A DNA stretch of 60,885 nt, counting the filler, from Malassezia furfur (lineage: Eukaryota): NCBI GenBank assembly GCA_052055015.1. It is 11 parts of 11 records of this genome, joined end to end, with 100 filler letters (N's around TTAATTAATTAA, not from the genome) between each part and the next. Parts side by side here need not be neighbours in the genome. Positions count along the whole stretch, not along the records: positions 5,608 to 11,112 come from JBQJIT010000595.1; positions 11,213 to 16,685 come from JBQJIT010000597.1; positions 16,786 to 22,249 come from JBQJIT010000598.1; positions 22,350 to 27,802 come from JBQJIT010000600.1; positions 27,903 to 33,346 come from JBQJIT010000601.1; positions 33,447 to 38,867 come from JBQJIT010000602.1; positions 38,968 to 44,379 come from JBQJIT010000603.1; positions 44,480 to 49,889 come from JBQJIT010000604.1; 3 more parts are not named here. One strand, 5' to 3'. Positions 1 to 60,885 of the stretch are shown here, one piece after another. The notes beneath the pieces were generated by a model. It made no database searches. It was not told the origin of the DNA and saw only the letters and a list, made by a program, of their open reading frames with translations. Both the position numbers and the translations under genes were made by a program. Within the stretch, counting starts at the first letter, position 1. Every line of letters begins with the position of its first letter.

Positions 1-459
1 CACGCCGCGTCGCTCGTGCGCGGCCCCGACGAGCGCGCGGGGCGCGTGGGGCAGCCCGCGCAGTGGTGGTATGCGTGCACCATCAAGGGCGGGCGCGAAA
101 CGCGCGACATTGACGTGGTGCAGCTCGCGCGCGGCGTGGAGCGGCTCGGTGCCGGCGAGCTGCTGATCAACAGCATCGACCGCGACGGGAGCAACGCGGG
201 CTTTGACACGCAGCTCATCGACCTCGTGCGTGGTGCGGTGGCCATCTCGGTGATTGCGAGCAGCGGCGCGGGCAACCCCGGGCACTTTGCCGAGGTGTTT
301 GCGCCGCGCGACGCCACGGGCGGCGCGTCGATCGAGGCGGCGCTCGCCGCGGGCATCTTCCACCGCCGCGAGGTGTCGATCGGCGAGGTGAAGGAGGCTC
401 TTGCGCAGCATGGCCTGCCCGTGCGGCAGAGCACGGCGGTGGAGCCGGTGCGTACGTAG
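1..459 (+). CDS. HIS7: Imidazole glycerol phosphate synthase (HisF cyclase C-terminal part), 5'-truncated
   Basis: Motifs GAGELLINSIDRDGSNAGFD, VIASSGAG, AALAAGIFHR match the fungal His7 C-terminus; stop at 457-459. Confidence 0.93.
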   Translation, partial: HAASLVRGPDERAGRVGQPAQWWYACTIKGGRETRDIDVVQLARGVERLGAGELLINSIDRDGSNAGFDTQLIDLVRGAVAISVIASSGAGNPGHFAEVFAPRDATGGASIEAALAAGIFHRREVSIGEVKEALAQHGLPVRQSTAVEPVRT

Positions 460-485
460 TCAACATACCAAACATACACTCCACG

Positions 486-1652
486 TCAACCCAGGCCCAT
501 GCACCGCACCCCCTCGTCGACCTCGCGGCCCTCGGCCTGGTTCCCGAGCCACGAGCTGAGCGACACGCCCTCCCACGGCGCGTGCACTCCGAGACGCAGG
601 CCAATCGCGCCGCTGCCGTAGCCCGGCCCAGAGCCAGTGTGCGTGCGCCATGCGGTGCTCGGCGACGAGGGGCGCGAGTTGCGTGCGCTGCCCGTGCCCT
701 CAAACGGCGCGAGTGCATTGCCCGGCGCATTGGGCGTGCTCGCACGCCGCCGCGACTCGCCAATCGCGAGCGGCGACGAGCTCGGCGAGATGAGGGCGCC
801 CTGCCCATGCAGCAGCGAGACGCGGCGTGGCGACGTGCTGCGCGGCGACGTGCTGTGCATTGTCGGCGTGCGTGCCCCCGTCTTGCGCGCAGGAAGCAGC
901 ATCGGGCGGCGGCGGCGCGCCCACCCGGGCGAGTCGTCGTTCGCGCTGCTCTCGTGCTTGCGCTTGGTGCCGAGGTGCGCCGCCTGCGCCTCGGCGCCGG
1001 GCACGGGCACGGGCACGGGCGCCGCAGCGTGCATCGAGAGCGAGGCCGCACCAAACAGCAGCTCCTCGGGCGCATCCATCGGCGAGCTGCGTGGGTCGTC
1101 GTCGATCGGCTCGTCGTCGTCCGACGAGTAGCTCGCCTCAACCGCCAGGGGGGTGCTTGGCATCCAGTCGTCGAGCTCCTCGTCGAGCAGCGCGCCGGGG
1201 TCGCGCGGCGCGGTCGGTATCTCGTGTACTGCGCCGCGTGCCGTGCCAAACAGGCTCGCAAGGCGCGCCTCGTGCGCGGGGCGCCGCCATGGCACCCGAG
1301 CGCCGCCGTCGTGCGTCCACTCGCGGCGTCGGCGGTCCGTGATGCCGAGCAGGTGGCGCTGCAGCCGCGCCTCGGACGCGATCTCGAACTCGCTCGGGTT
1401 CTTTTCGCCGTGCAGCATCTCGGACACACGCATCTTGTGCTTGTCGCGAGGGACTACGGCGCGCCGCGAGCTGCTGCGCCGGTGGTGATGCACGCCTTCG
1501 TCGACAGCCATCGCGACGGGGAGCCGGAAATCGCGCGGCGAGCACGAGAACGACGTGCGTCCGCGCCACGTGCCATCATCTATGTCGTGCAGCACGGCGT
1601 CTGGGACGCCGTACGCGTCTTCATGCATCGCGCCGGGCGGCGGCGATAACAT
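486..1652 (-). CDS. Hypothetical Ser/Pro-rich protein (388 aa)
   Basis: ATG-initiated uninterrupted ORF filling the space between HIS7 and MSS4; plausible composition; no domain recognised. Confidence 0.7.
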   Translation of the reverse strand: MLSPPPGAMHEDAYGVPDAVLHDIDDGTWRGRTSFSCSPRDFRLPVAMAVDEGVHHHRRSSSRRAVVPRDKHKMRVSEMLHGEKNPSEFEIASEARLQRHLLGITDRRRREWTHDGGARVPWRRPAHEARLASLFGTARGAVHEIPTAPRDPGALLDEELDDWMPSTPLAVEASYSSDDDEPIDDDPRSSPMDAPEELLFGAASLSMHAAAPVPVPVPGAEAQAAHLGTKRKHESSANDDSPGWARRRRPMLLPARKTGARTPTMHSTSPRSTSPRRVSLLHGQGALISPSSSPLAIGESRRRASTPNAPGNALAPFEGTGSARNSRPSSPSTAWRTHTGSGPGYGSGAIGLRLGVHAPWEGVSLSSWLGNQAEGREVDEGVRCMGLG

Positions 1653-1690
1653 GGCGCCCCCAGGCCGGCCGCACGCGGCGCTTGGGAACT

Positions 1691-4297
1691 ATGCCTCCAC
1701 ATAGAGGCTGTGGGGTAGAGGGGCCGCCGAACGCGGAAGGCAGCCGAAGGCGACCAAGTCCCAAGACGATGCTGGCGGCCGTCACACCTCATGGCCGGGG
1801 CAGCGTCGCCGGGACACACCAAGTGTCGTCCGATGCAGAAGCACATCCATCACGTATGCCATCGTACAACAGCGATGCGCTGAGCGCTATCCGGCGTGCG
1901 CTCGGCGCCGAAGAACAAGTGATTCGCGTCAGCGACAGCAAGACCCGCGAGACGTACGACGTGATGCTCTCGCGCACCGTCCCGTACGCATCGCCGTACG
2001 TGGGAAAGACGGACACGATGCCGCAGCCAACGGCGGTCACGCCGCGTCGCAGGCGCGCGCCGCGCTGGATCCGCAGCGCCTCGGTGCCGTACGACAACGA
2101 CGCTCCCGAGAGTGTTCCTGCACGCCCGCACACGGCGAACCCGCTCGATGCACAGCCATCGTCCGAACCGCCGACGCCCAACTCGCGCGGGCCGCAGGAA
2201 TGGAATCGCGGCGAAGACATGCGCAGGACGTACTCTGCGCGCACCGGCGACGACGAAGCCCGCCCGCCGTGGGTGTCGGCGCCATGGAACGACCGCTCGC
2301 GTGCGCCAGACGCTGAAGCAGTGCCACCCGTCCCGCCGCTTCCGTCCTGGGCCACATCCAGCCCGAGCCCATCGCAGCTTGCGCCTGAATCGCCGCGGAG
2401 CGAGACGCCATCAAATGCTGCTGCGCCGCCCCTCTCTCTGTACATTCCGTCGTTGGGAAAGGCGCAGGGCACACAGGCTGCCGCAGAGCCGGCGGCTCCA
2501 AGCGTCGCGCCCGTGCCGCCCGCATCGGTTGCGCGCACGGGATCGCTCGGGATCTCGGTGGATCCGGCGTCGACGGCGCAGGCGACGGCTAACGGTGCGC
2601 CGCGGGTGCGGCTGCCTGCCGATGCCCCTGCATCGCGCCCTGCGGCCAACGCGGGTACGCGGTACCCTCCGAGCGGTGTGGCGCCTCGATTGAACGGCGC
2701 GAGGAGCTGGTCGAGTATCTCGACGACCGGTGCGACCGAGGCGGCGCCGACGTTCGACGAAGAGATGGCGCAGAATGCGGACCTGCTGCGGCGCACGCGC
2801 CGTGCCAAGGAGCAGGACGCCCAGCGGCGCGTGTCGATGTCGCGGGGGACGGCGGCCCCCGCGTCGCCACGCTCGCCGCGCTCGCCGCGGTTCTCGATGG
2901 CGCACCACCACCACAATGCGCACCCCGAGGAGGCGCACGACCAACCACGCGCGCTGGTGGGCAACCTGATTGGGGAGGAGCACGTGAACTATGTGCTGAT
3001 GTACCATATGCTCACCGGCATCCGCATCGGCGTGTCGCGGTGCGAGTCGCGTCCGCGGACGCCGCTGACGTCGGCCGACTTTTCGGCGAAGTACAAGTTT
3101 ACGTTTGATATTGTGGGCAACGAGCTGAGCCCGTCGTCGAACTACGACTTCAAGTTCAAGGACTACGCGCCTGCGGTGTTCCGCGAGCTGCGGTACCACT
3201 TCCACCTCGACACGGCCGACTACCTCCTGTCGCTCACAGCCAAGTACATCCTCTCCGAGCTGGGCTCGCCGGGGAAAAGCGGCTCATTTTTCTACTTCTC
3301 ACGCGACTACCGTTTCATCATCAAGACCATCCGGCATAACGAGCAAAAGTTTCTGATGAAGATCCTGCCTTCGTACTACCGCCATGTGCGTGCGAATCCA
3401 CACACGCTCCTGAGCCAGTTCTACGGGCTGCACCGCGTCAAGCTCCAGGGCGGGCGCAAGATCCACTTTGTGATCATGAACAACCTGTTCCCGCCGCACC
3501 GCGACATCCACGAGATGTACGATCTCAAGGGAAGCCTGGTGAAGCGCGAGCAAAAGTCGACCAAGGCACACGCCGTGCTCAAGGACGTCAACTGGGTCAA
3601 GCGCGGGCGCTACCTGGAACTCGGTCCCCAGAAACGCGAGCTGTTTGAGATGCAGCTGCGCAGCGATGTGGCGCTGCTGCAGCGGCTCAATATCATGGAC
3701 TACAGCATGCTCATTGGCCTGCACGATCTGCGCATCGGCAACCACGACGAGCTGCAGCAGTCCTTGCAGGTCTTCCAGCCCGCGCCCGAGAACGAGGAAG
3801 AGCAGGGCGTGTCGCCCATCACACCGGAGCCCGCGCTGCGCCGGCCGAGCATTGTGGTGAACAGCGCCGAGGAGCCCGGGGTGTATTCTGCCACGGACGC
3901 CGCGGTACAGTCGCCGACGAGCGCCAAGGAGAAGCCGAACGCAAACGCTCTGCGCTCTGCGCTATGCCACGCCGACCCCACGGCGCTCTCGGAGCAGACC
4001 ACGACGAAGCTGCCGAACCGCATGAACGAGCGGCGCCACTACTACTTCTATGCGGACGAGGGCGGCTTCCGCTCCACGAACGAGGCGAACGAGCCGACCA
4101 ACGTCATCTACTACCTCGGCGTGATCGACCTCTTTACGCAGTACAACCTGGTCAAGCGCAGCGAGCACGTCTGGAAGAGCGTGTTTTACAACGCGCGGCT
4201 CATCTCGCCCGTCGCGCCCAAGGCGTACGGCGAGCGGTTTATCCGCTTCCTCCTCTCGCGCCCCGACAAGGAGTCGGACGAGCGGCGCATCCCCTAA
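1691..4297 (+). CDS. MSS4: Phosphatidylinositol-4-phosphate 5-kinase
   Basis: FKFKDYAP, ELGSPGKSGSFFYFSRDYRFIIKTI, YDLKGS, IMDYSML, YYLGVIDL. Start uncertain (in-frame ATGs at 1691, 1769, 1856). Confidence 0.95.
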   Translation: MPPHRGCGVEGPPNAEGSRRRPSPKTMLAAVTPHGRGSVAGTHQVSSDAEAHPSRMPSYNSDALSAIRRALGAEEQVIRVSDSKTRETYDVMLSRTVPYASPYVGKTDTMPQPTAVTPRRRRAPRWIRSASVPYDNDAPESVPARPHTANPLDAQPSSEPPTPNSRGPQEWNRGEDMRRTYSARTGDDEARPPWVSAPWNDRSRAPDAEAVPPVPPLPSWATSSPSPSQLAPESPRSETPSNAAAPPLSLYIPSLGKAQGTQAAAEPAAPSVAPVPPASVARTGSLGISVDPASTAQATANGAPRVRLPADAPASRPAANAGTRYPPSGVAPRLNGARSWSSISTTGATEAAPTFDEEMAQNADLLRRTRRAKEQDAQRRVSMSRGTAAPASPRSPRSPRFSMAHHHHNAHPEEAHDQPRALVGNLIGEEHVNYVLMYHMLTGIRIGVSRCESRPRTPLTSADFSAKYKFTFDIVGNELSPSSNYDFKFKDYAPAVFRELRYHFHLDTADYLLSLTAKYILSELGSPGKSGSFFYFSRDYRFIIKTIRHNEQKFLMKILPSYYRHVRANPHTLLSQFYGLHRVKLQGGRKIHFVIMNNLFPPHRDIHEMYDLKGSLVKREQKSTKAHAVLKDVNWVKRGRYLELGPQKRELFEMQLRSDVALLQRLNIMDYSMLIGLHDLRIGNHDELQQSLQVFQPAPENEEEQGVSPITPEPALRRPSIVVNSAEEPGVYSATDAAVQSPTSAKEKPNANALRSALCHADPTALSEQTTTKLPNRMNERRHYYFYADEGGFRSTNEANEPTNVIYYLGVIDLFTQYNLVKRSEHVWKSVFYNARLISPVAPKAYGERFIRFLLSRPDKESDERRIP

Positions 4298-4305
4298 GGC
4301 CCGGC

Positions 4306-5507
4306 TCACCGCTCGTCCATCGCCTCGGGGGCCTCGGCGGGCTGCTGCTGCGCGAGGCGCCAGCTTGCCTCCATATACCGGTTTGGATGCGCGACGCTCT
4401 CGCCCTGGCCCAGGCCGTCGCCCTGGCCCAGGCCGTCGCCGCGCGCGACGCCCTGCTTGGCGTGGGTAATCTCGAAGAGGCGCGTGCAGGCCACATGGTA
4501 GTGGCCCGCCTTGGCCGCCTGCAGGATCTCGGCCTGCTCGTCCGGCGCAACGTGGTAATAGGTGCTGAGCGCCGTCGAGAGGTTCTGTGGGGAAAAGTGG
4601 CGGAAGGGGCACCCGTGCGTATCCTGTGGGCCCGGCGGGTCCTGGGTGATGATGCGCGCACAGCTCTTGGCCGGGTAGTTGAGGCGCCGGCCCTCGAGTC
4701 CATAGCCGTGGCGAATGTTGTAGCGGTGTTCCTTGTTGAACTTGTCGTCGGTCATCGTGCTGAACATGCGCCGCCAGAACAGCAGCGCCTCCTCCACGGG
4801 CAGACCGAGCTCCTTGAGGAAGAGGTTGTACTGCAGCCGCCCATAGTGCCGCAGGTGGTGCGTCGTGGTGAGTGTCTCGTGCAGGTGCCGCATGCACAGC
4901 GGCGCATGCTGCCGCACGAGCGGCGCCACCATGTCCGCCGTGATGTTCACACTCGCGCCGTCGACGCCCACGAGCGCCGCGTTGGTATAGTCGTTCGTCG
5001 CACCCACCATCGAGCCCATGCTCAGATGCTCGAGCACCGGCAGCAGCCGGTCGTCCTCGTCGAGGCGGGGCAGCGCCCGCGCCGTGCTCTCCAGCTGCGC
5101 CTGCAGCCGCGCATGGAACTCGGCCAGGATCAGGCTGCTCTGCTCCTTCGTCGGGATCCACGCCGTGCCGCGCAGAACCAGCACGCGGCGCCGCTCCACC
5201 AGGTCCGGCACGCGGTGCCACGGCACCTGCAGGAAGCTCTCACTGTCAAACGTCGCTGCGAGGCGCGGATGCACGGCGAGCAGCTGCTCGCGGTGCCGCC
5301 GCTGCTCCTCGGGCGGCACGGCGCGCCAGACAAAGTCTTGTGCGCGCAAAAACGCCTCGCGCTCCGCCAGGTGCTCCGTCTCGAGGCGGTAGCGGAACAG
5401 CGCGGTCTCGGCGTGCACAAAGCGTCGGCGCAGCTCCTCGGTGCGCGAAAACGCGAGGCGCAGCACAAAGTGCGAGACGTGGTCCTTGGCGCGCTCGCGC
5501 TGCAGCT
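4306..5507 (-). CDS. PRI2: DNA primase large subunit, 5'-truncated by contig end
   Basis: PLCM..HLRHYGRLQYNLFLK, YNIRHGYGLEG, HGCPF and four Fe-S cysteines; 18-nt direct repeat gives GDGLGQ x2 near the C-terminus. Confidence 0.95.
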
Positions 5508-5607
5508 NNNNNNNNNNNNNNNNNNNNNNNNNNNNNNNNNNNNNNNNNNNNTTAATTAATTAANNNNNNNNNNNNNNNNNNNNNNNNNNNNNNNNNNNNN
5601 NNNNNNN
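5508..5607. other. Artificial contig linker N44-TTAATTAATTAA-N44 (first of 10)
   Basis: Identical linkers at 5508-5607, 11113-11212, 16686-16785, 22250-22349, 27803-27902, 33347-33446, 38868-38967, 44380-44479, 49890-49989, 55391-55490. The 12-mer gives stops in all six frames, and genes are cut at every linker. Confidence 0.99.
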
Positions 5608-7437
5608 TGCGCCGGCGCGTCCAGGTCGCCGCTCGGCGCAGGGTCGGGCGGGGGCGCCGGCGCCGCCTCCACATGGACCTCGCGCGGTGCGTCTTCGATA
5701 GGCTCGGGTTCATAGGTCACGTCGGCGGTCGACATGGCGCCTTGGTTGCGGCGCCCAAACGCAACGAGCAACGCGGCCCGCAGCGCATTTTCCGAGTCGT
5801 CCGCATCAATGTGGGCGTCGACGCGCTCGGCCTGCTTTTCCTGCTCGAGCGCACGGCGCGTCATGCGCTGCATCTCGCTGTACTCTTGCGCGGCTGCATC
5901 CTCTTCCATCGCCCACTGCTCGTCGTACCAGGCCTGGCAGTCTGTGCTGATAACGGTCATTCCCTTGGGGATTTCCGAGGCGGGGCGCATCGACGGCGGA
6001 GGTACACGGCGGGGCTTGACTTGGGAAGACGGCGTCGCGCTCACCACCAGCTCCGACGGCACAATGGGCGGTGCTGCGCGCGACGGTTGGTTGCGGCGTT
6101 TGCGGTGCCCGACAGTGGTCCGGGCCAGCATACGTGCCGCAATGTTTTCCAACGTAGCATCCGCCGCAGGGGGTATGTGTTCTGGCGCACTGTGCAGCGC
6201 CGATTCCTCTTTGGCCGGTAAGAGGTCCAAGGACCCACCGCCCGGCGGCAAATCGGGCGTCGGCATCGCATGTACGGGCGCCTCGTGCTGGGATAGCGAG
6301 AGGATGCGCTGCTTTTCGCGGCGCTTTTGGTTTTTGCGCCGGGTGCGTGCTCGTCCCTGCCCCGGGGGAACATACTTGGGCGAGGAAGGCTCGGCGGGGT
6401 CGTCGTGCTGAATGTCTTCGACGCTAGGTGCGTCAGATGCGTCATCGGCGTCATCTGGGCGGGCATCATTGACAAAGACGTGGGTATGGGACGACGGGGA
6501 TGTGGATGCACTGCCGTCAGCGTCAGAGTCGGAGGTGGAATCGAAGCTGCTGTCGGAGCTGCTGTCGGAGCTTCCGTCAGAGCTGTCATTGGAGCTGCTG
6601 TCGGAGCTGTTGTCGGAGCTGTCGTCGGAGCTGTCGTCGGAGCTGCTGTCGGAGCTGTCATCAGAGCTGTCGTCGGAGCTGTCATCAGAGCTTTCATCGG
6701 AACTGGAGCTGGCGTCTGAGCTGGAGCTGGAGCTCGCACTGGAACTTGAGCTGTCATCGGAGCTGTCCGAGCTGTCCGAACTGTCCGAACTGTCCGAACT
6801 GTCCGAACTGTCCGAACTGTCCGAACTGCTGCTCGAGCTCGCACTCGAGCTGGTGCTTGCGCGTTTCGTCGACTCGGCGCGTGCGCTCGACCCATTCCGC
6901 ACGCTCGTCGCACTCGCAGGCCGCTTCAGCGGCGGCAGCTTCCCTTGCGTCTGCTGCTCCCACTCGCGCTTCCGCTGCGCAAATGCGCCCATTGCCGCGT
7001 CGAGACGACTTTGTGGCATCATGGGCATCGGCAATTCCGTGTCAGCGCTACGCGCATTGGCTGCGCGCATCGACTGGGCAATACGACTGGCCTCGGCGAG
7101 GACGTCGTCGTCGTCCGTACGCTGCCGTTTGTGTGGGCGCTCGTGCAAGGTAACGCTGTGTGAGCGAGTTAAGGACGTACCTAGCGACCTCTCCGTCACG
7201 GAGGATGTCGGACCCGAACTCGTCCAGGAGCGCAAAATCGTCGACCGAGAGGACCAATGCGTCCGGATCGAGGTTGTCGAGGATCGCAGCCGGATGGTGC
7301 CGGCGGAGCGCCGCGAGGATGCGTGCGCGCACATCTGCCAACGACTCCTCACCCGTGCGCACCGGCACGACAAACTGTGCAGCCGGCAGCGGCGCGCACG
7401 CACGAACGCGCACACGCGCGCGACTCGCCGAGCTCAT
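5608..7437 (-). CDS. Coilin-like nuclear protein with Ser/Asp-rich repeat, 3'-truncated
   Basis: ATG 7437. A 25-nt intron at 7156-7180 joins an N-terminal globular domain (RVRVRAC..LADVRARI..LVLSVDDFALLD..ILRDGEV) to the long SSD-repeat ORF with a basic RARTRRKNQKRR motif. Gene model is solid; the family call is inference. Confidence 0.6.
6541..6852 (-). repeat. Coding tandem repeats (9-nt GAACTGTCC and 12-nt GAGCTGTCGTCG-type units as read on +) encoding SSD/SSDD
   Basis: Directly visible tandem units within the coilin-like CDS. Confidence 0.9.
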
Positions 7438-7494
7438 CTTTCGACGCGGTGTGGAGGTCGGCCGAGGCCCTCTTCCAGCTTGGACGGTGCGAGG

Positions 7495-8380
7495 ATGGCA
7501 CCGGGCCCCTCCGCGGCATGGATCCACGCCATTGATGCGACTTATGCGCTCTTTGAGCAGAAAGAGAACCGCGATGCATACCCCGAGCTGGCCGACAAGG
7601 TCGCGTCCGCGGTGCAGATCATTGAATCGACGATCGCGGAGCTAGGGTGCGTAGTGCCTCGACTGACGCAGCGTGGAGCGGTGTGCACTGAGTTTCAATG
7701 GCGGCAAGGACTGCACGGTGCTGGCGCACCTGCTGGCGGCGGTGCTGCGGCGGCATACACATGCGGGGCCCACGACGCTGCCGCGCCTTGAGTCGCTGTA
7801 TGTCGCGTGCCAGTCGCCGTTCGCCGAGGTCGAGCAGTTTATTGCGTATGCGGCGAGCGCCACGACGGGCTACAATATGGACCTGCACATGGAGCAGGGC
7901 TCGATGAAGGCTGCGCTAGCAAAATACCTCGATGGCGAGCCGGGCGAGGCGCTGGCGCCCGTCGACGCGTCTGGAGCGAACGAGGCACAGCCCCAGCCGC
8001 GCAATGTGCAGGCGATGTTCATCGGCGTGCGCGAGACCGATCCGCACGGCTCGACGGTCGGCGTGCGCTCGCCGTGTGACCCAGGGTGGCCGCAGATCCT
8101 GCGTGTGCACCCGATCCTCGACTGGGACTACGCGACGGTGTGGTCGTTTCTGCGGTGCCCCGTGCTGGGGACGCCGCCGTCGCCGCTGCCTGCGTACGTG
8201 GGCGGCGGCGGCGCGCACGGTGTGCCGTACTGCTCGCTGTACGACCAGGGCTACACGTCGCTGGGCAGCACGTACAATACGCGGCCGAACCCGCGCCTGC
8301 TGGTCGCCGGGACCGAGGCGACGTACCGCCCTGCGTTTGAGCTGCGCGATGCGGCGCTGGAGCGCGCGGGGCGTGGGTAG
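7495..8380 (+). CDS. FAD1: FAD synthetase (PAPS-reductase family)
   Basis: ALSFNGGKDCTVL, GVRETDP, HPILDW, YCSLYDQGYTSLG; 25-nt intron 7647-7671 restores the frame. Confidence 0.93.
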
Positions 8381-8484
8381 CACGTAGCGAGATGGCGTGG
8401 CGGGGCGCATGTAGAGAGCGCGTGAGCGCGTCCGCCGCGCGCCCGGGGAGTACGCGCGCGAATGTCTGCATTCCTATCCCTACA

Positions 8485-11112
8485 CTACTTGGCGGTGCCG
8501 TTGGCCTTGTGCGCCGGTTTTTTCGTCCACGCCTGCTTGGGCGCCCGCGGCTTGGGGTGCAGCGAGAGCGTCTGCAGGTGCGCGGCAGCCGCGTCCGCAG
8601 GCGTGCTGGGCGCGTGTGCCGGCTTGGCGTGCGCGCCGTGCGCCGCGCCGCGCCCCGGCTTGGCCGTGGGCGTCTTCGGGGGCGGGGCGGGCGTGAAGAA
8701 GTTTTTCGGCTGGTTCGGCTTGGCCGCGGGCGGCTTCGCGGCGGCCTTGGCCTGCTCGCGCGCCTGCAGCGTGCGGAGGAGCGCCGAGGTGTCGTCGGAT
8801 TGCGTCGCCTCGACGCCCCACTTGGTGGCCATCTGCGGCGTGGTGAGGTTGAGCACGTCGGCGAGGCCCACCGTGCCGCCGCGGTAGTCGGAGCAGAGGC
8901 CGTTGAGCGATGTGCCGCCGAGGTAGGGCGCGTCGAACACGACGTCGATGCTGTTCGACCCGAGCCCCACGACGGTGCCCTTGGCGGCGGGCGGCACGGC
9001 GCCAAAGTCGAGCACGTTGACGGCGCGGTCGCCGAGCTGGAAGTGCTGCGTCGGGACGCGCATGCGTGCCTGGTCGGGCTTGAGCAGCGCGTAGCGCGGC
9101 AGGCCGCGCAGGATCTGGCGCTTGATGCCGAACGTGCCGCTCTCGGCGCGCTTGCGCGCGAGGATGCGCGTCGCGGCCTCGAGCGTGGCGACCGTCTGCG
9201 TCTCGAGGCGGTCGACGTAGATCGGCACGTCCTCGAGCTCGCGGAGCTTGTGCTCCTTCTCGAACGCGACGAGCGCCTGGACGCGCTCCGCGGTGTTCTG
9301 CGGGAAGAGGTCGACGTCGCGGTAGAAGTCGCCGTGCGGCGGGCGGTGCGCCACGGCGCGCACGAGCTCCGGGAAGGCGCGCACGAACGCGGCGATGAGC
9401 GCAATGGCGCGCTCGCTGTACTCCCAGCCCAGCGACGTGCGCTGCGTGTAGCCGAGCACCTTGCGGCTCTTGGCCTCGAACTTGAGGTTCAGCCCGAGGT
9501 TGCGGCGCTTGCGGTCGACCTGCACGAGCATGCTGCTGGTGATGCGCGACAGGACGATCGACGAGATCTTGAGGCGGTGCGCGACCTGCGCCGCGGGCAC
9601 GTACGTCTCCGCGGCGCGCTCGCCGACGAGCTTGCGCATGAGCATGTTCTCCTGCGCCATGTCGGTGAGCAGCGCGAGCTCGATCGCGACCGTCGACGAG
9701 GTGGTGCCGAGCACACGTGCGGGGCAGCCGTAGCCGCGCTCGCCGAGGTAGAACACGCGCGTCTGGTCGGGGAACTCTTCGCTAACCGACATGCCCGGGC
9801 GCTCGAGGAAGCGCGCGTCCTCGTGCGCCACGCGGTCGACCATGAGCTGCAGCGGGTACTCGATCTCGCCCTGCGGCGTCGCGGCGTACTCCTTGGCGAC
9901 CGCCGCGTTCGGCAGGCGGTGCAGCCCCTGCAGCGGGCGCACGTGCAGGAGCACGCGCGTGGCGCCGATCTCGACGCCGTAGCGCGTCGCGTAGCGTGCG
10001 CGGATGCGGTCCGCGCGCCCGGCGACGCTCGCGCCGCGCTGCTTCTCGAGGCGCACCTGGTTGCCGTCGCGCAGCTCGGCCATGATCTCGGCGTGCGCAT
10101 CCGAGACGCCGACGACGAGCCCCTCGAAGAGGAACGGCCAGTTCGTAAAGGTGCGCTGCCCGATGACCGCCTGTGCGAGCGCCTCGAGGCTCGGCACCTC
10201 GGGCACCGGGCGGATGGTGAGCACCATCGACGGCGCGGCGCTCGCGGAGCCGTGCACATTCACGCCCGCCTTGCGCAGCGCGTGCGTGAACGGCAGCGTC
10301 TTGAGCGTCGGGAAGCCCGGCATCGCGTCCACGCCGAGCTGCACGCCGGCGGGCAGCGTCTTGACGAGCGTGCGCCCCTGCATCGACGGCAGGTCGTACG
10401 CCTCCACACGCACGTGGTTGTTGGGCAGGTCCGGGAAGAAGCCGGGCAGGCTCGAGGGGTAGGTGTAGTCGAGCGCCGCGTCGAACGCAAAGCGCTTCGG
10501 CGGCCCGTGGCGGTTGCGCACGCGCTCGTCGTCGGTCAGGCCGCCGGCGCGCCGGCGCATCGCATCGAGCAGGCGGTCCTCCTGGATGAACGGGATCTTG
10601 ACCACCGCCTCCCAGCTGTTCTTCTTCCCGTTCATGTCCGCCTCGAACTCGGTGGGGTAGAAGTCGAGGATCGGCGAGCTCGGGTCGGTCATGAGCTCCT
10701 GCAGCGCCGGCGGGATGAGCGCCTTGCTCAGCGGCGGCAGCACTCCCATCAGCTGCTCAAACGGCAGGAACGGCGTGCCCTTCTGAAACGCAAACGCAAA
10801 CTCGCCAATGTTGTTCAGGTCCGAGATCTGCGGCGCGTAGTGGTAGCGGTAGAACCAGCCCCACGACGCATTGCCCTCGTAGTAGTAGTGCAGCACCCAC
10901 TGCATCCCCTCGATGTAGTTGAACGCCAGCGCACGGATCGCCTCGGGCTCGTACGCCATCTCGAGCTTCGTCCGGTAGTAGTTCACCTTGTGCGCGTGCA
11001 TCCGGCGCGCAATCTCCTGCTCGCGCGCGGCCGCGGCTGCCGTCTCCGCCGCCGCCTCCGACACGTCGTCGTCGTCGCCGTCGTCGTCGTCCGCCGGCGC
11101 GTCCGCCGCCGG
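8485..11112 (-). CDS. XRN1: 5'-3' exoribonuclease 1, 5'-truncated
   Basis: YIEGMQWVLHYYY..SWGWFYRYHYAP, PFEQLMGVLP, DFYP..DMNGKKNSWEAVVKIPF, followed by the Xrn1-type C-terminal domains. Confidence 0.95.
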   Translation of the reverse strand, partial: PAADAPADDDDGDDDDVSEAAAETAAAAAREQEIARRMHAHKVNYYRTKLEMAYEPEAIRALAFNYIEGMQWVLHYYYEGNASWGWFYRYHYAPQISDLNNIGEFAFAFQKGTPFLPFEQLMGVLPPLSKALIPPALQELMTDPSSPILDFYPTEFEADMNGKKNSWEAVVKIPFIQEDRLLDAMRRRAGGLTDDERVRNRHGPPKRFAFDAALDYTYPSSLPGFFPDLPNNHVRVEAYDLPSMQGRTLVKTLPAGVQLGVDAMPGFPTLKTLPFTHALRKAGVNVHGSASAAPSMVLTIRPVPEVPSLEALAQAVIGQRTFTNWPFLFEGLVVGVSDAHAEIMAELRDGNQVRLEKQRGASVAGRADRIRARYATRYGVEIGATRVLLHVRPLQGLHRLPNAAVAKEYAATPQGEIEYPLQLMVDRVAHEDARFLERPGMSVSEEFPDQTRVFYLGERGYGCPARVLGTTSSTVAIELALLTDMAQENMLMRKLVGERAAETYVPAAQVAHRLKISSIVLSRITSSMLVQVDRKRRNLGLNLKFEAKSRKVLGYTQRTSLGWEYSERAIALIAAFVRAFPELVRAVAHRPPHGDFYRDVDLFPQNTAERVQALVAFEKEHKLRELEDVPIYVDRLETQTVATLEAATRILARKRAESGTFGIKRQILRGLPRYALLKPDQARMRVPTQHFQLGDRAVNVLDFGAVPPAAKGTVVGLGSNSIDVVFDAPYLGGTSLNGLCSDYRGGTVGLADVLNLTTPQMATKWGVEATQSDDTSALLRTLQAREQAKAAAKPPAAKPNQPKNFFTPAPPPKTPTAKPGRGAAHGAHAKPAHAPSTPADAAAAHLQTLSLHPKPRAPKQAWTKKPAHKANGTAK

Positions 11113-11212
11113 NNNNNNNNNNNNNNNNNNNNNNNNNNNNNNNNNNNNNNNNNNNNTTAATTAATTAANNNNNNNNNNNNNNNNNNNNNNNNNNNNNNNN
11201 NNNNNNNNNNNN

Positions 11213-12476
11213 ACCGGCACGCGCGCCGCACGCAGGCGCGCCGTACCGCCCCGGCTTCCAGCCCAAAGGCGTCGTCCGCACCCGCCTTGCCGAGTTTGCC
11301 GCCGCGCGCGCACAGCACCGCAGCGCCGTCGAGCTCGAGGAGCAGCGCATGGAGCGCCGCCTCGCGAAACTCGCCGCGATCCACTCCCCGGCGTTCGCCA
11401 AGGCGCCCTCGGCACCACCGGCGCCCGCCTCCGGCCTGTGGGCACGCAGCGCGCACGTCTGGAGCCTGCTGCAATCACCACACGATCTCGAGCGCGCGCG
11501 GCTCGCACAGCGGAGGCGCGCCGCCGAACAGGCGGTCGTCAAGTGGCAGGACGACGACGAGGCGGCGCAGTGTGCTATCTGTCGCGTGCCCTTTTCGCTG
11601 GCCGTCCGCCGGCACCACTGCCGCCTGTGCGGGCGCGTGGTGTGCTCCTCGCCGCGTCTTCCACACGCGCTGGCCGGCGACGCGGCGCCCGCCGAGTCCC
11701 ACGAGCCGTGCAGCGCGCGGCTCGTCGTCGAGCCGGACACGTATGCGGTGCATCCCCTGCCGCCGCGCCCGCCGCCCGACGCACCCGCAGCCGAGGTGCG
11801 GCACTACGCACAGGCCGAGGACCGCACGATCCGGTTCTGCCGCGACTGCCATGCGGTGCTTTTGCGGATCAGCTACCGCTCCTCGTCGCACGCGCCGCAG
11901 CCGCTTCTCACGCACTACCGCGCGCTGCAGCAGCTCCAGCGCGAGATCAACGAGGCGCTTCCCGAGTTCCACGAGATGCTCCTCGGCCTGCAGAAGAAGG
12001 ACGCCAACGCAACCCTCGCCTCGTCGATGCAGGACAGCCGCACGCTGCAGGCGGACGCCGCACAGGCGCGCAAGGAACTGCTCGTGCGCTTCACGCGCTA
12101 CGACCAGCTCGCACGCAAGCTGCGCACCTTGCCGCCGACCGTCGACCGCCAGCCGTCGGCGGCACAGGAGCGCTTGCAGCTCGCCATCTACACCCGCGCG
12201 ACGCTCTTCTTGCAGAAACACATGTTCCCGCTACAGAGCCTGCCGAACCTCGATGCGCAGCGCACGGAGCGTGCGCAGCCGCCGCCGGCCACCGGCGCAA
12301 CCGAGCCTGCCGCGCCAGACAACGCCCTCGCGGTGCTCGCCGAGCAGGAGGCGCTCCTCAGCGCATACCTCGCCGAGGCCGTCAAGGCGCGCAACCTGGA
12401 CGACGTCCAGACCCTCCGCGCGAACCGCGACGAGGTGCGCGCAGAGATCGCGCGCATGCGCGCACACGCCATGTAG
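11213..12476 (+). CDS. PEP7: FYVE-domain Rab effector (Pep7/Vac1/Rabenosyn-5 family), 5'-truncated
   Basis: WQDD..CAIC..FSLAVRRHHCRLCGRVVC FYVE domain and C-terminal Rab-binding helix (EQEALLSAYLAEAVKARNLDDVQTLRAN). Confidence 0.85.
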
Positions 12477-12515
12477 TATAGCCACAATACGACCCTACGA
12501 ACGAGCCTGGGTATC

Positions 12516-13040
12516 TTAGCCCCGCGACGGCGCCGGGGCGCGCTGCTGCAGCGCGAGAATCTGCGTCAGCGCAACGGCGCACCTACCTCCTCCTTGATCG
12601 CGTCACGGTTCGCACTGAGCGTCGTGATCTGCTTCTCAACACGCTGCCTGCACACAGGGTCAGCACTGCACCGCGCGCATGCGGGGTAGCGGGACGTACA
12701 GCTCGGTCTGGATAAACTCGATGCGCTTCGTCACATTGTCGCTCGCCTCCTGAAAGTCTTGCGGAAGCAGCACAGGGCCCGCGCGCTTGTACACGCGTGT
12801 CTCGGGGCCGGAGCGCACAAACTCCTGCACGACGTGTCAGCACCGCGCACACGACGCGCGACGTACCTGCTGCACCTGCTGGTTCTCCGAGAGCTGCGAA
12901 AGCAGCTGCTGCTGCAGATCCACGACCGTCTCAAACTCTGTGCACGCAGTGTCAGCCTCTGTCCTGCACGTCTCCTACGTACGCGACTGCGCCTCTTGGA
13001 ATTTCGCGATCGCTGGCTTGAGCGCGTCCGTCGGCGTCAT
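12516..13040 (-). CDS. YKE2: Prefoldin subunit 6, five exons
   Basis: Not in the ORF track as a unit. Introns 12938-12982, 12825-12866, 12648-12699 and 12561-12586 give ..QLLSQLSENQQVQQEF..VYKRAGPVLLPQDFQEASDNVTKRIEFIQTEL.. Confidence 0.85.
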
Positions 13041-13602
13041 GCTGGTGCGCGGACCTCGGCGTTCGTCGGCCGCACCGCAGCACCGCAGTCTTAGTCAGCA
13101 GCTGTCAGCGAGGACAGCCAGGGAAGTGCACTACCCTGGAAAATTTTCCGGGGTTGATCGACGCCTCGTTCGGCGTTCGCTTGAGGCGCCACGGCGACAG
13201 CTGACTCAGCCGTTAAACTTCGCCCAAAAGAGGGGATTTGCGTTGATCGCCGCAATTGGCCAGATGCGGGCGATTGTTGCTTCATTTTGCCAGATCAGCC
13301 GGCGTGAAAGGAACGTTCACGACGACCTTTTTTCCTGCGGTAGCGCGGTTTTGGCGCGTTCCGATTGGCCGCGCATTATCCATCTGCGGATCATCGTTTG
13401 TAATCCCACATTGGACTTGTTTCCGGTGATAATCCTAGGGACGTGTCATCTCGCGGATAGATATTACTGGCGGGCTGCCCACGTCTAGTCCGAAATTCGG
13501 GGGCACCCCATTTTCGACAGGCACACTCTTTCGTAGCTTACGTAGATCTTCATTTCCAGGTGGCCTGCAGATGAGGGTCCAGCTCAGAAGATAGCCTTAG
13601 GC

Positions 13603-13610
13603 TATATAAG
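13603..13610 (+). promoter_or_regulatory. TATA box (TATATAAG) upstream of the secreted DPBB gene
   Basis: Canonical motif ~120 nt before ATG 13729, followed by a CT-rich leader. Confidence 0.6.
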
Positions 13611-13728
13611 GAGGACCCTGGTGCGCCATCCTTAATCCAACAACCCCTCCTCTCAAGGCACTCCTCAAGGCACGGCCCTCAAGACCACTTTTCCCTCAAC
13701 ACTTCTCTTCAATACCATCTCTATCACA

Positions 13729-14136
13729 ATGTTCTTCTCTCGTGCTATCCTTCTTGCCGTGGCCGCCGTCGCCTCTGTGTCTGCCGCCCCCGCCCCCAAG
13801 GTCGAGTCGCGTGACGGTGTCAACTCCGGTCGCGCTACCTGGTACTCGGCTGGTGTGAGCGAGGGCAACTGTGGTTGGTGGAGCACCAACGCCGACCACA
13901 TTGTCGCCCTGAACGCGCCTCAGTACGGTAACACCGACGAGGTTAGCGAGCACTGTGGCCGCCTTATCCGCATCACCAACAAGAACAACAACAAGGTTGT
14001 GCACGCCGTCATTGCTGACTCGTGCCCCGAGTGCAACTGGGGCTCGCTGGACCTCAGCAAGGGTCTTTTCTCGGCCCTGACCGACGGTAACCTCGACGAG
14101 GGTGTGTTCCCCATCGACTGGACCTACGTCAACTAA
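13729..14136 (+). CDS. Small secreted RlpA-like/DPBB (expansin/loosenin-like) protein
   Basis: Signal peptide; GRATWY..GNCG..IVALN..CGR.I.I..AVIADSCPEC..GSLDLS..F..L. Confidence 0.9.
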   Translation: MFFSRAILLAVAAVASVSAAPAPKVESRDGVNSGRATWYSAGVSEGNCGWWSTNADHIVALNAPQYGNTDEVSEHCGRLIRITNKNNNKVVHAVIADSCPECNWGSLDLSKGLFSALTDGNLDEGVFPIDWTYVN

Positions 14137-14460
14137 ATTGGTTGATCCGTTGGAAACGCTCTTTCTTTACTGCTATGAAACGTCAAGAGTGGTTAAAAAA
14201 AAAAAGCAAGGGTCACGACTGGTTTCGTTGATCCGTTATGACAGGGTATGAACACATCGGATATGGTATCGTTGTGCATCGCATCCACAAACTTTTTACA
14301 ATTTCGGTTTCTGATCTACTTTTTGCCTCTCTCTTGTGCTGGCGCGCTGAGAAGCATTGTTGAAACGCATTTTTTTAGGGACCCGTTTGCCTGCTAGATA
14401 GGCTACGGCGTTTATACGAGTTATGGTAACTGGGAATTTTGATGAATACAATCTACTAGC

Positions 14461-14489
<29 letters not shown>
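14461..14489. repeat. (TG)n microsatellite
   Basis: About 14 TG units in intergenic DNA. Confidence 0.95.
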
Positions 14490-14492
<3 letters not shown>

Positions 14493-14797
14493 GGTTGTGT
14501 AGTGTTGGTCTCTCTTTGCGGCGCGTGCTGCACGCAGCTGCAGGGTTGTTGCTGCACTTGTGCAGATCCGTCGTGCAGATCTTTGCGGCACGCGCGGTTT
14601 TGGGGTGCGCCCGTCCCTCGGCCGTGCCCCGGTTTGTCAGCCGGTGCCTATTCGGCCGAGCCAGGGCCGCCTCGTGTGGATTGTTTATAGACGTACGTTG
14701 ATTGGCCCAAAATGCGATGGAGGTGCGCCTGTACCGGTTAAGTGGGCGCCGTCGGCGGCCCTGTCTCCGCATCCCCGCGAGTTTCGAGGAAAGCAGG

Positions 14798-16685
14798 ATG
14801 GTCTTGCTGGCTCGACAGTTCGCTCGAATCGCACGCACGTCTGCCTCGCGGCAGCGTGCTAGCGTTGGTAAGCTTGGCGCCGTGCAGGGCCGCGCGCTGC
14901 TGCCCAAGGGCGCGCGCGCCGCGCCGGTGCCCGCCGCGTGGGCGCCGCGGGCACGCGCCTTCCACAGCAACTCGGCGTTGCGCGCCGAGGAGGCGCAGGA
15001 GGAGGACGCCATGCCCGAGGCCGAGGAGCGCGTCGTGGACGAGGTCGATGTGCTCATTGTTGGTGCGGGCCCTGCGGGACTGAGCGCCGCGATCAAAATC
15101 AAGCAGCTCGCCGAGGCCAAGGGCGAGGAGATCCGTGTCGTGGTGCTCGAGAAGGGCGCCGAGGTCGGGAATCATATCCTTTCGGGCGCGGTGATTGAGC
15201 CGCGTGCCCTCAACGAACTCATCCCCGACTGGAAGGAAAAGGGCGCGCCGCTGAACCAGGAGGCGACGCAGGACCAGATGGTGTTCCTCACCGAGAAGGG
15301 CACCATTCCGATGCCGCACCCCCCGCAGATGTCGAACCACGGCAACTATATCGTGTCGCTGTCGCGCGTCACCGCGTGGCTCGGCGAGCAGGCCGAGGAG
15401 GCCGGCGTCGAGATCTACCCCGGCTTTGCCGGCGCGCAGCTCCTCTGGGACACCGCCGAGGACGGCAGCAAGCGCGGCATCAAGGGCGTCGTCACCAACG
15501 AGATCGGTCTCGACAAGCACCGCAAGCCGAAGGACAACTACGAGCAGGGCATGGAGTTCCGTGCGCCGATCACGCTGCTCGCCGAGGGCGCGCACGGCTC
15601 GCTCTCGCAGGAGCTCATCCGCGAGCTGAAGCTGCGCGAGGCGGTCGGTGCGGACCCGCAGACGTACGGCATCGGCGTCAAGGAGGTGTGGCGCGTCAAG
15701 CCCGAGAACCACAAGCCCGGCATGGTGTCGCACACGATGGGCTTCCCGCTGTCGCTCGACACCTACGGCGGCTCGTTCATGTACCACATGGACGACAACA
15801 TGGTGACGCTCGGCCTGGTCGTCGGCCTCGACTACGAGAACCCGTACCTGAGCCCCTTCCAGGAGTTCCAGCGGATGAAGCACCACCCCTTCTTTGCCAA
15901 GGTGCTCGAGGGCGGCGAGTGCCTCGCGTACGGCGCGCGCGCCCTCAACGAGGGCGGCTACCAGTCGATCCCCAAGCTGCACTTCCCCGGCGGCGCGCTG
16001 ATTGGCTGCTCCGCCGGCTTCCTCAACGTGCCCAAGATCAAGGGCACGCACAACGCGATGAAGAGCGGCATGGTCGCCGCCGAGGCGGCGATGGAGGCGC
16101 TCGCGCAGCGCAGCGAGGACAACCTCTACGCGCCGATCGACCTCGAAGCGTACAAGAAGAAGCTCGACGAGAGCTGGGTCATCCCCGAGCTGTACGAGGT
16201 GCGCAACATCCGCCCGAGCTTCCACCCGCTCGGCTTCTGGGGCGGCCTGCTCTACTCGGGCATCGACTCGATGATCCTCAAGGGCCGCACGCCGTGGACC
16301 TTCCACCACACCAAGCCCGACCACGAGTACACCAAGCCGGCGGCGCTGTGCAAGCCCATCGAGTACCCCAAGCCGGACGGCGAGCTGTCGTTTGACATCC
16401 TCACCTCGGTGTCGCGCACGGGCACGAACCACGCCGAGGACCAGCCCGTGCACCTGGTCGTCAAGGGCGGCGACTACAAGGGCCACGTCGAGCGCAACGT
16501 CGGCACGTACGACGGGCCGCTCGGCCGCGTGTGCCCGGCGGCCGTGTACGAGTACGTGGCCAAGGACGACGCGAACGGCGAGGAGGACGCGTGCGGCAAG
16601 AAGCTCGTGATCAACGCACAGAACTGCATCCACTGCAAGACGTGCTCGATCAAGACGCCCGACCAGTCGATCTGCTGGACCGTGC
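14798..16685 (+). CDS. CIR2: Electron transfer flavoprotein-ubiquinone oxidoreductase (ETF-QO), 3'-truncated
   Basis: Arg-rich mitochondrial presequence, DVLIVGAGPAGLSAAI, NVPKIKGTHNAMKSG, CPAAVYE and NCIHCKTC Fe-S motifs. Confidence 0.96.
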
Positions 16686-16785
16686 NNNNNNNNNNNNNNN
16701 NNNNNNNNNNNNNNNNNNNNNNNNNNNNNTTAATTAATTAANNNNNNNNNNNNNNNNNNNNNNNNNNNNNNNNNNNNNNNNNNNN

Positions 16786-19700
16786 TACACCTCGGCGAGC
16801 GAGCGGCACGCGCGCAGCGCATGCGACGGCGACTCGCGCAGGAACTCGACGGCCATGCGCCGCAGCCACTCGCGCCAGTCTTGCGCCGTGGAGATCCGCG
16901 AGGTGTCCCACGCAGCCTTGAGGTGCTGCTGGTTGACGGCCATCTTGGACGCCTCGGCGAGCGGCGCCTCTTCGCTCTTGTCCGCCGACAGCATGCTCGG
17001 CGGGAGCAGGTCGAGCGGCGGCGTCTCGCCCGCAAGGATCTTGGTGATCACCTGCTGGTACCGCGGGTGCACAATGCGCTGCTGCACCGTCGTCTTGTGC
17101 ACCACGGCAATAAAGGTGGCGTACGTGGGGCCCAAAAGCACCGCCAGCGCCGTCAGCGTGTCCATCGCGGGCGTGCGCAGCTCGGTGGCCGGCGACTGCA
17201 GCACACGCAGCAGCGGGTGGATCACGCGCGACACCTGGTCGCCCAGGTTCACCTTGCGCGACAGCTGGCCGACGGTGAGGATCGCCGCGCGGCGCACGGG
17301 CAGCGGCGCGTCGGCGCGCTCGTACAGCGTGACGATCACGGGCAGGACGAGGTGCATGTACTCCTCCAGGTTGGCGCCGAACACGTTGAGCGCCTGCAGC
17401 ATGCGCAGCACCATCGGCTGGCGCTTCGGCGTGACTTCGCCGCCGAGCGTCTGCAGCAGGTTGGGCAGCAGCTGCGGCAGGTACGCCTTGAACTCGCCCT
17501 CGAGCGCGCGCGCCACCGCCTCCATCAGCGCGACGATCGTCAGCTGGATGTTGGCGTTCGGGTCCCAGTCCTCCTGTACGAGCGCAAAGATGTCGCCCAG
17601 GTAGTTGCGCACGTGCTGCTTGATGATCGAAATGAGGATCGCGAGCTGCTGGTAGTAGAACTCGCTCAGCCCCCCGCCACACGTGCGGATCACCTTGAGG
17701 AACACGGGGACGATCTGCGGCAGAAACGCCACGCACTTCAGGCCCTGCGTCTTGAACATGTACATGATCGCCTCGATCGCCGCGTGGTGGTGCGCCGACA
17801 GCGCGGGGTCGTTGAGGATGGTGATCAGCGCCTCGATCGCCACGTTCTGGTAGTACTCGTCCGTGCTCGTGCCGATCATCGTCGCGAGCTCGAACAAATC
17901 CGTCGCGCCGGCGGTGCCGCTCGCGGAGGTCGCCGACACCGTATTCGACTCGAGGCCATTCTCCAGGAGCTTGTGGCGGTACGGATCGAGCGCACCGAGG
18001 ATGCCCAGCACACGGATCGTCTCGCGGCGCACGGGCGGCGCCTGCTCCGTCTTGAGGATCTTGACCATGGAGCCGAGCAGCGTGGGGTACGCCAGGTACG
18101 GGTTCACCACATAGCCGGTGTTGCTCGCGATCCGCCCCAGCGTCTTGAGCGCCGCGTCACGCTTGGCGAGCGACGAGTGCACCGGCACACTCGACAGCTG
18201 CGTCACGGTGAGCGACACCAGCTCGTCGAGGTGCGGCTTGAGCTCCTCGCCGCCGACGCGCGCCAGCTCGCCAAGGCACTCGAGCACGCGCGCCGACACG
18301 CCGGGGTTCGGGTCGTTGGCCTTGGGCAGGAGCACCTCGAGGATGGTCAGCGCGTAGCTCTTCACCAGGCGCTGCGACGCCTTGACCACGCCCGTCAGGA
18401 GCTTGGCGATCTCCTCCTTGTGCCGGCTCGCCGTGGAGTACTCCAGGCCGGTGAGCAGCTGGATGAGCACCTTGCGCAGTGACGGCATGACGTAGGCGGG
18501 GTTGTGCTTCGCGAGGCGGCCGAGGATGCCGATCGCCACCTCGCGCACGGCAAACTCCTCGTCGTTCAGCGCGATAAAGATGGAGCGGATGTACTCGGTC
18601 TGCGCGAGGTGCCGGTCAAAGTGCTCGTCCAGCACACTCAGCACCGTGTACCGCAGCTCCGCGTCGGGGTCGGCGATCGCGACCGTGATGAGCTTGTCGA
18701 GCACGTCGTTGAACACCTCGATCGCGTGCATGCTCGTCTGGTAGCAGATCGGGTCATTGACAAACATGTGCGCACACGTCACCGCCGCCGCCTTGCGTAC
18801 CTCCTTCGACTCGAGCTCGAGGTAGGGCAGCGTCGCATCGCGCACAAACTCGTTCAGGATGTGCCCCGAGAAGTCAAACGACCCAAGCGTCTGCAGCGCA
18901 ACGGTGAGCAGTTCGACACCCTTGGCGTCCGGCGCATTGTTGATCACAAACGGCTGCACCGGCGCCCGCCGCGGGAGCGGCGCACCGAGCGGGCGGTAGG
19001 GCACGCCGATCAGAATGTGCGACAGCATGTGCAGTAGGCGCTCCTGCACGATCGGCAGCAGCGTGGGAATCGCCTGCACGATCTGCTCGAGCGCAGACAC
19101 CAGCGCGGTGCTCAGCCCGCACGCAAACATCATGTCGAGCATGTCGTGCACGTCGCGCTCCACCACGTCGCCCACCGCCGCGACGAGGTGCCCGATGCAA
19201 AAGAAGGTCGGCGCCTCCGGCGGGGCATTCTTCTTGCCCTTCATCTGCAGCGACTCGCGCGCCGCCTGCATGATCGGCTCCACAAACGGCGCCATCTTGG
19301 GGCCCATCGCGGTCGACACCAGGCCGATCGCCTCGAGCGTGTCGCTGTACGCCTCCTTGGTGGACTGGTTGCGCTCGCGCCCGAGCTGCTCAATGAGCGC
19401 ATGCATCACAGGGCCGAGGTACTCGTCGGCAAAGTACTGCGGGTCGTACGCGGCCAGCACCGGGATCAAGTTCGTCACCGTGCGCTTGATCAGCGGGTCG
19501 CGGTGCCGGTGCAGGCGCAGAATCAGCTCGCAGGTGCGGTGCAACCGCGTGCGCATAAACGTCTTGGAATGGCGCAGCAGCTTGAGGATGGCCAAGAGGC
19601 TGCCGTGGATCGTGTCGACCGACGCATCCTTGAGGCCCCGCTCGGCCTCGTCGTAGATCGTCTCGTACGCCTGCGTGCCCATCTGCTTCTCGCGCTTCGA

Positions 19701-20397
19701 GATGATCTGGAAACACGCGCCGAGCGCCTCGGCGGCCGCCTCACGCACCGCGACTTTCGGGTCGCGCAGCGCGACCCAAATATGGTCAATCACGCGCCCG
19801 ACGTAGGCGTGGAACAGGTACGGCACGTTGCGCGCGATCTCTTTGATGATCAGCACCGCCGCATACCGCCCGTTCTCGTTGCGGTCGCCCTGCAGAAAGT
19901 CGAGCGCGCGCAGCACCTCGAACTCGATAAACTGGTCGCCCAGCGAGTGGCCGCCGTGCTTCGACACGCGGCCCAGCACCTTGGCCGCGGCGATCATCAC
20001 CTGCGGGTCATTGCACGGCAGGTTCGGCTTGAGGTATTGGTAGAAGCGGTACAGCCGCGCGCTGTTGTCCTCGCTCTCGAGCCCAATAAAGTTTTCGATC
20101 GCGGTGATGCCCCCGAGCTTGCTCGCGGTCTGCACGCTGTGGGTGAGCTCAATGATGCGACGGTTCAGCTCATTGTTGAACGCCTGGAGCCGCTCGCCCT
20201 TGAGCTCCGAGGTCATGTACGAGGCAAAGCTGCCGAGCTCCTTGCCTGCCTTGGTACGCGTGTCCTTGTCGCTGGGTGAGCCGTCGTGTGACGTACCGGC
20301 TCTTGAGCTCCGTAAAGATCCGCGACAATGTCTCGGACGGCTGCATCGACTGTGATACCACAGACGGTGAGCCCGTGATTGACATGGGGGAGATCAT
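16786..20397 (-). CDS. TOR: TOR kinase, N-terminal HEAT region, 3'-truncated
   Basis: RYAAVLIIKEIARNVP, NPAYVMPSLRK, LGILGALDPYRHK, VNQQHLKAAWD..DWREWLRR..ESPSHALRAC; 25-nt intron 20272-20296; start 20397 or 20385. Confidence 0.95.
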
Positions 20398-20945
20398 CTC
20401 GGTATCCCGCGCGGCTTCCTCGCCGCGTCGCAATCGCCCCCGGGCCGCGCTCGTCGACGGCACTGGCTCGAGCGTACCGCGTAATCCCCGGGCATGTTGC
20501 CGGGCGCCACTAGGCCCCCCACCTGCTCGCTGACAAAGCGGTGCCCGCGTGCCGCGTTCGGGGCCAAGGGGGGCTTTTTGGGTTTTCTTCGCGTGCCGCG
20601 CAGGCTTCGCGTGCGACCATCACCTGGGCGCACCGGGTCGTTTTATGGTAGCCTCCAATCCGTCCAACGCTTCGAACCGTGGGAACGTGTGCTTGTGACG
20701 CACCCTGTGGGCGCGTCGTCAGTGTCAGGCCCCGTGCTGGGCATCCTCCTGTTTATTCATCACACCGTCCGTTGCCATGGACGACTGGCTGAGGGAAATG
20801 CAGGACAGATTGATTGCGGAGCCACATTACACATTACGTCGCCGCTGGACTGTGCTGCGGCGTAAGGTTGGCGCCGCACATCCCCTCCTTGTAGTTGCCG
20901 CTGTAGCGCCCACGCCCCTCCACGTACGCCTCCACTTTCCCCACG

Positions 20946-22249
20946 ATGAGTAGCCCGCTGGTGTTTGCCTCTGAGCTCGCGGGACACACGGGCGACGTGC
21001 GTGCGCTCGCGGCGCACCGCACGCCGGACGGTGTGACCCTGCTGCTCTCCGGCTCGCGCGACCAGACCGCGCGTCTGTGGATCCGGCGCACGGACGGGTC
21101 GTTTGAGAGCGTCGTCATCGACAACAGCGGCAACGGCTTTGTGAACGCCGTGGCGTTCTTTGAGGATATCGATGGGAAGCGTACGTAGACCCGCTGACGT
21201 CCCAGTGTATGCGCTGACAGGCGGCCAGGACGCGCTCATCAACGCGTACCTCGTGTCGATCAGTGGCAACGGCCACGTCAAAGTGTCGAGCACGCCGCGG
21301 TTCACACTCGTGGGCCACGCCGACAATGTGAGCACGATCGGCGTGTACGGCAGCGAGTACATCGTGAGCGGGTCGTGGGACGCGACCGTCAAGGTGTGGA
21401 AGCACTGGGAATGCGTCGAGACCTACACCAAGCACGAGCTGGCGGTGTGGAGTGTGCTGCCGATCGACGCGAACCGCTTCGTGTCGGCGTCCGCGGACAA
21501 GGGCGTGTACTTGTGGGCGATCGAGAAGCCGCGCGAGCTGCTTGCGTCGTACACGGGTGCGACACAGCCCGTGCGGGGCCTCGCGCAACTCTCCGCGTCG
21601 GCGCTGGCGGCGTGCGGCAACGACGCGCAGATCCGCATCTACCCCCTCGACGTCTCGGGCGACGTGCCGCCGCAGGCGAGCATGGGCGGGCACACGAGCT
21701 TTGTGTATGCACTCGCGTCGCTTGGGCCAGACACGCTCGTGAGCAGCGGCGAGGACCACACGCTGCGGGTGTGGCAGCGCGGGGCACTGGCGCAGGTGAT
21801 TACGCTCCCGGCCATCTCGGTGTGGTGCGTGTGTGCGCTGCCGAACGGCGACGTGGCGTGTGGCACGAGCGATGGGCAGGTGCGCATCTTTACGCCGGAT
21901 GCCGCGCAGACGTCGGCGGAGCGCATCGCCGCGTTTGAGGCGTCGGTCGCCGGCCAGGTACTGGCGGCCGCCGAGCTCGACGCCGACGTGCCGAGCGGCG
22001 AGCGCGCGCTGCTCGAGCAGCCGGGCGCGCACGAGGGTGCGACGTGCATCGTGCACGACGGCAGCCGCCGCGAAGTGTACCGCTACAGCACGCACGCCAA
22101 GGCGTGGAAGGCCATCGGGCAGATTACCGAGGCGGCGGGCGCCTCGCAAAAGAAGACGCACAACGGCCAGGCGTACGACTACGTGTTTGACGTGGACGTC
22201 GAGGACGGCGCGCCGCCGCTCAAGCTGCCGTACAACGCGAACGAGAACC
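20946..22249 (+). CDS. DOA1: Doa1/Ufd3 (PLAA) WD40-PFU ubiquitin-binding protein, 3'-truncated
   Basis: WD40 repeats followed by YDYVFDVDVEDGAPPLKLPYN (PFU domain); 25-nt intron 21181-21205. Confidence 0.93.
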
Positions 22250-22349
22250 NNNNNNNNNNNNNNNNNNNNNNNNNNNNNNNNNNNNNNNNNNNNTTAATTA
22301 ATTAANNNNNNNNNNNNNNNNNNNNNNNNNNNNNNNNNNNNNNNNNNNN

Positions 22350-22565
22350 GGGTGCGACGACGACGACTGCGAGCGCGAGTGGTTCCACCTGGGGTGCGTC
22401 GGCCTGTCGAAGCCGCCGCAGGGCACGTGGTACTGCGACGCGTGCCTCGAGCGGCGCACGCAGCAGGCGCGGCAGAAGGCGAAGCGCGGCGGCGCACGGC
22501 CCGTGCGCGCGCCGGCCGCCGAGGTCGTGGGTGCGCCGCGGCGTGTCACGAGTGGACGGCGATAA
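22350..22565 (+). CDS. ING-family PHD finger protein, C-terminal fragment
   Basis: [31 protein letters not shown] read directly; stop 22563-22565. Confidence 0.85.
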
Positions 22566-22581
22566 TCCGACGATCTATAGC

Positions 22582-22942
22582 CTACTTCTTCTGGCCGTTG
22601 ATACCGAGCAGCTCGACATCGAACACGAGCGTCGAGTTGGGGGGAATGACTGCGTTAGACAGGGCACGTACCAGGCGGGAAGCCGCGGGGGCCGTAGCCG
22701 TAGTCGGGCGACACGATGAGCTTGGCGCGCTCGCCCAGCGAGAGCTGCGGCACACCCTCGTCCCAGCCGCGGATCACACGGCCGACGCCGATCTTGGTCT
22801 GGAACGGCTGGCCGCGGTCGCGCGACGAGTCAAACTTGTTGCCGTTCTGCAGCGTGCCGACGTAGTGAATGTCGACCGTGTCGCCGGGCTTGGGGAAGTT
22901 CTTGCCGTCGCCGGCCGAGATGCGTTCCACTTCGACACCCAT
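22582..22942 (-). CDS. FPR1: FKBP12 peptidyl-prolyl isomerase
   Basis: [36 protein letters not shown]; a 22-nt intron at 22650-22671 restores [19 protein letters not shown]. Confidence 0.96.
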
Positions 22943-23184
22943 GATGCTTGAGCAGGAGGAAGGACGTGTGGCTTGTGCGCACCCAGCTTAAGAAGCCGCC
23001 GGCGTGGCACCCCACGGGCCGTGACGTGTCACGCTTACCTAAGCATCGCGGCCGGGCGTGCGCGTGCGTGCGCCGCCGATTGGCGGGCGGGTGCATGGAA
23101 CAATCCGTGCGTGGCGCTTGGCGGACGGGCCGACGCCGTGCGCGCTACGGACTATGGAGCAGGCTGGCGGCGCACACGGCGCGT

Positions 23185-23716
23185 TTATCCGTAGTTGAGG
23201 CTGCGTCAGTACCACGGCCGTGCGACGTACCGGAAGATGTCGTTGAACACGTAGAACGAGCCGTTCTCGGGCAGCAGCGTGAACGACTGGCTGAACTTGA
23301 GCGGGTTCTGGCCGTCGTCGACCTGGTGTGAGCGCGCGCACGATGCACCGACGTACCAGCAGCATGCCCGTGACCAGCACGACGAGCGCCTGCCCGTCAC
23401 CGGTCGGCTGGGCGTCGCGCGTGTCGACCTTGTGCTGCACCTTTTGGAAGGGGAGGCTCTGCGGTTAGCGTGGGCCCAGCACGACGCGTACGTACGACGA
23501 GCTTCTCCACAATAGCCTGCGCGCCCTGCGTCTGCGCGCCCTCGAACGTGAGCATGGACTGCGGACGCTGATCGGTCAGTGACGCGACAAAGGACGTACG
23601 TAGAGCGGCGCGAGCTGCGAGCGGTCCGTGTCGAACGTCGAGTAGTAGTAGTCGGTGAACTAGCGCGTGTCAGACTCATGTCGGCGCATACGTACCTGCT
23701 GAGCGACTTGTTCCAT
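23185..23716 (-). CDS. NTF2: Nuclear transport factor 2, six exons
   Basis: Introns 23660-23695, 23568-23599, 23459-23495, 23323-23356 and 23201-23230 give [53 protein letters not shown]. Confidence 0.93.
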
Positions 23717-24430
23717 GGCGCACACGCGATACAACACACAAGAGGCGAGGAGACGTTGCGGCCGCCCGCCGCGTGCGCAAGACCACGTGGCATTCGGCCG
23801 ACGTAACGGTGTCGCCGTAGCGCCTCCACCGTGTCACGGCGGCGGCGGCGGCGGCGGCGGCGCCAGCAGGGTACGCGTCGGCGTGTCGCGCGCGCACGGT
23901 GCCTTGCACACGTCGGCCAATGAGCATAATCCGCTCACCGCCCCGGATCGGCGTACGACGCATGGCGCGGCGCCCATGGCACCGCGGCGCGTGAGAAACG
24001 ACCGGTGGATGTTGAATGAGCTTCTTCTCCACAGGTGGAGGCGTGGACGTGGGCGGCAGCGAGGCGCGTGTCGTAGGGCGTGTTGCCGTAGGTAGATGTT
24101 GCCAATTCATTTGTGGTGCAGCGTGATGGGCTACACGGTCACGGCGCCCCGGGGCTGTGGGCACGGCGCGGTGCGGGGTGCGTGCATGCACGCTGGGCGT
24201 GGAGTTTGGGCCCGCTACATAAAAGATCTGGCGCGCGCGCGCGGCTTGCGCTCCCGCCGTACGTAACGTCGCTGGTGTTGGGAGGGGTTCTGTACCGTCC
24301 GACAGGCAGTTGCTCTTTGATTGTACACCGCGCACCCTACGAGGGAGCGTTCTTTGTGGTACACCTTTGTGCTTCTTCGTCTACGTAAGTATTGACTAAC
24401 ATTTCCAGGAAACTCGCGCTGTGGGGAAAG

Positions 24431-26032
24431 ATGGCAGCGATTCAATCACCGTTCTTGCGCCTTCTGGCGCTGCTTCTGACCATGCCTGCGGCGATGGACC
24501 AGCTGCTTGGCACGTCGTCGAGCAGTGTGCTGGCTGCGCCGCTGAACGAGGCGAGCAACACGACGACGCCCGGCGTGTATGCGCCGTCGTTTGACGTGTA
24601 CTTGTCGCCGTCGGCGGGCCTGCAGCTGCCGCTCGCCTCGCGCGACGTGGAAGAGCGTGCGGTGGAGGACCCGTGGATGCATGTGCAGCAGCACCTGAAC
24701 CACGCGAAGCGTCGCTACGCGCAGGTCAATGACCTCCGTGTCCCGACGGACGACGACCTGCACGCGGCGATGCTCAAGCGTCGGTCGTGGGTGGAGAAGG
24801 AGTGGCTGCCGCTCCGTCGCCGCAACATGGAGGCCGCGGCAGAGGACGAGGAGACGGCGTCGACGCTGTCGGACCATGTTGCGCGCACGTCGGGCAAGAT
24901 GATGGGGATGGTGCGCCGTACCGGGAGCGGCAGTCATCTGCAGGCGCGCGGGGGCGGCGGCTACTCGTCGTCGGAGGCCAAAGCGGCCGAGCAGCACTCG
25001 GTCACGGATGCGCCCGACGTCTCTGCGTCGCACACGTCCGGCCTGGCCATCGAGGCGAACGACATCGGCTACTTTGTGCAGGTGCAGATCGGCTCGAACA
25101 ACGACAACTACAAGATGTTGGTCGATTCGGGCTCGGCGGACACCTGGGTCACGGGTAGCAGCTGCAGCAGCTGCGGTGGGTCGAGCCGGAACAAGCTGAG
25201 CACGTCCAACTCCAACTCGCTGAAAGTCAAAGGGAAGCAGCAGTACAAGATCTCGTACGGTACGGGCTCCGTCACCGTCGAGAAGGCGACTGACTCGATG
25301 ACGATCGCGGGGATGAAGCTGGACAACTTTGGCTTTGGTGTCGCGACGAAGGAGACGAACCAGTTTGGTGGGAGCAACATTCCGATCGACGGTCTGCTCG
25401 GTCTCGGCGGCGCGTCGCTGAGCACGACGAACCTCGACACGCCGATCCAGGCGCTGTACAGCAACAACAAGGTGTCGCAGCCGATTGTTGGGTACCGCCT
25501 GGGCCGCGTCGCGGACAACAACAACAAGGGCCAGATTACGTTTGGCGCCGTGGACGAGTCGCAGGTGTCGGGCAGCCTGCACCAGTTCAGCAACCAGAAC
25601 GACAACGGGTACTGGCAGATCCAGCTGGACTCGGTCAAGGTCGGCTCGAAGACCGTGTCGAGCTCGTCGACCTCGGCGACGCTCGACACGGGCACGTCGC
25701 TGATTGTGGCCCCGCAGGATGCGGCGGACGCGCTGCACAATGCGATCCACGGCGCCAAGTCGGACGGCCAGGGCGGCTACACGCTGCCATGCACGACTAA
25801 CAAGCAGCTTTCCTTCACGTTCTCGGGCCAGACATTCACGATGGATGCCCGGGATCTTCTCTTCTCGCCGGTGGACAGCAACAATTTGCAGGGCACGTGT
25901 GTGAGTGCCGTGTCGGCGGGTGACGCGAGCGGCAATGGCGGCTGGTTGCTAGGTGCGTCGTTCCTGAAGAATGTGTACTTTGCGACCAACGCCAAAACGA
26001 ACCAGGTGGCCCTGGGCAACTTGAACAACTAA
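24431..26032 (+). CDS. Secreted pepsin-like (A1) aspartic protease with long propeptide
   Basis: Hydrophobic N-terminus, dibasic sites, catalytic DSGS and DTGT motifs, ISYGTG flap, WLLGASFLKNVY. Confidence 0.92.
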   Translation: MAAIQSPFLRLLALLLTMPAAMDQLLGTSSSSVLAAPLNEASNTTTPGVYAPSFDVYLSPSAGLQLPLASRDVEERAVEDPWMHVQQHLNHAKRRYAQVNDLRVPTDDDLHAAMLKRRSWVEKEWLPLRRRNMEAAAEDEETASTLSDHVARTSGKMMGMVRRTGSGSHLQARGGGGYSSSEAKAAEQHSVTDAPDVSASHTSGLAIEANDIGYFVQVQIGSNNDNYKMLVDSGSADTWVTGSSCSSCGGSSRNKLSTSNSNSLKVKGKQQYKISYGTGSVTVEKATDSMTIAGMKLDNFGFGVATKETNQFGGSNIPIDGLLGLGGASLSTTNLDTPIQALYSNNKVSQPIVGYRLGRVADNNNKGQITFGAVDESQVSGSLHQFSNQNDNGYWQIQLDSVKVGSKTVSSSSTSATLDTGTSLIVAPQDAADALHNAIHGAKSDGQGGYTLPCTTNKQLSFTFSGQTFTMDARDLLFSPVDSNNLQGTCVSAVSAGDASGNGGWLLGASFLKNVYFATNAKTNQVALGNLNN

Positions 26033-26192
26033 CCGTGCGAATTTTGGTTTCGATTTTTCTTGCGTGTGTGTGTGTGTAAGTGCGGGGCGCTGACGCAGTT
26101 CCTTTTTCTCGTAGATAGCATGTTCGGATCCGCACTAGACAATGAATGCAGTTTTTTTTGTGTCTTACCCATCCTACGTGAGAGCACTACCA

Positions 26193-26940
26193 CTACTTGC
26201 GGCGCGACGCGGCGGCGGCCGCCTGGCGGCGCGTGCGCACCGTCGGCTGCTGCGGGAGCCACTCCTCGTGGTTGGCGGCGGCCGGCTTGGCGGGCTGCGT
26301 GGGCTGCGTGCGCTTGGCAGGCGCCTTCGGGCGCACGTACGCGGCAAGGTACTGGGTGTACACGAAGTAGGCGACGCCCGCGAGCGCTGCGGCCATCACC
26401 GCGTACACCGAGAGGAGCTGCACGTCGAAGAACGAGGGCGCAGGCTCCTCGACGACGACCGTGCCGCGGTACACCGGGAGGTTGTAGCGGCGCGTGTTGC
26501 CCTGGTCGAGCACCTTGACGCGGAACTCGACGTCGAGCGACTGCGGCTTGAACTCGGGGTAGAAGTCGAACGGCACCTGCACGGGGTGCGCCGCGGCGCT
26601 GGCGATCGGCACGGCCTTGAGGTGCGTCGTGGTCATCTGGGTGAGCGAGAGGGCGACGTACGTTGCGGAGCACGCGCCCGCGCTGGCCGTCGCGCTTGGC
26701 CGGGTTGAGGAACGCGCCGGTGATCTCCTCGAGCACCAGCGCGCGGTCGGCGCCCGGCGGGTGCGAGAAGGAGAACACGACGCGGTTCGGGCGGCCGTTC
26801 TGCACGAGCGAGAAGGGGTTGTCAGGGAAGGTGGTGATCACGTTGAGCTCGGGCGCCTCGTCGCCCGCGGCGGCGAGCGCGGCGGGCGCGAAGCCGAGCA
26901 CGGCGGCGGCAGCAGCACACAGCAGCGCAGGCAGGCGCAT
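26193..26940 (-). CDS. Translocon-associated protein alpha (TRAP-alpha/Irc22-like)
   Basis: Signal peptide, FPDNPF..NG..N, single C-terminal TM, EEWLP; 25-nt intron 26637-26661. Confidence 0.75.
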
Positions 26941-26986
26941 GGCGGAACAACAGAGGGAGGGGACGAACGTGGATGTGCTGACTCAG

Positions 26987-27802
26987 CTACGAAGGTGCGC
27001 CCTTTTTCGCGGGGCGTGCGGCGGCGGCGGCGGGCGCCTTGCGCTTCGCGGGCGCCGTGTCGCCCATCGCGTGGCGGAGCGCGTGGATCTCCTGGGCATA
27101 GGCGCGGTCGAAGGCGCGCGTCACCTCGATGATCCGCTCGTCGCCCGCGTTGAACGTGTACGAGTTGGAGAGCATCAGCTGGATATCGGCGTCGAGCGCG
27201 TCGATGCTGTCGTACTGGTCCGTGCGGAGCTTGTCGCTGATGAGCGACAGGTCGCGCGCGTTCTCGCGCGGGATCACGTCGAAGTAGTGCGGGATGCCGA
27301 GCGCCACGGGGTCGACCGCGTGCAGGAAGAGCGCGCCGCTCGGGAGCTGCTTGAGGCGCCCCATCATGCTCTGCAGCGCGCGCTTGTCCTGGTAGTCGAG
27401 CTTGCGCACCATCGCGCGGCTCCACTCGCGGCGCCACACCTTGCGCACCGCGGCCTCAAACTGGCGGGGGAGCGTCGTGGGCGGGTTGAACTGCCGGCAG
27501 TTGGCGAGCATCAGGCGCATGTCTGCGGCAAAGTCGCCCATCGTCGTGTATGCGCCGTCGCCCAGCTTGCGCTGGATGGTCGAGAGGTCCATGGGGTGCT
27601 TGATTTCGTCGTAGTACGTCGGCGCGCCGTCGCGCACGGGGTCGATGGGGTGCAGGAAGATGGCGGCCTCCTTCGTTTTGAGCACCGCCTGGAGCACCGC
27701 GCGCACCTTTTTGGGGTGCAGCGGCGTGGTGCCCTCGTCCGGGAGCACGGGGTCGAGGCTCGCGGCCTGCGCGTCGGCGGGGTCGATGTGCTCCGCGGGG
27801 GG
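26987..27802 (-). CDS. Tandem bromodomain protein, C-terminal fragment (possibly the end of basidiomycete Taf2)
   Basis: Two bromodomains: FLHPIDP..YYDEIKHPMDLSTI..NCRQFN and FLHAVDP..YFDVI..NSYTFN. Confidence 0.85.
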   Translation of the reverse strand, partial: PPAEHIDPADAQAASLDPVLPDEGTTPLHPKKVRAVLQAVLKTKEAAIFLHPIDPVRDGAPTYYDEIKHPMDLSTIQRKLGDGAYTTMGDFAADMRLMLANCRQFNPPTTLPRQFEAAVRKVWRREWSRAMVRKLDYQDKRALQSMMGRLKQLPSGALFLHAVDPVALGIPHYFDVIPRENARDLSLISDKLRTDQYDSIDALDADIQLMLSNSYTFNAGDERIIEVTRAFDRAYAQEIHALRHAMGDTAPAKRKAPAAAAARPAKKGAPS

Positions 27803-27902
27803 NNNNNNNNNNNNNNNNNNNNNNNNNNNNNNNNNNNNNNNNNNNNTTAATTAATTAANNNNNNNNNNNNNNNNNNNNNNNNNNNNNNNNNNNNNNNNNN
27901 NN

Positions 27903-28174
27903 AGGAGCCGCTGCCCGCCAAGATGGCCACCAACGAGGCGCACGCGGCGCGCTGGGCCGACGCTGGCGTGCGCCACATCGACTGGGAAAAGACATGGAAC
28001 GTCACCGAGCCGGACCTGTCGTTCGACACGCAGCCGGCGGGCACGCTGGCGACCGACGCGCCACAGGACGCGGCGACGACGTACATGTACTTCCGTCCGC
28101 CGCCGCAGGAGATGGCGCAGCTGCGCATGCGCCGCCGCAAGGTGACTGGCGCGGTGGGCGGCGGCGGCGGATAA
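27903..28174 (+). CDS. Unidentified protein, C-terminal fragment
   Basis: Frame open from the contig edge with coding-like codon usage; no family recognised. Confidence 0.55.
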
Positions 28175-28240
28175 GGGCCATAGGACTCCGGCCGTGCAGC
28201 GGTGCGATGGGGCGCGCCGTGCTAGGTCAATTTAGGGTAT

Positions 28241-31041
28241 CTACATCACGCTACAATCTTCGCGCACCTTGATGCCGTACAGCTCGCTGTCGACATTGCG
28301 CTCGATCGACTTGAAGTCGCTGCGCGAGCGCAGAAACTCGTACATGTCCTCGGAGCGCATCGTGCCGCCAGAGAGCGTCGCGTCGCGCACCATCTTGGCG
28401 AGCTCCTTGGGCTCCTCGACGATGTACAGGCTGCCGACGCGCTTCAGGGCGCCAAACACGGACGTGAGCGCGGGCTGCCGCAGCGTCACGACAAACGCAT
28501 AGTACGCGTTCAGATCGCTGATCACCTGGAAGCCGCCCGTGAGCGAAATGATCTGCCGCTTGAGATGCTTGCACAGCACCGCATACAGCCGGAATCCAAT
28601 TTCTTGGTAAAAGACGTCGAGCAGCGCCCTGTCCGTGCACGATGCAAGCAGGTCACAGTAGGTGCGCAGCGTCGCACAGCATTGCATACACGCGTGCGTC
28701 GGCTGCGCCACATCGATGGCCGCACCCGCCTCGGGGTAAAAGTCGCGTGGCTCCTGATGCGTCAGAACAATGTGCTCGACGTGCTGCACGAGCAGCTCGA
28801 CGCCCGCACTCATCCCCTGCGCGACGTGCTCGTCGAGGTCGTTTTCCATCTTCTTCTTCTCGCGCACCGCCGCATTCGTAAAATCAATCTTGCCGAGCAT
28901 CGGCGCCGCGACACGGTCGAAAAAGACCTGCATCATCTGCTGGATCGTGTCGCCGATCTGCACCAGCTCGAAGAAGAGCAGCAGCGGGCCGACATGCTCC
29001 GACGCATCGCGCGTGCTGCGCAATTCGGCGTCGTGCGCGGCAAAGTCGTATGTGCCAATCTCCTCGCGCGCCTTGCTAAAGCCCGGCTGAAAGTGGCCGT
29101 GGTTGATCGTGGAAAAGAGCGCCACGTTCACACGCACCGCCGCCGCCTGGATACGTACAGGGTCCAACGGACGTAGCGCCTCGAGTCGCTGCAATGCAAG
29201 GCGCACGATGTCCACCAGCTCGATCGCCGTGTCGAGCGACAGCATGGACGACATGACGTGTGGTGCCGGCGACGCACTCCGCGACGCGCCTGGAGACCTT
29301 GCGCGCGGCACTGCAGGCGACGCCGGCTGGGACGGCACCGTGAGCGTGGACGACGCCACGCGCGGGCGCACCGGCGTCTTGGTCGGCGACGCCTCCTCGT
29401 CCCACACCTCGTCGTCGTCCGCGCTGGGGACCGCACCGAGGCCTACGTACCCCTCGTGCTCGCTCGAGACGCGCTCCACACTCGCGCGCGGCGTGCCGTC
29501 GGTTCCGTCGCGAGGCAGCGACGCGGCACTCGCCGTGTGCGGCACCGACACGGCCGGTGTCAGCAGTGCGCTCTTAAATTTGGACAGGAACGAGCGCTTT
29601 TCGGCCGCAAGTTGCGTCGCCAGCGGCATGCTCGCCTCGCGGTGCGCCTGCACGGCACTCTCCAGCTGCGTCAGTGGGGGGACGTACGTTGCGCTGCCAC
29701 TTTTGGCACAGGTCGTCGAGCATGCCCTGCACCCACGTCGCCTCCGCCGCGAGATACGTATCGAGGTGTACGGCCCACACAGTGCCGAGCACCGCCTGTG
29801 CATCCGGGAGCGCGACGTGCGGGGCGGCATGCGCCACGGCCTCGGCGAGCGGCAGGAGCGCTGCGTAGGACCGCGCAAACGCCTCGAGGTAGACGTACGG
29901 CGAGTGTGCCTCGGCGTTCTGTAGAAGACCGTCGAAATAGTCGGTGATCTGCGTCAGTCTTGCCACGCACCAGATCGGATGCCAGCTTTTCAAAAAACAC
30001 CAGCTCGATGCCTTGAGCGTGCGGAAAGACGCGCTGCATCCGCGCGACTTCGTCCACGACGCGCGCCTCCAGGTGGTCTTCAAACGCCCGCACGGGCGCC
30101 TCGGTGAACGCCGTATCGCTCCGCTCGTAGAACTGGATGCACTTCTTGGGGTTGTGCGGTACCGGCTCGTGAAAGAGCGGGCACTCGGCCACGTACGCCG
30201 CTGCGACGCCGCTGCCGCCGCGTGCGTGCATTGCTGCTGCGCGGGGTGCCGGCGGGCCACGCGACTCGATGCCGAGCAGCGTTCCAAGCTCGCACAAACC
30301 CCACGCGAGGTGTGCATACCGCCGCATTCCGGCCTCGGCACCGTCGCGTCCTTGGGCGAGCTCGGCGACCTGCGCCAGAAAAGCGGTGCGCAGCTCCATG
30401 TCGAGGTAGCCAGCGGCGCTCGCAAGCTTGGCACGCACAATATCGTCAACCATGTCCGCTGGAACGCCATGTATGAGGCGCGACGCCATGCGCGCGAGGT
30501 TGTGCATCAGCGCACACTGCCCGTCGAGCGTCCGGACGTGGGGATGCGTAAAGAGCAGCGACGACGTGGTGCTCGGCACAGCAACGATGGACGCAAAAAA
30601 CGGGCGCAGCACACGGTACGCACGCTGCATACGGTCCGCGTACGGCCGCGCCTGCGTGGGTGCGTCGTCCAAGTCGCCCAGTAGGTCGACGACCGTCGAC
30701 GGCCGCTGCGTCGGCGGCGGCTTGGGTTGCGCGCGCGGCGCAGGCAGCGGCGGCGCAGGGCCGTCCAGCAACGCATCCGGCATACCTTCAATGGGACGCC
30801 ACGCAAGCCGGTCCCAACGCTTCTTCCAGAGGCGCTCGTCGCGCACGCGCGCCTGGAGCGCCTTGGACGCTTGCTCCACATGAGGAAGCGACGTAAGTGG
30901 GACATAGTCCAAGATCCGGAGCACGACCGCCGGTGGCACAGTTCCGATAGCCTCCTCCTCCTCCTCAGCCTGAAACAGCGGCACCGGGTCGCCCGCGTCC
31001 GGCTCCGCGCGCGTCGGGGCGAGCGAGGTCCAGCGGTCCAT
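28241..31041 (-). CDS. RCY1: Recyclin-1 (F-box plus Sec10-like domain)
   Basis: N-terminal F-box (VPPAVVLRILDYVP..LWKKRW); C-terminal FFELVQIGDTIQQM, GGFQVISDLNAYY, EDCSVM; 22-nt introns 29949-29970 and 29666-29687. Confidence 0.9.
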
Positions 31042-31170
31042 CACCGTGCCCTGCACGCGGCGTCGAGGTTTAGTCAGCCCCCGGCGCACGGTGGTGCGGT
31101 CAGGGCGAATTTCGTCTCTACGCCGCGGGTGGTTTGTATGCACGCGTTGGGTGTGCGTCGGGCGTGAAGC

Positions 31171-32041
31171 ATGACCATGGCGAATGCTTCTGCACGCACC
31201 CATCAGACACAGCAGGGACCAATGGCGAGCTTCCCGCCACCAGCGAGCGCGGCCGTCTATCGTGACCTGCTCATCTTTGAAGAGCGGCTTAAGCAGAACT
31301 CGGCACGGCTCAAGGCGCGCAAGAACAAGTACCAGAGTAAGTGGCATGCCTGACGCAGTGTTCCTGGGCCTATTGTGCGCAGTCATTATGACACTGGTGT
31401 ACTACGTGCTGTACCAGCCGTCCCAGGTACGTACGCCTCCCGAACGCCCCCTCACACCCAGCACTGGCTCCTGCATTATCTCCGCATCGGTCTCTTGATG
31501 GTGTGCTGCACGATGCTGTTCCTCTTCTTTGCAAGTGGTATCTACGCAGACCGCATCACTGCCGCAAAGAAGTGCGTCGCTCTACTGACTTAGTTTCGTG
31601 CCGCAGGCGAACCGCGCGCTTTGGACGTTCAATATGTACCTCAACATGCGCACCGTCTCTCGCCCTCCACGCTGGCTTGCGCCGCTGCTGTTCTGGCGCA
31701 AGACGTCGGCGTCACCGAGCGCAACGCCCTCACACATCCCCAATGAAAACGACACCGCATCGCTCGGGCCGCGCCGCCTGTTCCAGCGGCGCACACCCAT
31801 CCAGCCAATCCCCCCGACCCACAACGAGCGCGGCGAGATTATGTTCTCGTCGCGCGTGCATGCCAACTTCCGCGACGGCTACGAGCGGTACCGGAATGCA
31901 TTCGAGCGCAAGCGCAAGGAAAAGCTCGAGGCACAGCGACGGTCCCGGCCCTCGTGGTTCACGTTCCTCTGGTCCACCCCTGCGAAGCCCGCGCCGCCCG
32001 TCTCCGAGAAGGAGGCCGAGCGCCATGCCAAAGCCACATAG
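31171..32041 (+). CDS. SPO7: Spo7, regulatory subunit of the Nem1-Spo7 phosphatase
   Basis: YRDLLIFEERLK, two TMs, FFASGIY, FVPQANRAL..FNM, FRDGYERYR; introns 31337-31358 (22), 31427-31461 (35), 31572-31593 (22). Confidence 0.9.
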
Positions 32042-32084
32042 CCTGATACCCCCCACGTGACACGTGTTGTTGTGTTTCTCCACC

Positions 32085-33346
32085 ATGCGGGGACGCGGAC
32101 GGAGCGCCGTGAGTGCGTCGCGCTGGAAAGGCGTTGACGTGCTTGCGCACCTCGAGAAGAGCAAGCAGGCCGGCCAGCCGCGCGTGATGCGTGGCGGCGT
32201 CGCCCGGCTTAGCACGGGAAGCGGCGACAGCGCCATGAACGAAGACGATACCCTCCATGTCTGGCACGACGCCGATCTCCTTCCGAACGGTGCCGTGATG
32301 ATCTCCGCGCGCAAGGCGACGTTCGACGAGCGCTGGCCATACACGGGTCGGCGTGGGTGGCGGCCGACAAGCAACAAGGTATGTGTGCCACTGACGCAGC
32401 TCGCCGAAGCAGGATTCCACTTCACGCCGGGCAGCGGCGAAGACGACGGATGCACCTGCATTTACTGCGGCGTTGAGCTCGGAGGATGGGAACGCAGCGA
32501 TGATCCAATGTACGCCGCTCGTCTCACCCAGCCACGAACACCAGCGGCGGCGGCCGCAGTGCCCGTTTTTCCACTGCATCCTGGCCGATGCCCTTGACAA
32601 CAGCAGTCCTACCACGACGCCTGACGCATCCTCGCGCAACTCGGACATGCACAAGCGGTCACTCGACGATACAGACGCGTTAGACGACGAAGAGGCGCCG
32701 CGGGGGCGCAAGCGCGCAGCCGCTGGCGGCCGTCGAAAGGTACCTAGCCGCGTTGGCAGTCGGCAGCCTTCCGGCGATCACTTGAGCGACGAAGAGAGCC
32801 ACGAAGATGATGAAGAGGACGGAAGTGACGACGCATACGTGCCTGAGCATGAGGCAGTCGAGGACGTCGCTGCACCCGCAGCGACCGTCGAGGCACCGCC
32901 GACCGCCTTCGAAACGCACGTGCCAAGTCCCCCGGCGGAGGCCGACGACGACGTATCTGACGCGCCGACGACGCATGACCACGCGGATGCCGTGCCTGCT
33001 GATGCGGATGAGACATCCAAGTCGGCGCGTGTGTCTTCCGCCGGCGAATCGGTTGTCGAGACGCCGCTGGACGAGCCCGAGGCCGAGGCGGCCCCCGACG
33101 CCATGGAGGCGGCACCGAAGGCCTCCTCACCGGAGCCCGCGCCAGTGCCTGTGGCCACCGATGCATCATCCACATCACTGTCCTCGTCGCGCGCACCCCC
33201 TGTACGACCGACTCGCGCGCGCGCTGCCTCCAAGGCGAAAGCACGCGCGCCGTCACCGCCGGCCGCCGACGAAGACTCCGACAAGGAGGTCGAGCAGATG
33301 CCCGACCTCCGTGTTGCGCATCCCGACATGCCCCTGATTGACGACT
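32085..33346 (+). CDS. BIR1: BIR-domain protein (Bir1/survivin-like), 3'-truncated
   Basis: RKATF..WP..LAEAGFHF..CIYC..LGGWE..DDPIHEH..CPFF after removing introns 32379-32399 (21) and 32510-32531 (22); start 32085 or 32235. Confidence 0.85.
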
Positions 33347-33624
33347 NNNNNNNNNNNNNNNNNNNNNNNNNNNNNNNNNNNNNNNNNNNNTTAATTAATT
33401 AANNNNNNNNNNNNNNNNNNNNNNNNNNNNNNNNNNNNNNNNNNNNTCCCACTGCGGCAGGCGTGCGTATGTATGCTAGAGGAATTTTTCTCTCATCCTA
33501 TCACATTGCTTGGTCAGTAACTGGCCTGTGAATGCGTGTTTCAACGGATTGGTTGGGGGAGAAGTGGCACGGGTGACCCGGATGTGGGGTAATCTTGCCC
33601 ATCGTTGACGCCCACGACTCGACC

Positions 33625-34040
33625 ATGACATCGTTTGGGTGGCTCGGTCACAAGTCAGACTTCTCTACGCTAGGAATAGACGATGCGCTCCTGCGCTGGC
33701 CTATGCTCGGCGCCCAGTTCGCCCTCGCGGTGATTATCCACGGCTTCCAATTTTTCGCCGCGTTCGCCATGTTCCCTATTGCGTTGTTTGTGGTCATGGA
33801 ACTGTCCGGATACTTTGTCCTGCTGACAACGGGTATGCTACACATCTTTCTCACACAGGCGTACGTCATAAAGAGCGCGATGAAGCAGAGAAGCAGGCTT
33901 TGCGGCAGTCCGCACGACCAAGCTCCAAGGAGGGTGCCCCCCTGGTCTCCTCTACCTCGCTCGATTCGGCACGGGGGGCAATGTCCGACGTTCCGATCGA
34001 GAATACATTGCGCAATCGCGCAATCGCAACTGGCGTGTAG
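33625..34040 (+). CDS. Small hypothetical membrane protein
   Basis: Hydrophobic first exon; a 26-nt GTATGC..CTCACACAG intron at 33833-33858 joins it to a hydrophilic tail ending at 34040. Confidence 0.55.
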
Positions 34041-34108
34041 CTTACACGGCCAACGACTTATGAATCGTATATCCTGATTGCTATAGTCTACATTTTCGCA
34101 TCCTAGTG

Positions 34109-35965
34109 TCATCGATGACCGCGTTGACCACGGGGAGTGTCCGGGGATGCGTGCGACGCACTCGAGGTGCGACGGGGGGAGGAGACGTGAAACCCGGGTG
34201 AGCTGGGGCTGATCCCAATGCTAAGTCCGCGCTCGACCAGAATTCCGTAGAGCGTGGGGCGGTGCATGGAGTTGATGTGCGCACGGTCCGGGGAGCGGAT
34301 GCCCTCGTTCAGGCCATGGTCCAACGAGATCGTCGGGCGCTCGGTCCCGAACGGCAGGCTAACGCTCCGCTGCGGCCGCGGAACCACGCGTGGCCCCAAA
34401 GGCGCGTTGTGCGCAATGTGCGGTAAGGCGTGCGAGCTTCCCGAGGCATGGCGTGGAGACGTCCGCTCGGCCTCGAGTGCGCCCGAATACAGTGGGCCGG
34501 CCAGCGGCGAGACGGCGGCACCTTCGACAAGGGCGTTTTCATGCCAGGCCGCTGGGTCGTGCCACCCGGGGCCCCAGAGCGTGACGTCCTCTTCTTCGCC
34601 CACCTCGTCGTCCTTGTAAGGGCTGCGGTGCAGCGAAATGATCCACACACCACACAGCAGCAGTGCAGTACCCATGCAAATGCACGCGACGTCGGTCCAA
34701 GAGAGCTGCTCGAGCTCGTTGAAGTATGTTAGCCCCAACGTGATAGACGAAATGTTGTAGAAGCAAAAGGCCAGCGGGCACACCAGCACCGGGTCGGCGA
34801 GTTTGAGGCTTTTGTTCAAGTACCACAGCTGGAGGAGCGCGGCGGCGAGCAGGATACTGATCAACATCCAGCTCAGCGGACTGGAAAGCTGGTTGTTCCC
34901 ACGCACGGTCAGGACGAGCAGGTCGACACCGCTCTTGGCCAACAACAGACACACACCGCTCAACGTCCCGCTCGTAGCGCTGTAAGCCACTGCCAGTGCC
35001 AACACGGTCGGTCGGTTTTCAGGAAGGGAGAAGACAGAGGGAATTGTGGGCTTTTGGGCATCAGCCTCGACGTCTCGCACGGGGGCAGCGGGGGTCGAAT
35101 TGGCGCGTTTCAACGGTGTTCGTTTATGCGGGATCGCACCATAGGATGGTCGCCGCTCGCCCGATGGTCCCGTGCGCGACGCATCCATCAAGGTGCCATG
35201 CATGCTTTTTCCCGCATCCAGGTCGGTTGCCAGGGTGTCAATAAGTAATTTTGTGCGTTCGGTGTTGAGTGCTGGCGTCGGGTTCGGTGTCGCGATCCCC
35301 GACGAGTTTTCACTCACTTCTGCAACGGTCGCGAGTGCTGGCGTAGATCGTCGTCGACGCGCTAGTGAGCGCCAGCGGCGGCGCATTCTACCGCGCTGCT
35401 GCTGGAGGTTGGGCTGCCACAGGAGCTGCCACTCGGTCAAATGGGCCATGGTTAGGATCGAGACAAATACGAGCAGGTAAAGCATCGCGAACGCCACAAA
35501 CGGCGGGCGCGTATATAGCTCGAGCAGCTCGTGTAGCGAGTGAGGCTCCTCGCCCACCGCGCCAAAATACCCGATCAACACGGCACCGACCGCAATCAAC
35601 GAAGAGCCTGGGTCAGTGCGCACGGCGTACCGAGCAACATGTGTTGCGACAGGAAGTCGTCGAGGAGCGCACGCGCGAGCAACGCATTGTACAGCAAGCT
35701 CACGGCGCCAAGCGGTGCCAATATGACAATGGGCAGCGTCCCGATCTGGAAGATCGTCCCGCTGATGTTGGCCGCCAGAAACACGACGAACCCGACGACC
35801 CATAAGGGGCGGTGCCATTCCGAGCGCCGCTCCGAGTCTGGAAGGCGCTCATTATGCAGGTGAGAGCGCCGTTGGATGGTGAGGCCTACATCAGTGCGTG
35901 CACCTACCCAAGCTCTGTACGAAACTCGCCAGAAGCCCGAGGCCGACCGCTGTGGGCACGTCCAT
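34109..35965 (-). CDS. NIPA-family (DUF803) Mg2+ transporter-like membrane protein
   Basis: SLGLTIQRRSH, RPLWVVGF, ILAPLGAVSLLYNALLA, YLNKSLKLADPVLVCPLAFCFYN; introns 35886-35907 (22) and 35608-35630 (23). Confidence 0.88.
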
Positions 35966-36006
35966 GCCCTGAGAGTGTGGAGGGTGGAGGTGCGCCTGAC
36001 GCGGCG

Positions 36007-38688
36007 ATGCACGTACCGCCGGACGGTCCGCGGCGGCGGCCGACCGACCCGATCCCCATCCGCTCTCCGTCGCGGAGGCGGAGTTCGGGGAGTGCCAGCA
36101 TTGCGTCTGACTCCAGTACACCCTGGTCGTCGTCGCCCGCGTCGATCACGCGCTCGTTCACCGAGTCGATCCAGGGGCTCCAGAGCCGCTATGCAGACTG
36201 GAAGCAGTCTACCAAGGCATTCCGGCAGATGCGCGCCGACGGACCGCGCGATACGGCGCCGGACATGCCAGCACCCCCGCCGTCGCCCGTGGGTACGTCG
36301 CTACTCGAGCCCCTCGAGCGCATCGTACCCGACGTGCTGCGCCACGGCGAGCCGCTGCTGAAAGTCACCCAGAACAAAGTGGCGCAGCGCACTTTTCGCG
36401 TCGACACCGAGTCGGCATCGATCGTGTGGGCGAGCAAAAAGAACAACCAGGTGCCGCTGTATGCGATCCGCGACGTGCGTCTTGGCGCCGAGGCGCAATC
36501 CTACCGGCATGCGCTGCAAATCGCCGACTCGCACGAGCCGCGGTGGATCTCGATCATCTACCAGACGCCCAAGGCGTACAAGGCGGTACACATGATTGCG
36601 CTCTCGCCCGAGTCGCTGCAGCGCTGGCGCGACACGCTGCTCAGCGTGCTGTTGCAGCGCCAGGCGCTACTGTCGGGCCATGTGCCGGCGGCGACAACGC
36701 AGTCGCACTGGCTGCGTGCGTCGTGGCAGCGCGACCAAGGCGCGCTGTCGATTGAGGATGTGGCGCGCCTGCTGCAGCGCACGGGCATTCAGTGTGGCGG
36801 CAGTGATCTGCGCATGCACTTTGACGCCGCCGACAAGGACCGCCGCGGCGTACTCCACTTTGAGGCGTTCCAGCGGTTTGTCGCGGCGCTCAAGCGACGC
36901 ACGGACGTCGAGGCTCTGTTTGCGCGCTGGACGTCAACCGATGTCTTGCCGCTTGCGGCCTTTACGGCGTTTGTGCGCGACGAGCAGCGTGAGACGTGGG
37001 ACGATGCGTACGTCCACGCGGTGTATGCACGGTATGCGGGGCCTGCCGGCATGTCGTGCGACCAATTTTTGGCGTTCTTGGCGTCGCGCGACAATGCGCC
37101 GATCACGGTGGTGCGCCCCGCGCGCCAAGAGGCATTGAACGAGCCGCTGAGCGACTACTTCATCAGCTCGAGCCACAATACCTACCTCGTTGGCGGGCAG
37201 TGGAAGGGCGACAGCACCGTCGAGGGTTACGTGCGTGCGCTGCAGCAGGGCGCTCGCAGCGTCGAACTCGACTGCTGGGACGGCCCCCACGGCCAGCCCC
37301 AAGTGACACACGGACGCACGCTCACGAGCAAGGTGCCGCTCGACGACGTGATTGCGGCGATTGCGCAGTACGCGTTTGTCGCATCGCCCTACCCCCTCAT
37401 TCTCTCGCTTGAGGTGCACAACGACGTTGCGCAGCAGGAGGCGATCGCCGCATCGCTGCACACACACCTCAGCCCGATGCTCGTCACTGAGCCGCTACCC
37501 GACGTGCCGAGCGGCACGCTGCCGAGCCCCGAGCAGCTACGCGGGCGCATCCTGGTCAAGTTTAAGGACTGGACGCTGATTCGTGCGATGGAGCGCGCAT
37601 TCGACCTCGCCGCAGACGATGTGCAGACATCCACGACCACGGACCACACCGAGTCCGAAGGCGACTCGCTGCTGGGCCACGCGCGCGGCCTGGTGCGGCA
37701 CATGCGGCGGCCGCTGCGCAAAGAAGAGACGGCGCGGCGCACCGAGCACCCTGTGGCGCATGCGCTCTCGGCACTGCTCGTGTACACGGTCGGTGTGCGC
37801 TTCCGCGGGATCAACAAGAAGGAGCAGTACGCCGTGGAACATGTGTTTTCGCTGTCGGAGCGCAAGGCGTTGCGCATGATCCGGCAGAGCAACGCGGACC
37901 TCGTGAAGCACAACGTGACGCACCTCACGCGCGTGTACCCCAGTCTCTCGACGTTGAGCCGGCTGCACAGCAGCAGTGCCAACTTTCTGCCGAACGACAT
38001 GTGGGCCGCCGGGTGCCAGCTCGTGGCGCTCAATTGGCAGACGCGCGACCGCGGCATGGAGATGAACCAGGCATTCTTCGCGTCGAGCAACGGTGGGTAC
38101 CGACTCAAGCCCGAGGGGCTGCGTGTGCGCTCCTTGTTAAAAAATGCTGCGGGCACAGTGTGTGTGCGGCTGCACCTCACCATCGTCTCCGCGCAGCAGC
38201 TGCCCATGTCAAGCGACGGCGAGATGAGCACACACGTCCACCTCGCCGTCCACACGCCGATGCAGTGGGGCAAGGCCGCGCGCGTCCTCGACACGGGCCC
38301 CGGCGGCGTGCCGGCCTCGCCGCGTCTTTCGCACCCTGCGTCGTTCCGCACGGCGAGCGCCGCGTCGGGTTTGGCGCCGCAGTGGAACGCATCGTGCACG
38401 GTGCAGCTCGACCTGCCCGCACCGCTCGCATCCGAGGCGGCGCAGGCGTCTACCCTGCATGCGGCGACGCGCGGCCTGCTTGACCTGTGCTTTGTGCGCT
38501 TCGCCGTGTACAACGATGCGGACGCCGGCAACGCGGTGTCGATCGGCTCGTGCACCGCCAATCTCGGCACGCTCCGCGCGGGCTATCGCCATCTGCCGCT
38601 GTACGACACACAGCTCTCGCGGCTACTCTACGCGACGCTCTTTGTCCATACCCACTATACCCTCGAGCGCGCGCCGCCGCCTTTGTAG
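36007..38688 (+). CDS. PLC1: Phosphoinositide-specific phospholipase C
   Basis: PH and EF-hand regions, X box (YFISSSHNTYL, ELDCWDG, HGRTLTS), Y box (LTRVYP, GCQLVALNWQT), C2 (GYRHLPL). Start uncertain. Confidence 0.95.
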   Translation: MHVPPDGPRRRPTDPIPIRSPSRRRSSGSASIASDSSTPWSSSPASITRSFTESIQGLQSRYADWKQSTKAFRQMRADGPRDTAPDMPAPPPSPVGTSLLEPLERIVPDVLRHGEPLLKVTQNKVAQRTFRVDTESASIVWASKKNNQVPLYAIRDVRLGAEAQSYRHALQIADSHEPRWISIIYQTPKAYKAVHMIALSPESLQRWRDTLLSVLLQRQALLSGHVPAATTQSHWLRASWQRDQGALSIEDVARLLQRTGIQCGGSDLRMHFDAADKDRRGVLHFEAFQRFVAALKRRTDVEALFARWTSTDVLPLAAFTAFVRDEQRETWDDAYVHAVYARYAGPAGMSCDQFLAFLASRDNAPITVVRPARQEALNEPLSDYFISSSHNTYLVGGQWKGDSTVEGYVRALQQGARSVELDCWDGPHGQPQVTHGRTLTSKVPLDDVIAAIAQYAFVASPYPLILSLEVHNDVAQQEAIAASLHTHLSPMLVTEPLPDVPSGTLPSPEQLRGRILVKFKDWTLIRAMERAFDLAADDVQTSTTTDHTESEGDSLLGHARGLVRHMRRPLRKEETARRTEHPVAHALSALLVYTVGVRFRGINKKEQYAVEHVFSLSERKALRMIRQSNADLVKHNVTHLTRVYPSLSTLSRLHSSSANFLPNDMWAAGCQLVALNWQTRDRGMEMNQAFFASSNGGYRLKPEGLRVRSLLKNAAGTVCVRLHLTIVSAQQLPMSSDGEMSTHVHLAVHTPMQWGKAARVLDTGPGGVPASPRLSHPASFRTASAASGLAPQWNASCTVQLDLPAPLASEAAQASTLHAATRGLLDLCFVRFAVYNDADAGNAVSIGSCTANLGTLRAGYRHLPLYDTQLSRLLYATLFVHTHYTLERAPPPL

Positions 38689-38736
38689 TGTACGCGAATT
38701 CAGCGGCGATTTTGACTAGCTCTGTAAGCTATGCAC

Positions 38737-38867
38737 TCAGCCCAGCGAGGGGAACGCAGACTTGTCCTCGAGGTTCACGACGGGGGCGCTGCTGCGGGGC
38801 GCCGACGCACCACCACGGCCACCACGGCCACGGCCGGCACCACGGCCACGCTCGCCACGGCCGCGCG
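38737..38867 (-). CDS. Stm1/SERBP1-like RGG RNA-binding protein, C-terminal fragment
   Basis: Reads RGRGERGRGAGRGRGGRGG..VNLEDKSAFPSLG*; RGG box plus FPSL terminus is typical of the family. Confidence 0.7.
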
Positions 38868-39050
38868 NNNNNNNNNNNNNNNNNNNNNNNNNNNNNNNNN
38901 NNNNNNNNNNNTTAATTAATTAANNNNNNNNNNNNNNNNNNNNNNNNNNNNNNNNNNNNNNNNNNNNGTCTCACCCATTAACCACTCTGGCAAGTTGCCA
39001 ATAACTTGATCGTGTGCGCTTAATTCGTGCTATGAACACCACGATCTTTT

Positions 39051-42103
<3,053 letters not shown>

Positions 42104-42421
42104 GGTGATGACGAGTGGTGTAAACGGAGGAAAACTCGGGTTCCGTCTGGTACGTTGATGAGAACCGCAATCACACACGGCACGTGCCGGCGGTCTTCGG
42201 TGCGGCGCCGCGCGTCGTTGGTTGGTCCGCGAGCATGTCCGGTTCCGGCCGAGGCGTGCAAAAAAAAAAGTAGATGACCGCACCGTGCCTCGGCAGACGC
42301 GTGGACCGACAGGGTCCATGCGCCGCGCCCGCGTGCGGTCGAGCCACGCCGCGGCACGCGCGTGCACTGGAGCACGAGGCGCCAATGTGGAGCACGATGC
42401 TGGGCAACCCTGTTCACTACG

Positions 42422-44379
42422 CTACAAAGGCTGAAGCCACCGCGCAAGCTCGCCGAGCTCGCTGTGCATCGAGCTATAGACATGCTGGACACACAGCGCG
42501 GTAATCGAGTTGCAGATGCGCGAAACAAGCTGCAAGAACACGTGCATGAGCTCCGCGTCCGTGGCCTCTTCGCGCACCGCAATGATCAGCAGCTCGGGGT
42601 TGCGCGCGATGAGCTGCTCGACGATGCGGTTGCGTTCGGGATGCGATGGCACTGAGTGCATCTGCATGAGCGAGTGACCTTCGCTGGGCTCGGGAATGTC
42701 GACGGTCGGGAGGCACACGCCCGACGTGAGCGCCTCGAGACGCAGGCAGACGATGCCGAGCTGCTTGACCTGCTCGATGTCGAGCACGTGGTGCGTCGGC
42801 TCGTACATGAGCAGCGTGGTATCACTCGCCCGCACGTGCGACATGAATCGGTACCGGCCACTGAGTTGCTTGGGGTATGCGAGCGACAGGCGCTCGGGAA
42901 TCTCGATGCCCTTTAGCCGGCGTTCGCCGACCGAGATGATGCCGAGGCCGAGTCGGCGCAAAAACACCACGTCGCGCGGCACGGGGTCCACGGCGGGTGC
43001 GGCGGCATCGGTGGGCGACACCTCCATGTCTTCGTACTTTTTCAAGAGCGACTCGAGCTCGGTGACCACGTCGCGGCTCACGAGAATCTGCCCGCCGTCG
43101 GCGGCGTTGCTGATCCGTGCTGCGCGGTTGACCATCGGCCCGAAGTAGTCCATACGGTTGTTCACCGGGTCCACCTCGCACACCGGGTAGCCCCAGTGGA
43201 CGCCCATGCGCACCGACAGACCGCGGTAGAGGAGCGTGCCGTCCTCGTCGTATACGGGAAAGCCGTCGTCGCTGTCCAGAATTTCCTGGGGCCAGTCGAC
43301 GGTAAGCAGGCGTAGCTGCACGGTGAAGCACCAGAGCAGTGCGGCGGTCACGGACGGGAAGGACACCATGAACGCATCGCCTTCCGTCTTCGCCTCGTAG
43401 CCCCCGATGCTGCGCAGCTGCCGGCGGAGGAGCAGGTTGTGGAGGCGGATCGCCGATTGCATCCCCGGGTTCGTCTCCCAGAGCAGCGTGGAGTGCTTGA
43501 TGTCGGTGAACACGAGCGCCACCTGACCGATCGGCGGGAGCACCTCGCGCTCGAGGCGCGCGAGTGTGCTGTCGTTGTCCGCGCGGCTGCGGCGCGCCGT
43601 CTTCTTCGAGACGTCGTGCACGCGCTGCAGCAGCAGACTTTGCGTGTTGTTTACGTGCGGCTCGTGGAAGATGGCGCTCACCGCAACGACCATCACGGCA
43701 ATGTGGCGTGTCGCGCCGTAGCTGATCGCAATGTCGCGCAGACGCTCGCTCGCCTGCCGGGGATTGTCGCGGTCCATGCGCGCAATGTCGACCGCCATCT
43801 GGTAGGGCAGGTAGCGCCACAGCTCGGCGTTAGCCACAATCACGAGCTCGTCTGCGTCGCTCAGCTCGACGCACATCACCGACGGGCACGCGCTGACGAT
43901 CGGCGTGAGCTGGAAGTGCCCGAACGCACGGGCGACGTGCAGCTTGTCGTTCACGTAGCCGCGCAGCGACACCCACCCCTCGGCGTTGCGGATGCGCTGC
44001 GTCTCGTCGCGGTCGAGCGGGTCATGCTGCGTGCCGAGCACGCGGATCGATCCGCCGCCGCGCGACAGCACCGCGAGCGCGTCGCCCACATTGGCAATGT
44101 ACAGATGGCGCCCGCGCTGATACACCAAGATCGCCGAGGCGCCCGCCTCCCATAGGCTCTTGTGCACGCTCGGCGTCGCGGCAGGCCACCCCCAAAACAT
44201 CTCCTGCGGCCCGGCTCCGGAGGCGGCAGCGGCCGCGTTCGACGCCGCCGCGATGTTTGCCGCCTGCGTGCTCGCCGACGGCGCGCCTTCCTTGCCGACG
44301 TCGAGCGCAAGGACGTGCGAGGCATACGCCTGGTCCAGCCGCAGAAACGTGCGGCGCAGGGCGGCGTGCACCGCCTCGG
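42422..44379 (-). CDS. CYR1: Adenylate cyclase (PP2C-like and catalytic domains), 5'-truncated
   Basis: ANVGD PP2C-like region; VFTDIK.ST.LWE, GYEAKTEGDAFMV, GLSVRMGVHWG, DYFGPMVNRAARI. Confidence 0.95.
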
Positions 44380-44479
44380 NNNNNNNNNNNNNNNNNNNNN
44401 NNNNNNNNNNNNNNNNNNNNNNNTTAATTAATTAANNNNNNNNNNNNNNNNNNNNNNNNNNNNNNNNNNNNNNNNNNNN

Positions 44480-45486
44480 CCGACGTCGGCGACGCGCTCT
44501 ACGCCTCGGCGGGCATCAGCGCGGGCGCCGGCGCCCAGCGCCTCGAGCAGATGGTGCACCCGCGCGCATCGGCCCACTTTGCCTCCACCAAGGTGCGCAC
44601 GGCGTTCTGCGTGGGCGACACGCTGCGCGGGGCGCTGCCGCGCGTCGAGCTCGCCGGCACGCCGCCGTTCACGCTGCGCATGACGCTGCGGCCCGACGCG
44701 GCGTCGGCGGTGCCCGCGCACGACGCGCACGCCGCGCACACCTTCACGCGGCACATCGACGACACGCACTACACGCCGCAGCTCGACGCGGACGCGTTTG
44801 TGTTTGGCGCGAGCGGCGCGTGGACGCTCGCGCTCGACGAGGTGCGCGACGCGACGGGGTGCGCCGCGTCGCTGGCCGAGCAGCCCGCGCTGCGCCTCGA
44901 CGTGGTCGAGACCGCGGGCATCGCGCCCGCCTCGACGCGCACCGACTACTGCGTCGGCGAGCAGATCGACTACGTGCTCCAGGGCATGCCGCCGTGGACG
45001 GTGCACTACACGTTCAACGGGCGCGAGCGGCGCGCGACCTCCAAGACGCCCGAGTTTGCGCGCACCGCCGACGAGCCGGGCACGCTCGTGGTGCACAGCG
45101 CGGCGCACCAGCAGAACCAGTGCCGCAGCACGCGCACGGCGACCACCGCGCACATCCACGCGCTGCCCAGCGCGCGCGTCTCGAGCGGGCGCCACCGCGT
45201 CGAGTCGCTGCACCGCGGGCACGAGGCGACGATCACGTTTACGCTCACGGGCGAGCCGCCGTTCGCGTTCACGTACCAGCGCACCGAGCCCGTCGACACG
45301 GTCGCGCGCCCGCGCGTCCTCGAGACGCACACCGTCGAGCGCGTCGAGGGGCACACCTACACCCTCCACACCACGCAGGAGGGCACGTGGAGCGTCGTCT
45401 GGCTGCAGGACCGCTGGTGCCAGGTGTCGCTCGGCGAGGCCAGTGGGCCGGCGGCGTGGGACGCGGCGCGGCGCAGCGCACCATAG
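44480..45486 (+). CDS. POM152: Nucleoporin Pom152 lumenal Ig-like repeats, 5'-truncated
   Basis: Repeated L.G.PPF/W Ig-like units, YCVGE, FTLTGEPPFAFTYQR, EGTW.V..LQDRWC. Confidence 0.88.
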
Positions 45487-45615
45487 CTACTCGGATAACA
45501 AAACGCGAAAAGTGAAGAGCTGTGGCATGTACGTAGGTCCCTGGGGGGTAGGGGGAGAGAAAATGCGTGACCAACCAATCCGTACTGGGGGCACCCCATC
45601 CAAAAACAGCTTGTA

Positions 45616-47009
45616 TTACGCGTTGGACGGGGTGAGCTGCGTCCAGGAGCTAAACACCGGCAGGCTGCTCGGCTCCAGCTCGCTCATACCGCCCGAGGGG
45701 AAGGCGCCGTCGTGGGCAGGCAAGGAAGTACTGTACAGACCGAACGTGCTGTCGGGGCCCTCGAGATCGCTCAAGGACCGCGGCTCCATGCTCGGCTCAA
45801 GCCCATCCAGCGACGCCGGCGCCAGCTGCGGCGACAGCGGCGAGAAGTTCATCGACATCGGGCCGCCAAGCACACTCGATCCGCCCTCGCTCATCGTATT
45901 GGTATCCACGGAGGACGGGGTGTTGGCCATCGTGCTCGGCAACTGTTGTGTATCACTGAACAGCTTCAGCGGGGTGTCCAGCGTCGTGTTCAGCTCGTTC
46001 GGGTCCACCATGGTCGACTCGCTCTCGAGCGACGCAAGCGACATGCCCGACAGCGACTGCCCAAAGTCGGGGAACGGCGGCACCGTCGCGTACGAGTCGG
46101 ACGGCGACAGCGACGCCTGCTTGGCACCGTTCGCACCGCCGTCCATCCACGACATGCTCATCAGCGACGGCGAATCGGTGCCGATCGACGCAGGCGGCGC
46201 ACTCAGCTCCAGCAGCGACGGGTCCGCCGTGGACCGCAGCGAGGCGATCGAGTCCTGCTGCGGCGACATGGCATTCGCCGCGCCGAGCTCCACCGGGGTC
46301 ATCGTGGGGGGGACTGCCCATGCACCCATCTCCTTGGCCGGAATCCCCTGCGTGGTGGCCCAGGCAGGGGGGATCGTCGCTTCCGGCGCCGGAGCAGACT
46401 GCATCAAGGCCGCCGACAGATCGGCGGGGTTCGCTTGCGTCACCGCATTCATCTGTGCCACGGGTATGGTAAACGTCGGCGACTGGGCTTTGGGATCAAA
46501 CGGCAGGTGCATCGGGGTTATGCCCGTCGCACCCATCTTCTCGTCGGCAGAATTCTCAGACGTATGATTGTTCGGGTTGTGGTGCGCCGGCGTCGAGGCG
46601 GCCATCCGGGCAGCCTTGCGCTCGCGGCTGAGACGCTTGCGCTCGCGCGAGAGCAGGTTGTCGTGCTCCGAGACACGCTCGTACTCGCACTTGCGCTGCA
46701 GGCGCGTGCAAGTATAGCACGACGGCTGGGCGCCATCACAGCGGATTTTTCTGATCGTTAGATGGCGCATCATACGTACCGATGGCGGCAGTGCACGCAT
46801 GCCATAGCGACACGGCAGCGGAACTTGTTGGGTCCAGTCCGTCCGTTTTGAGCATCGCGCGAATCGTGTTTGCCGTGCGACCCTTCATGGTTGGGGGGCG
46901 AGGCCGACGAATCGTCCGAGCGCGACTTGGAATCCCCGTCCGCGTGGAAGTGGACAGGCGATCGGCCCAGGGCAGAGTTATGTTCGGAAGATACAGCGGC
47001 GGCAGCCAT
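45616..47009 (-). CDS. Zn(II)2Cys6 transcription factor
   Basis: ACVHCRHRKIRCDGAQPSCYTCTRLQRKCEY assembled across a 29-nt intron at 46751-46779; Ser/Met-rich acidic tail. Confidence 0.9.
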
Positions 47010-47579
47010 ATTTCGTTCGCACAGAACAAGATCTCGCGGCGGAGCAAAGGAGGTAGCCAGGGGGCGGAGATCAGAGCAGCAAGTGTGTCTTCAGTCCGTG
47101 CGGACAGCGAAAAGACGTTGCCAAGGCGGTGTCTACGAGGTACAGCACCAAGAAGACGGAAGCAATACCGTTGGGTACACTTGCAGGGACAATGCCAAGG
47201 TGCAAAGGGCTTGGCAGTACAAGGGGAAAACCTTGCAAGTGATGCTCAGGTGGTCCTGCCAACAATTCCGCACGGGCGTCTTGCCCTGTCTAGCGCCGCG
47301 GAGCACGTGTGCCAGCTTAGTTGGGTTGTGCCCTAGTCCTGCGGACCAACGTCATTGGGTACGTCATTGTTGGCTATCCGATCTCGATAAGGGATTGGAC
47401 GAATCAGCGGGCGTATACCAAAACTGGCGCCTATCGCCTGATTGGAGAACGGCGCGGATCAACCCCACCCAGGCGCATGGCGGGCTTTAGGGCTTGACGT
47501 GTTCGGCGCTTGGGCCCCCAACGTCCGAACGCACGGCCTGTCAATCTAACCCCATCGCCAAGGGACTGGCGCCCAAAAA

Positions 47580-48610
47580 ATGCTCCGCCTGGCCTGCATA
47601 GCATCGCTTTTAGAGGCACTGGTGCAGTCTGGGGATGAGCATTTTGGTGCAGATACAGCCGTCCTTTCGCTGTACCAAACTGCGGAACTCTACGCCTATG
47701 CAACGCGGGAAGAGAAGCACACGCCGCCCGCACCCAAGCGCAGCCTAATGGCATACACACCAGATACCCCACTCGTCGGCGAGGAGCTCGCACGCGCATA
47801 CTCGGCTATCGCCGTCGCCGCATGGCGCGACCACATCGCACGGTCAGGCCTCGTCACGCCAACGACGCGTACAGCGCCGCGCGCGCGCCCAGAGACCCCG
47901 CCCGAGGGACGTGCGCAGATGTCAAGGCGCTTTGCGCCTGTACACCGTCAAGAGGCCTCGAGCGGCTCCGACACACCGCAGCCGCGCGCGCTCAGCAGCT
48001 CGGTGCGCTTCCAGCCGTCGGAGAGCGCCGACGGCGCCGACGCAGAAGAGCGTCTGTCGACGCCGGACACGGACGGCGTATTAGAGCCCGAGACGCAACC
48101 GATCCAGTTGGAGTGCGAGGTATGTTGCGCATTGCGCTCACGCAGTATGGACGCCTATTGGTGATGCCCGTGCTTATCGCGAGCCTGGACAACACGACCG
48201 AGTCGGGCCGCACGCGTCGCCTGAACCGCGCGTCGCTGCAGCGGCACGACCGGAGCCGGCGTACGTCGCATACGGGCTCGAGCGATGCAGCACTGAGCCG
48301 GCCGAGTCCCGCGATTTTGCGCCTGATGGGCGGTGTGGCCGATGAGGGCACGACCGACCCCGGTTTCTCGACCGAGGAAGAGGCGCCGTCCGGCGCCGAG
48401 ACCGACAAGGACTCGGTGCGCTCCGGGACACGGCGCGGCGAGAATGGCACCGTGATGCTGCTCACGCTGCACACGCGCGATGGCGCGGCGAGCGACGCAC
48501 AGCAGGTCTGGCGCACGCTGCAGCACCAGGCGCTGTGTTTCGCTGAGGCCAACGCCGCCGACGGCCGACCGCTGGCGGAGCTGCTGCAGCGCACGGTCCC
48601 AATCAGCTAG
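47580..48610 (+). CDS. Putative LAMTOR2-like roadblock protein with low-complexity insertions
   Basis: A 26-nt intron at 48120-48145 joins two ORFs; blocks MLR.., LYAYA, ARAYSAIAVAAW, IQLECEYGRLLVMPV, MLLTLH appear colinear with LAMTOR2 by eye. Confidence 0.6.
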
Positions 48611-48807
48611 CGCCGAGACAGCGAAGATTTTATCTATGACGTCATTCTGCATAGTCTATCTGCCCTGGCATCCATGGCCGTGCGCGCCTGGGCCCATTTC
48701 GTAAGTTTGGCGGCGCGCGCACGCACCACGAAGTCACGCTACGTTAGTGCGCATACAGCTTAAATTTCACGTGATGCGCGCATTGTGCCCACTTCGAAGC
48801 GCCCAAG

Positions 48808-49384
48808 ATGGGGGTGACGTGCGTGGTGGTGATGGTGCGTGGCACCCGTGCTGACGCAGGGCGTGTCCGGCGCGGGCAAGTCGACCGTCGGCTCAGAGCT
48901 GGGCGAGGCGCTGCATGTGCCGTTCCTGGACGCAGACGATCTGCACAGTGACGACGCCGTGCACAAGCTGTCGACGGGCGTGCCGCTGACCGACGACGAC
49001 CGGTGGCCGTGGCTGCGCCGTGTGGCCGCGACGACCAAGGAGCGTGCTGCGCAGAACGAGCGGCACATGTGCGTCGTGGCCTGTTCGTCGCTGAAGCGCG
49101 CGTACCGCGACGTGCTGCGCGCGACGCCCGACGCGCGCTTCGTGTTTGTCTACCTGCGCCTGGCGCCTGCGCTGCTCGCCGAGCGCCTTGCGCAGCGCCA
49201 GGGCCACTTTATGAAGGCGGCGATGCTGCAGTCGCAGCTAGATACCCTGGAGGAGCCGCGCGCGGACGAGGGCGACGTGTGCGTCGTGGAGATCACCGCG
49301 GGCATGGCGCGCGCGGCGGTGATCGACGCGGCCGAGGCGCAGCTGCGTGCGTGCCTCGGCGCGGCCGACGGCGCGGCCAAGTAG
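48808..49384 (+). CDS. Gluconokinase (GntK/IdnK family)
   Basis: VVMGVSGAGKST P-loop formed after removing a 25-nt intron at 48835-48859; DADDLH, PLTDDDRWPWL, ACSSLKR.YR, HFMK..MLQSQLDTLE. Confidence 0.93.
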
Positions 49385-49405
49385 CGGGGGGGAGCGGTAG
49401 TACGT

Positions 49406-49889
49406 CTATGCATCGCGCACCGGGGTGCGACCTACGGCGGCGCTTGCGCGGGGGCTGTTGCGCGGGCTGTTCCGAGACGCCTGCGTCTCGGGCGCCGCAA
49501 AGCGCGTGGGCGCCGTGAGGTGGCTGTCGCGCGACGACGACGCGGTCATGGGGCGCGGCAGCGCGCCGTCCGGCGAGTGCGGCGACGCGTGCATCGGCAT
49601 GCCGTACGGCGGCATGGGCATGGGCATGCCCGGCGGCGTCATGCCCGGCGCCATCGGCGGCATGCCGGGTGGCGTCATGCCCGGCGCCATCGGCGGCATG
49701 CCCGGCGGCGTCATGCCCGGCGGCGGCATCGCGGGCATCTGCCCGCCGTTGGCCTGCGCGAGCGCCTGCATGTAGGCGTGCTGTGCGGCCTGCATCGCCT
49801 GCTGCTGTGCCTGCGGGGGGTACGCCTCGCGGCCCTGCGGCAGCATGCCCATCATCATCATCATCATCTGCTGCTGCTGTTGCCAGTAG
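49406..49889 (-). CDS. Pro/Met/Gln-rich C-terminal fragment of an unknown protein
   Basis: Open from the contig edge; poly-Q/poly-M runs and ~3 copies of a 36-nt unit encoding PGMTPPGMPPMA. Confidence 0.65.
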
Positions 49890-49989
49890 NNNNNNNNNNN
49901 NNNNNNNNNNNNNNNNNNNNNNNNNNNNNNNNNTTAATTAATTAANNNNNNNNNNNNNNNNNNNNNNNNNNNNNNNNNNNNNNNNNNNN

Positions 49990-50761
49990 GTTTCTGCGTG
50001 AGCCACGCACACGTACCCAAGCAGACGCCCGAACGTCTTGAGTCGCGCCGTGCCGGTGCAAGTCGGACGCGTCAAACGGCGTCTGGGTTAGGGCGCGACG
50101 TACCGATGGGACCGGCATCCGGAGCACTTCGCGCGCATACTGCCGATCATACAGGCAGTTTCTGCGTGAGCCACGCACACGTACCCAAGCAGACGCCCGA
50201 ACGTCTTGAGTCCGCGCTTGATCGAATCCGTGATGGCCTCCTTCTTGCACTGCGCCGTAAGCGGACGTGACGCAGCGTACCTTTTCGAGTGCCGCGTGCT
50301 TTCCCCGCGCGCCCTCGGTGTGGCCGTAGCCTACATCCTCGTGGTACGTTCCGTCGCGCAGTGTGATGCGCACGATCGCACTCACGCCGCAGTTGCACCG
50401 CCCAGACTCGGGATGCACGTCAAGCTGTGTCAGGACGCGTACATACGTAGTCAATGTCGAGACTCGTCACGCTCGTCGACCAGCCGTTGAAACCAAACAC
50501 CTCGTTCGCCAGATCCACGACCTTCCATCCCTCGATGTACGTTAGCTTCGGCCCGCCGCCCGGCCCAGGGCGCTGCGAGAGGTATTCAGGGCCGAGCCGC
50601 TGGTTCAGCTTGCACTGCAGCGTCGCGAGCCGCGTCGCGCTCCACATCGGCAGGCCCGTGTCCGGATCGATGTCTCCTGTGAGCGCCGAGCCACCGGCGC
50701 CCACTGGGAACGCGTCGTGCGGCGCGCTGGGCGCAAAGGGTTCACGCGTCGTGCCGTCCAT
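49990..50761 (-). CDS. RAD52: Rad52 N-terminal domain, 3'-truncated
   Basis: LGPEYLSQRPGPGG..YIEGWKV..LANEVFGFNGWS, DGTYHEDVGYG, KEAITD..KR..FG..LGNCLYD; introns 50425-50446, 50250-50280, 50162-50184, 50083-50103. Confidence 0.95.
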
Positions 50762-50803
50762 CGCGTGCGCCACGCCGACGCGTCGTGTTGAATGGATCAC
50801 GTG

Positions 50804-51603
50804 CTACCAAAATTTAATGTAGACGATGAACAGGAACAGCAGCGCGAGCGCGCCGAGGCTGCGTGAGGGCGAAAGGGGACGTACGGTGCGTACTTGCGGA
50901 TCATGGCGTCCACGTTGATCTTGCGCGCAGCGCGGCGATACTTGAGCGACTCGTCGCGCAGCGACGACGAGAGCGACGACATGTCTGGGTGAGCACGGCC
51001 GCACAGGCACACGTACGATCGAGACTATCGCCACGCCATAGCAAATCCTCCATGTTCTTGGTCATAATCTTTTGCACGTCCTGCAGGTCCTCGTTGAGCC
51101 GGTCGAGGTTCGAGTGCGTGACGCTTTCGGCGGTGCGCGAGTCCGCGTAGAGGCGCTTGGTACGCTGCATGAAGGTGTCTGGCGTGAGCGTCGCACCACC
51201 TACCAAACCCGACAAATGCATACGGCCGGAGGTTGCGCTGCTGCACCTGGTGCCCGTACGAGAGCGCAAACTCCTTGGCGAGCTCGTCGAGGTAGCTGAA
51301 TGCGAGCTTGCGTGGGTACGACTTGTCCGTGATGGTGAGGTACACGACCGACCGTGGGTCTCCTGGCGGCGGCTGGACGAGGTAGCTGCGTGAGTGGGCG
51401 GTGCGCGCGCGCGCGACGTACTGCAGCGCCATCGGTCCGCTCTCGATCGTGCAGCGCGTCTCGGACATCGGCATGAGCTTCCGGAAAATCGTCTTGGCCT
51501 GCTGCTTGTATCTGGTTAGGTCGACGCCCGTCTGGTCATCGTCGACGCTCTGCGCGAGCGGGAGCGCATCCGAGACACGCACGACCTGCGTGGAGCGCAC
51601 CAT
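50804..51603 (-). CDS. SEC22: R-SNARE Sec22 (longin, SNARE and TM domains)
   Basis: DALPLAQSVDD, SYPRKLAFSYLDEL, IMTKNMEDLLWRGDSLD, C-terminal TM; introns 51386-51421, 51179-51203, 50985-51016, 50859-50884. Confidence 0.95.
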
Positions 51604-51668
51604 GGCGATCCGGAGGGAGGCGCGTGGAGGCCACGTGGGTCAGGGCGCGGCGGCTCGCCGTGACCACC

Positions 51669-52931
51669 ATGGACGCCAGTGCACCGCAGGAGGCCGATGG
51701 CCCGCCGCCGTTCGCGCGGCTGATTCTGGATCTGCGTGGCGTGTACTTTGTGATCGAGCGCGAGACGCTGATGAGCCTGCCCGAGTCCATTCTGCTGTGT
51801 CTCTTCCCGAACGGCCTCGTCCTGCCCGAGGGCAACCCCGACGAGACGGGCGACACGACGATGCAAGACGAGCACGTATACCACGTCGACGTACGTACCG
51901 TGCTGACACCAGTTTGATGCGAATTGCTTGCAATATGTCCTCTCCTTCTTCCGGCGCGCGCAGGAGTACTTCTACGGCACCGACAAGGCGCCGGGCGTCT
52001 ACCGCGGCATGGGCCGCGGCGCCAACATCCTCGATTTTGCCGACCCCATGCAGGGCGCGGGCGGGTTCGGCAACCACTTCTACCTCCCGCTCTTCCACAA
52101 GCAGGCAATCATCGTGCTGCGCGAAGAGCTCGAATATTTCACGATCGCGCCCAAGGGCATGGCGCGCTCGGCCGTCGCGCGGCCGCCGGTGGGCAACCGC
52201 CCGCCGCAGGCCTCGGAGGAGTTTGCGCACCTCAAGGACGCGTGCGGCGATGTGCTGCTGCAGCGCCGCCAGATCTTCACGGCGCTCCAGCGCAACATCA
52301 ACAAGGAAAACAACGTCGCCGAGCAGCACCTCATCGATATGCTGTGCATGAGCGGCTTTGAGCAGGACGACCTGTGGGGCTACCGCGCGCGCGAGGCGAA
52401 CCGGTGCAGCATCACCAGCACCGCCATGGTGCTCCTCAAGACGGGTGTCACGCACCGCGGCGAGCTCCCCGAGGGCCGCGCACCGCACCAGCCGGCGCCG
52501 CGCAAGCCGATCGGCGTCGAGCGCACCGGGGTGGATCCGGACGCGGGGCTCGAGCCACTCGACACGCATGTCTCTGAGGAGCAGCTCGGCGAGTGGGTCG
52601 ATGATGCACAGGGCGGCTCGCTGCGTGTGAACCAGCACCAGCTGAACACCACGCAAAAGCTGCTCCTCTTTTGGCGCAAACCAGCGGTACGTGCGCCCAC
52701 ACTGACCGCAGCGGAAATGCTGGTGGGACGGCATCGACTTGGTGGTGCCGAGCGACGGCATCGCGACCAAACCGCAGCCCGCACCGTCCTCGGCGACGCT
52801 CGGTACCCTCTCGCGGCAGGAGCGCGCATGGCTCGAGCAGGGCAAAGGCCTGCTCGTCCGTGTGTGGGTCCGCCGGATCTGGACGCTCGAAGTGAGCCTG
52901 GTACGTGGGCATGGGCTGACCGCAGATTTGA
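51669..52931 (+). CDS. WHI2: Whi2-like BTB-domain stress/nutrient regulator
   Basis: LMSLPESILLCLFPNG, IIVLREELEYF, EQHLIDMLC.SGF, KLLLFWRKPARKCWWD, WTLEVSLI; introns 51891-51912, 52687-52711, 52901-52925. Confidence 0.9.
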
Positions 52932-53093
52932 GCGCATCGCGTGCAGCGCAAGAGATACCAATTGTAGCTATAGTATCGTCGACAGGTACTCGCGCGTGCC
53001 GCGCACCGGCGCCGGCGGCCCTCGGCTCAGCGCACGTGGGGGGAGCACAGGAGCGTGGGGGTGGATCGTACGTCGTGGGTCTACCGTCGCACA

Positions 53094-53698
53094 CTATGCC
53101 TTCATGTGCGAGCGCAGGATCTCCTCGGCCATCTCGCGCACGGCCTGCTCGCTGCGCTGGTCAACGAGCGTCTCGGTGTCGAGCTGCTTGCCGATGCCAA
53201 GGGGATAGCGGCTGGGTGAGTGTGGGGCGCGACGTACCGGAACAGCGACACCTTGGATGCGACACCGGGCATCTCGTGCATGCGCAGGAACTGCAGCCAG
53301 CGGTCAACGGTCGCGTCGCTCGCATCGTACACCTTGATGCTCCGGCGGTGCGTGCGGCGCCAGAAATTTTCCTGGGACTTTTTATGAACAAACGGACCGC
53401 GCGGCACGGTCCAGAGCGAGGTGCGTGTCGGGAGCGACGCAATCCCGCCCGTGGGGATCTCGAGCGCCTGCGCACAACGCAGCGCAAAGTCGGCGAAAAA
53501 GTCCAGGTCGAACGTCTTTTGGTTGTACGACTTGAGCTGCAGCGTCGCGACGTGCACGCCGTGCGTCGGCTTCACCGGCGCGACCGGCGGAATGAGCTCC
53601 GTGGCCACTGCCGGCTCGCTCGACTCGGAGCTGTATGCCCGTACGAGTCGCCGCAGCGCACGCGGCACGCTCGCCGCTCGCTGCGTTGCCCAGAACAT
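53094..53698 (-). CDS. RSM10: Mitochondrial ribosomal protein uS10m
   Basis: LQLKSY..LDFFADF, LPT..SLWTVPRGPFVHKKSQENFWRRTHRR; 26-nt intron 53212-53237. Confidence 0.92.
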
Positions 53699-53741
53699 GG
53701 CGAGAAGACAGGCGTGGTGAATAAGATTAGTCAGCGGGTAT

Positions 53742-55390
53742 CTACGACAGGGCCGCGCGCGCGAGGCGCCGGGCGCGGCGCGCCTCGTAGGCGTCGCGCA
53801 CCGCGGCACGGATCACCTCGATGCTGCGGCTGCCCTCTTCCACATTGGCCATCGCCGTGCGGAGGAGGGCACGGACCTGGTCGGCGGTCCAGACGAGATT
53901 ATAGGACGTGCTGTAGTGCGCCGTACTCGGGTCGAACCCGGGCTGCACCGCGTTGGGGAACAGGGGGCAGTACACCAGCCGCACGTCGGGGTCTCGGCCC
54001 GCGGGCTTGCCGCGGCGCAGACGCCACCCGTCGAAACGCTGCGCGAGTCGCGCCTCGTACTCGTTGCGGATGCGCTCCGCCTCCTCCTGGATGGCCTCGG
54101 GCGTGTGCTCGGTGCCCTGCTCCTTGCGCTGCTGTGCGTGCGCCGCATTTTCCTCGCCCGCGCGCTTCGCAGCCTCATTGGCGGCGCGCGTCGCGGGCTG
54201 GATCTCGACCTGCAGGCCACACTCTTCCCCAAACTCGTGCAGACGCTGGACGGCCGCACCGAGCTTCACGTCGGACGACGAGTCGAACGAGATCAGCACA
54301 TCGGCATCGCGCTCCTCGCGCGCCAGCACGTGGTTCGGCAGGTTGTTGGACAGGCCGCTATCCATGAGGCGCAGACGCTTGGAGTGCTCCCAGGACCATT
54401 CGTGCCGCGGCGCAGGCCCTCCGGCGGAGGGCGCCGCTGCGCCCTCCGCGGCCGGCGCAGGCACGTCGTAGAGCGGCGCCATGAACGTCTCGGGATCGTA
54501 GTTCGACATGGACGAGGTAATCGACGCATCGCTGCCCCGCCGGTGCCGCAGTGGGTTCTCTACCGAGATGTCGCCGAGCTTGGGGATCGCGGGCATTTGG
54601 ATGTCGGGCAGCTTGGGCATGTGCGGGAGTTGGACGTGCGGAAGCTTGGTGAGGAACGCGTTGAAGGGCGTCGCGGCGTCCGGCGACACTTCGTCCGGCG
54701 TGCCGTCTGGCGCTGCCTTGTCCGGCGAGGCCGTCTCGGGGGCAGGCGCCGTCGGCGAGGCAGTCTTGGGCGCCTCCGGCGAGGCAGTCTTGGGCGCCGC
54801 CGCCGGAGACGCCGTCTCGGCCGCCGTGGCATCGACCGCCGGCGCATCGCACGCCACGTCCCGAGGCGCATCGCGCGGCACCTCGGCACCGAGCTCCTTG
54901 AGCGGCGGCGCAAACAGCGGCGGCGCCGGGCGCTCGCCGTTGCCGGGCCTTGCGTCGAGTCCGTCGCTGGTGAGCATGCCGCCGAGGCGCGCATCGCCGA
55001 GCGGCGGCCCCGGCTGCGTGGCGACCGCCTGTGCGGCCGGATCGCTGTAGGGCTGATCGACGATGCTCGTCGGCCGCGTGCGCGGCTCCGCCTGGGTGCG
55101 TGCGGTGCTCGGCGGCGTGCTGGCGGCCGGCATCGAGATCGCGCGGTCGTCCATACCGTGCCCGTAGAAGGGATTGGGCTCGTCGGCGGCGCGGATCGGA
55201 TTGCCCCAGCGCTTCTCCCACCGCTTCATCTTGATAAACTCGTTCACCCAGCTGAGCATCGTCGACATGACGGTGCCCTCGGGGATCGACGCGAGCATCG
55301 TCGAGATGTACGCGGTGAGCGGCCCGGCGGGCGCTCCGGTGCACTGCCCCACGATCATCGCGAGGTTCACCTCCGGCTCGCGCTTGAGCG
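53742..55390 (-). CDS. Cytosolic phospholipase A2/lysophospholipase family, 5'-truncated
   Basis: IVGQCTGAPAG, PNPFYG, LRLMDSGLSNNLP..REERDADVLISFDSS, LVYCPLFPN, YSTSYNLVWT. Confidence 0.85.
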
Positions 55391-55490
55391 NNNNNNNNNN
55401 NNNNNNNNNNNNNNNNNNNNNNNNNNNNNNNNNNTTAATTAATTAANNNNNNNNNNNNNNNNNNNNNNNNNNNNNNNNNNNNNNNNNNNN

Positions 55491-55692
55491 AGGTACGGAG
55501 CGCCGTGTCGATCTCGGCGAGCTGCGCGAGGTTGTCCTGGAGCGCCGCGGTCTCCTCTGCGAGCATCGGGAGCGCATCGTCGGCGAGGAACGAGAGTGGC
55601 GTGGCTGCGTCCGTGTGCGAGCGCGAGAAGAGCGCGAGCGACCCGCTCGAAATGCGGCGGATCGGCGTCGAGGTGCCCCGCGGCGCGCTCAT
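55491..55692 (-). CDS. DAM1: DASH complex subunit Dam1, 3'-truncated
   Basis: TPIRRISSGSL N-terminal motif followed by the helix LAEETAALQDNLAQLAEIDTAL. Confidence 0.75.
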
Positions 55693-55758
55693 CGTGCGTG
55701 TTGATGTGCCGCGTATGCTGACTCAGCAAAGGCGTGCCAAGGTTCACGGGCGACAACC

Positions 55759-56101
55759 ATGTCTTCGTACATCTACTTCCGCGGTACGTACGGCGCCTGC
55801 TCACGCGCTAGTCACCGGCACAGTTCAGGGCGTGTCGTTCCGTCAGAGCACGGTGCAGCAGGCGAATGCGCTTGGCCTGCGTGGCTGGGTGCACAACGAG
55901 CCGGACGGCTCTGTGTCCGGCGAGGCGGCCGGCCCGACGGAGCACATCCAGAAGCTGTACGCCGCGCAACGCTAACCCAGGCGCGACTACCTGCACCACG
56001 GCCCGCAGCAGGCGCGCGTGGACAACGTGGACATCATGTTTATCAAGAACCACGACCTGAGCCAGTCGACGCTCCCGGTGCCGTTTGAGCTGCGTGCGTA
56101 G
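55759..56101 (+). CDS. Acylphosphatase
   Basis: FRVTGTVQGVSFR..GLRGWVHN.PDGSV.GEA.G..LHHGP..ARV; introns 55784-55811 (28) and 55957-55980 (24). Confidence 0.92.
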
Positions 56102-56120
56102 AAAAAAAGAAGGAAGGCGT

Positions 56121-58634
56121 CTACTCATGCTGGGGGAGGAGCGGTGAAAATCCCGTGTCGTCATTCCGCGGCGACAGGTTCGTGTGGCGCTGGCGGTACT
56201 CTGCCGAGCTCCGGCGGCGCGGGCGCGGCGCTTTCGGCGCGCCCTTGGCTTCTTCCGCGTCGTCCGCCTTGCGGCGGTAGACGCTGAGCGCCTCCTCGTA
56301 GTCGGGGCCCATCTCGTCCTCGCCCGGCCCGTGGCCGTTGGCCGAGGCACGCGCACTTGGGCCCCACCCGAAGACCCATTCGTCCAGGAAGTTGAGCGGG
56401 TGCGAAAATGCGCCGTGCACGGGCGCCTTGCGGATGCGCCAGTGTGCCTCCGAGTCAGACAGCGGCGGGGCACGGGCGCTGGGCAGCTGGCTGAGCAGGT
56501 CCTCGTTGCCCCACCCCTGCGGGCCGAGGTGCTCGATGAGGCCGTGCAGCCGCGTGGCGAGCTGTGCGCGCTCCTCCTGCAGCTGCGCCATGACGCGCCG
56601 CTGGCCAAGGACCAGCGAGAAGAAGAGCGGCGGCAGGCTCTTCCACACGTCGAGGCCGACCTCGGCAAACTTTAGCGTCGAGTAGCTGACCACGGGCAGC
56701 GCCAGCATGGTGTACAGCGGGACGAAGCGCTTGTGCACCGGCGCCCAGTTCGTGCGCCGCCGGACGTACCACGTCGCGAGCGCCGCATACGAGCCGTAGA
56801 GCACCGGCGTCACGCCGAGCGACACAAGCACCTTCCAGGTGGCCAGCACGTCGCGGCCGTGCACCTTGACCTGCGACGCGGCAAGCGCCTCCTTGGCCTT
56901 GCGCTTGCTCACGATCTTGGCGAGCAGCGCAATCGGCGCATTGAGCAGCGCGCCGGGCAGCGCACAGCCGCTCCAAAACAGCACCAGGCCGAGGCGGTAG
57001 AGCAGCAGCGCCAACGACCGCAGCCGCGAGCGGTTCGCGCGGTCGACGTGGTGGTCGCGCAGCCCAAGCTGCTTGAGGTGGTTGTTGTAGGTGAGCACGG
57101 CGTTGCGCAGCTCCACGACCTCGGGCCGGTCCTTGTTCTCGAGGTAGCCAACGATAAAGCGCCGGTTCATCTCGACCGTCTCGCCGAGCGTGAGGTGCTG
57201 CCCGGGCAGCTTGATGAGCCGGCGCGCCGCCTGGATCACCATCAGCGTCTCGTAGTCGGGCGCGCGCACGGTGACGCTCTTCAGCCCGTCGTACACCATG
57301 TCGAGCATCTGCGACACCGCCTCGCGTTTGCCGCTGCCGCCCTGCTTGAAGCGCTCGACGTACTCCATCGGCACGCTGAGCGGCTTGCCGAACTCGACGA
57401 CCGCACGCGAGCGGAACTTGTGGGGATGGAAGTAGGACATGCCCACCGGCACAATCTGCACGTCCAGATGGGGGTCGTTGGCCATCGCCCCGAGCGCCAT
57501 GATCACGACACCGGCCTTGAGCGGCAGCAGATCCGTCCGGTCGTGGCTGCCGCCCTCGGGGAAGATGCCAAGGCACTTGCCGTTCGACAGACACTCGTAG
57601 ACACTGGCGTACATCTCCTTCTGGTCGACGTACGGCAGACATTTGTACGCAGCGCCGGGCTCGTTCTTGCCGCGCAGCTCGCCACGCAGCGCCTTGTCCA
57701 CGTTCTCGCCCTGCAGCTCCTTCTTGAGCCGCACCTCGGTGTCGCTCAAAATCTCGACCACCTCGGCGGTGGCATAGCCCGTCTCTTTGTCGAGCACCAC
57801 CTGCCCGTGCACCTGCAGCTGCCGCGTAAACGCCGTGTTGACGCCGCGCAGGTGCAGCGCGTCCTTGCCGAACGTCAAGAAGCCCTCGCCCGCCTTCGCA
57901 CTGTCCGCCGCGCGGCGCACAGGGATCGACTGGAAAAGGCGCGCAATGGTACCCACAAACGGCCGCTCCAGACTCTTCTGCGCAATCAAGAACGACACAT
58001 GCCGGCCCGAGCCGCTGCGCACCTCGGACGCGAGCAGCAGCGGGTCCAGAAACTGGTTGTGGTGCGGCGCCGCGACAAAGATCACAGGGCCGGTGCGGGG
58101 GATGCGGTACGACGAGCGCGGCTGCACCTCGCGGAAAAAGAGGTTCACGACGCCGCGCCAGAAGGCAAGCAGCACGTCGTATGCCATGTCGGTCGCGAGC
58201 AGGTTGTACGCAAACAGCACGCGCGCCGCACCATGCACCACCATGCGCGGCATCACCCGGTCGAGCGGCACGGGCAGCGACGCCAGGAAACGCACCACGT
58301 CGTGCTGCGTATACTGCAGCGTGCCTTCCACCGGGCGCTCAGGTTTCGGCACGAGCGCCTGCTTCTCGACCACCGGCGGAGCAGAGGGGCGCTTGGCGTG
58401 CCCGGGTGTCGCGCGCGGCGGCGACGGCGCCGCAGCGTCCTTGTCGCGCGGCACGCCGTTCGGCGCGTCGGTCGTCGCCGGCGGTGCGCCATTCGGCTCC
58501 GATACGCGCGACGCGCGGGGGTCCGGGGCACCCAAGTTGAGCATTGTCGTAGGAGGGAGCGGCTCAGAAGGCCTACGCTCTGCGGGCGGCGCCTTATCGG
58601 CGTCGCTCGACTCGCTTGCACTCGGCTTGGCCAT
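56121..58634 (-). CDS. SCT1: Glycerol-3-phosphate/DHAP acyltransferase (Sct1/Gpt2 family)
   Basis: FVAAPHHNQFLDP, GIFPEGGSHDR, YFHPHKFRSRAVVEFG, GRDVLATWK. Confidence 0.93.
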   Translation of the reverse strand: MAKPSASESSDADKAPPAERRPSEPLPPTTMLNLGAPDPRASRVSEPNGAPPATTDAPNGVPRDKDAAAPSPPRATPGHAKRPSAPPVVEKQALVPKPERPVEGTLQYTQHDVVRFLASLPVPLDRVMPRMVVHGAARVLFAYNLLATDMAYDVLLAFWRGVVNLFFREVQPRSSYRIPRTGPVIFVAAPHHNQFLDPLLLASEVRSGSGRHVSFLIAQKSLERPFVGTIARLFQSIPVRRAADSAKAGEGFLTFGKDALHLRGVNTAFTRQLQVHGQVVLDKETGYATAEVVEILSDTEVRLKKELQGENVDKALRGELRGKNEPGAAYKCLPYVDQKEMYASVYECLSNGKCLGIFPEGGSHDRTDLLPLKAGVVIMALGAMANDPHLDVQIVPVGMSYFHPHKFRSRAVVEFGKPLSVPMEYVERFKQGGSGKREAVSQMLDMVYDGLKSVTVRAPDYETLMVIQAARRLIKLPGQHLTLGETVEMNRRFIVGYLENKDRPEVVELRNAVLTYNNHLKQLGLRDHHVDRANRSRLRSLALLLYRLGLVLFWSGCALPGALLNAPIALLAKIVSKRKAKEALAASQVKVHGRDVLATWKVLVSLGVTPVLYGSYAALATWYVRRRTNWAPVHKRFVPLYTMLALPVVSYSTLKFAEVGLDVWKSLPPLFFSLVLGQRRVMAQLQEERAQLATRLHGLIEHLGPQGWGNEDLLSQLPSARAPPLSDSEAHWRIRKAPVHGAFSHPLNFLDEWVFGWGPSARASANGHGPGEDEMGPDYEEALSVYRRKADDAEEAKGAPKAPRPRRRSSAEYRQRHTNLSPRNDDTGFSPLLPQHE

Positions 58635-58716
58635 GCAGGAGAAAGCCCAGTGACGCGCTGCGCCTCCCCACGTAACGGGCCCAGCCCCGGCGCGCAGCCT
58701 CCACGTGCCTCCACGC

Positions 58717-60885
58717 ATGTCCCTGTCCGTGTCGCAGCAGGCGGCCGTGCAGTGCGACGCGGCGCGTCCGCTCCAGATCCTCGCAGGGCCGGGGTCGGGC
58801 AAGACGCGCGTGCTCACAATGCGCGTGGCACACCTCTTGCTCGACGCCGAGCGCGATGCGCGCGTCCAGCCGCAGCACTGCGTCGTCGTTACCTTTACGA
58901 ACAAGGCCGCGAACGAAATGCGCACGCGTCTCACCGCGCTCATCGGGCCGGAGCGCACACAGAAGCTCGTGCTTGGCACCTTTCATGCGCTGTGCGCCAT
59001 GTTTCTGAGGCGGCACTGCGGGCGCATCGGCATCGACCACAATTTCACGATCGCCGACACGGACGATGCGTACGTTCTGCGATGCTTACGCAGGAAACGC
59101 CTCATGAAAGAGGTACTCGACGCCTCGCCCGACGTCCCGCTCAAGCCCGAGCAGGCGCTGGCCGCCGTCTCGCACGCCAAGGCGCGCAGCCGCCGACCTG
59201 AAGACCTGCGCCACACCGTCGACCAGGCGGCGCTCGCCGAGGTGTACGCTGCGTACCAGGCGCGGCTACGCGCGAGCAATGCGCTCGACTTTGACGACCT
59301 GCTCATGTGCGGCACACAGCTCTTGCGCGAGCACCCGTCGGTCGCCCAGCACATCGCCCACGGTACGTGGCGCGTTCTCACCCAGTGCTCGTCGACGAGT
59401 TCCAGGACACGAATGCGGTGCAGTACGAGCTGATGCGCCTGCTCTCGGCCGCATCGGGGCACGTCAGCGTGGTCGGCGATCCCGACCAGAGCATCTACAG
59501 CTGGCGGAACGCCGAAGTCGGCAACCTCGCCAAGATGTGCGCCGACTTCCCCGACGTCCGCCGCGTGTTTCTCGAGGAAAACTTCCGCAGCACACAGTCG
59601 ATCCTCGACGCGGCCATCAAGGTGATGCGCCAGGACACGCAGCGCATCGACAAGGACCTGCACACCGCCCAGGGTCGCGGCGCGCCTGTTACGTTCCACA
59701 CATTTGCCTCGGCTGACGAAGAGGCGGAGTACATTGCGCTCGAGATCCAGCGCAATGTCGAGCTGGCGCAGCCTATGCTCACGTATGCCGACGTGTGCAT
59801 CCTGCTGCGCTTCAACGCGCTCAGTCGCGCGCTCGAGGCCGCACTGCAACGGCAGCGCATCCCCTACCGCGTGATTGGCGGCCCCAAATTCTTCGACCGC
59901 GCCGAGGTCAAGGACTTGCTTGCCTACCTGCTGCTCGTGGACAATCCGGCATACACGCCGGCACTCGTGCGCATCATCAACGTGCCGCGCCGGGGGATCG
60001 GCGCCAAGACCGTGCAGGACCTCGAGGCGCTCGCCGCCCAGCACGGCCTCACCCTCCATGCGTGCATCGAGCAGCTGGTCGATGGCAATGCAGCGCTCGG
60101 TGCCGGTGTGCGCGCGTCGGTGGTGCAGTCGCTGCAGGTGCTGGTACGCACGCTGCGCCGCCTGCGCACCGCGGCGCACGAAGGCACACCGGTGTGCGAT
60201 CTGCTCCAGCTGTTGGTCACCGAGCTTGACTTTCAGACGCATCTGCGCCGCGATGACGACGCCGAGTCGCGGTGGCAGAACGCGCAGGAGCTGATTAGTT
60301 TTGCGGCATCGACCGACACGGGGGGTCTCTATGAAGAGGTCGGCGACGACGGAGACGTCGCCAAGGCAGATGACGCAGACGTCGATGCGGGGCAGGAAGA
60401 CGATGAAAGCGTCGCCGACGCTTCTCCCGCGAAGCGCAGGCGCACCGCCGACACATCCCCCACGCCCCTGCGCAAGTTCCTCGAAAACAGCATGCTGGCG
60501 ACCGACACGGCCGCCGGCGTCGAGGACAGCGCGAAGGTGACCATCTCGACGTGCCATGCGGCCAAAGGCCTCGAGTGGCCCATCGTGTTTGTGCCGGCCG
60601 TCGAGGAGGGCACCTTCCCCTTCTATCGCTCCGTCACGCCCGACGAGCAGCGCGAGGAGCGCCGGCTCCTGTACGTCGCCATGACGCGCGCCGCGACGAA
60701 CCTGTACCTCAGCGCCACTGCCCGCCGCCTCGTGGCAGGCTCGTGGCAGTCACGCAGTGTGAGTGCGTTCCTTGCGCCGCTCCTGCCCCCGTCGCAGCGC
60801 GGATCGCAGCCGTCTGGGACGCCCGACGCCATCGCGTGGTGCTTTGGCGCGCCCGATGTCCAGCGCGCGCTGCCGGATGCCGCGG
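58717..60885 (+). CDS. SRS2: UvrD/Srs2-family DNA helicase, 3'-truncated
   Basis: LAGPGSGKT, VTFTNKAA, GTFHA, VDEFQD (after intron 59363-59385), VGDPDQSIYSWR, ENFRS, STCHAAKGLEW, EERRLLYVAMTRA; probable in-frame intron 59070-59093. Confidence 0.93.

Follow-up and report, generated by a model that had tools for sequence, protein, structure and literature searches.

Very short introns with canonical splice signals in Malassezia furfur

Results

The window, meaning the whole stretch of DNA analysed (60,885 nt of Malassezia furfur, N spacers included), is made up of 11 pieces of about 5.5 kb each, with proteins at 100% identity confirming the species. Its genes are interrupted by short introns, collected together with further candidates in Table 1. 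The curated list holds 48 candidates, 42 of them supported and six kept as unconfirmed candidates only. By length, 30 of the 48 fall at 21-26 nt (two of 21, eight of 22, four of 23, three of 24, nine of 25 and four of 26 nt) and 18 at 28-52 nt, each bin lying within one of the count given in a preliminary description of this DNA (2, 9, 3, 3, 9 and 5 for the same lengths, 31 of 47). The supported introns have a median of 25 nt and a mean of 28 nt, with 27 of the 42 at 21-26 nt, and intron density in the window is 0.70 per kb.

Table 1. Introns and candidate introns in the window, with the basis of each call (3n, length a multiple of three)
Gene or context	Length (nt)	Position	Strand	Basis
Unnamed gene	25	7156..7180	-	Full motif; frame test splice only
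PAPS-reductase-domain gene	25	7647..7671	+	Frame test splice; PAPS_reduct from residue 4 of downstream exon
Prefoldin-like gene	45	12938..12982	-	Full motif; 3n with in-frame stop
Prefoldin-like gene	42	12825..12866	-	Full motif; 3n with in-frame stop; flanking exon matches Prefoldin_2
Prefoldin-like gene	52	12648..12699	-	Frame test splice
Prefoldin-like gene	26	12561..12586	-	Frame test splice; stop on read-through
Large HEAT-repeat protein	25	20272..20296	-	Frame test splice; HEAT repeats in downstream exon
WD40 protein	25	21181..21205	+	WD40 Pfam in phase-1 upstream frame and matching downstream frame; stop on read-through
FKBP12 (FKB1)	22	22650..22671	-	FKBP_C 1-76 in exon 1, 81-94 in exon 2
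NTF2, after codon 6	36	23660..23695	-	Full motif, in-frame stop; spliced product runs from Met start into NTF2 domain
NTF2	32	23568..23599	-	NTF2 profile 5-24 / 28-49; frame test splice
NTF2	37	23459..23495	-	NTF2 profile 28-49 / 50-81
NTF2	34	23323..23356	-	NTF2 profile 50-81 / 85-116
NTF2 (last)	30	23201..23230	-	Stop on read-through; 124-aa product if spliced
Candidate, probably 5' UTR	24	24385..24408	+	Full motif, A+T-rich; flanks score non-coding
Candidate behind (GT)n run	23	26076..26098	+	Motif only; stops in every flanking frame
TRAP-alpha-like gene	25	26637..26661	-	Frame test splice; GC3 0.98 on one side, 1.0 on the other
Long gene without Pfam match	22	29949..29970	-	Frame test splice; spliced ORF continuous
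Same long gene	22	29666..29687	-	Frame test splice
SPO7	22	31337..31358	+	Upstream exon ends at Spo7 profile 32; frames consistent
SPO7	35	31427..31461	+	Downstream exon from Spo7 profile 66; frame test splice
SPO7	22	31572..31593	+	Spo7 profile to 104 before, 102-207 after from residue 1
BIR-domain gene	21	32379..32399	+	BIR profile 23-60 from residue 1 of downstream exon; 3n, no stop
NIPA Mg transporter	22	35886..35907	-	Frame test splice, weak scores; NIPA profile in matching downstream frame
Candidate, weak	31	37155..37185	-	Motif with CTGAT; frames splice-consistent, low scores
ATP sulfurylase	35	40662..40696	-	PUA_2 profile 2-35 / 36-158
Candidate	32	42147..42178	-	Motif only; frame test neither
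Zn2Cys6 factor	29	46751..46779	-	Zn_clus 10-34 from residue 1 of downstream exon; splice completes Cys pattern
Unnamed gene	26	48120..48145	+	Frame test splice
Gluconokinase-like P-loop kinase	25	48835..48859	+	Kinase profiles from residue 1 of downstream exon
Candidate at piece edge	23	49994..50016	-	Inside 54-nt exact copy of 50158-50211 ending at piece boundary
RAD52	21	50083..50103	-	Homologue alignment gap-free over junction aa 194
RAD52	23	50162..50184	-	Alignment gap-free over junction aa 174.7
RAD52, GTACGC donor	31	50250..50280	-	Rad52 profile 64-109 / 110-130; gap-free alignment
RAD52	22	50425..50446	-	Rad52 profile 2-60 / 64-109; gap-free alignment
SEC22	26	50859..50884	-	Spliced model (226 aa) aligns over its whole length to full-length homologues
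SEC22	32	50985..51016	-	Alignment gap-free, junction aa 175.3
SEC22	25	51179..51203	-	Alignment gap-free, junction aa 121.3
SEC22	36	51386..51421	-	Gap-free against P0365 and P0369, junction aa 60.7
WHI2	22	51891..51912	+	P0001 maps 100% as exons 51669-51890, 51913-52686
WHI2	25	52687..52711	+	P0001 equals spliced model; orthologous 26-nt intron in L001 and L004
WHI2, last exon one codon + stop	25	52901..52925	+	P0001 and two orthologues end like spliced model
Ribosomal S10-domain protein	26	53212..53237	-	Frame test splice; directly after S10 domain
Candidate upstream of acylphosphatase start codon	33	55694..55726	+	Motif only; frame test neither
Acylphosphatase	28	55784..55811	+	Acylphosphatase profile 6-55 from residue 1 of downstream exon; frame test splice
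Acylphosphatase, GTACGC donor	24	55957..55980	+	Unspliced in-frame stop would end domain at profile 55/85
SRS2/UvrD helicase (probable)	24	59070..59093	+	Full motif; 3n without stop
SRS2/UvrD helicase	23	59363..59385	+	UvrD-helicase profile 2-209 / 217-271; stop on read-through

The primary, frame-blind scan for GT[AG]NGT .. CT N A [CT] .. [CT]AG returned 58 matches of at most 60 nt over the whole window, with two of 21, eight of 22, four of 23, two of 24, nine of 25 and four of 26 nt, and a relaxed scan added the two introns with GTACGC donors. Against a baseline of 100 dinucleotide-preserving shuffles (mean 2.91, SD 1.66, maximum 9), the 34 matches observed at 18-30 nt represent an excess of about tenfold, with about three chance matches expected. 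The motif by itself is insufficient to call an intron, because a perfect match at 43893-43929 provably is none: the PP2C domain there reads through in frame.

Coding frames flanking the motif matches were compared by codon usage. Among 36 matches of at most 30 nt, two at piece edges and four of a length divisible by three were set aside; the remaining 30 were compatible with splicing only in 24 cases (one a 17-nt variant nested in a 23-nt match), with read-through in three and with neither in three (binomial p = 2e-7 against a chance of 1/3). Four introns, beginning at 32379, 50083, 51386 and 59070, are multiples of three without a stop, so that frame cannot discriminate them from in-frame coding sequence; homology evidence is weak for those at 32379 and 59070, and as Pfam matches with or without the latter segment, it is the signals that point to splicing there. 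For 13 of the 42 supported introns the basis is the frame test or an in-frame stop alone, while at least 29 junctions are backed by homology or profile.

Continuity of a profile or gap-free alignment to homologues confirms junctions in FKBP12, WHI2, RAD52, SEC22, NTF2, SPO7, SRS2 and ATP sulfurylase, the homologue alignments being gap-free at four junctions each in RAD52 and SEC22. The exon downstream of the second acylphosphatase intron gave no Pfam match when searched alone. All four introns that the preliminary description had quoted, in FKBP12 (minus strand), SRS2 (59363-59385), gluconokinase and WHI2 (52687-52711; all plus), run from GT to AG at the coordinates in Table 1. Splicing restores the conserved C-terminus of FKBP12, where the profile lies on both sides of the junction and the 112-aa product ends like all seven full-length orthologues among the matches listed; removal of the gluconokinase-like intron likewise restores the P-loop, the spliced translation giving G-x4-GKS.

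At 100% identity over the query, the NCBI WHI2 protein of M. furfur, P0001 (GLX27_002523), already has all three introns applied. Other Malassezia contigs carry WHI2 introns of 26-28 nt at identical positions with different intron sequences, including a 28-nt intron in L004 orthologous to the last WHI2 intron in Table 1, and L002 has an 84-nt intron at an orthologous site. Elsewhere, the expectation that gene finders mishandle such introns is borne out by several public Malassezia proteins that are wrong exactly there. The NCBI M. furfur FKBP12 (P0241, CBS14141_004119), 100% identical over 90 aa, lacks the C-terminus that the 22-nt splice restores; matches to the RAD52 proteins of M. yamatoensis and M. 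psittaci end at intron junctions; the M. yamatoensis WHI2 protein runs into an intron; and SEC22 and RAD52 are fused in the gene models of two species.

The cis signals are fully canonical. Donors of the 42 supported introns are GTACGT (28), GTGCGT (5), GTAGGT (3), GTATGT (3), GTACGC (2) and GTAAGT (1), branch motifs are CTGAC (20), CTCAC (14), CTAAC (5), CTTAC (2) and CTGAT (1), and acceptors are CAG (38) or TAG (4). Counted from the 3' end, the branch A is at a distance of 5 nt in 25 introns and of 6-8 nt in another 13. In 28 of 42 introns, a spacer of just 6-11 nt separates the 5' hexamer from the branch pentamer, with the branch A at positions 16-21; in all eight 22-nt introns it falls at position 16 or 17, in agreement with the earlier estimate of about 16 nt. 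Each intron approaches a minimal layout: a 6-nt 5' splice site (mostly GTACGT), a spacer (6-11 nt among the short ones) and a fused 9-nt 3' module, CT[G/C/A]AC-N-YAG.

Discussion

These data support dozens of real introns of 21-26 nt, as the preliminary description had claimed, on the combined grounds of motif excess, frame test and continuity of profiles and homologues. Apart from WHI2, where the public protein speaks to it, we infer from sequence that the segments are removed from transcripts. That the interruptions might instead be assembly errors that shift the frame, lesions in pseudogenes or motifs matched by chance draws on the PP2C-domain match, the candidate within the 54-nt repeat at a piece end and the few matches expected by chance, but we regard it as practically negligible. 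It is at odds with the tenfold excess and with the precise GT..AG ends, branch motif and frame-restoring length found in every supported intron; independent contigs of other Malassezia species have introns of differing sequence at matching positions, distant homologues align without gaps to spliced products of full length, and at least the 29 junctions with homology or profile support contradict it.

Very short introns are already documented in Malassezia and partly annotated. Table 2 of PMC5389616 gives 5350 introns, averaging 30 bp and with RNA-seq support for 99%, in the 7.79-Mb genome of M. sympodialis, from which we compute 0.69 introns per kb, against 0.70 in the M. furfur window. For M. 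restricta, Table 1 of PMC9241646 lists a median of 30 bp, and annotation used a minimum intron length of 15-20; PMC7426719 describes Malassezia genes as "containing very short introns". The statement that the genus is known for short introns is thereby corroborated, and the novelty of the tiny introns is largely removed by these publications and by the WHI2 introns applied in the NCBI protein.

The introns are very probably ordinary U2-type GT-AG spliceosomal introns of M. furfur, part of this known genus-wide population. The preliminary description had suggested a miniaturised splicing system, in which the 5' site and branch point would lie too close for joint binding of U1 and U2/SF3. On this reading assembly would be reduced or re-ordered, for example by loss or truncation of U1-70K, Prp40, SF1, U2AF or SF3a/b parts, or because the 5' site is passed on before U2 has bound firmly. 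We consider this improbable. In its favour are the short spacers and the early branch A; with only 5 nt between the branch A and the first AG after it, moreover, there is no space for a polypyrimidine tract that a U2AF65/Mud2-type protein would bind. In Stentor, whose introns are 15-16 nt, PMC9505925 describes spliceosomal proteins of slightly reduced size, SR proteins that went undetected and altered regions in branching factors. For Malassezia itself, our literature searches turned up no work on the spliceosome. The same source, however, reports that the snRNAs checked there are retained, as PMC13644364 does for the U2/U2AF checked in myxozoans (median intron 22 nt), so that lineages with equal or shorter introns keep the components looked at. 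The strong canonical cis signals argue for normal U1/U6 and U2 pairing, and since introns of greater length, at 28-52 nt in the window and 84 nt in the WHI2 of L002, bear identical signals, a single machinery must process both. The case for an altered or miniaturised spliceosome in M. furfur consists only of spacing arguments, and nothing in the window, which holds no snRNA genes, shows unusual splicing machinery.

A conventional spliceosome in M. furfur is our assumption, made by analogy. A normal spliceosome would remove these introns by recognising the 5' site through U1 and U6 pairing and the CTNAC branch motif through pairing with U2, and would take the first AG past the branch point as 3' splice site. 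Miniaturisation would then reflect genome compaction in which strong consensus signals are kept, rather than a new mechanism.

Detection of Short Introns

The window, eleven stretches of ~5.5 kb separated by N spacers around a TTAATTAATTAA linker and with a G+C content of 63-68%, was scanned on both strands, ignoring the reading frame, for the pattern GT[AG]NGT .. CTNA[CT] .. [CT]AG. The scan returned 58 matches of at most 60 nt, clustering sharply at 21-26 nt (two of 21, eight of 22, four of 23, two of 24, nine of 25 and four of 26 nt). At lengths of 18-30 nt, 34 matches were observed versus 2.91 +/- 1.66 (maximum 9) in 100 dinucleotide-preserving shuffles, an excess indicating that the CTNAY branch motif, though built into the scan, is not a product of chance. 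A relaxed scan contributed two more introns, both with GTACGC donors.

Coding frame was scored in the 60 nt on each side of every motif match with a codon log-odds model trained on 22 long, high-GC3 open reading frames of the window. From 36 matches of at most 30 nt, two at a piece edge and four with lengths that are multiples of three were set aside; 24 of the remaining 30 fit removal only (one of them a nested 17-nt variant), three fit read-through only and three neither, which departs from the one-third expected by chance (p = 2e-7). The test discriminates, as a perfect 37-nt motif (GTGCGT..CTCAC..CAG) scored as read-through. This match was rejected as coding, since Pfam shows that in an adenylate-cyclase-like gene the PP2C domain runs on across it in frame, and it shows that the motif alone over-calls and provides a useful negative control.

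The curated set comprises 48 candidates, of which 29 are supported by homology, profile or motif restoration and 13 solely by the frame test or an in-frame stop; the other six are motif candidates, three of them probably 5' UTR or non-coding, two weak and one in a piece-edge repeat. Averaging 28 nt (median 25 nt), the 42 supported introns fall slightly below published species averages; their lengths peak at 22 and 25 nt, and 27 of them measure 21-26 nt. The preliminary description had reported pervasive introns of this size (31 of 47), and the present count of 30 in 48, with length bins differing by at most one, agrees with it; the four introns it quoted individually were checked directly and run GT..AG, with coordinates and strands correct. 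Coordinates of the features discussed here are collected in the table.

Coordinates of introns, exons, genes and discarded candidates in the window
Feature	Coordinates	Strand	Remark
FKB1 (FKBP12)	22560-22942	-	
Candidate intron	24385-24408	+	upstream of likely start codon
Candidate intron	26064-26098	+	upstream of likely start codon; behind (GT)n run
Nested (GT)n variants	26064-26072		dropped as introns
Candidate intron	55694-55726	+	upstream of likely start codon
3n intron	32379-32399		no in-frame stop
Longer alternative	32353-32399		dropped
PP2C-domain match, 37 nt	43893-43929	-	rejected, coding
Motif match	48688-48726		dropped
Longer alternative	48819-48859		dropped
RAD52	49990-50803	-	
RAD52 direct repeat, second copy, ending at piece boundary	49990-50043	-	
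Nested 17-nt variant	at 49994		dropped
3n intron	50083-50103		no in-frame stop
RAD52 direct repeat, first copy	50158-50211	-	
Nested 17-nt variant	at 50162		dropped
GTACGC-donor intron	50250-50280		relaxed scan
Motif match	50344-50392		dropped
SEC22	50780-51640	-	
3n intron	51386-51421		no in-frame stop
WHI2 exon	51669-51890		100% identity to P0001
WHI2 exon	51913-52686		100% identity to P0001
WHI2 last coding exon	52926-52931	+	one codon plus stop
GTACGC-donor intron	55957-55980		relaxed scan
3n intron	59070-59093		no in-frame stop

Three candidates with the full motif lie in non-coding sequence shortly before likely start codons and may be 5' UTR introns; one of them lies behind a (GT)n run that creates several alternative donors. 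The two longer alternatives that were dropped belong to supported introns. In RAD52, a 54-nt exact direct repeat contains 27 nt of exon, an entire 23-nt intron and 4 nt beyond. Its second copy would be read in another frame, and P0121, a 99%-identical relative, has other sequence at this position; judged from these sequences, the repeat seems to be an assembly artefact at the end of the contig and not a second intron.

Intron Anatomy

All 48 candidates start with GT and end with AG by construction of the scan. Among the 42 supported introns, 40 have a GT[AG]NGT donor, the extended consensus suited to pairing with U1 and U6, as was required by the scan that found them, and two have GTACGC; the predominant hexamer is GTACGT (28), followed by GTGCGT (5), GTAGGT (3), GTATGT (3) and GTAAGT (1). 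The branch motif, CTNAY in 42/42 as a scan criterion, is CTGAC in 20, CTCAC in 14 and CTAAC in five (together 39/42), with CTTAC in two and CTGAT in one, and acceptors are CAG (38) or TAG (4). The branch A lies 5 nt from the last base in 25 introns, 6-8 nt in 13 and 10-14 nt in four, and the first AG that follows it is the 3' site in 42/42, a partly circular count given that the scan took the nearest YAG. Since the spacer from donor hexamer to branch pentamer is 6-11 nt in 28/42, the short introns can be written as 6 + N(6-11) + 9, that is, donor hexamer, spacer and a fused branch/acceptor module, with a 21-nt minimum of 6 + 6 + 9. These introns leave no space for a polypyrimidine tract. Overall, introns have a G+C content of 64% and a density of 0.70 per kb. 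The branch A, previously placed ~16 nt from the 5' end of a 22-nt intron, is indeed found at position 17 in seven and position 16 in one of eight such introns, which puts it 15-16 nt beyond the initial G.

Supported introns of at most 26 nt (two of 21, eight of 22, two of 23, two of 24, nine of 25 and four of 26 nt) are distributed over 3n, 3n+1 and 3n+2 lengths as 4 : 17 : 6 (chi-square p = 0.004, small sample). Ciliates show a shortage of 3n introns. Four 3n introns listed in the table lack an in-frame stop and, if retained, would add 7-12 residues without breaking the protein.

Support from Protein Profiles and Homologs

Pfam profile coordinates were compared on either side of the junctions using unaltered exon translations only. 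Profile matches on the two sides of the junction are 1-76 / 81-94 for FKBP_C, 2-35 / 36-158 for PUA_2 of ATP sulfurylase and 2-209 / 217-271 for the UvrD helicase, with 5-24 / 28-49 / 50-81 / 85-116 over three NTF2 junctions, 2-60 / 64-109 / 110-130 for Rad52, and a Spo7 match up to 32, then 66-104 and 102-207. For the Zn2Cys6, BIR, acylphosphatase and gluconokinase-like kinase genes the match starts at residue 1 of the downstream exon. When 13 single short exons were searched against Pfam, seven had no match (acylphosphatase exon 3, BIR exon 1 tail, SPO7 exon 2, SEC22 exons 1 and 4, Zn2Cys6 exon 1 and NIPA exon 1).

Full-length models are in line with these junctions. Spliced RAD52 aligns with Ustilago, Sporisorium, Serendipita, Pleurotus and Cryptotrichosporon proteins without gaps at junctions aa 105, 153, 174.7 and 194, and spliced SEC22 (226 aa) aligns end to end with homologs of 215 and 218 aa, its four junctions being ungapped against the closer ones. 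Splicing gives FKBP12 (112 aa) the C-terminal strand common to 7/7 full-length orthologs displayed, and it yields a WHI2 model identical in sequence to P0001 (GLX27_002523), the M. furfur protein at NCBI. A 258-aa window exon is 100% identical to GLX27_002523 and a 90-aa exon 100% identical to CBS14141_004119, both from M. furfur, which bears out the genus supposed in the preliminary description. The next-best named matches come from other Malassezia species. The last coding exon of WHI2 lies behind a 25-nt intron; the same C-terminus is encoded without an intron in L001 and with a 28-nt intron in L004, two metagenome contig loci from Malassezia relatives.

Public Gene Models at the Short Introns

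Mis-annotation by gene finders had been predicted for introns of this size, and several public Malassezia proteins do turn out to be wrong exactly there. For M. furfur itself two genes were checked: the WHI2 model P0001 uses all three introns, and the FKBP12 model P0241 (CBS14141_004119, 108 aa) does not use the 22-nt intron, diverging from all its orthologs there, lacking the conserved C-terminal strand and ending in an aberrant tail that no part of the window encodes. FKBP12 is the receptor for FK506-type drugs, which are studied in M. furfur. The matches listed for RAD52 contained no M. furfur record. In other species, the M. yamatoensis WHI2 protein reads into the intron and misses 7 residues at the first junction, that of M. 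vespertilionis misses the last 12 residues, and the RAD52 matches of M. psittaci and M. yamatoensis end at junctions 105 and 153. In the window, the SEC22 stop lies within a few dozen bases of the RAD52 start, both genes being on the minus strand. 'SNAP receptor' proteins of 542 and 664 aa from M. vespertilionis and Malassezia sp. CBS 17886 combine Longin, Synaptobrevin and Rad52 domains and are probably fused SEC22-RAD52 gene models. Public Malassezia proteomes thus contain wrong C-termini, truncations and gene fusions at these introns.

Variation within Malassezia

Short introns as a phenomenon are already known in Malassezia and are not new. According to excerpts of the respective papers, M. 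sympodialis ATCC 42132 has, in its curated annotation, 5350 introns with a mean of 30 bp, 99% of them supported by RNA-seq (Zhu et al. 2017, PMC5389616), its annotation having permitted introns of 10-2000 bp in RNA-seq mapping (PMC5389616); for M. restricta KCTC 27527 the annotation set the shortest permitted intron at 20, then 15 (PMC6473144), its introns averaging 37.2 with a median of 30 (PMC9241646); and Malassezia genes are described as 'containing very short introns' (PMC7426719). M. furfur shares with both species the genus and a compact-genome context, and its introns agree in length and density with this published population (mean ~30 bp; ~0.69 per kb in M. sympodialis, as we calculate from the excerpted PMC5389616 figures, vs 0.70 in the window).

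One scan of metagenome contigs with a WHI2 exon recovered five loci. Introns of 28, 26 and 28 nt fill the three M. furfur positions in a contig pair 97-100% identical to P0010 (NCBI 'Similar to S. cerevisiae protein WHI2'); a relative of 59% G+C has the middle intron only (26 nt), and a relative of 51% G+C has at the middle site an intron of ~84 nt, counted from the sequence (L002, about 2275-2358), as well as a longer last intron. This ~84-nt intron is orthologous to the 25-nt one of M. furfur, has a pyrimidine-rich 3' part, and is 3n and stop-free. Across these loci intron positions are therefore conserved, presence is variable and length depends on the species; from this comparison, Malassezia lineages seem to differ in intron miniaturization, possibly in step with G+C content. 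FKB1 of M. sympodialis is given as 339 bp and intronless in an excerpt of PMC5654937, so the 22-nt M. furfur intron is polymorphic in the genus.

Discussion

The reading best supported by these sequences is that of ordinary U2-type introns which, in a compact genome, would have been reduced to their signals and would be excised by the standard machinery. The signals are strong and canonical, and introns of 21 nt share their motifs with introns of 52-84 nt, both of which favor a single, conventional spliceosome. The preliminary description had proposed an altered spliceosome, arguing that the branch point is too close to the 5' end for U1 and U2 to bind together. The spacing argument is legitimate as a question and has already been raised for ciliates, but an altered spliceosome is unlikely to be needed for the introns described here, and we regard a Malassezia-specific adaptation of early spliceosome assembly as improbable. 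In its explicit form, which we hold to be a long shot, introns would be squeezed to a hard 21-nt minimum (6-nt donor, 6-nt spacer, 9-nt module), U1 and U2 with SF3a/b would not be co-bound, and the spliceosome would have adapted, conceivably through shortened SF3a/b or branching-factor regions, U2AF-independent choice of the 3' site or early U1 release. An Rfam search of the window returned no families and ARAGORN no tRNAs.

Introns of equal length class, which pose the same steric question of U1/U2 co-occupancy and a sharply looped lariat, occur in ciliates, myxozoans and dicyemids: ~25 nt in Paramecium, 15-16 nt in Stentor and a median of ~22 nt in myxozoans and dicyemids (excerpts of PMC5014332, PMC9505925 and PMC13644364). 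The same excerpts report all snRNAs as present in Stentor (PMC9505925), and U2 snRNA, U2AF1 and U2AF2 as conserved in myxozoans (PMC13644364). Splice-site motifs are described there as reduced in myxobolids and Dicyema, with a branch site of a few weakly conserved A residues (PMC13644364), whereas M. furfur introns combine a strong fungal CTNAC branch motif and GTACGT donor with 64% G+C. Owing to this motif, the branch point can be assigned unambiguously in M. furfur.

The constrained 3' architecture is resembled by the CTAAC-AG spacing of Yarrowia lipolytica. Encephalitozoon microsporidia have introns of 23-52 nt, and in the fungal-lineage 23-25 nt introns of microsporidia the branch and 3' element are fused. 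Microsporidia with short introns are also mentioned in the excerpted PMC13644364, according to which their introns are very few, their spliceosome is strongly reduced and splicing is inefficient (median ~25%), unlike M. furfur with its ~0.7 introns per kb in ordinary genes. Cyanidioschyzon, too, counts among the lineages with a reduced spliceosome, which are marked by the loss of snRNAs or of numerous core splicing proteins. Intron-poor eukaryotes (Irimia and Roy 2008, PMC2483917) resemble M. furfur, in excerpts of that survey, in their strong branch consensus and in a branch-3' distance that is fixed and very short, with use of the first AG. In the same survey Ustilago maydis, a relative of Malassezia, has a weak branch consensus and, from its table row, introns of seemingly ~95-127 nt; if this reading is correct, the tight 3' architecture would be a development of the Malassezia lineage.

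Malassezia seems to have been overlooked in the tiny-intron literature, although its signals are strong and readable and genetic tools exist. The name has no occurrence in the excerpted text of PMC13644364 (2026), whose introduction names ciliates, microsporidia and dicyemids, or in that of the PMC2483917 survey, and our literature search, with most subscription journals outside its coverage, found neither a study of the Malassezia spliceosome or splicing nor one of ultra-short introns in basidiomycetes. Should the adapted spliceosome prove real, Malassezia would provide the first tractable model among fungi for the handling of a 16-17-nt lariat loop, by virtue of its unambiguous branch motif and of the transformation and editing possible in the genus (excerpts of PMC7426719 and 10.1101/638429), and the 22/25-nt preference might reflect allowed geometries. 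With ordinary U2-type introns as the favored reading, the main value of the findings lies in the annotation warning and in the reminder that Malassezia offers a tractable system for the splicing of tiny introns.
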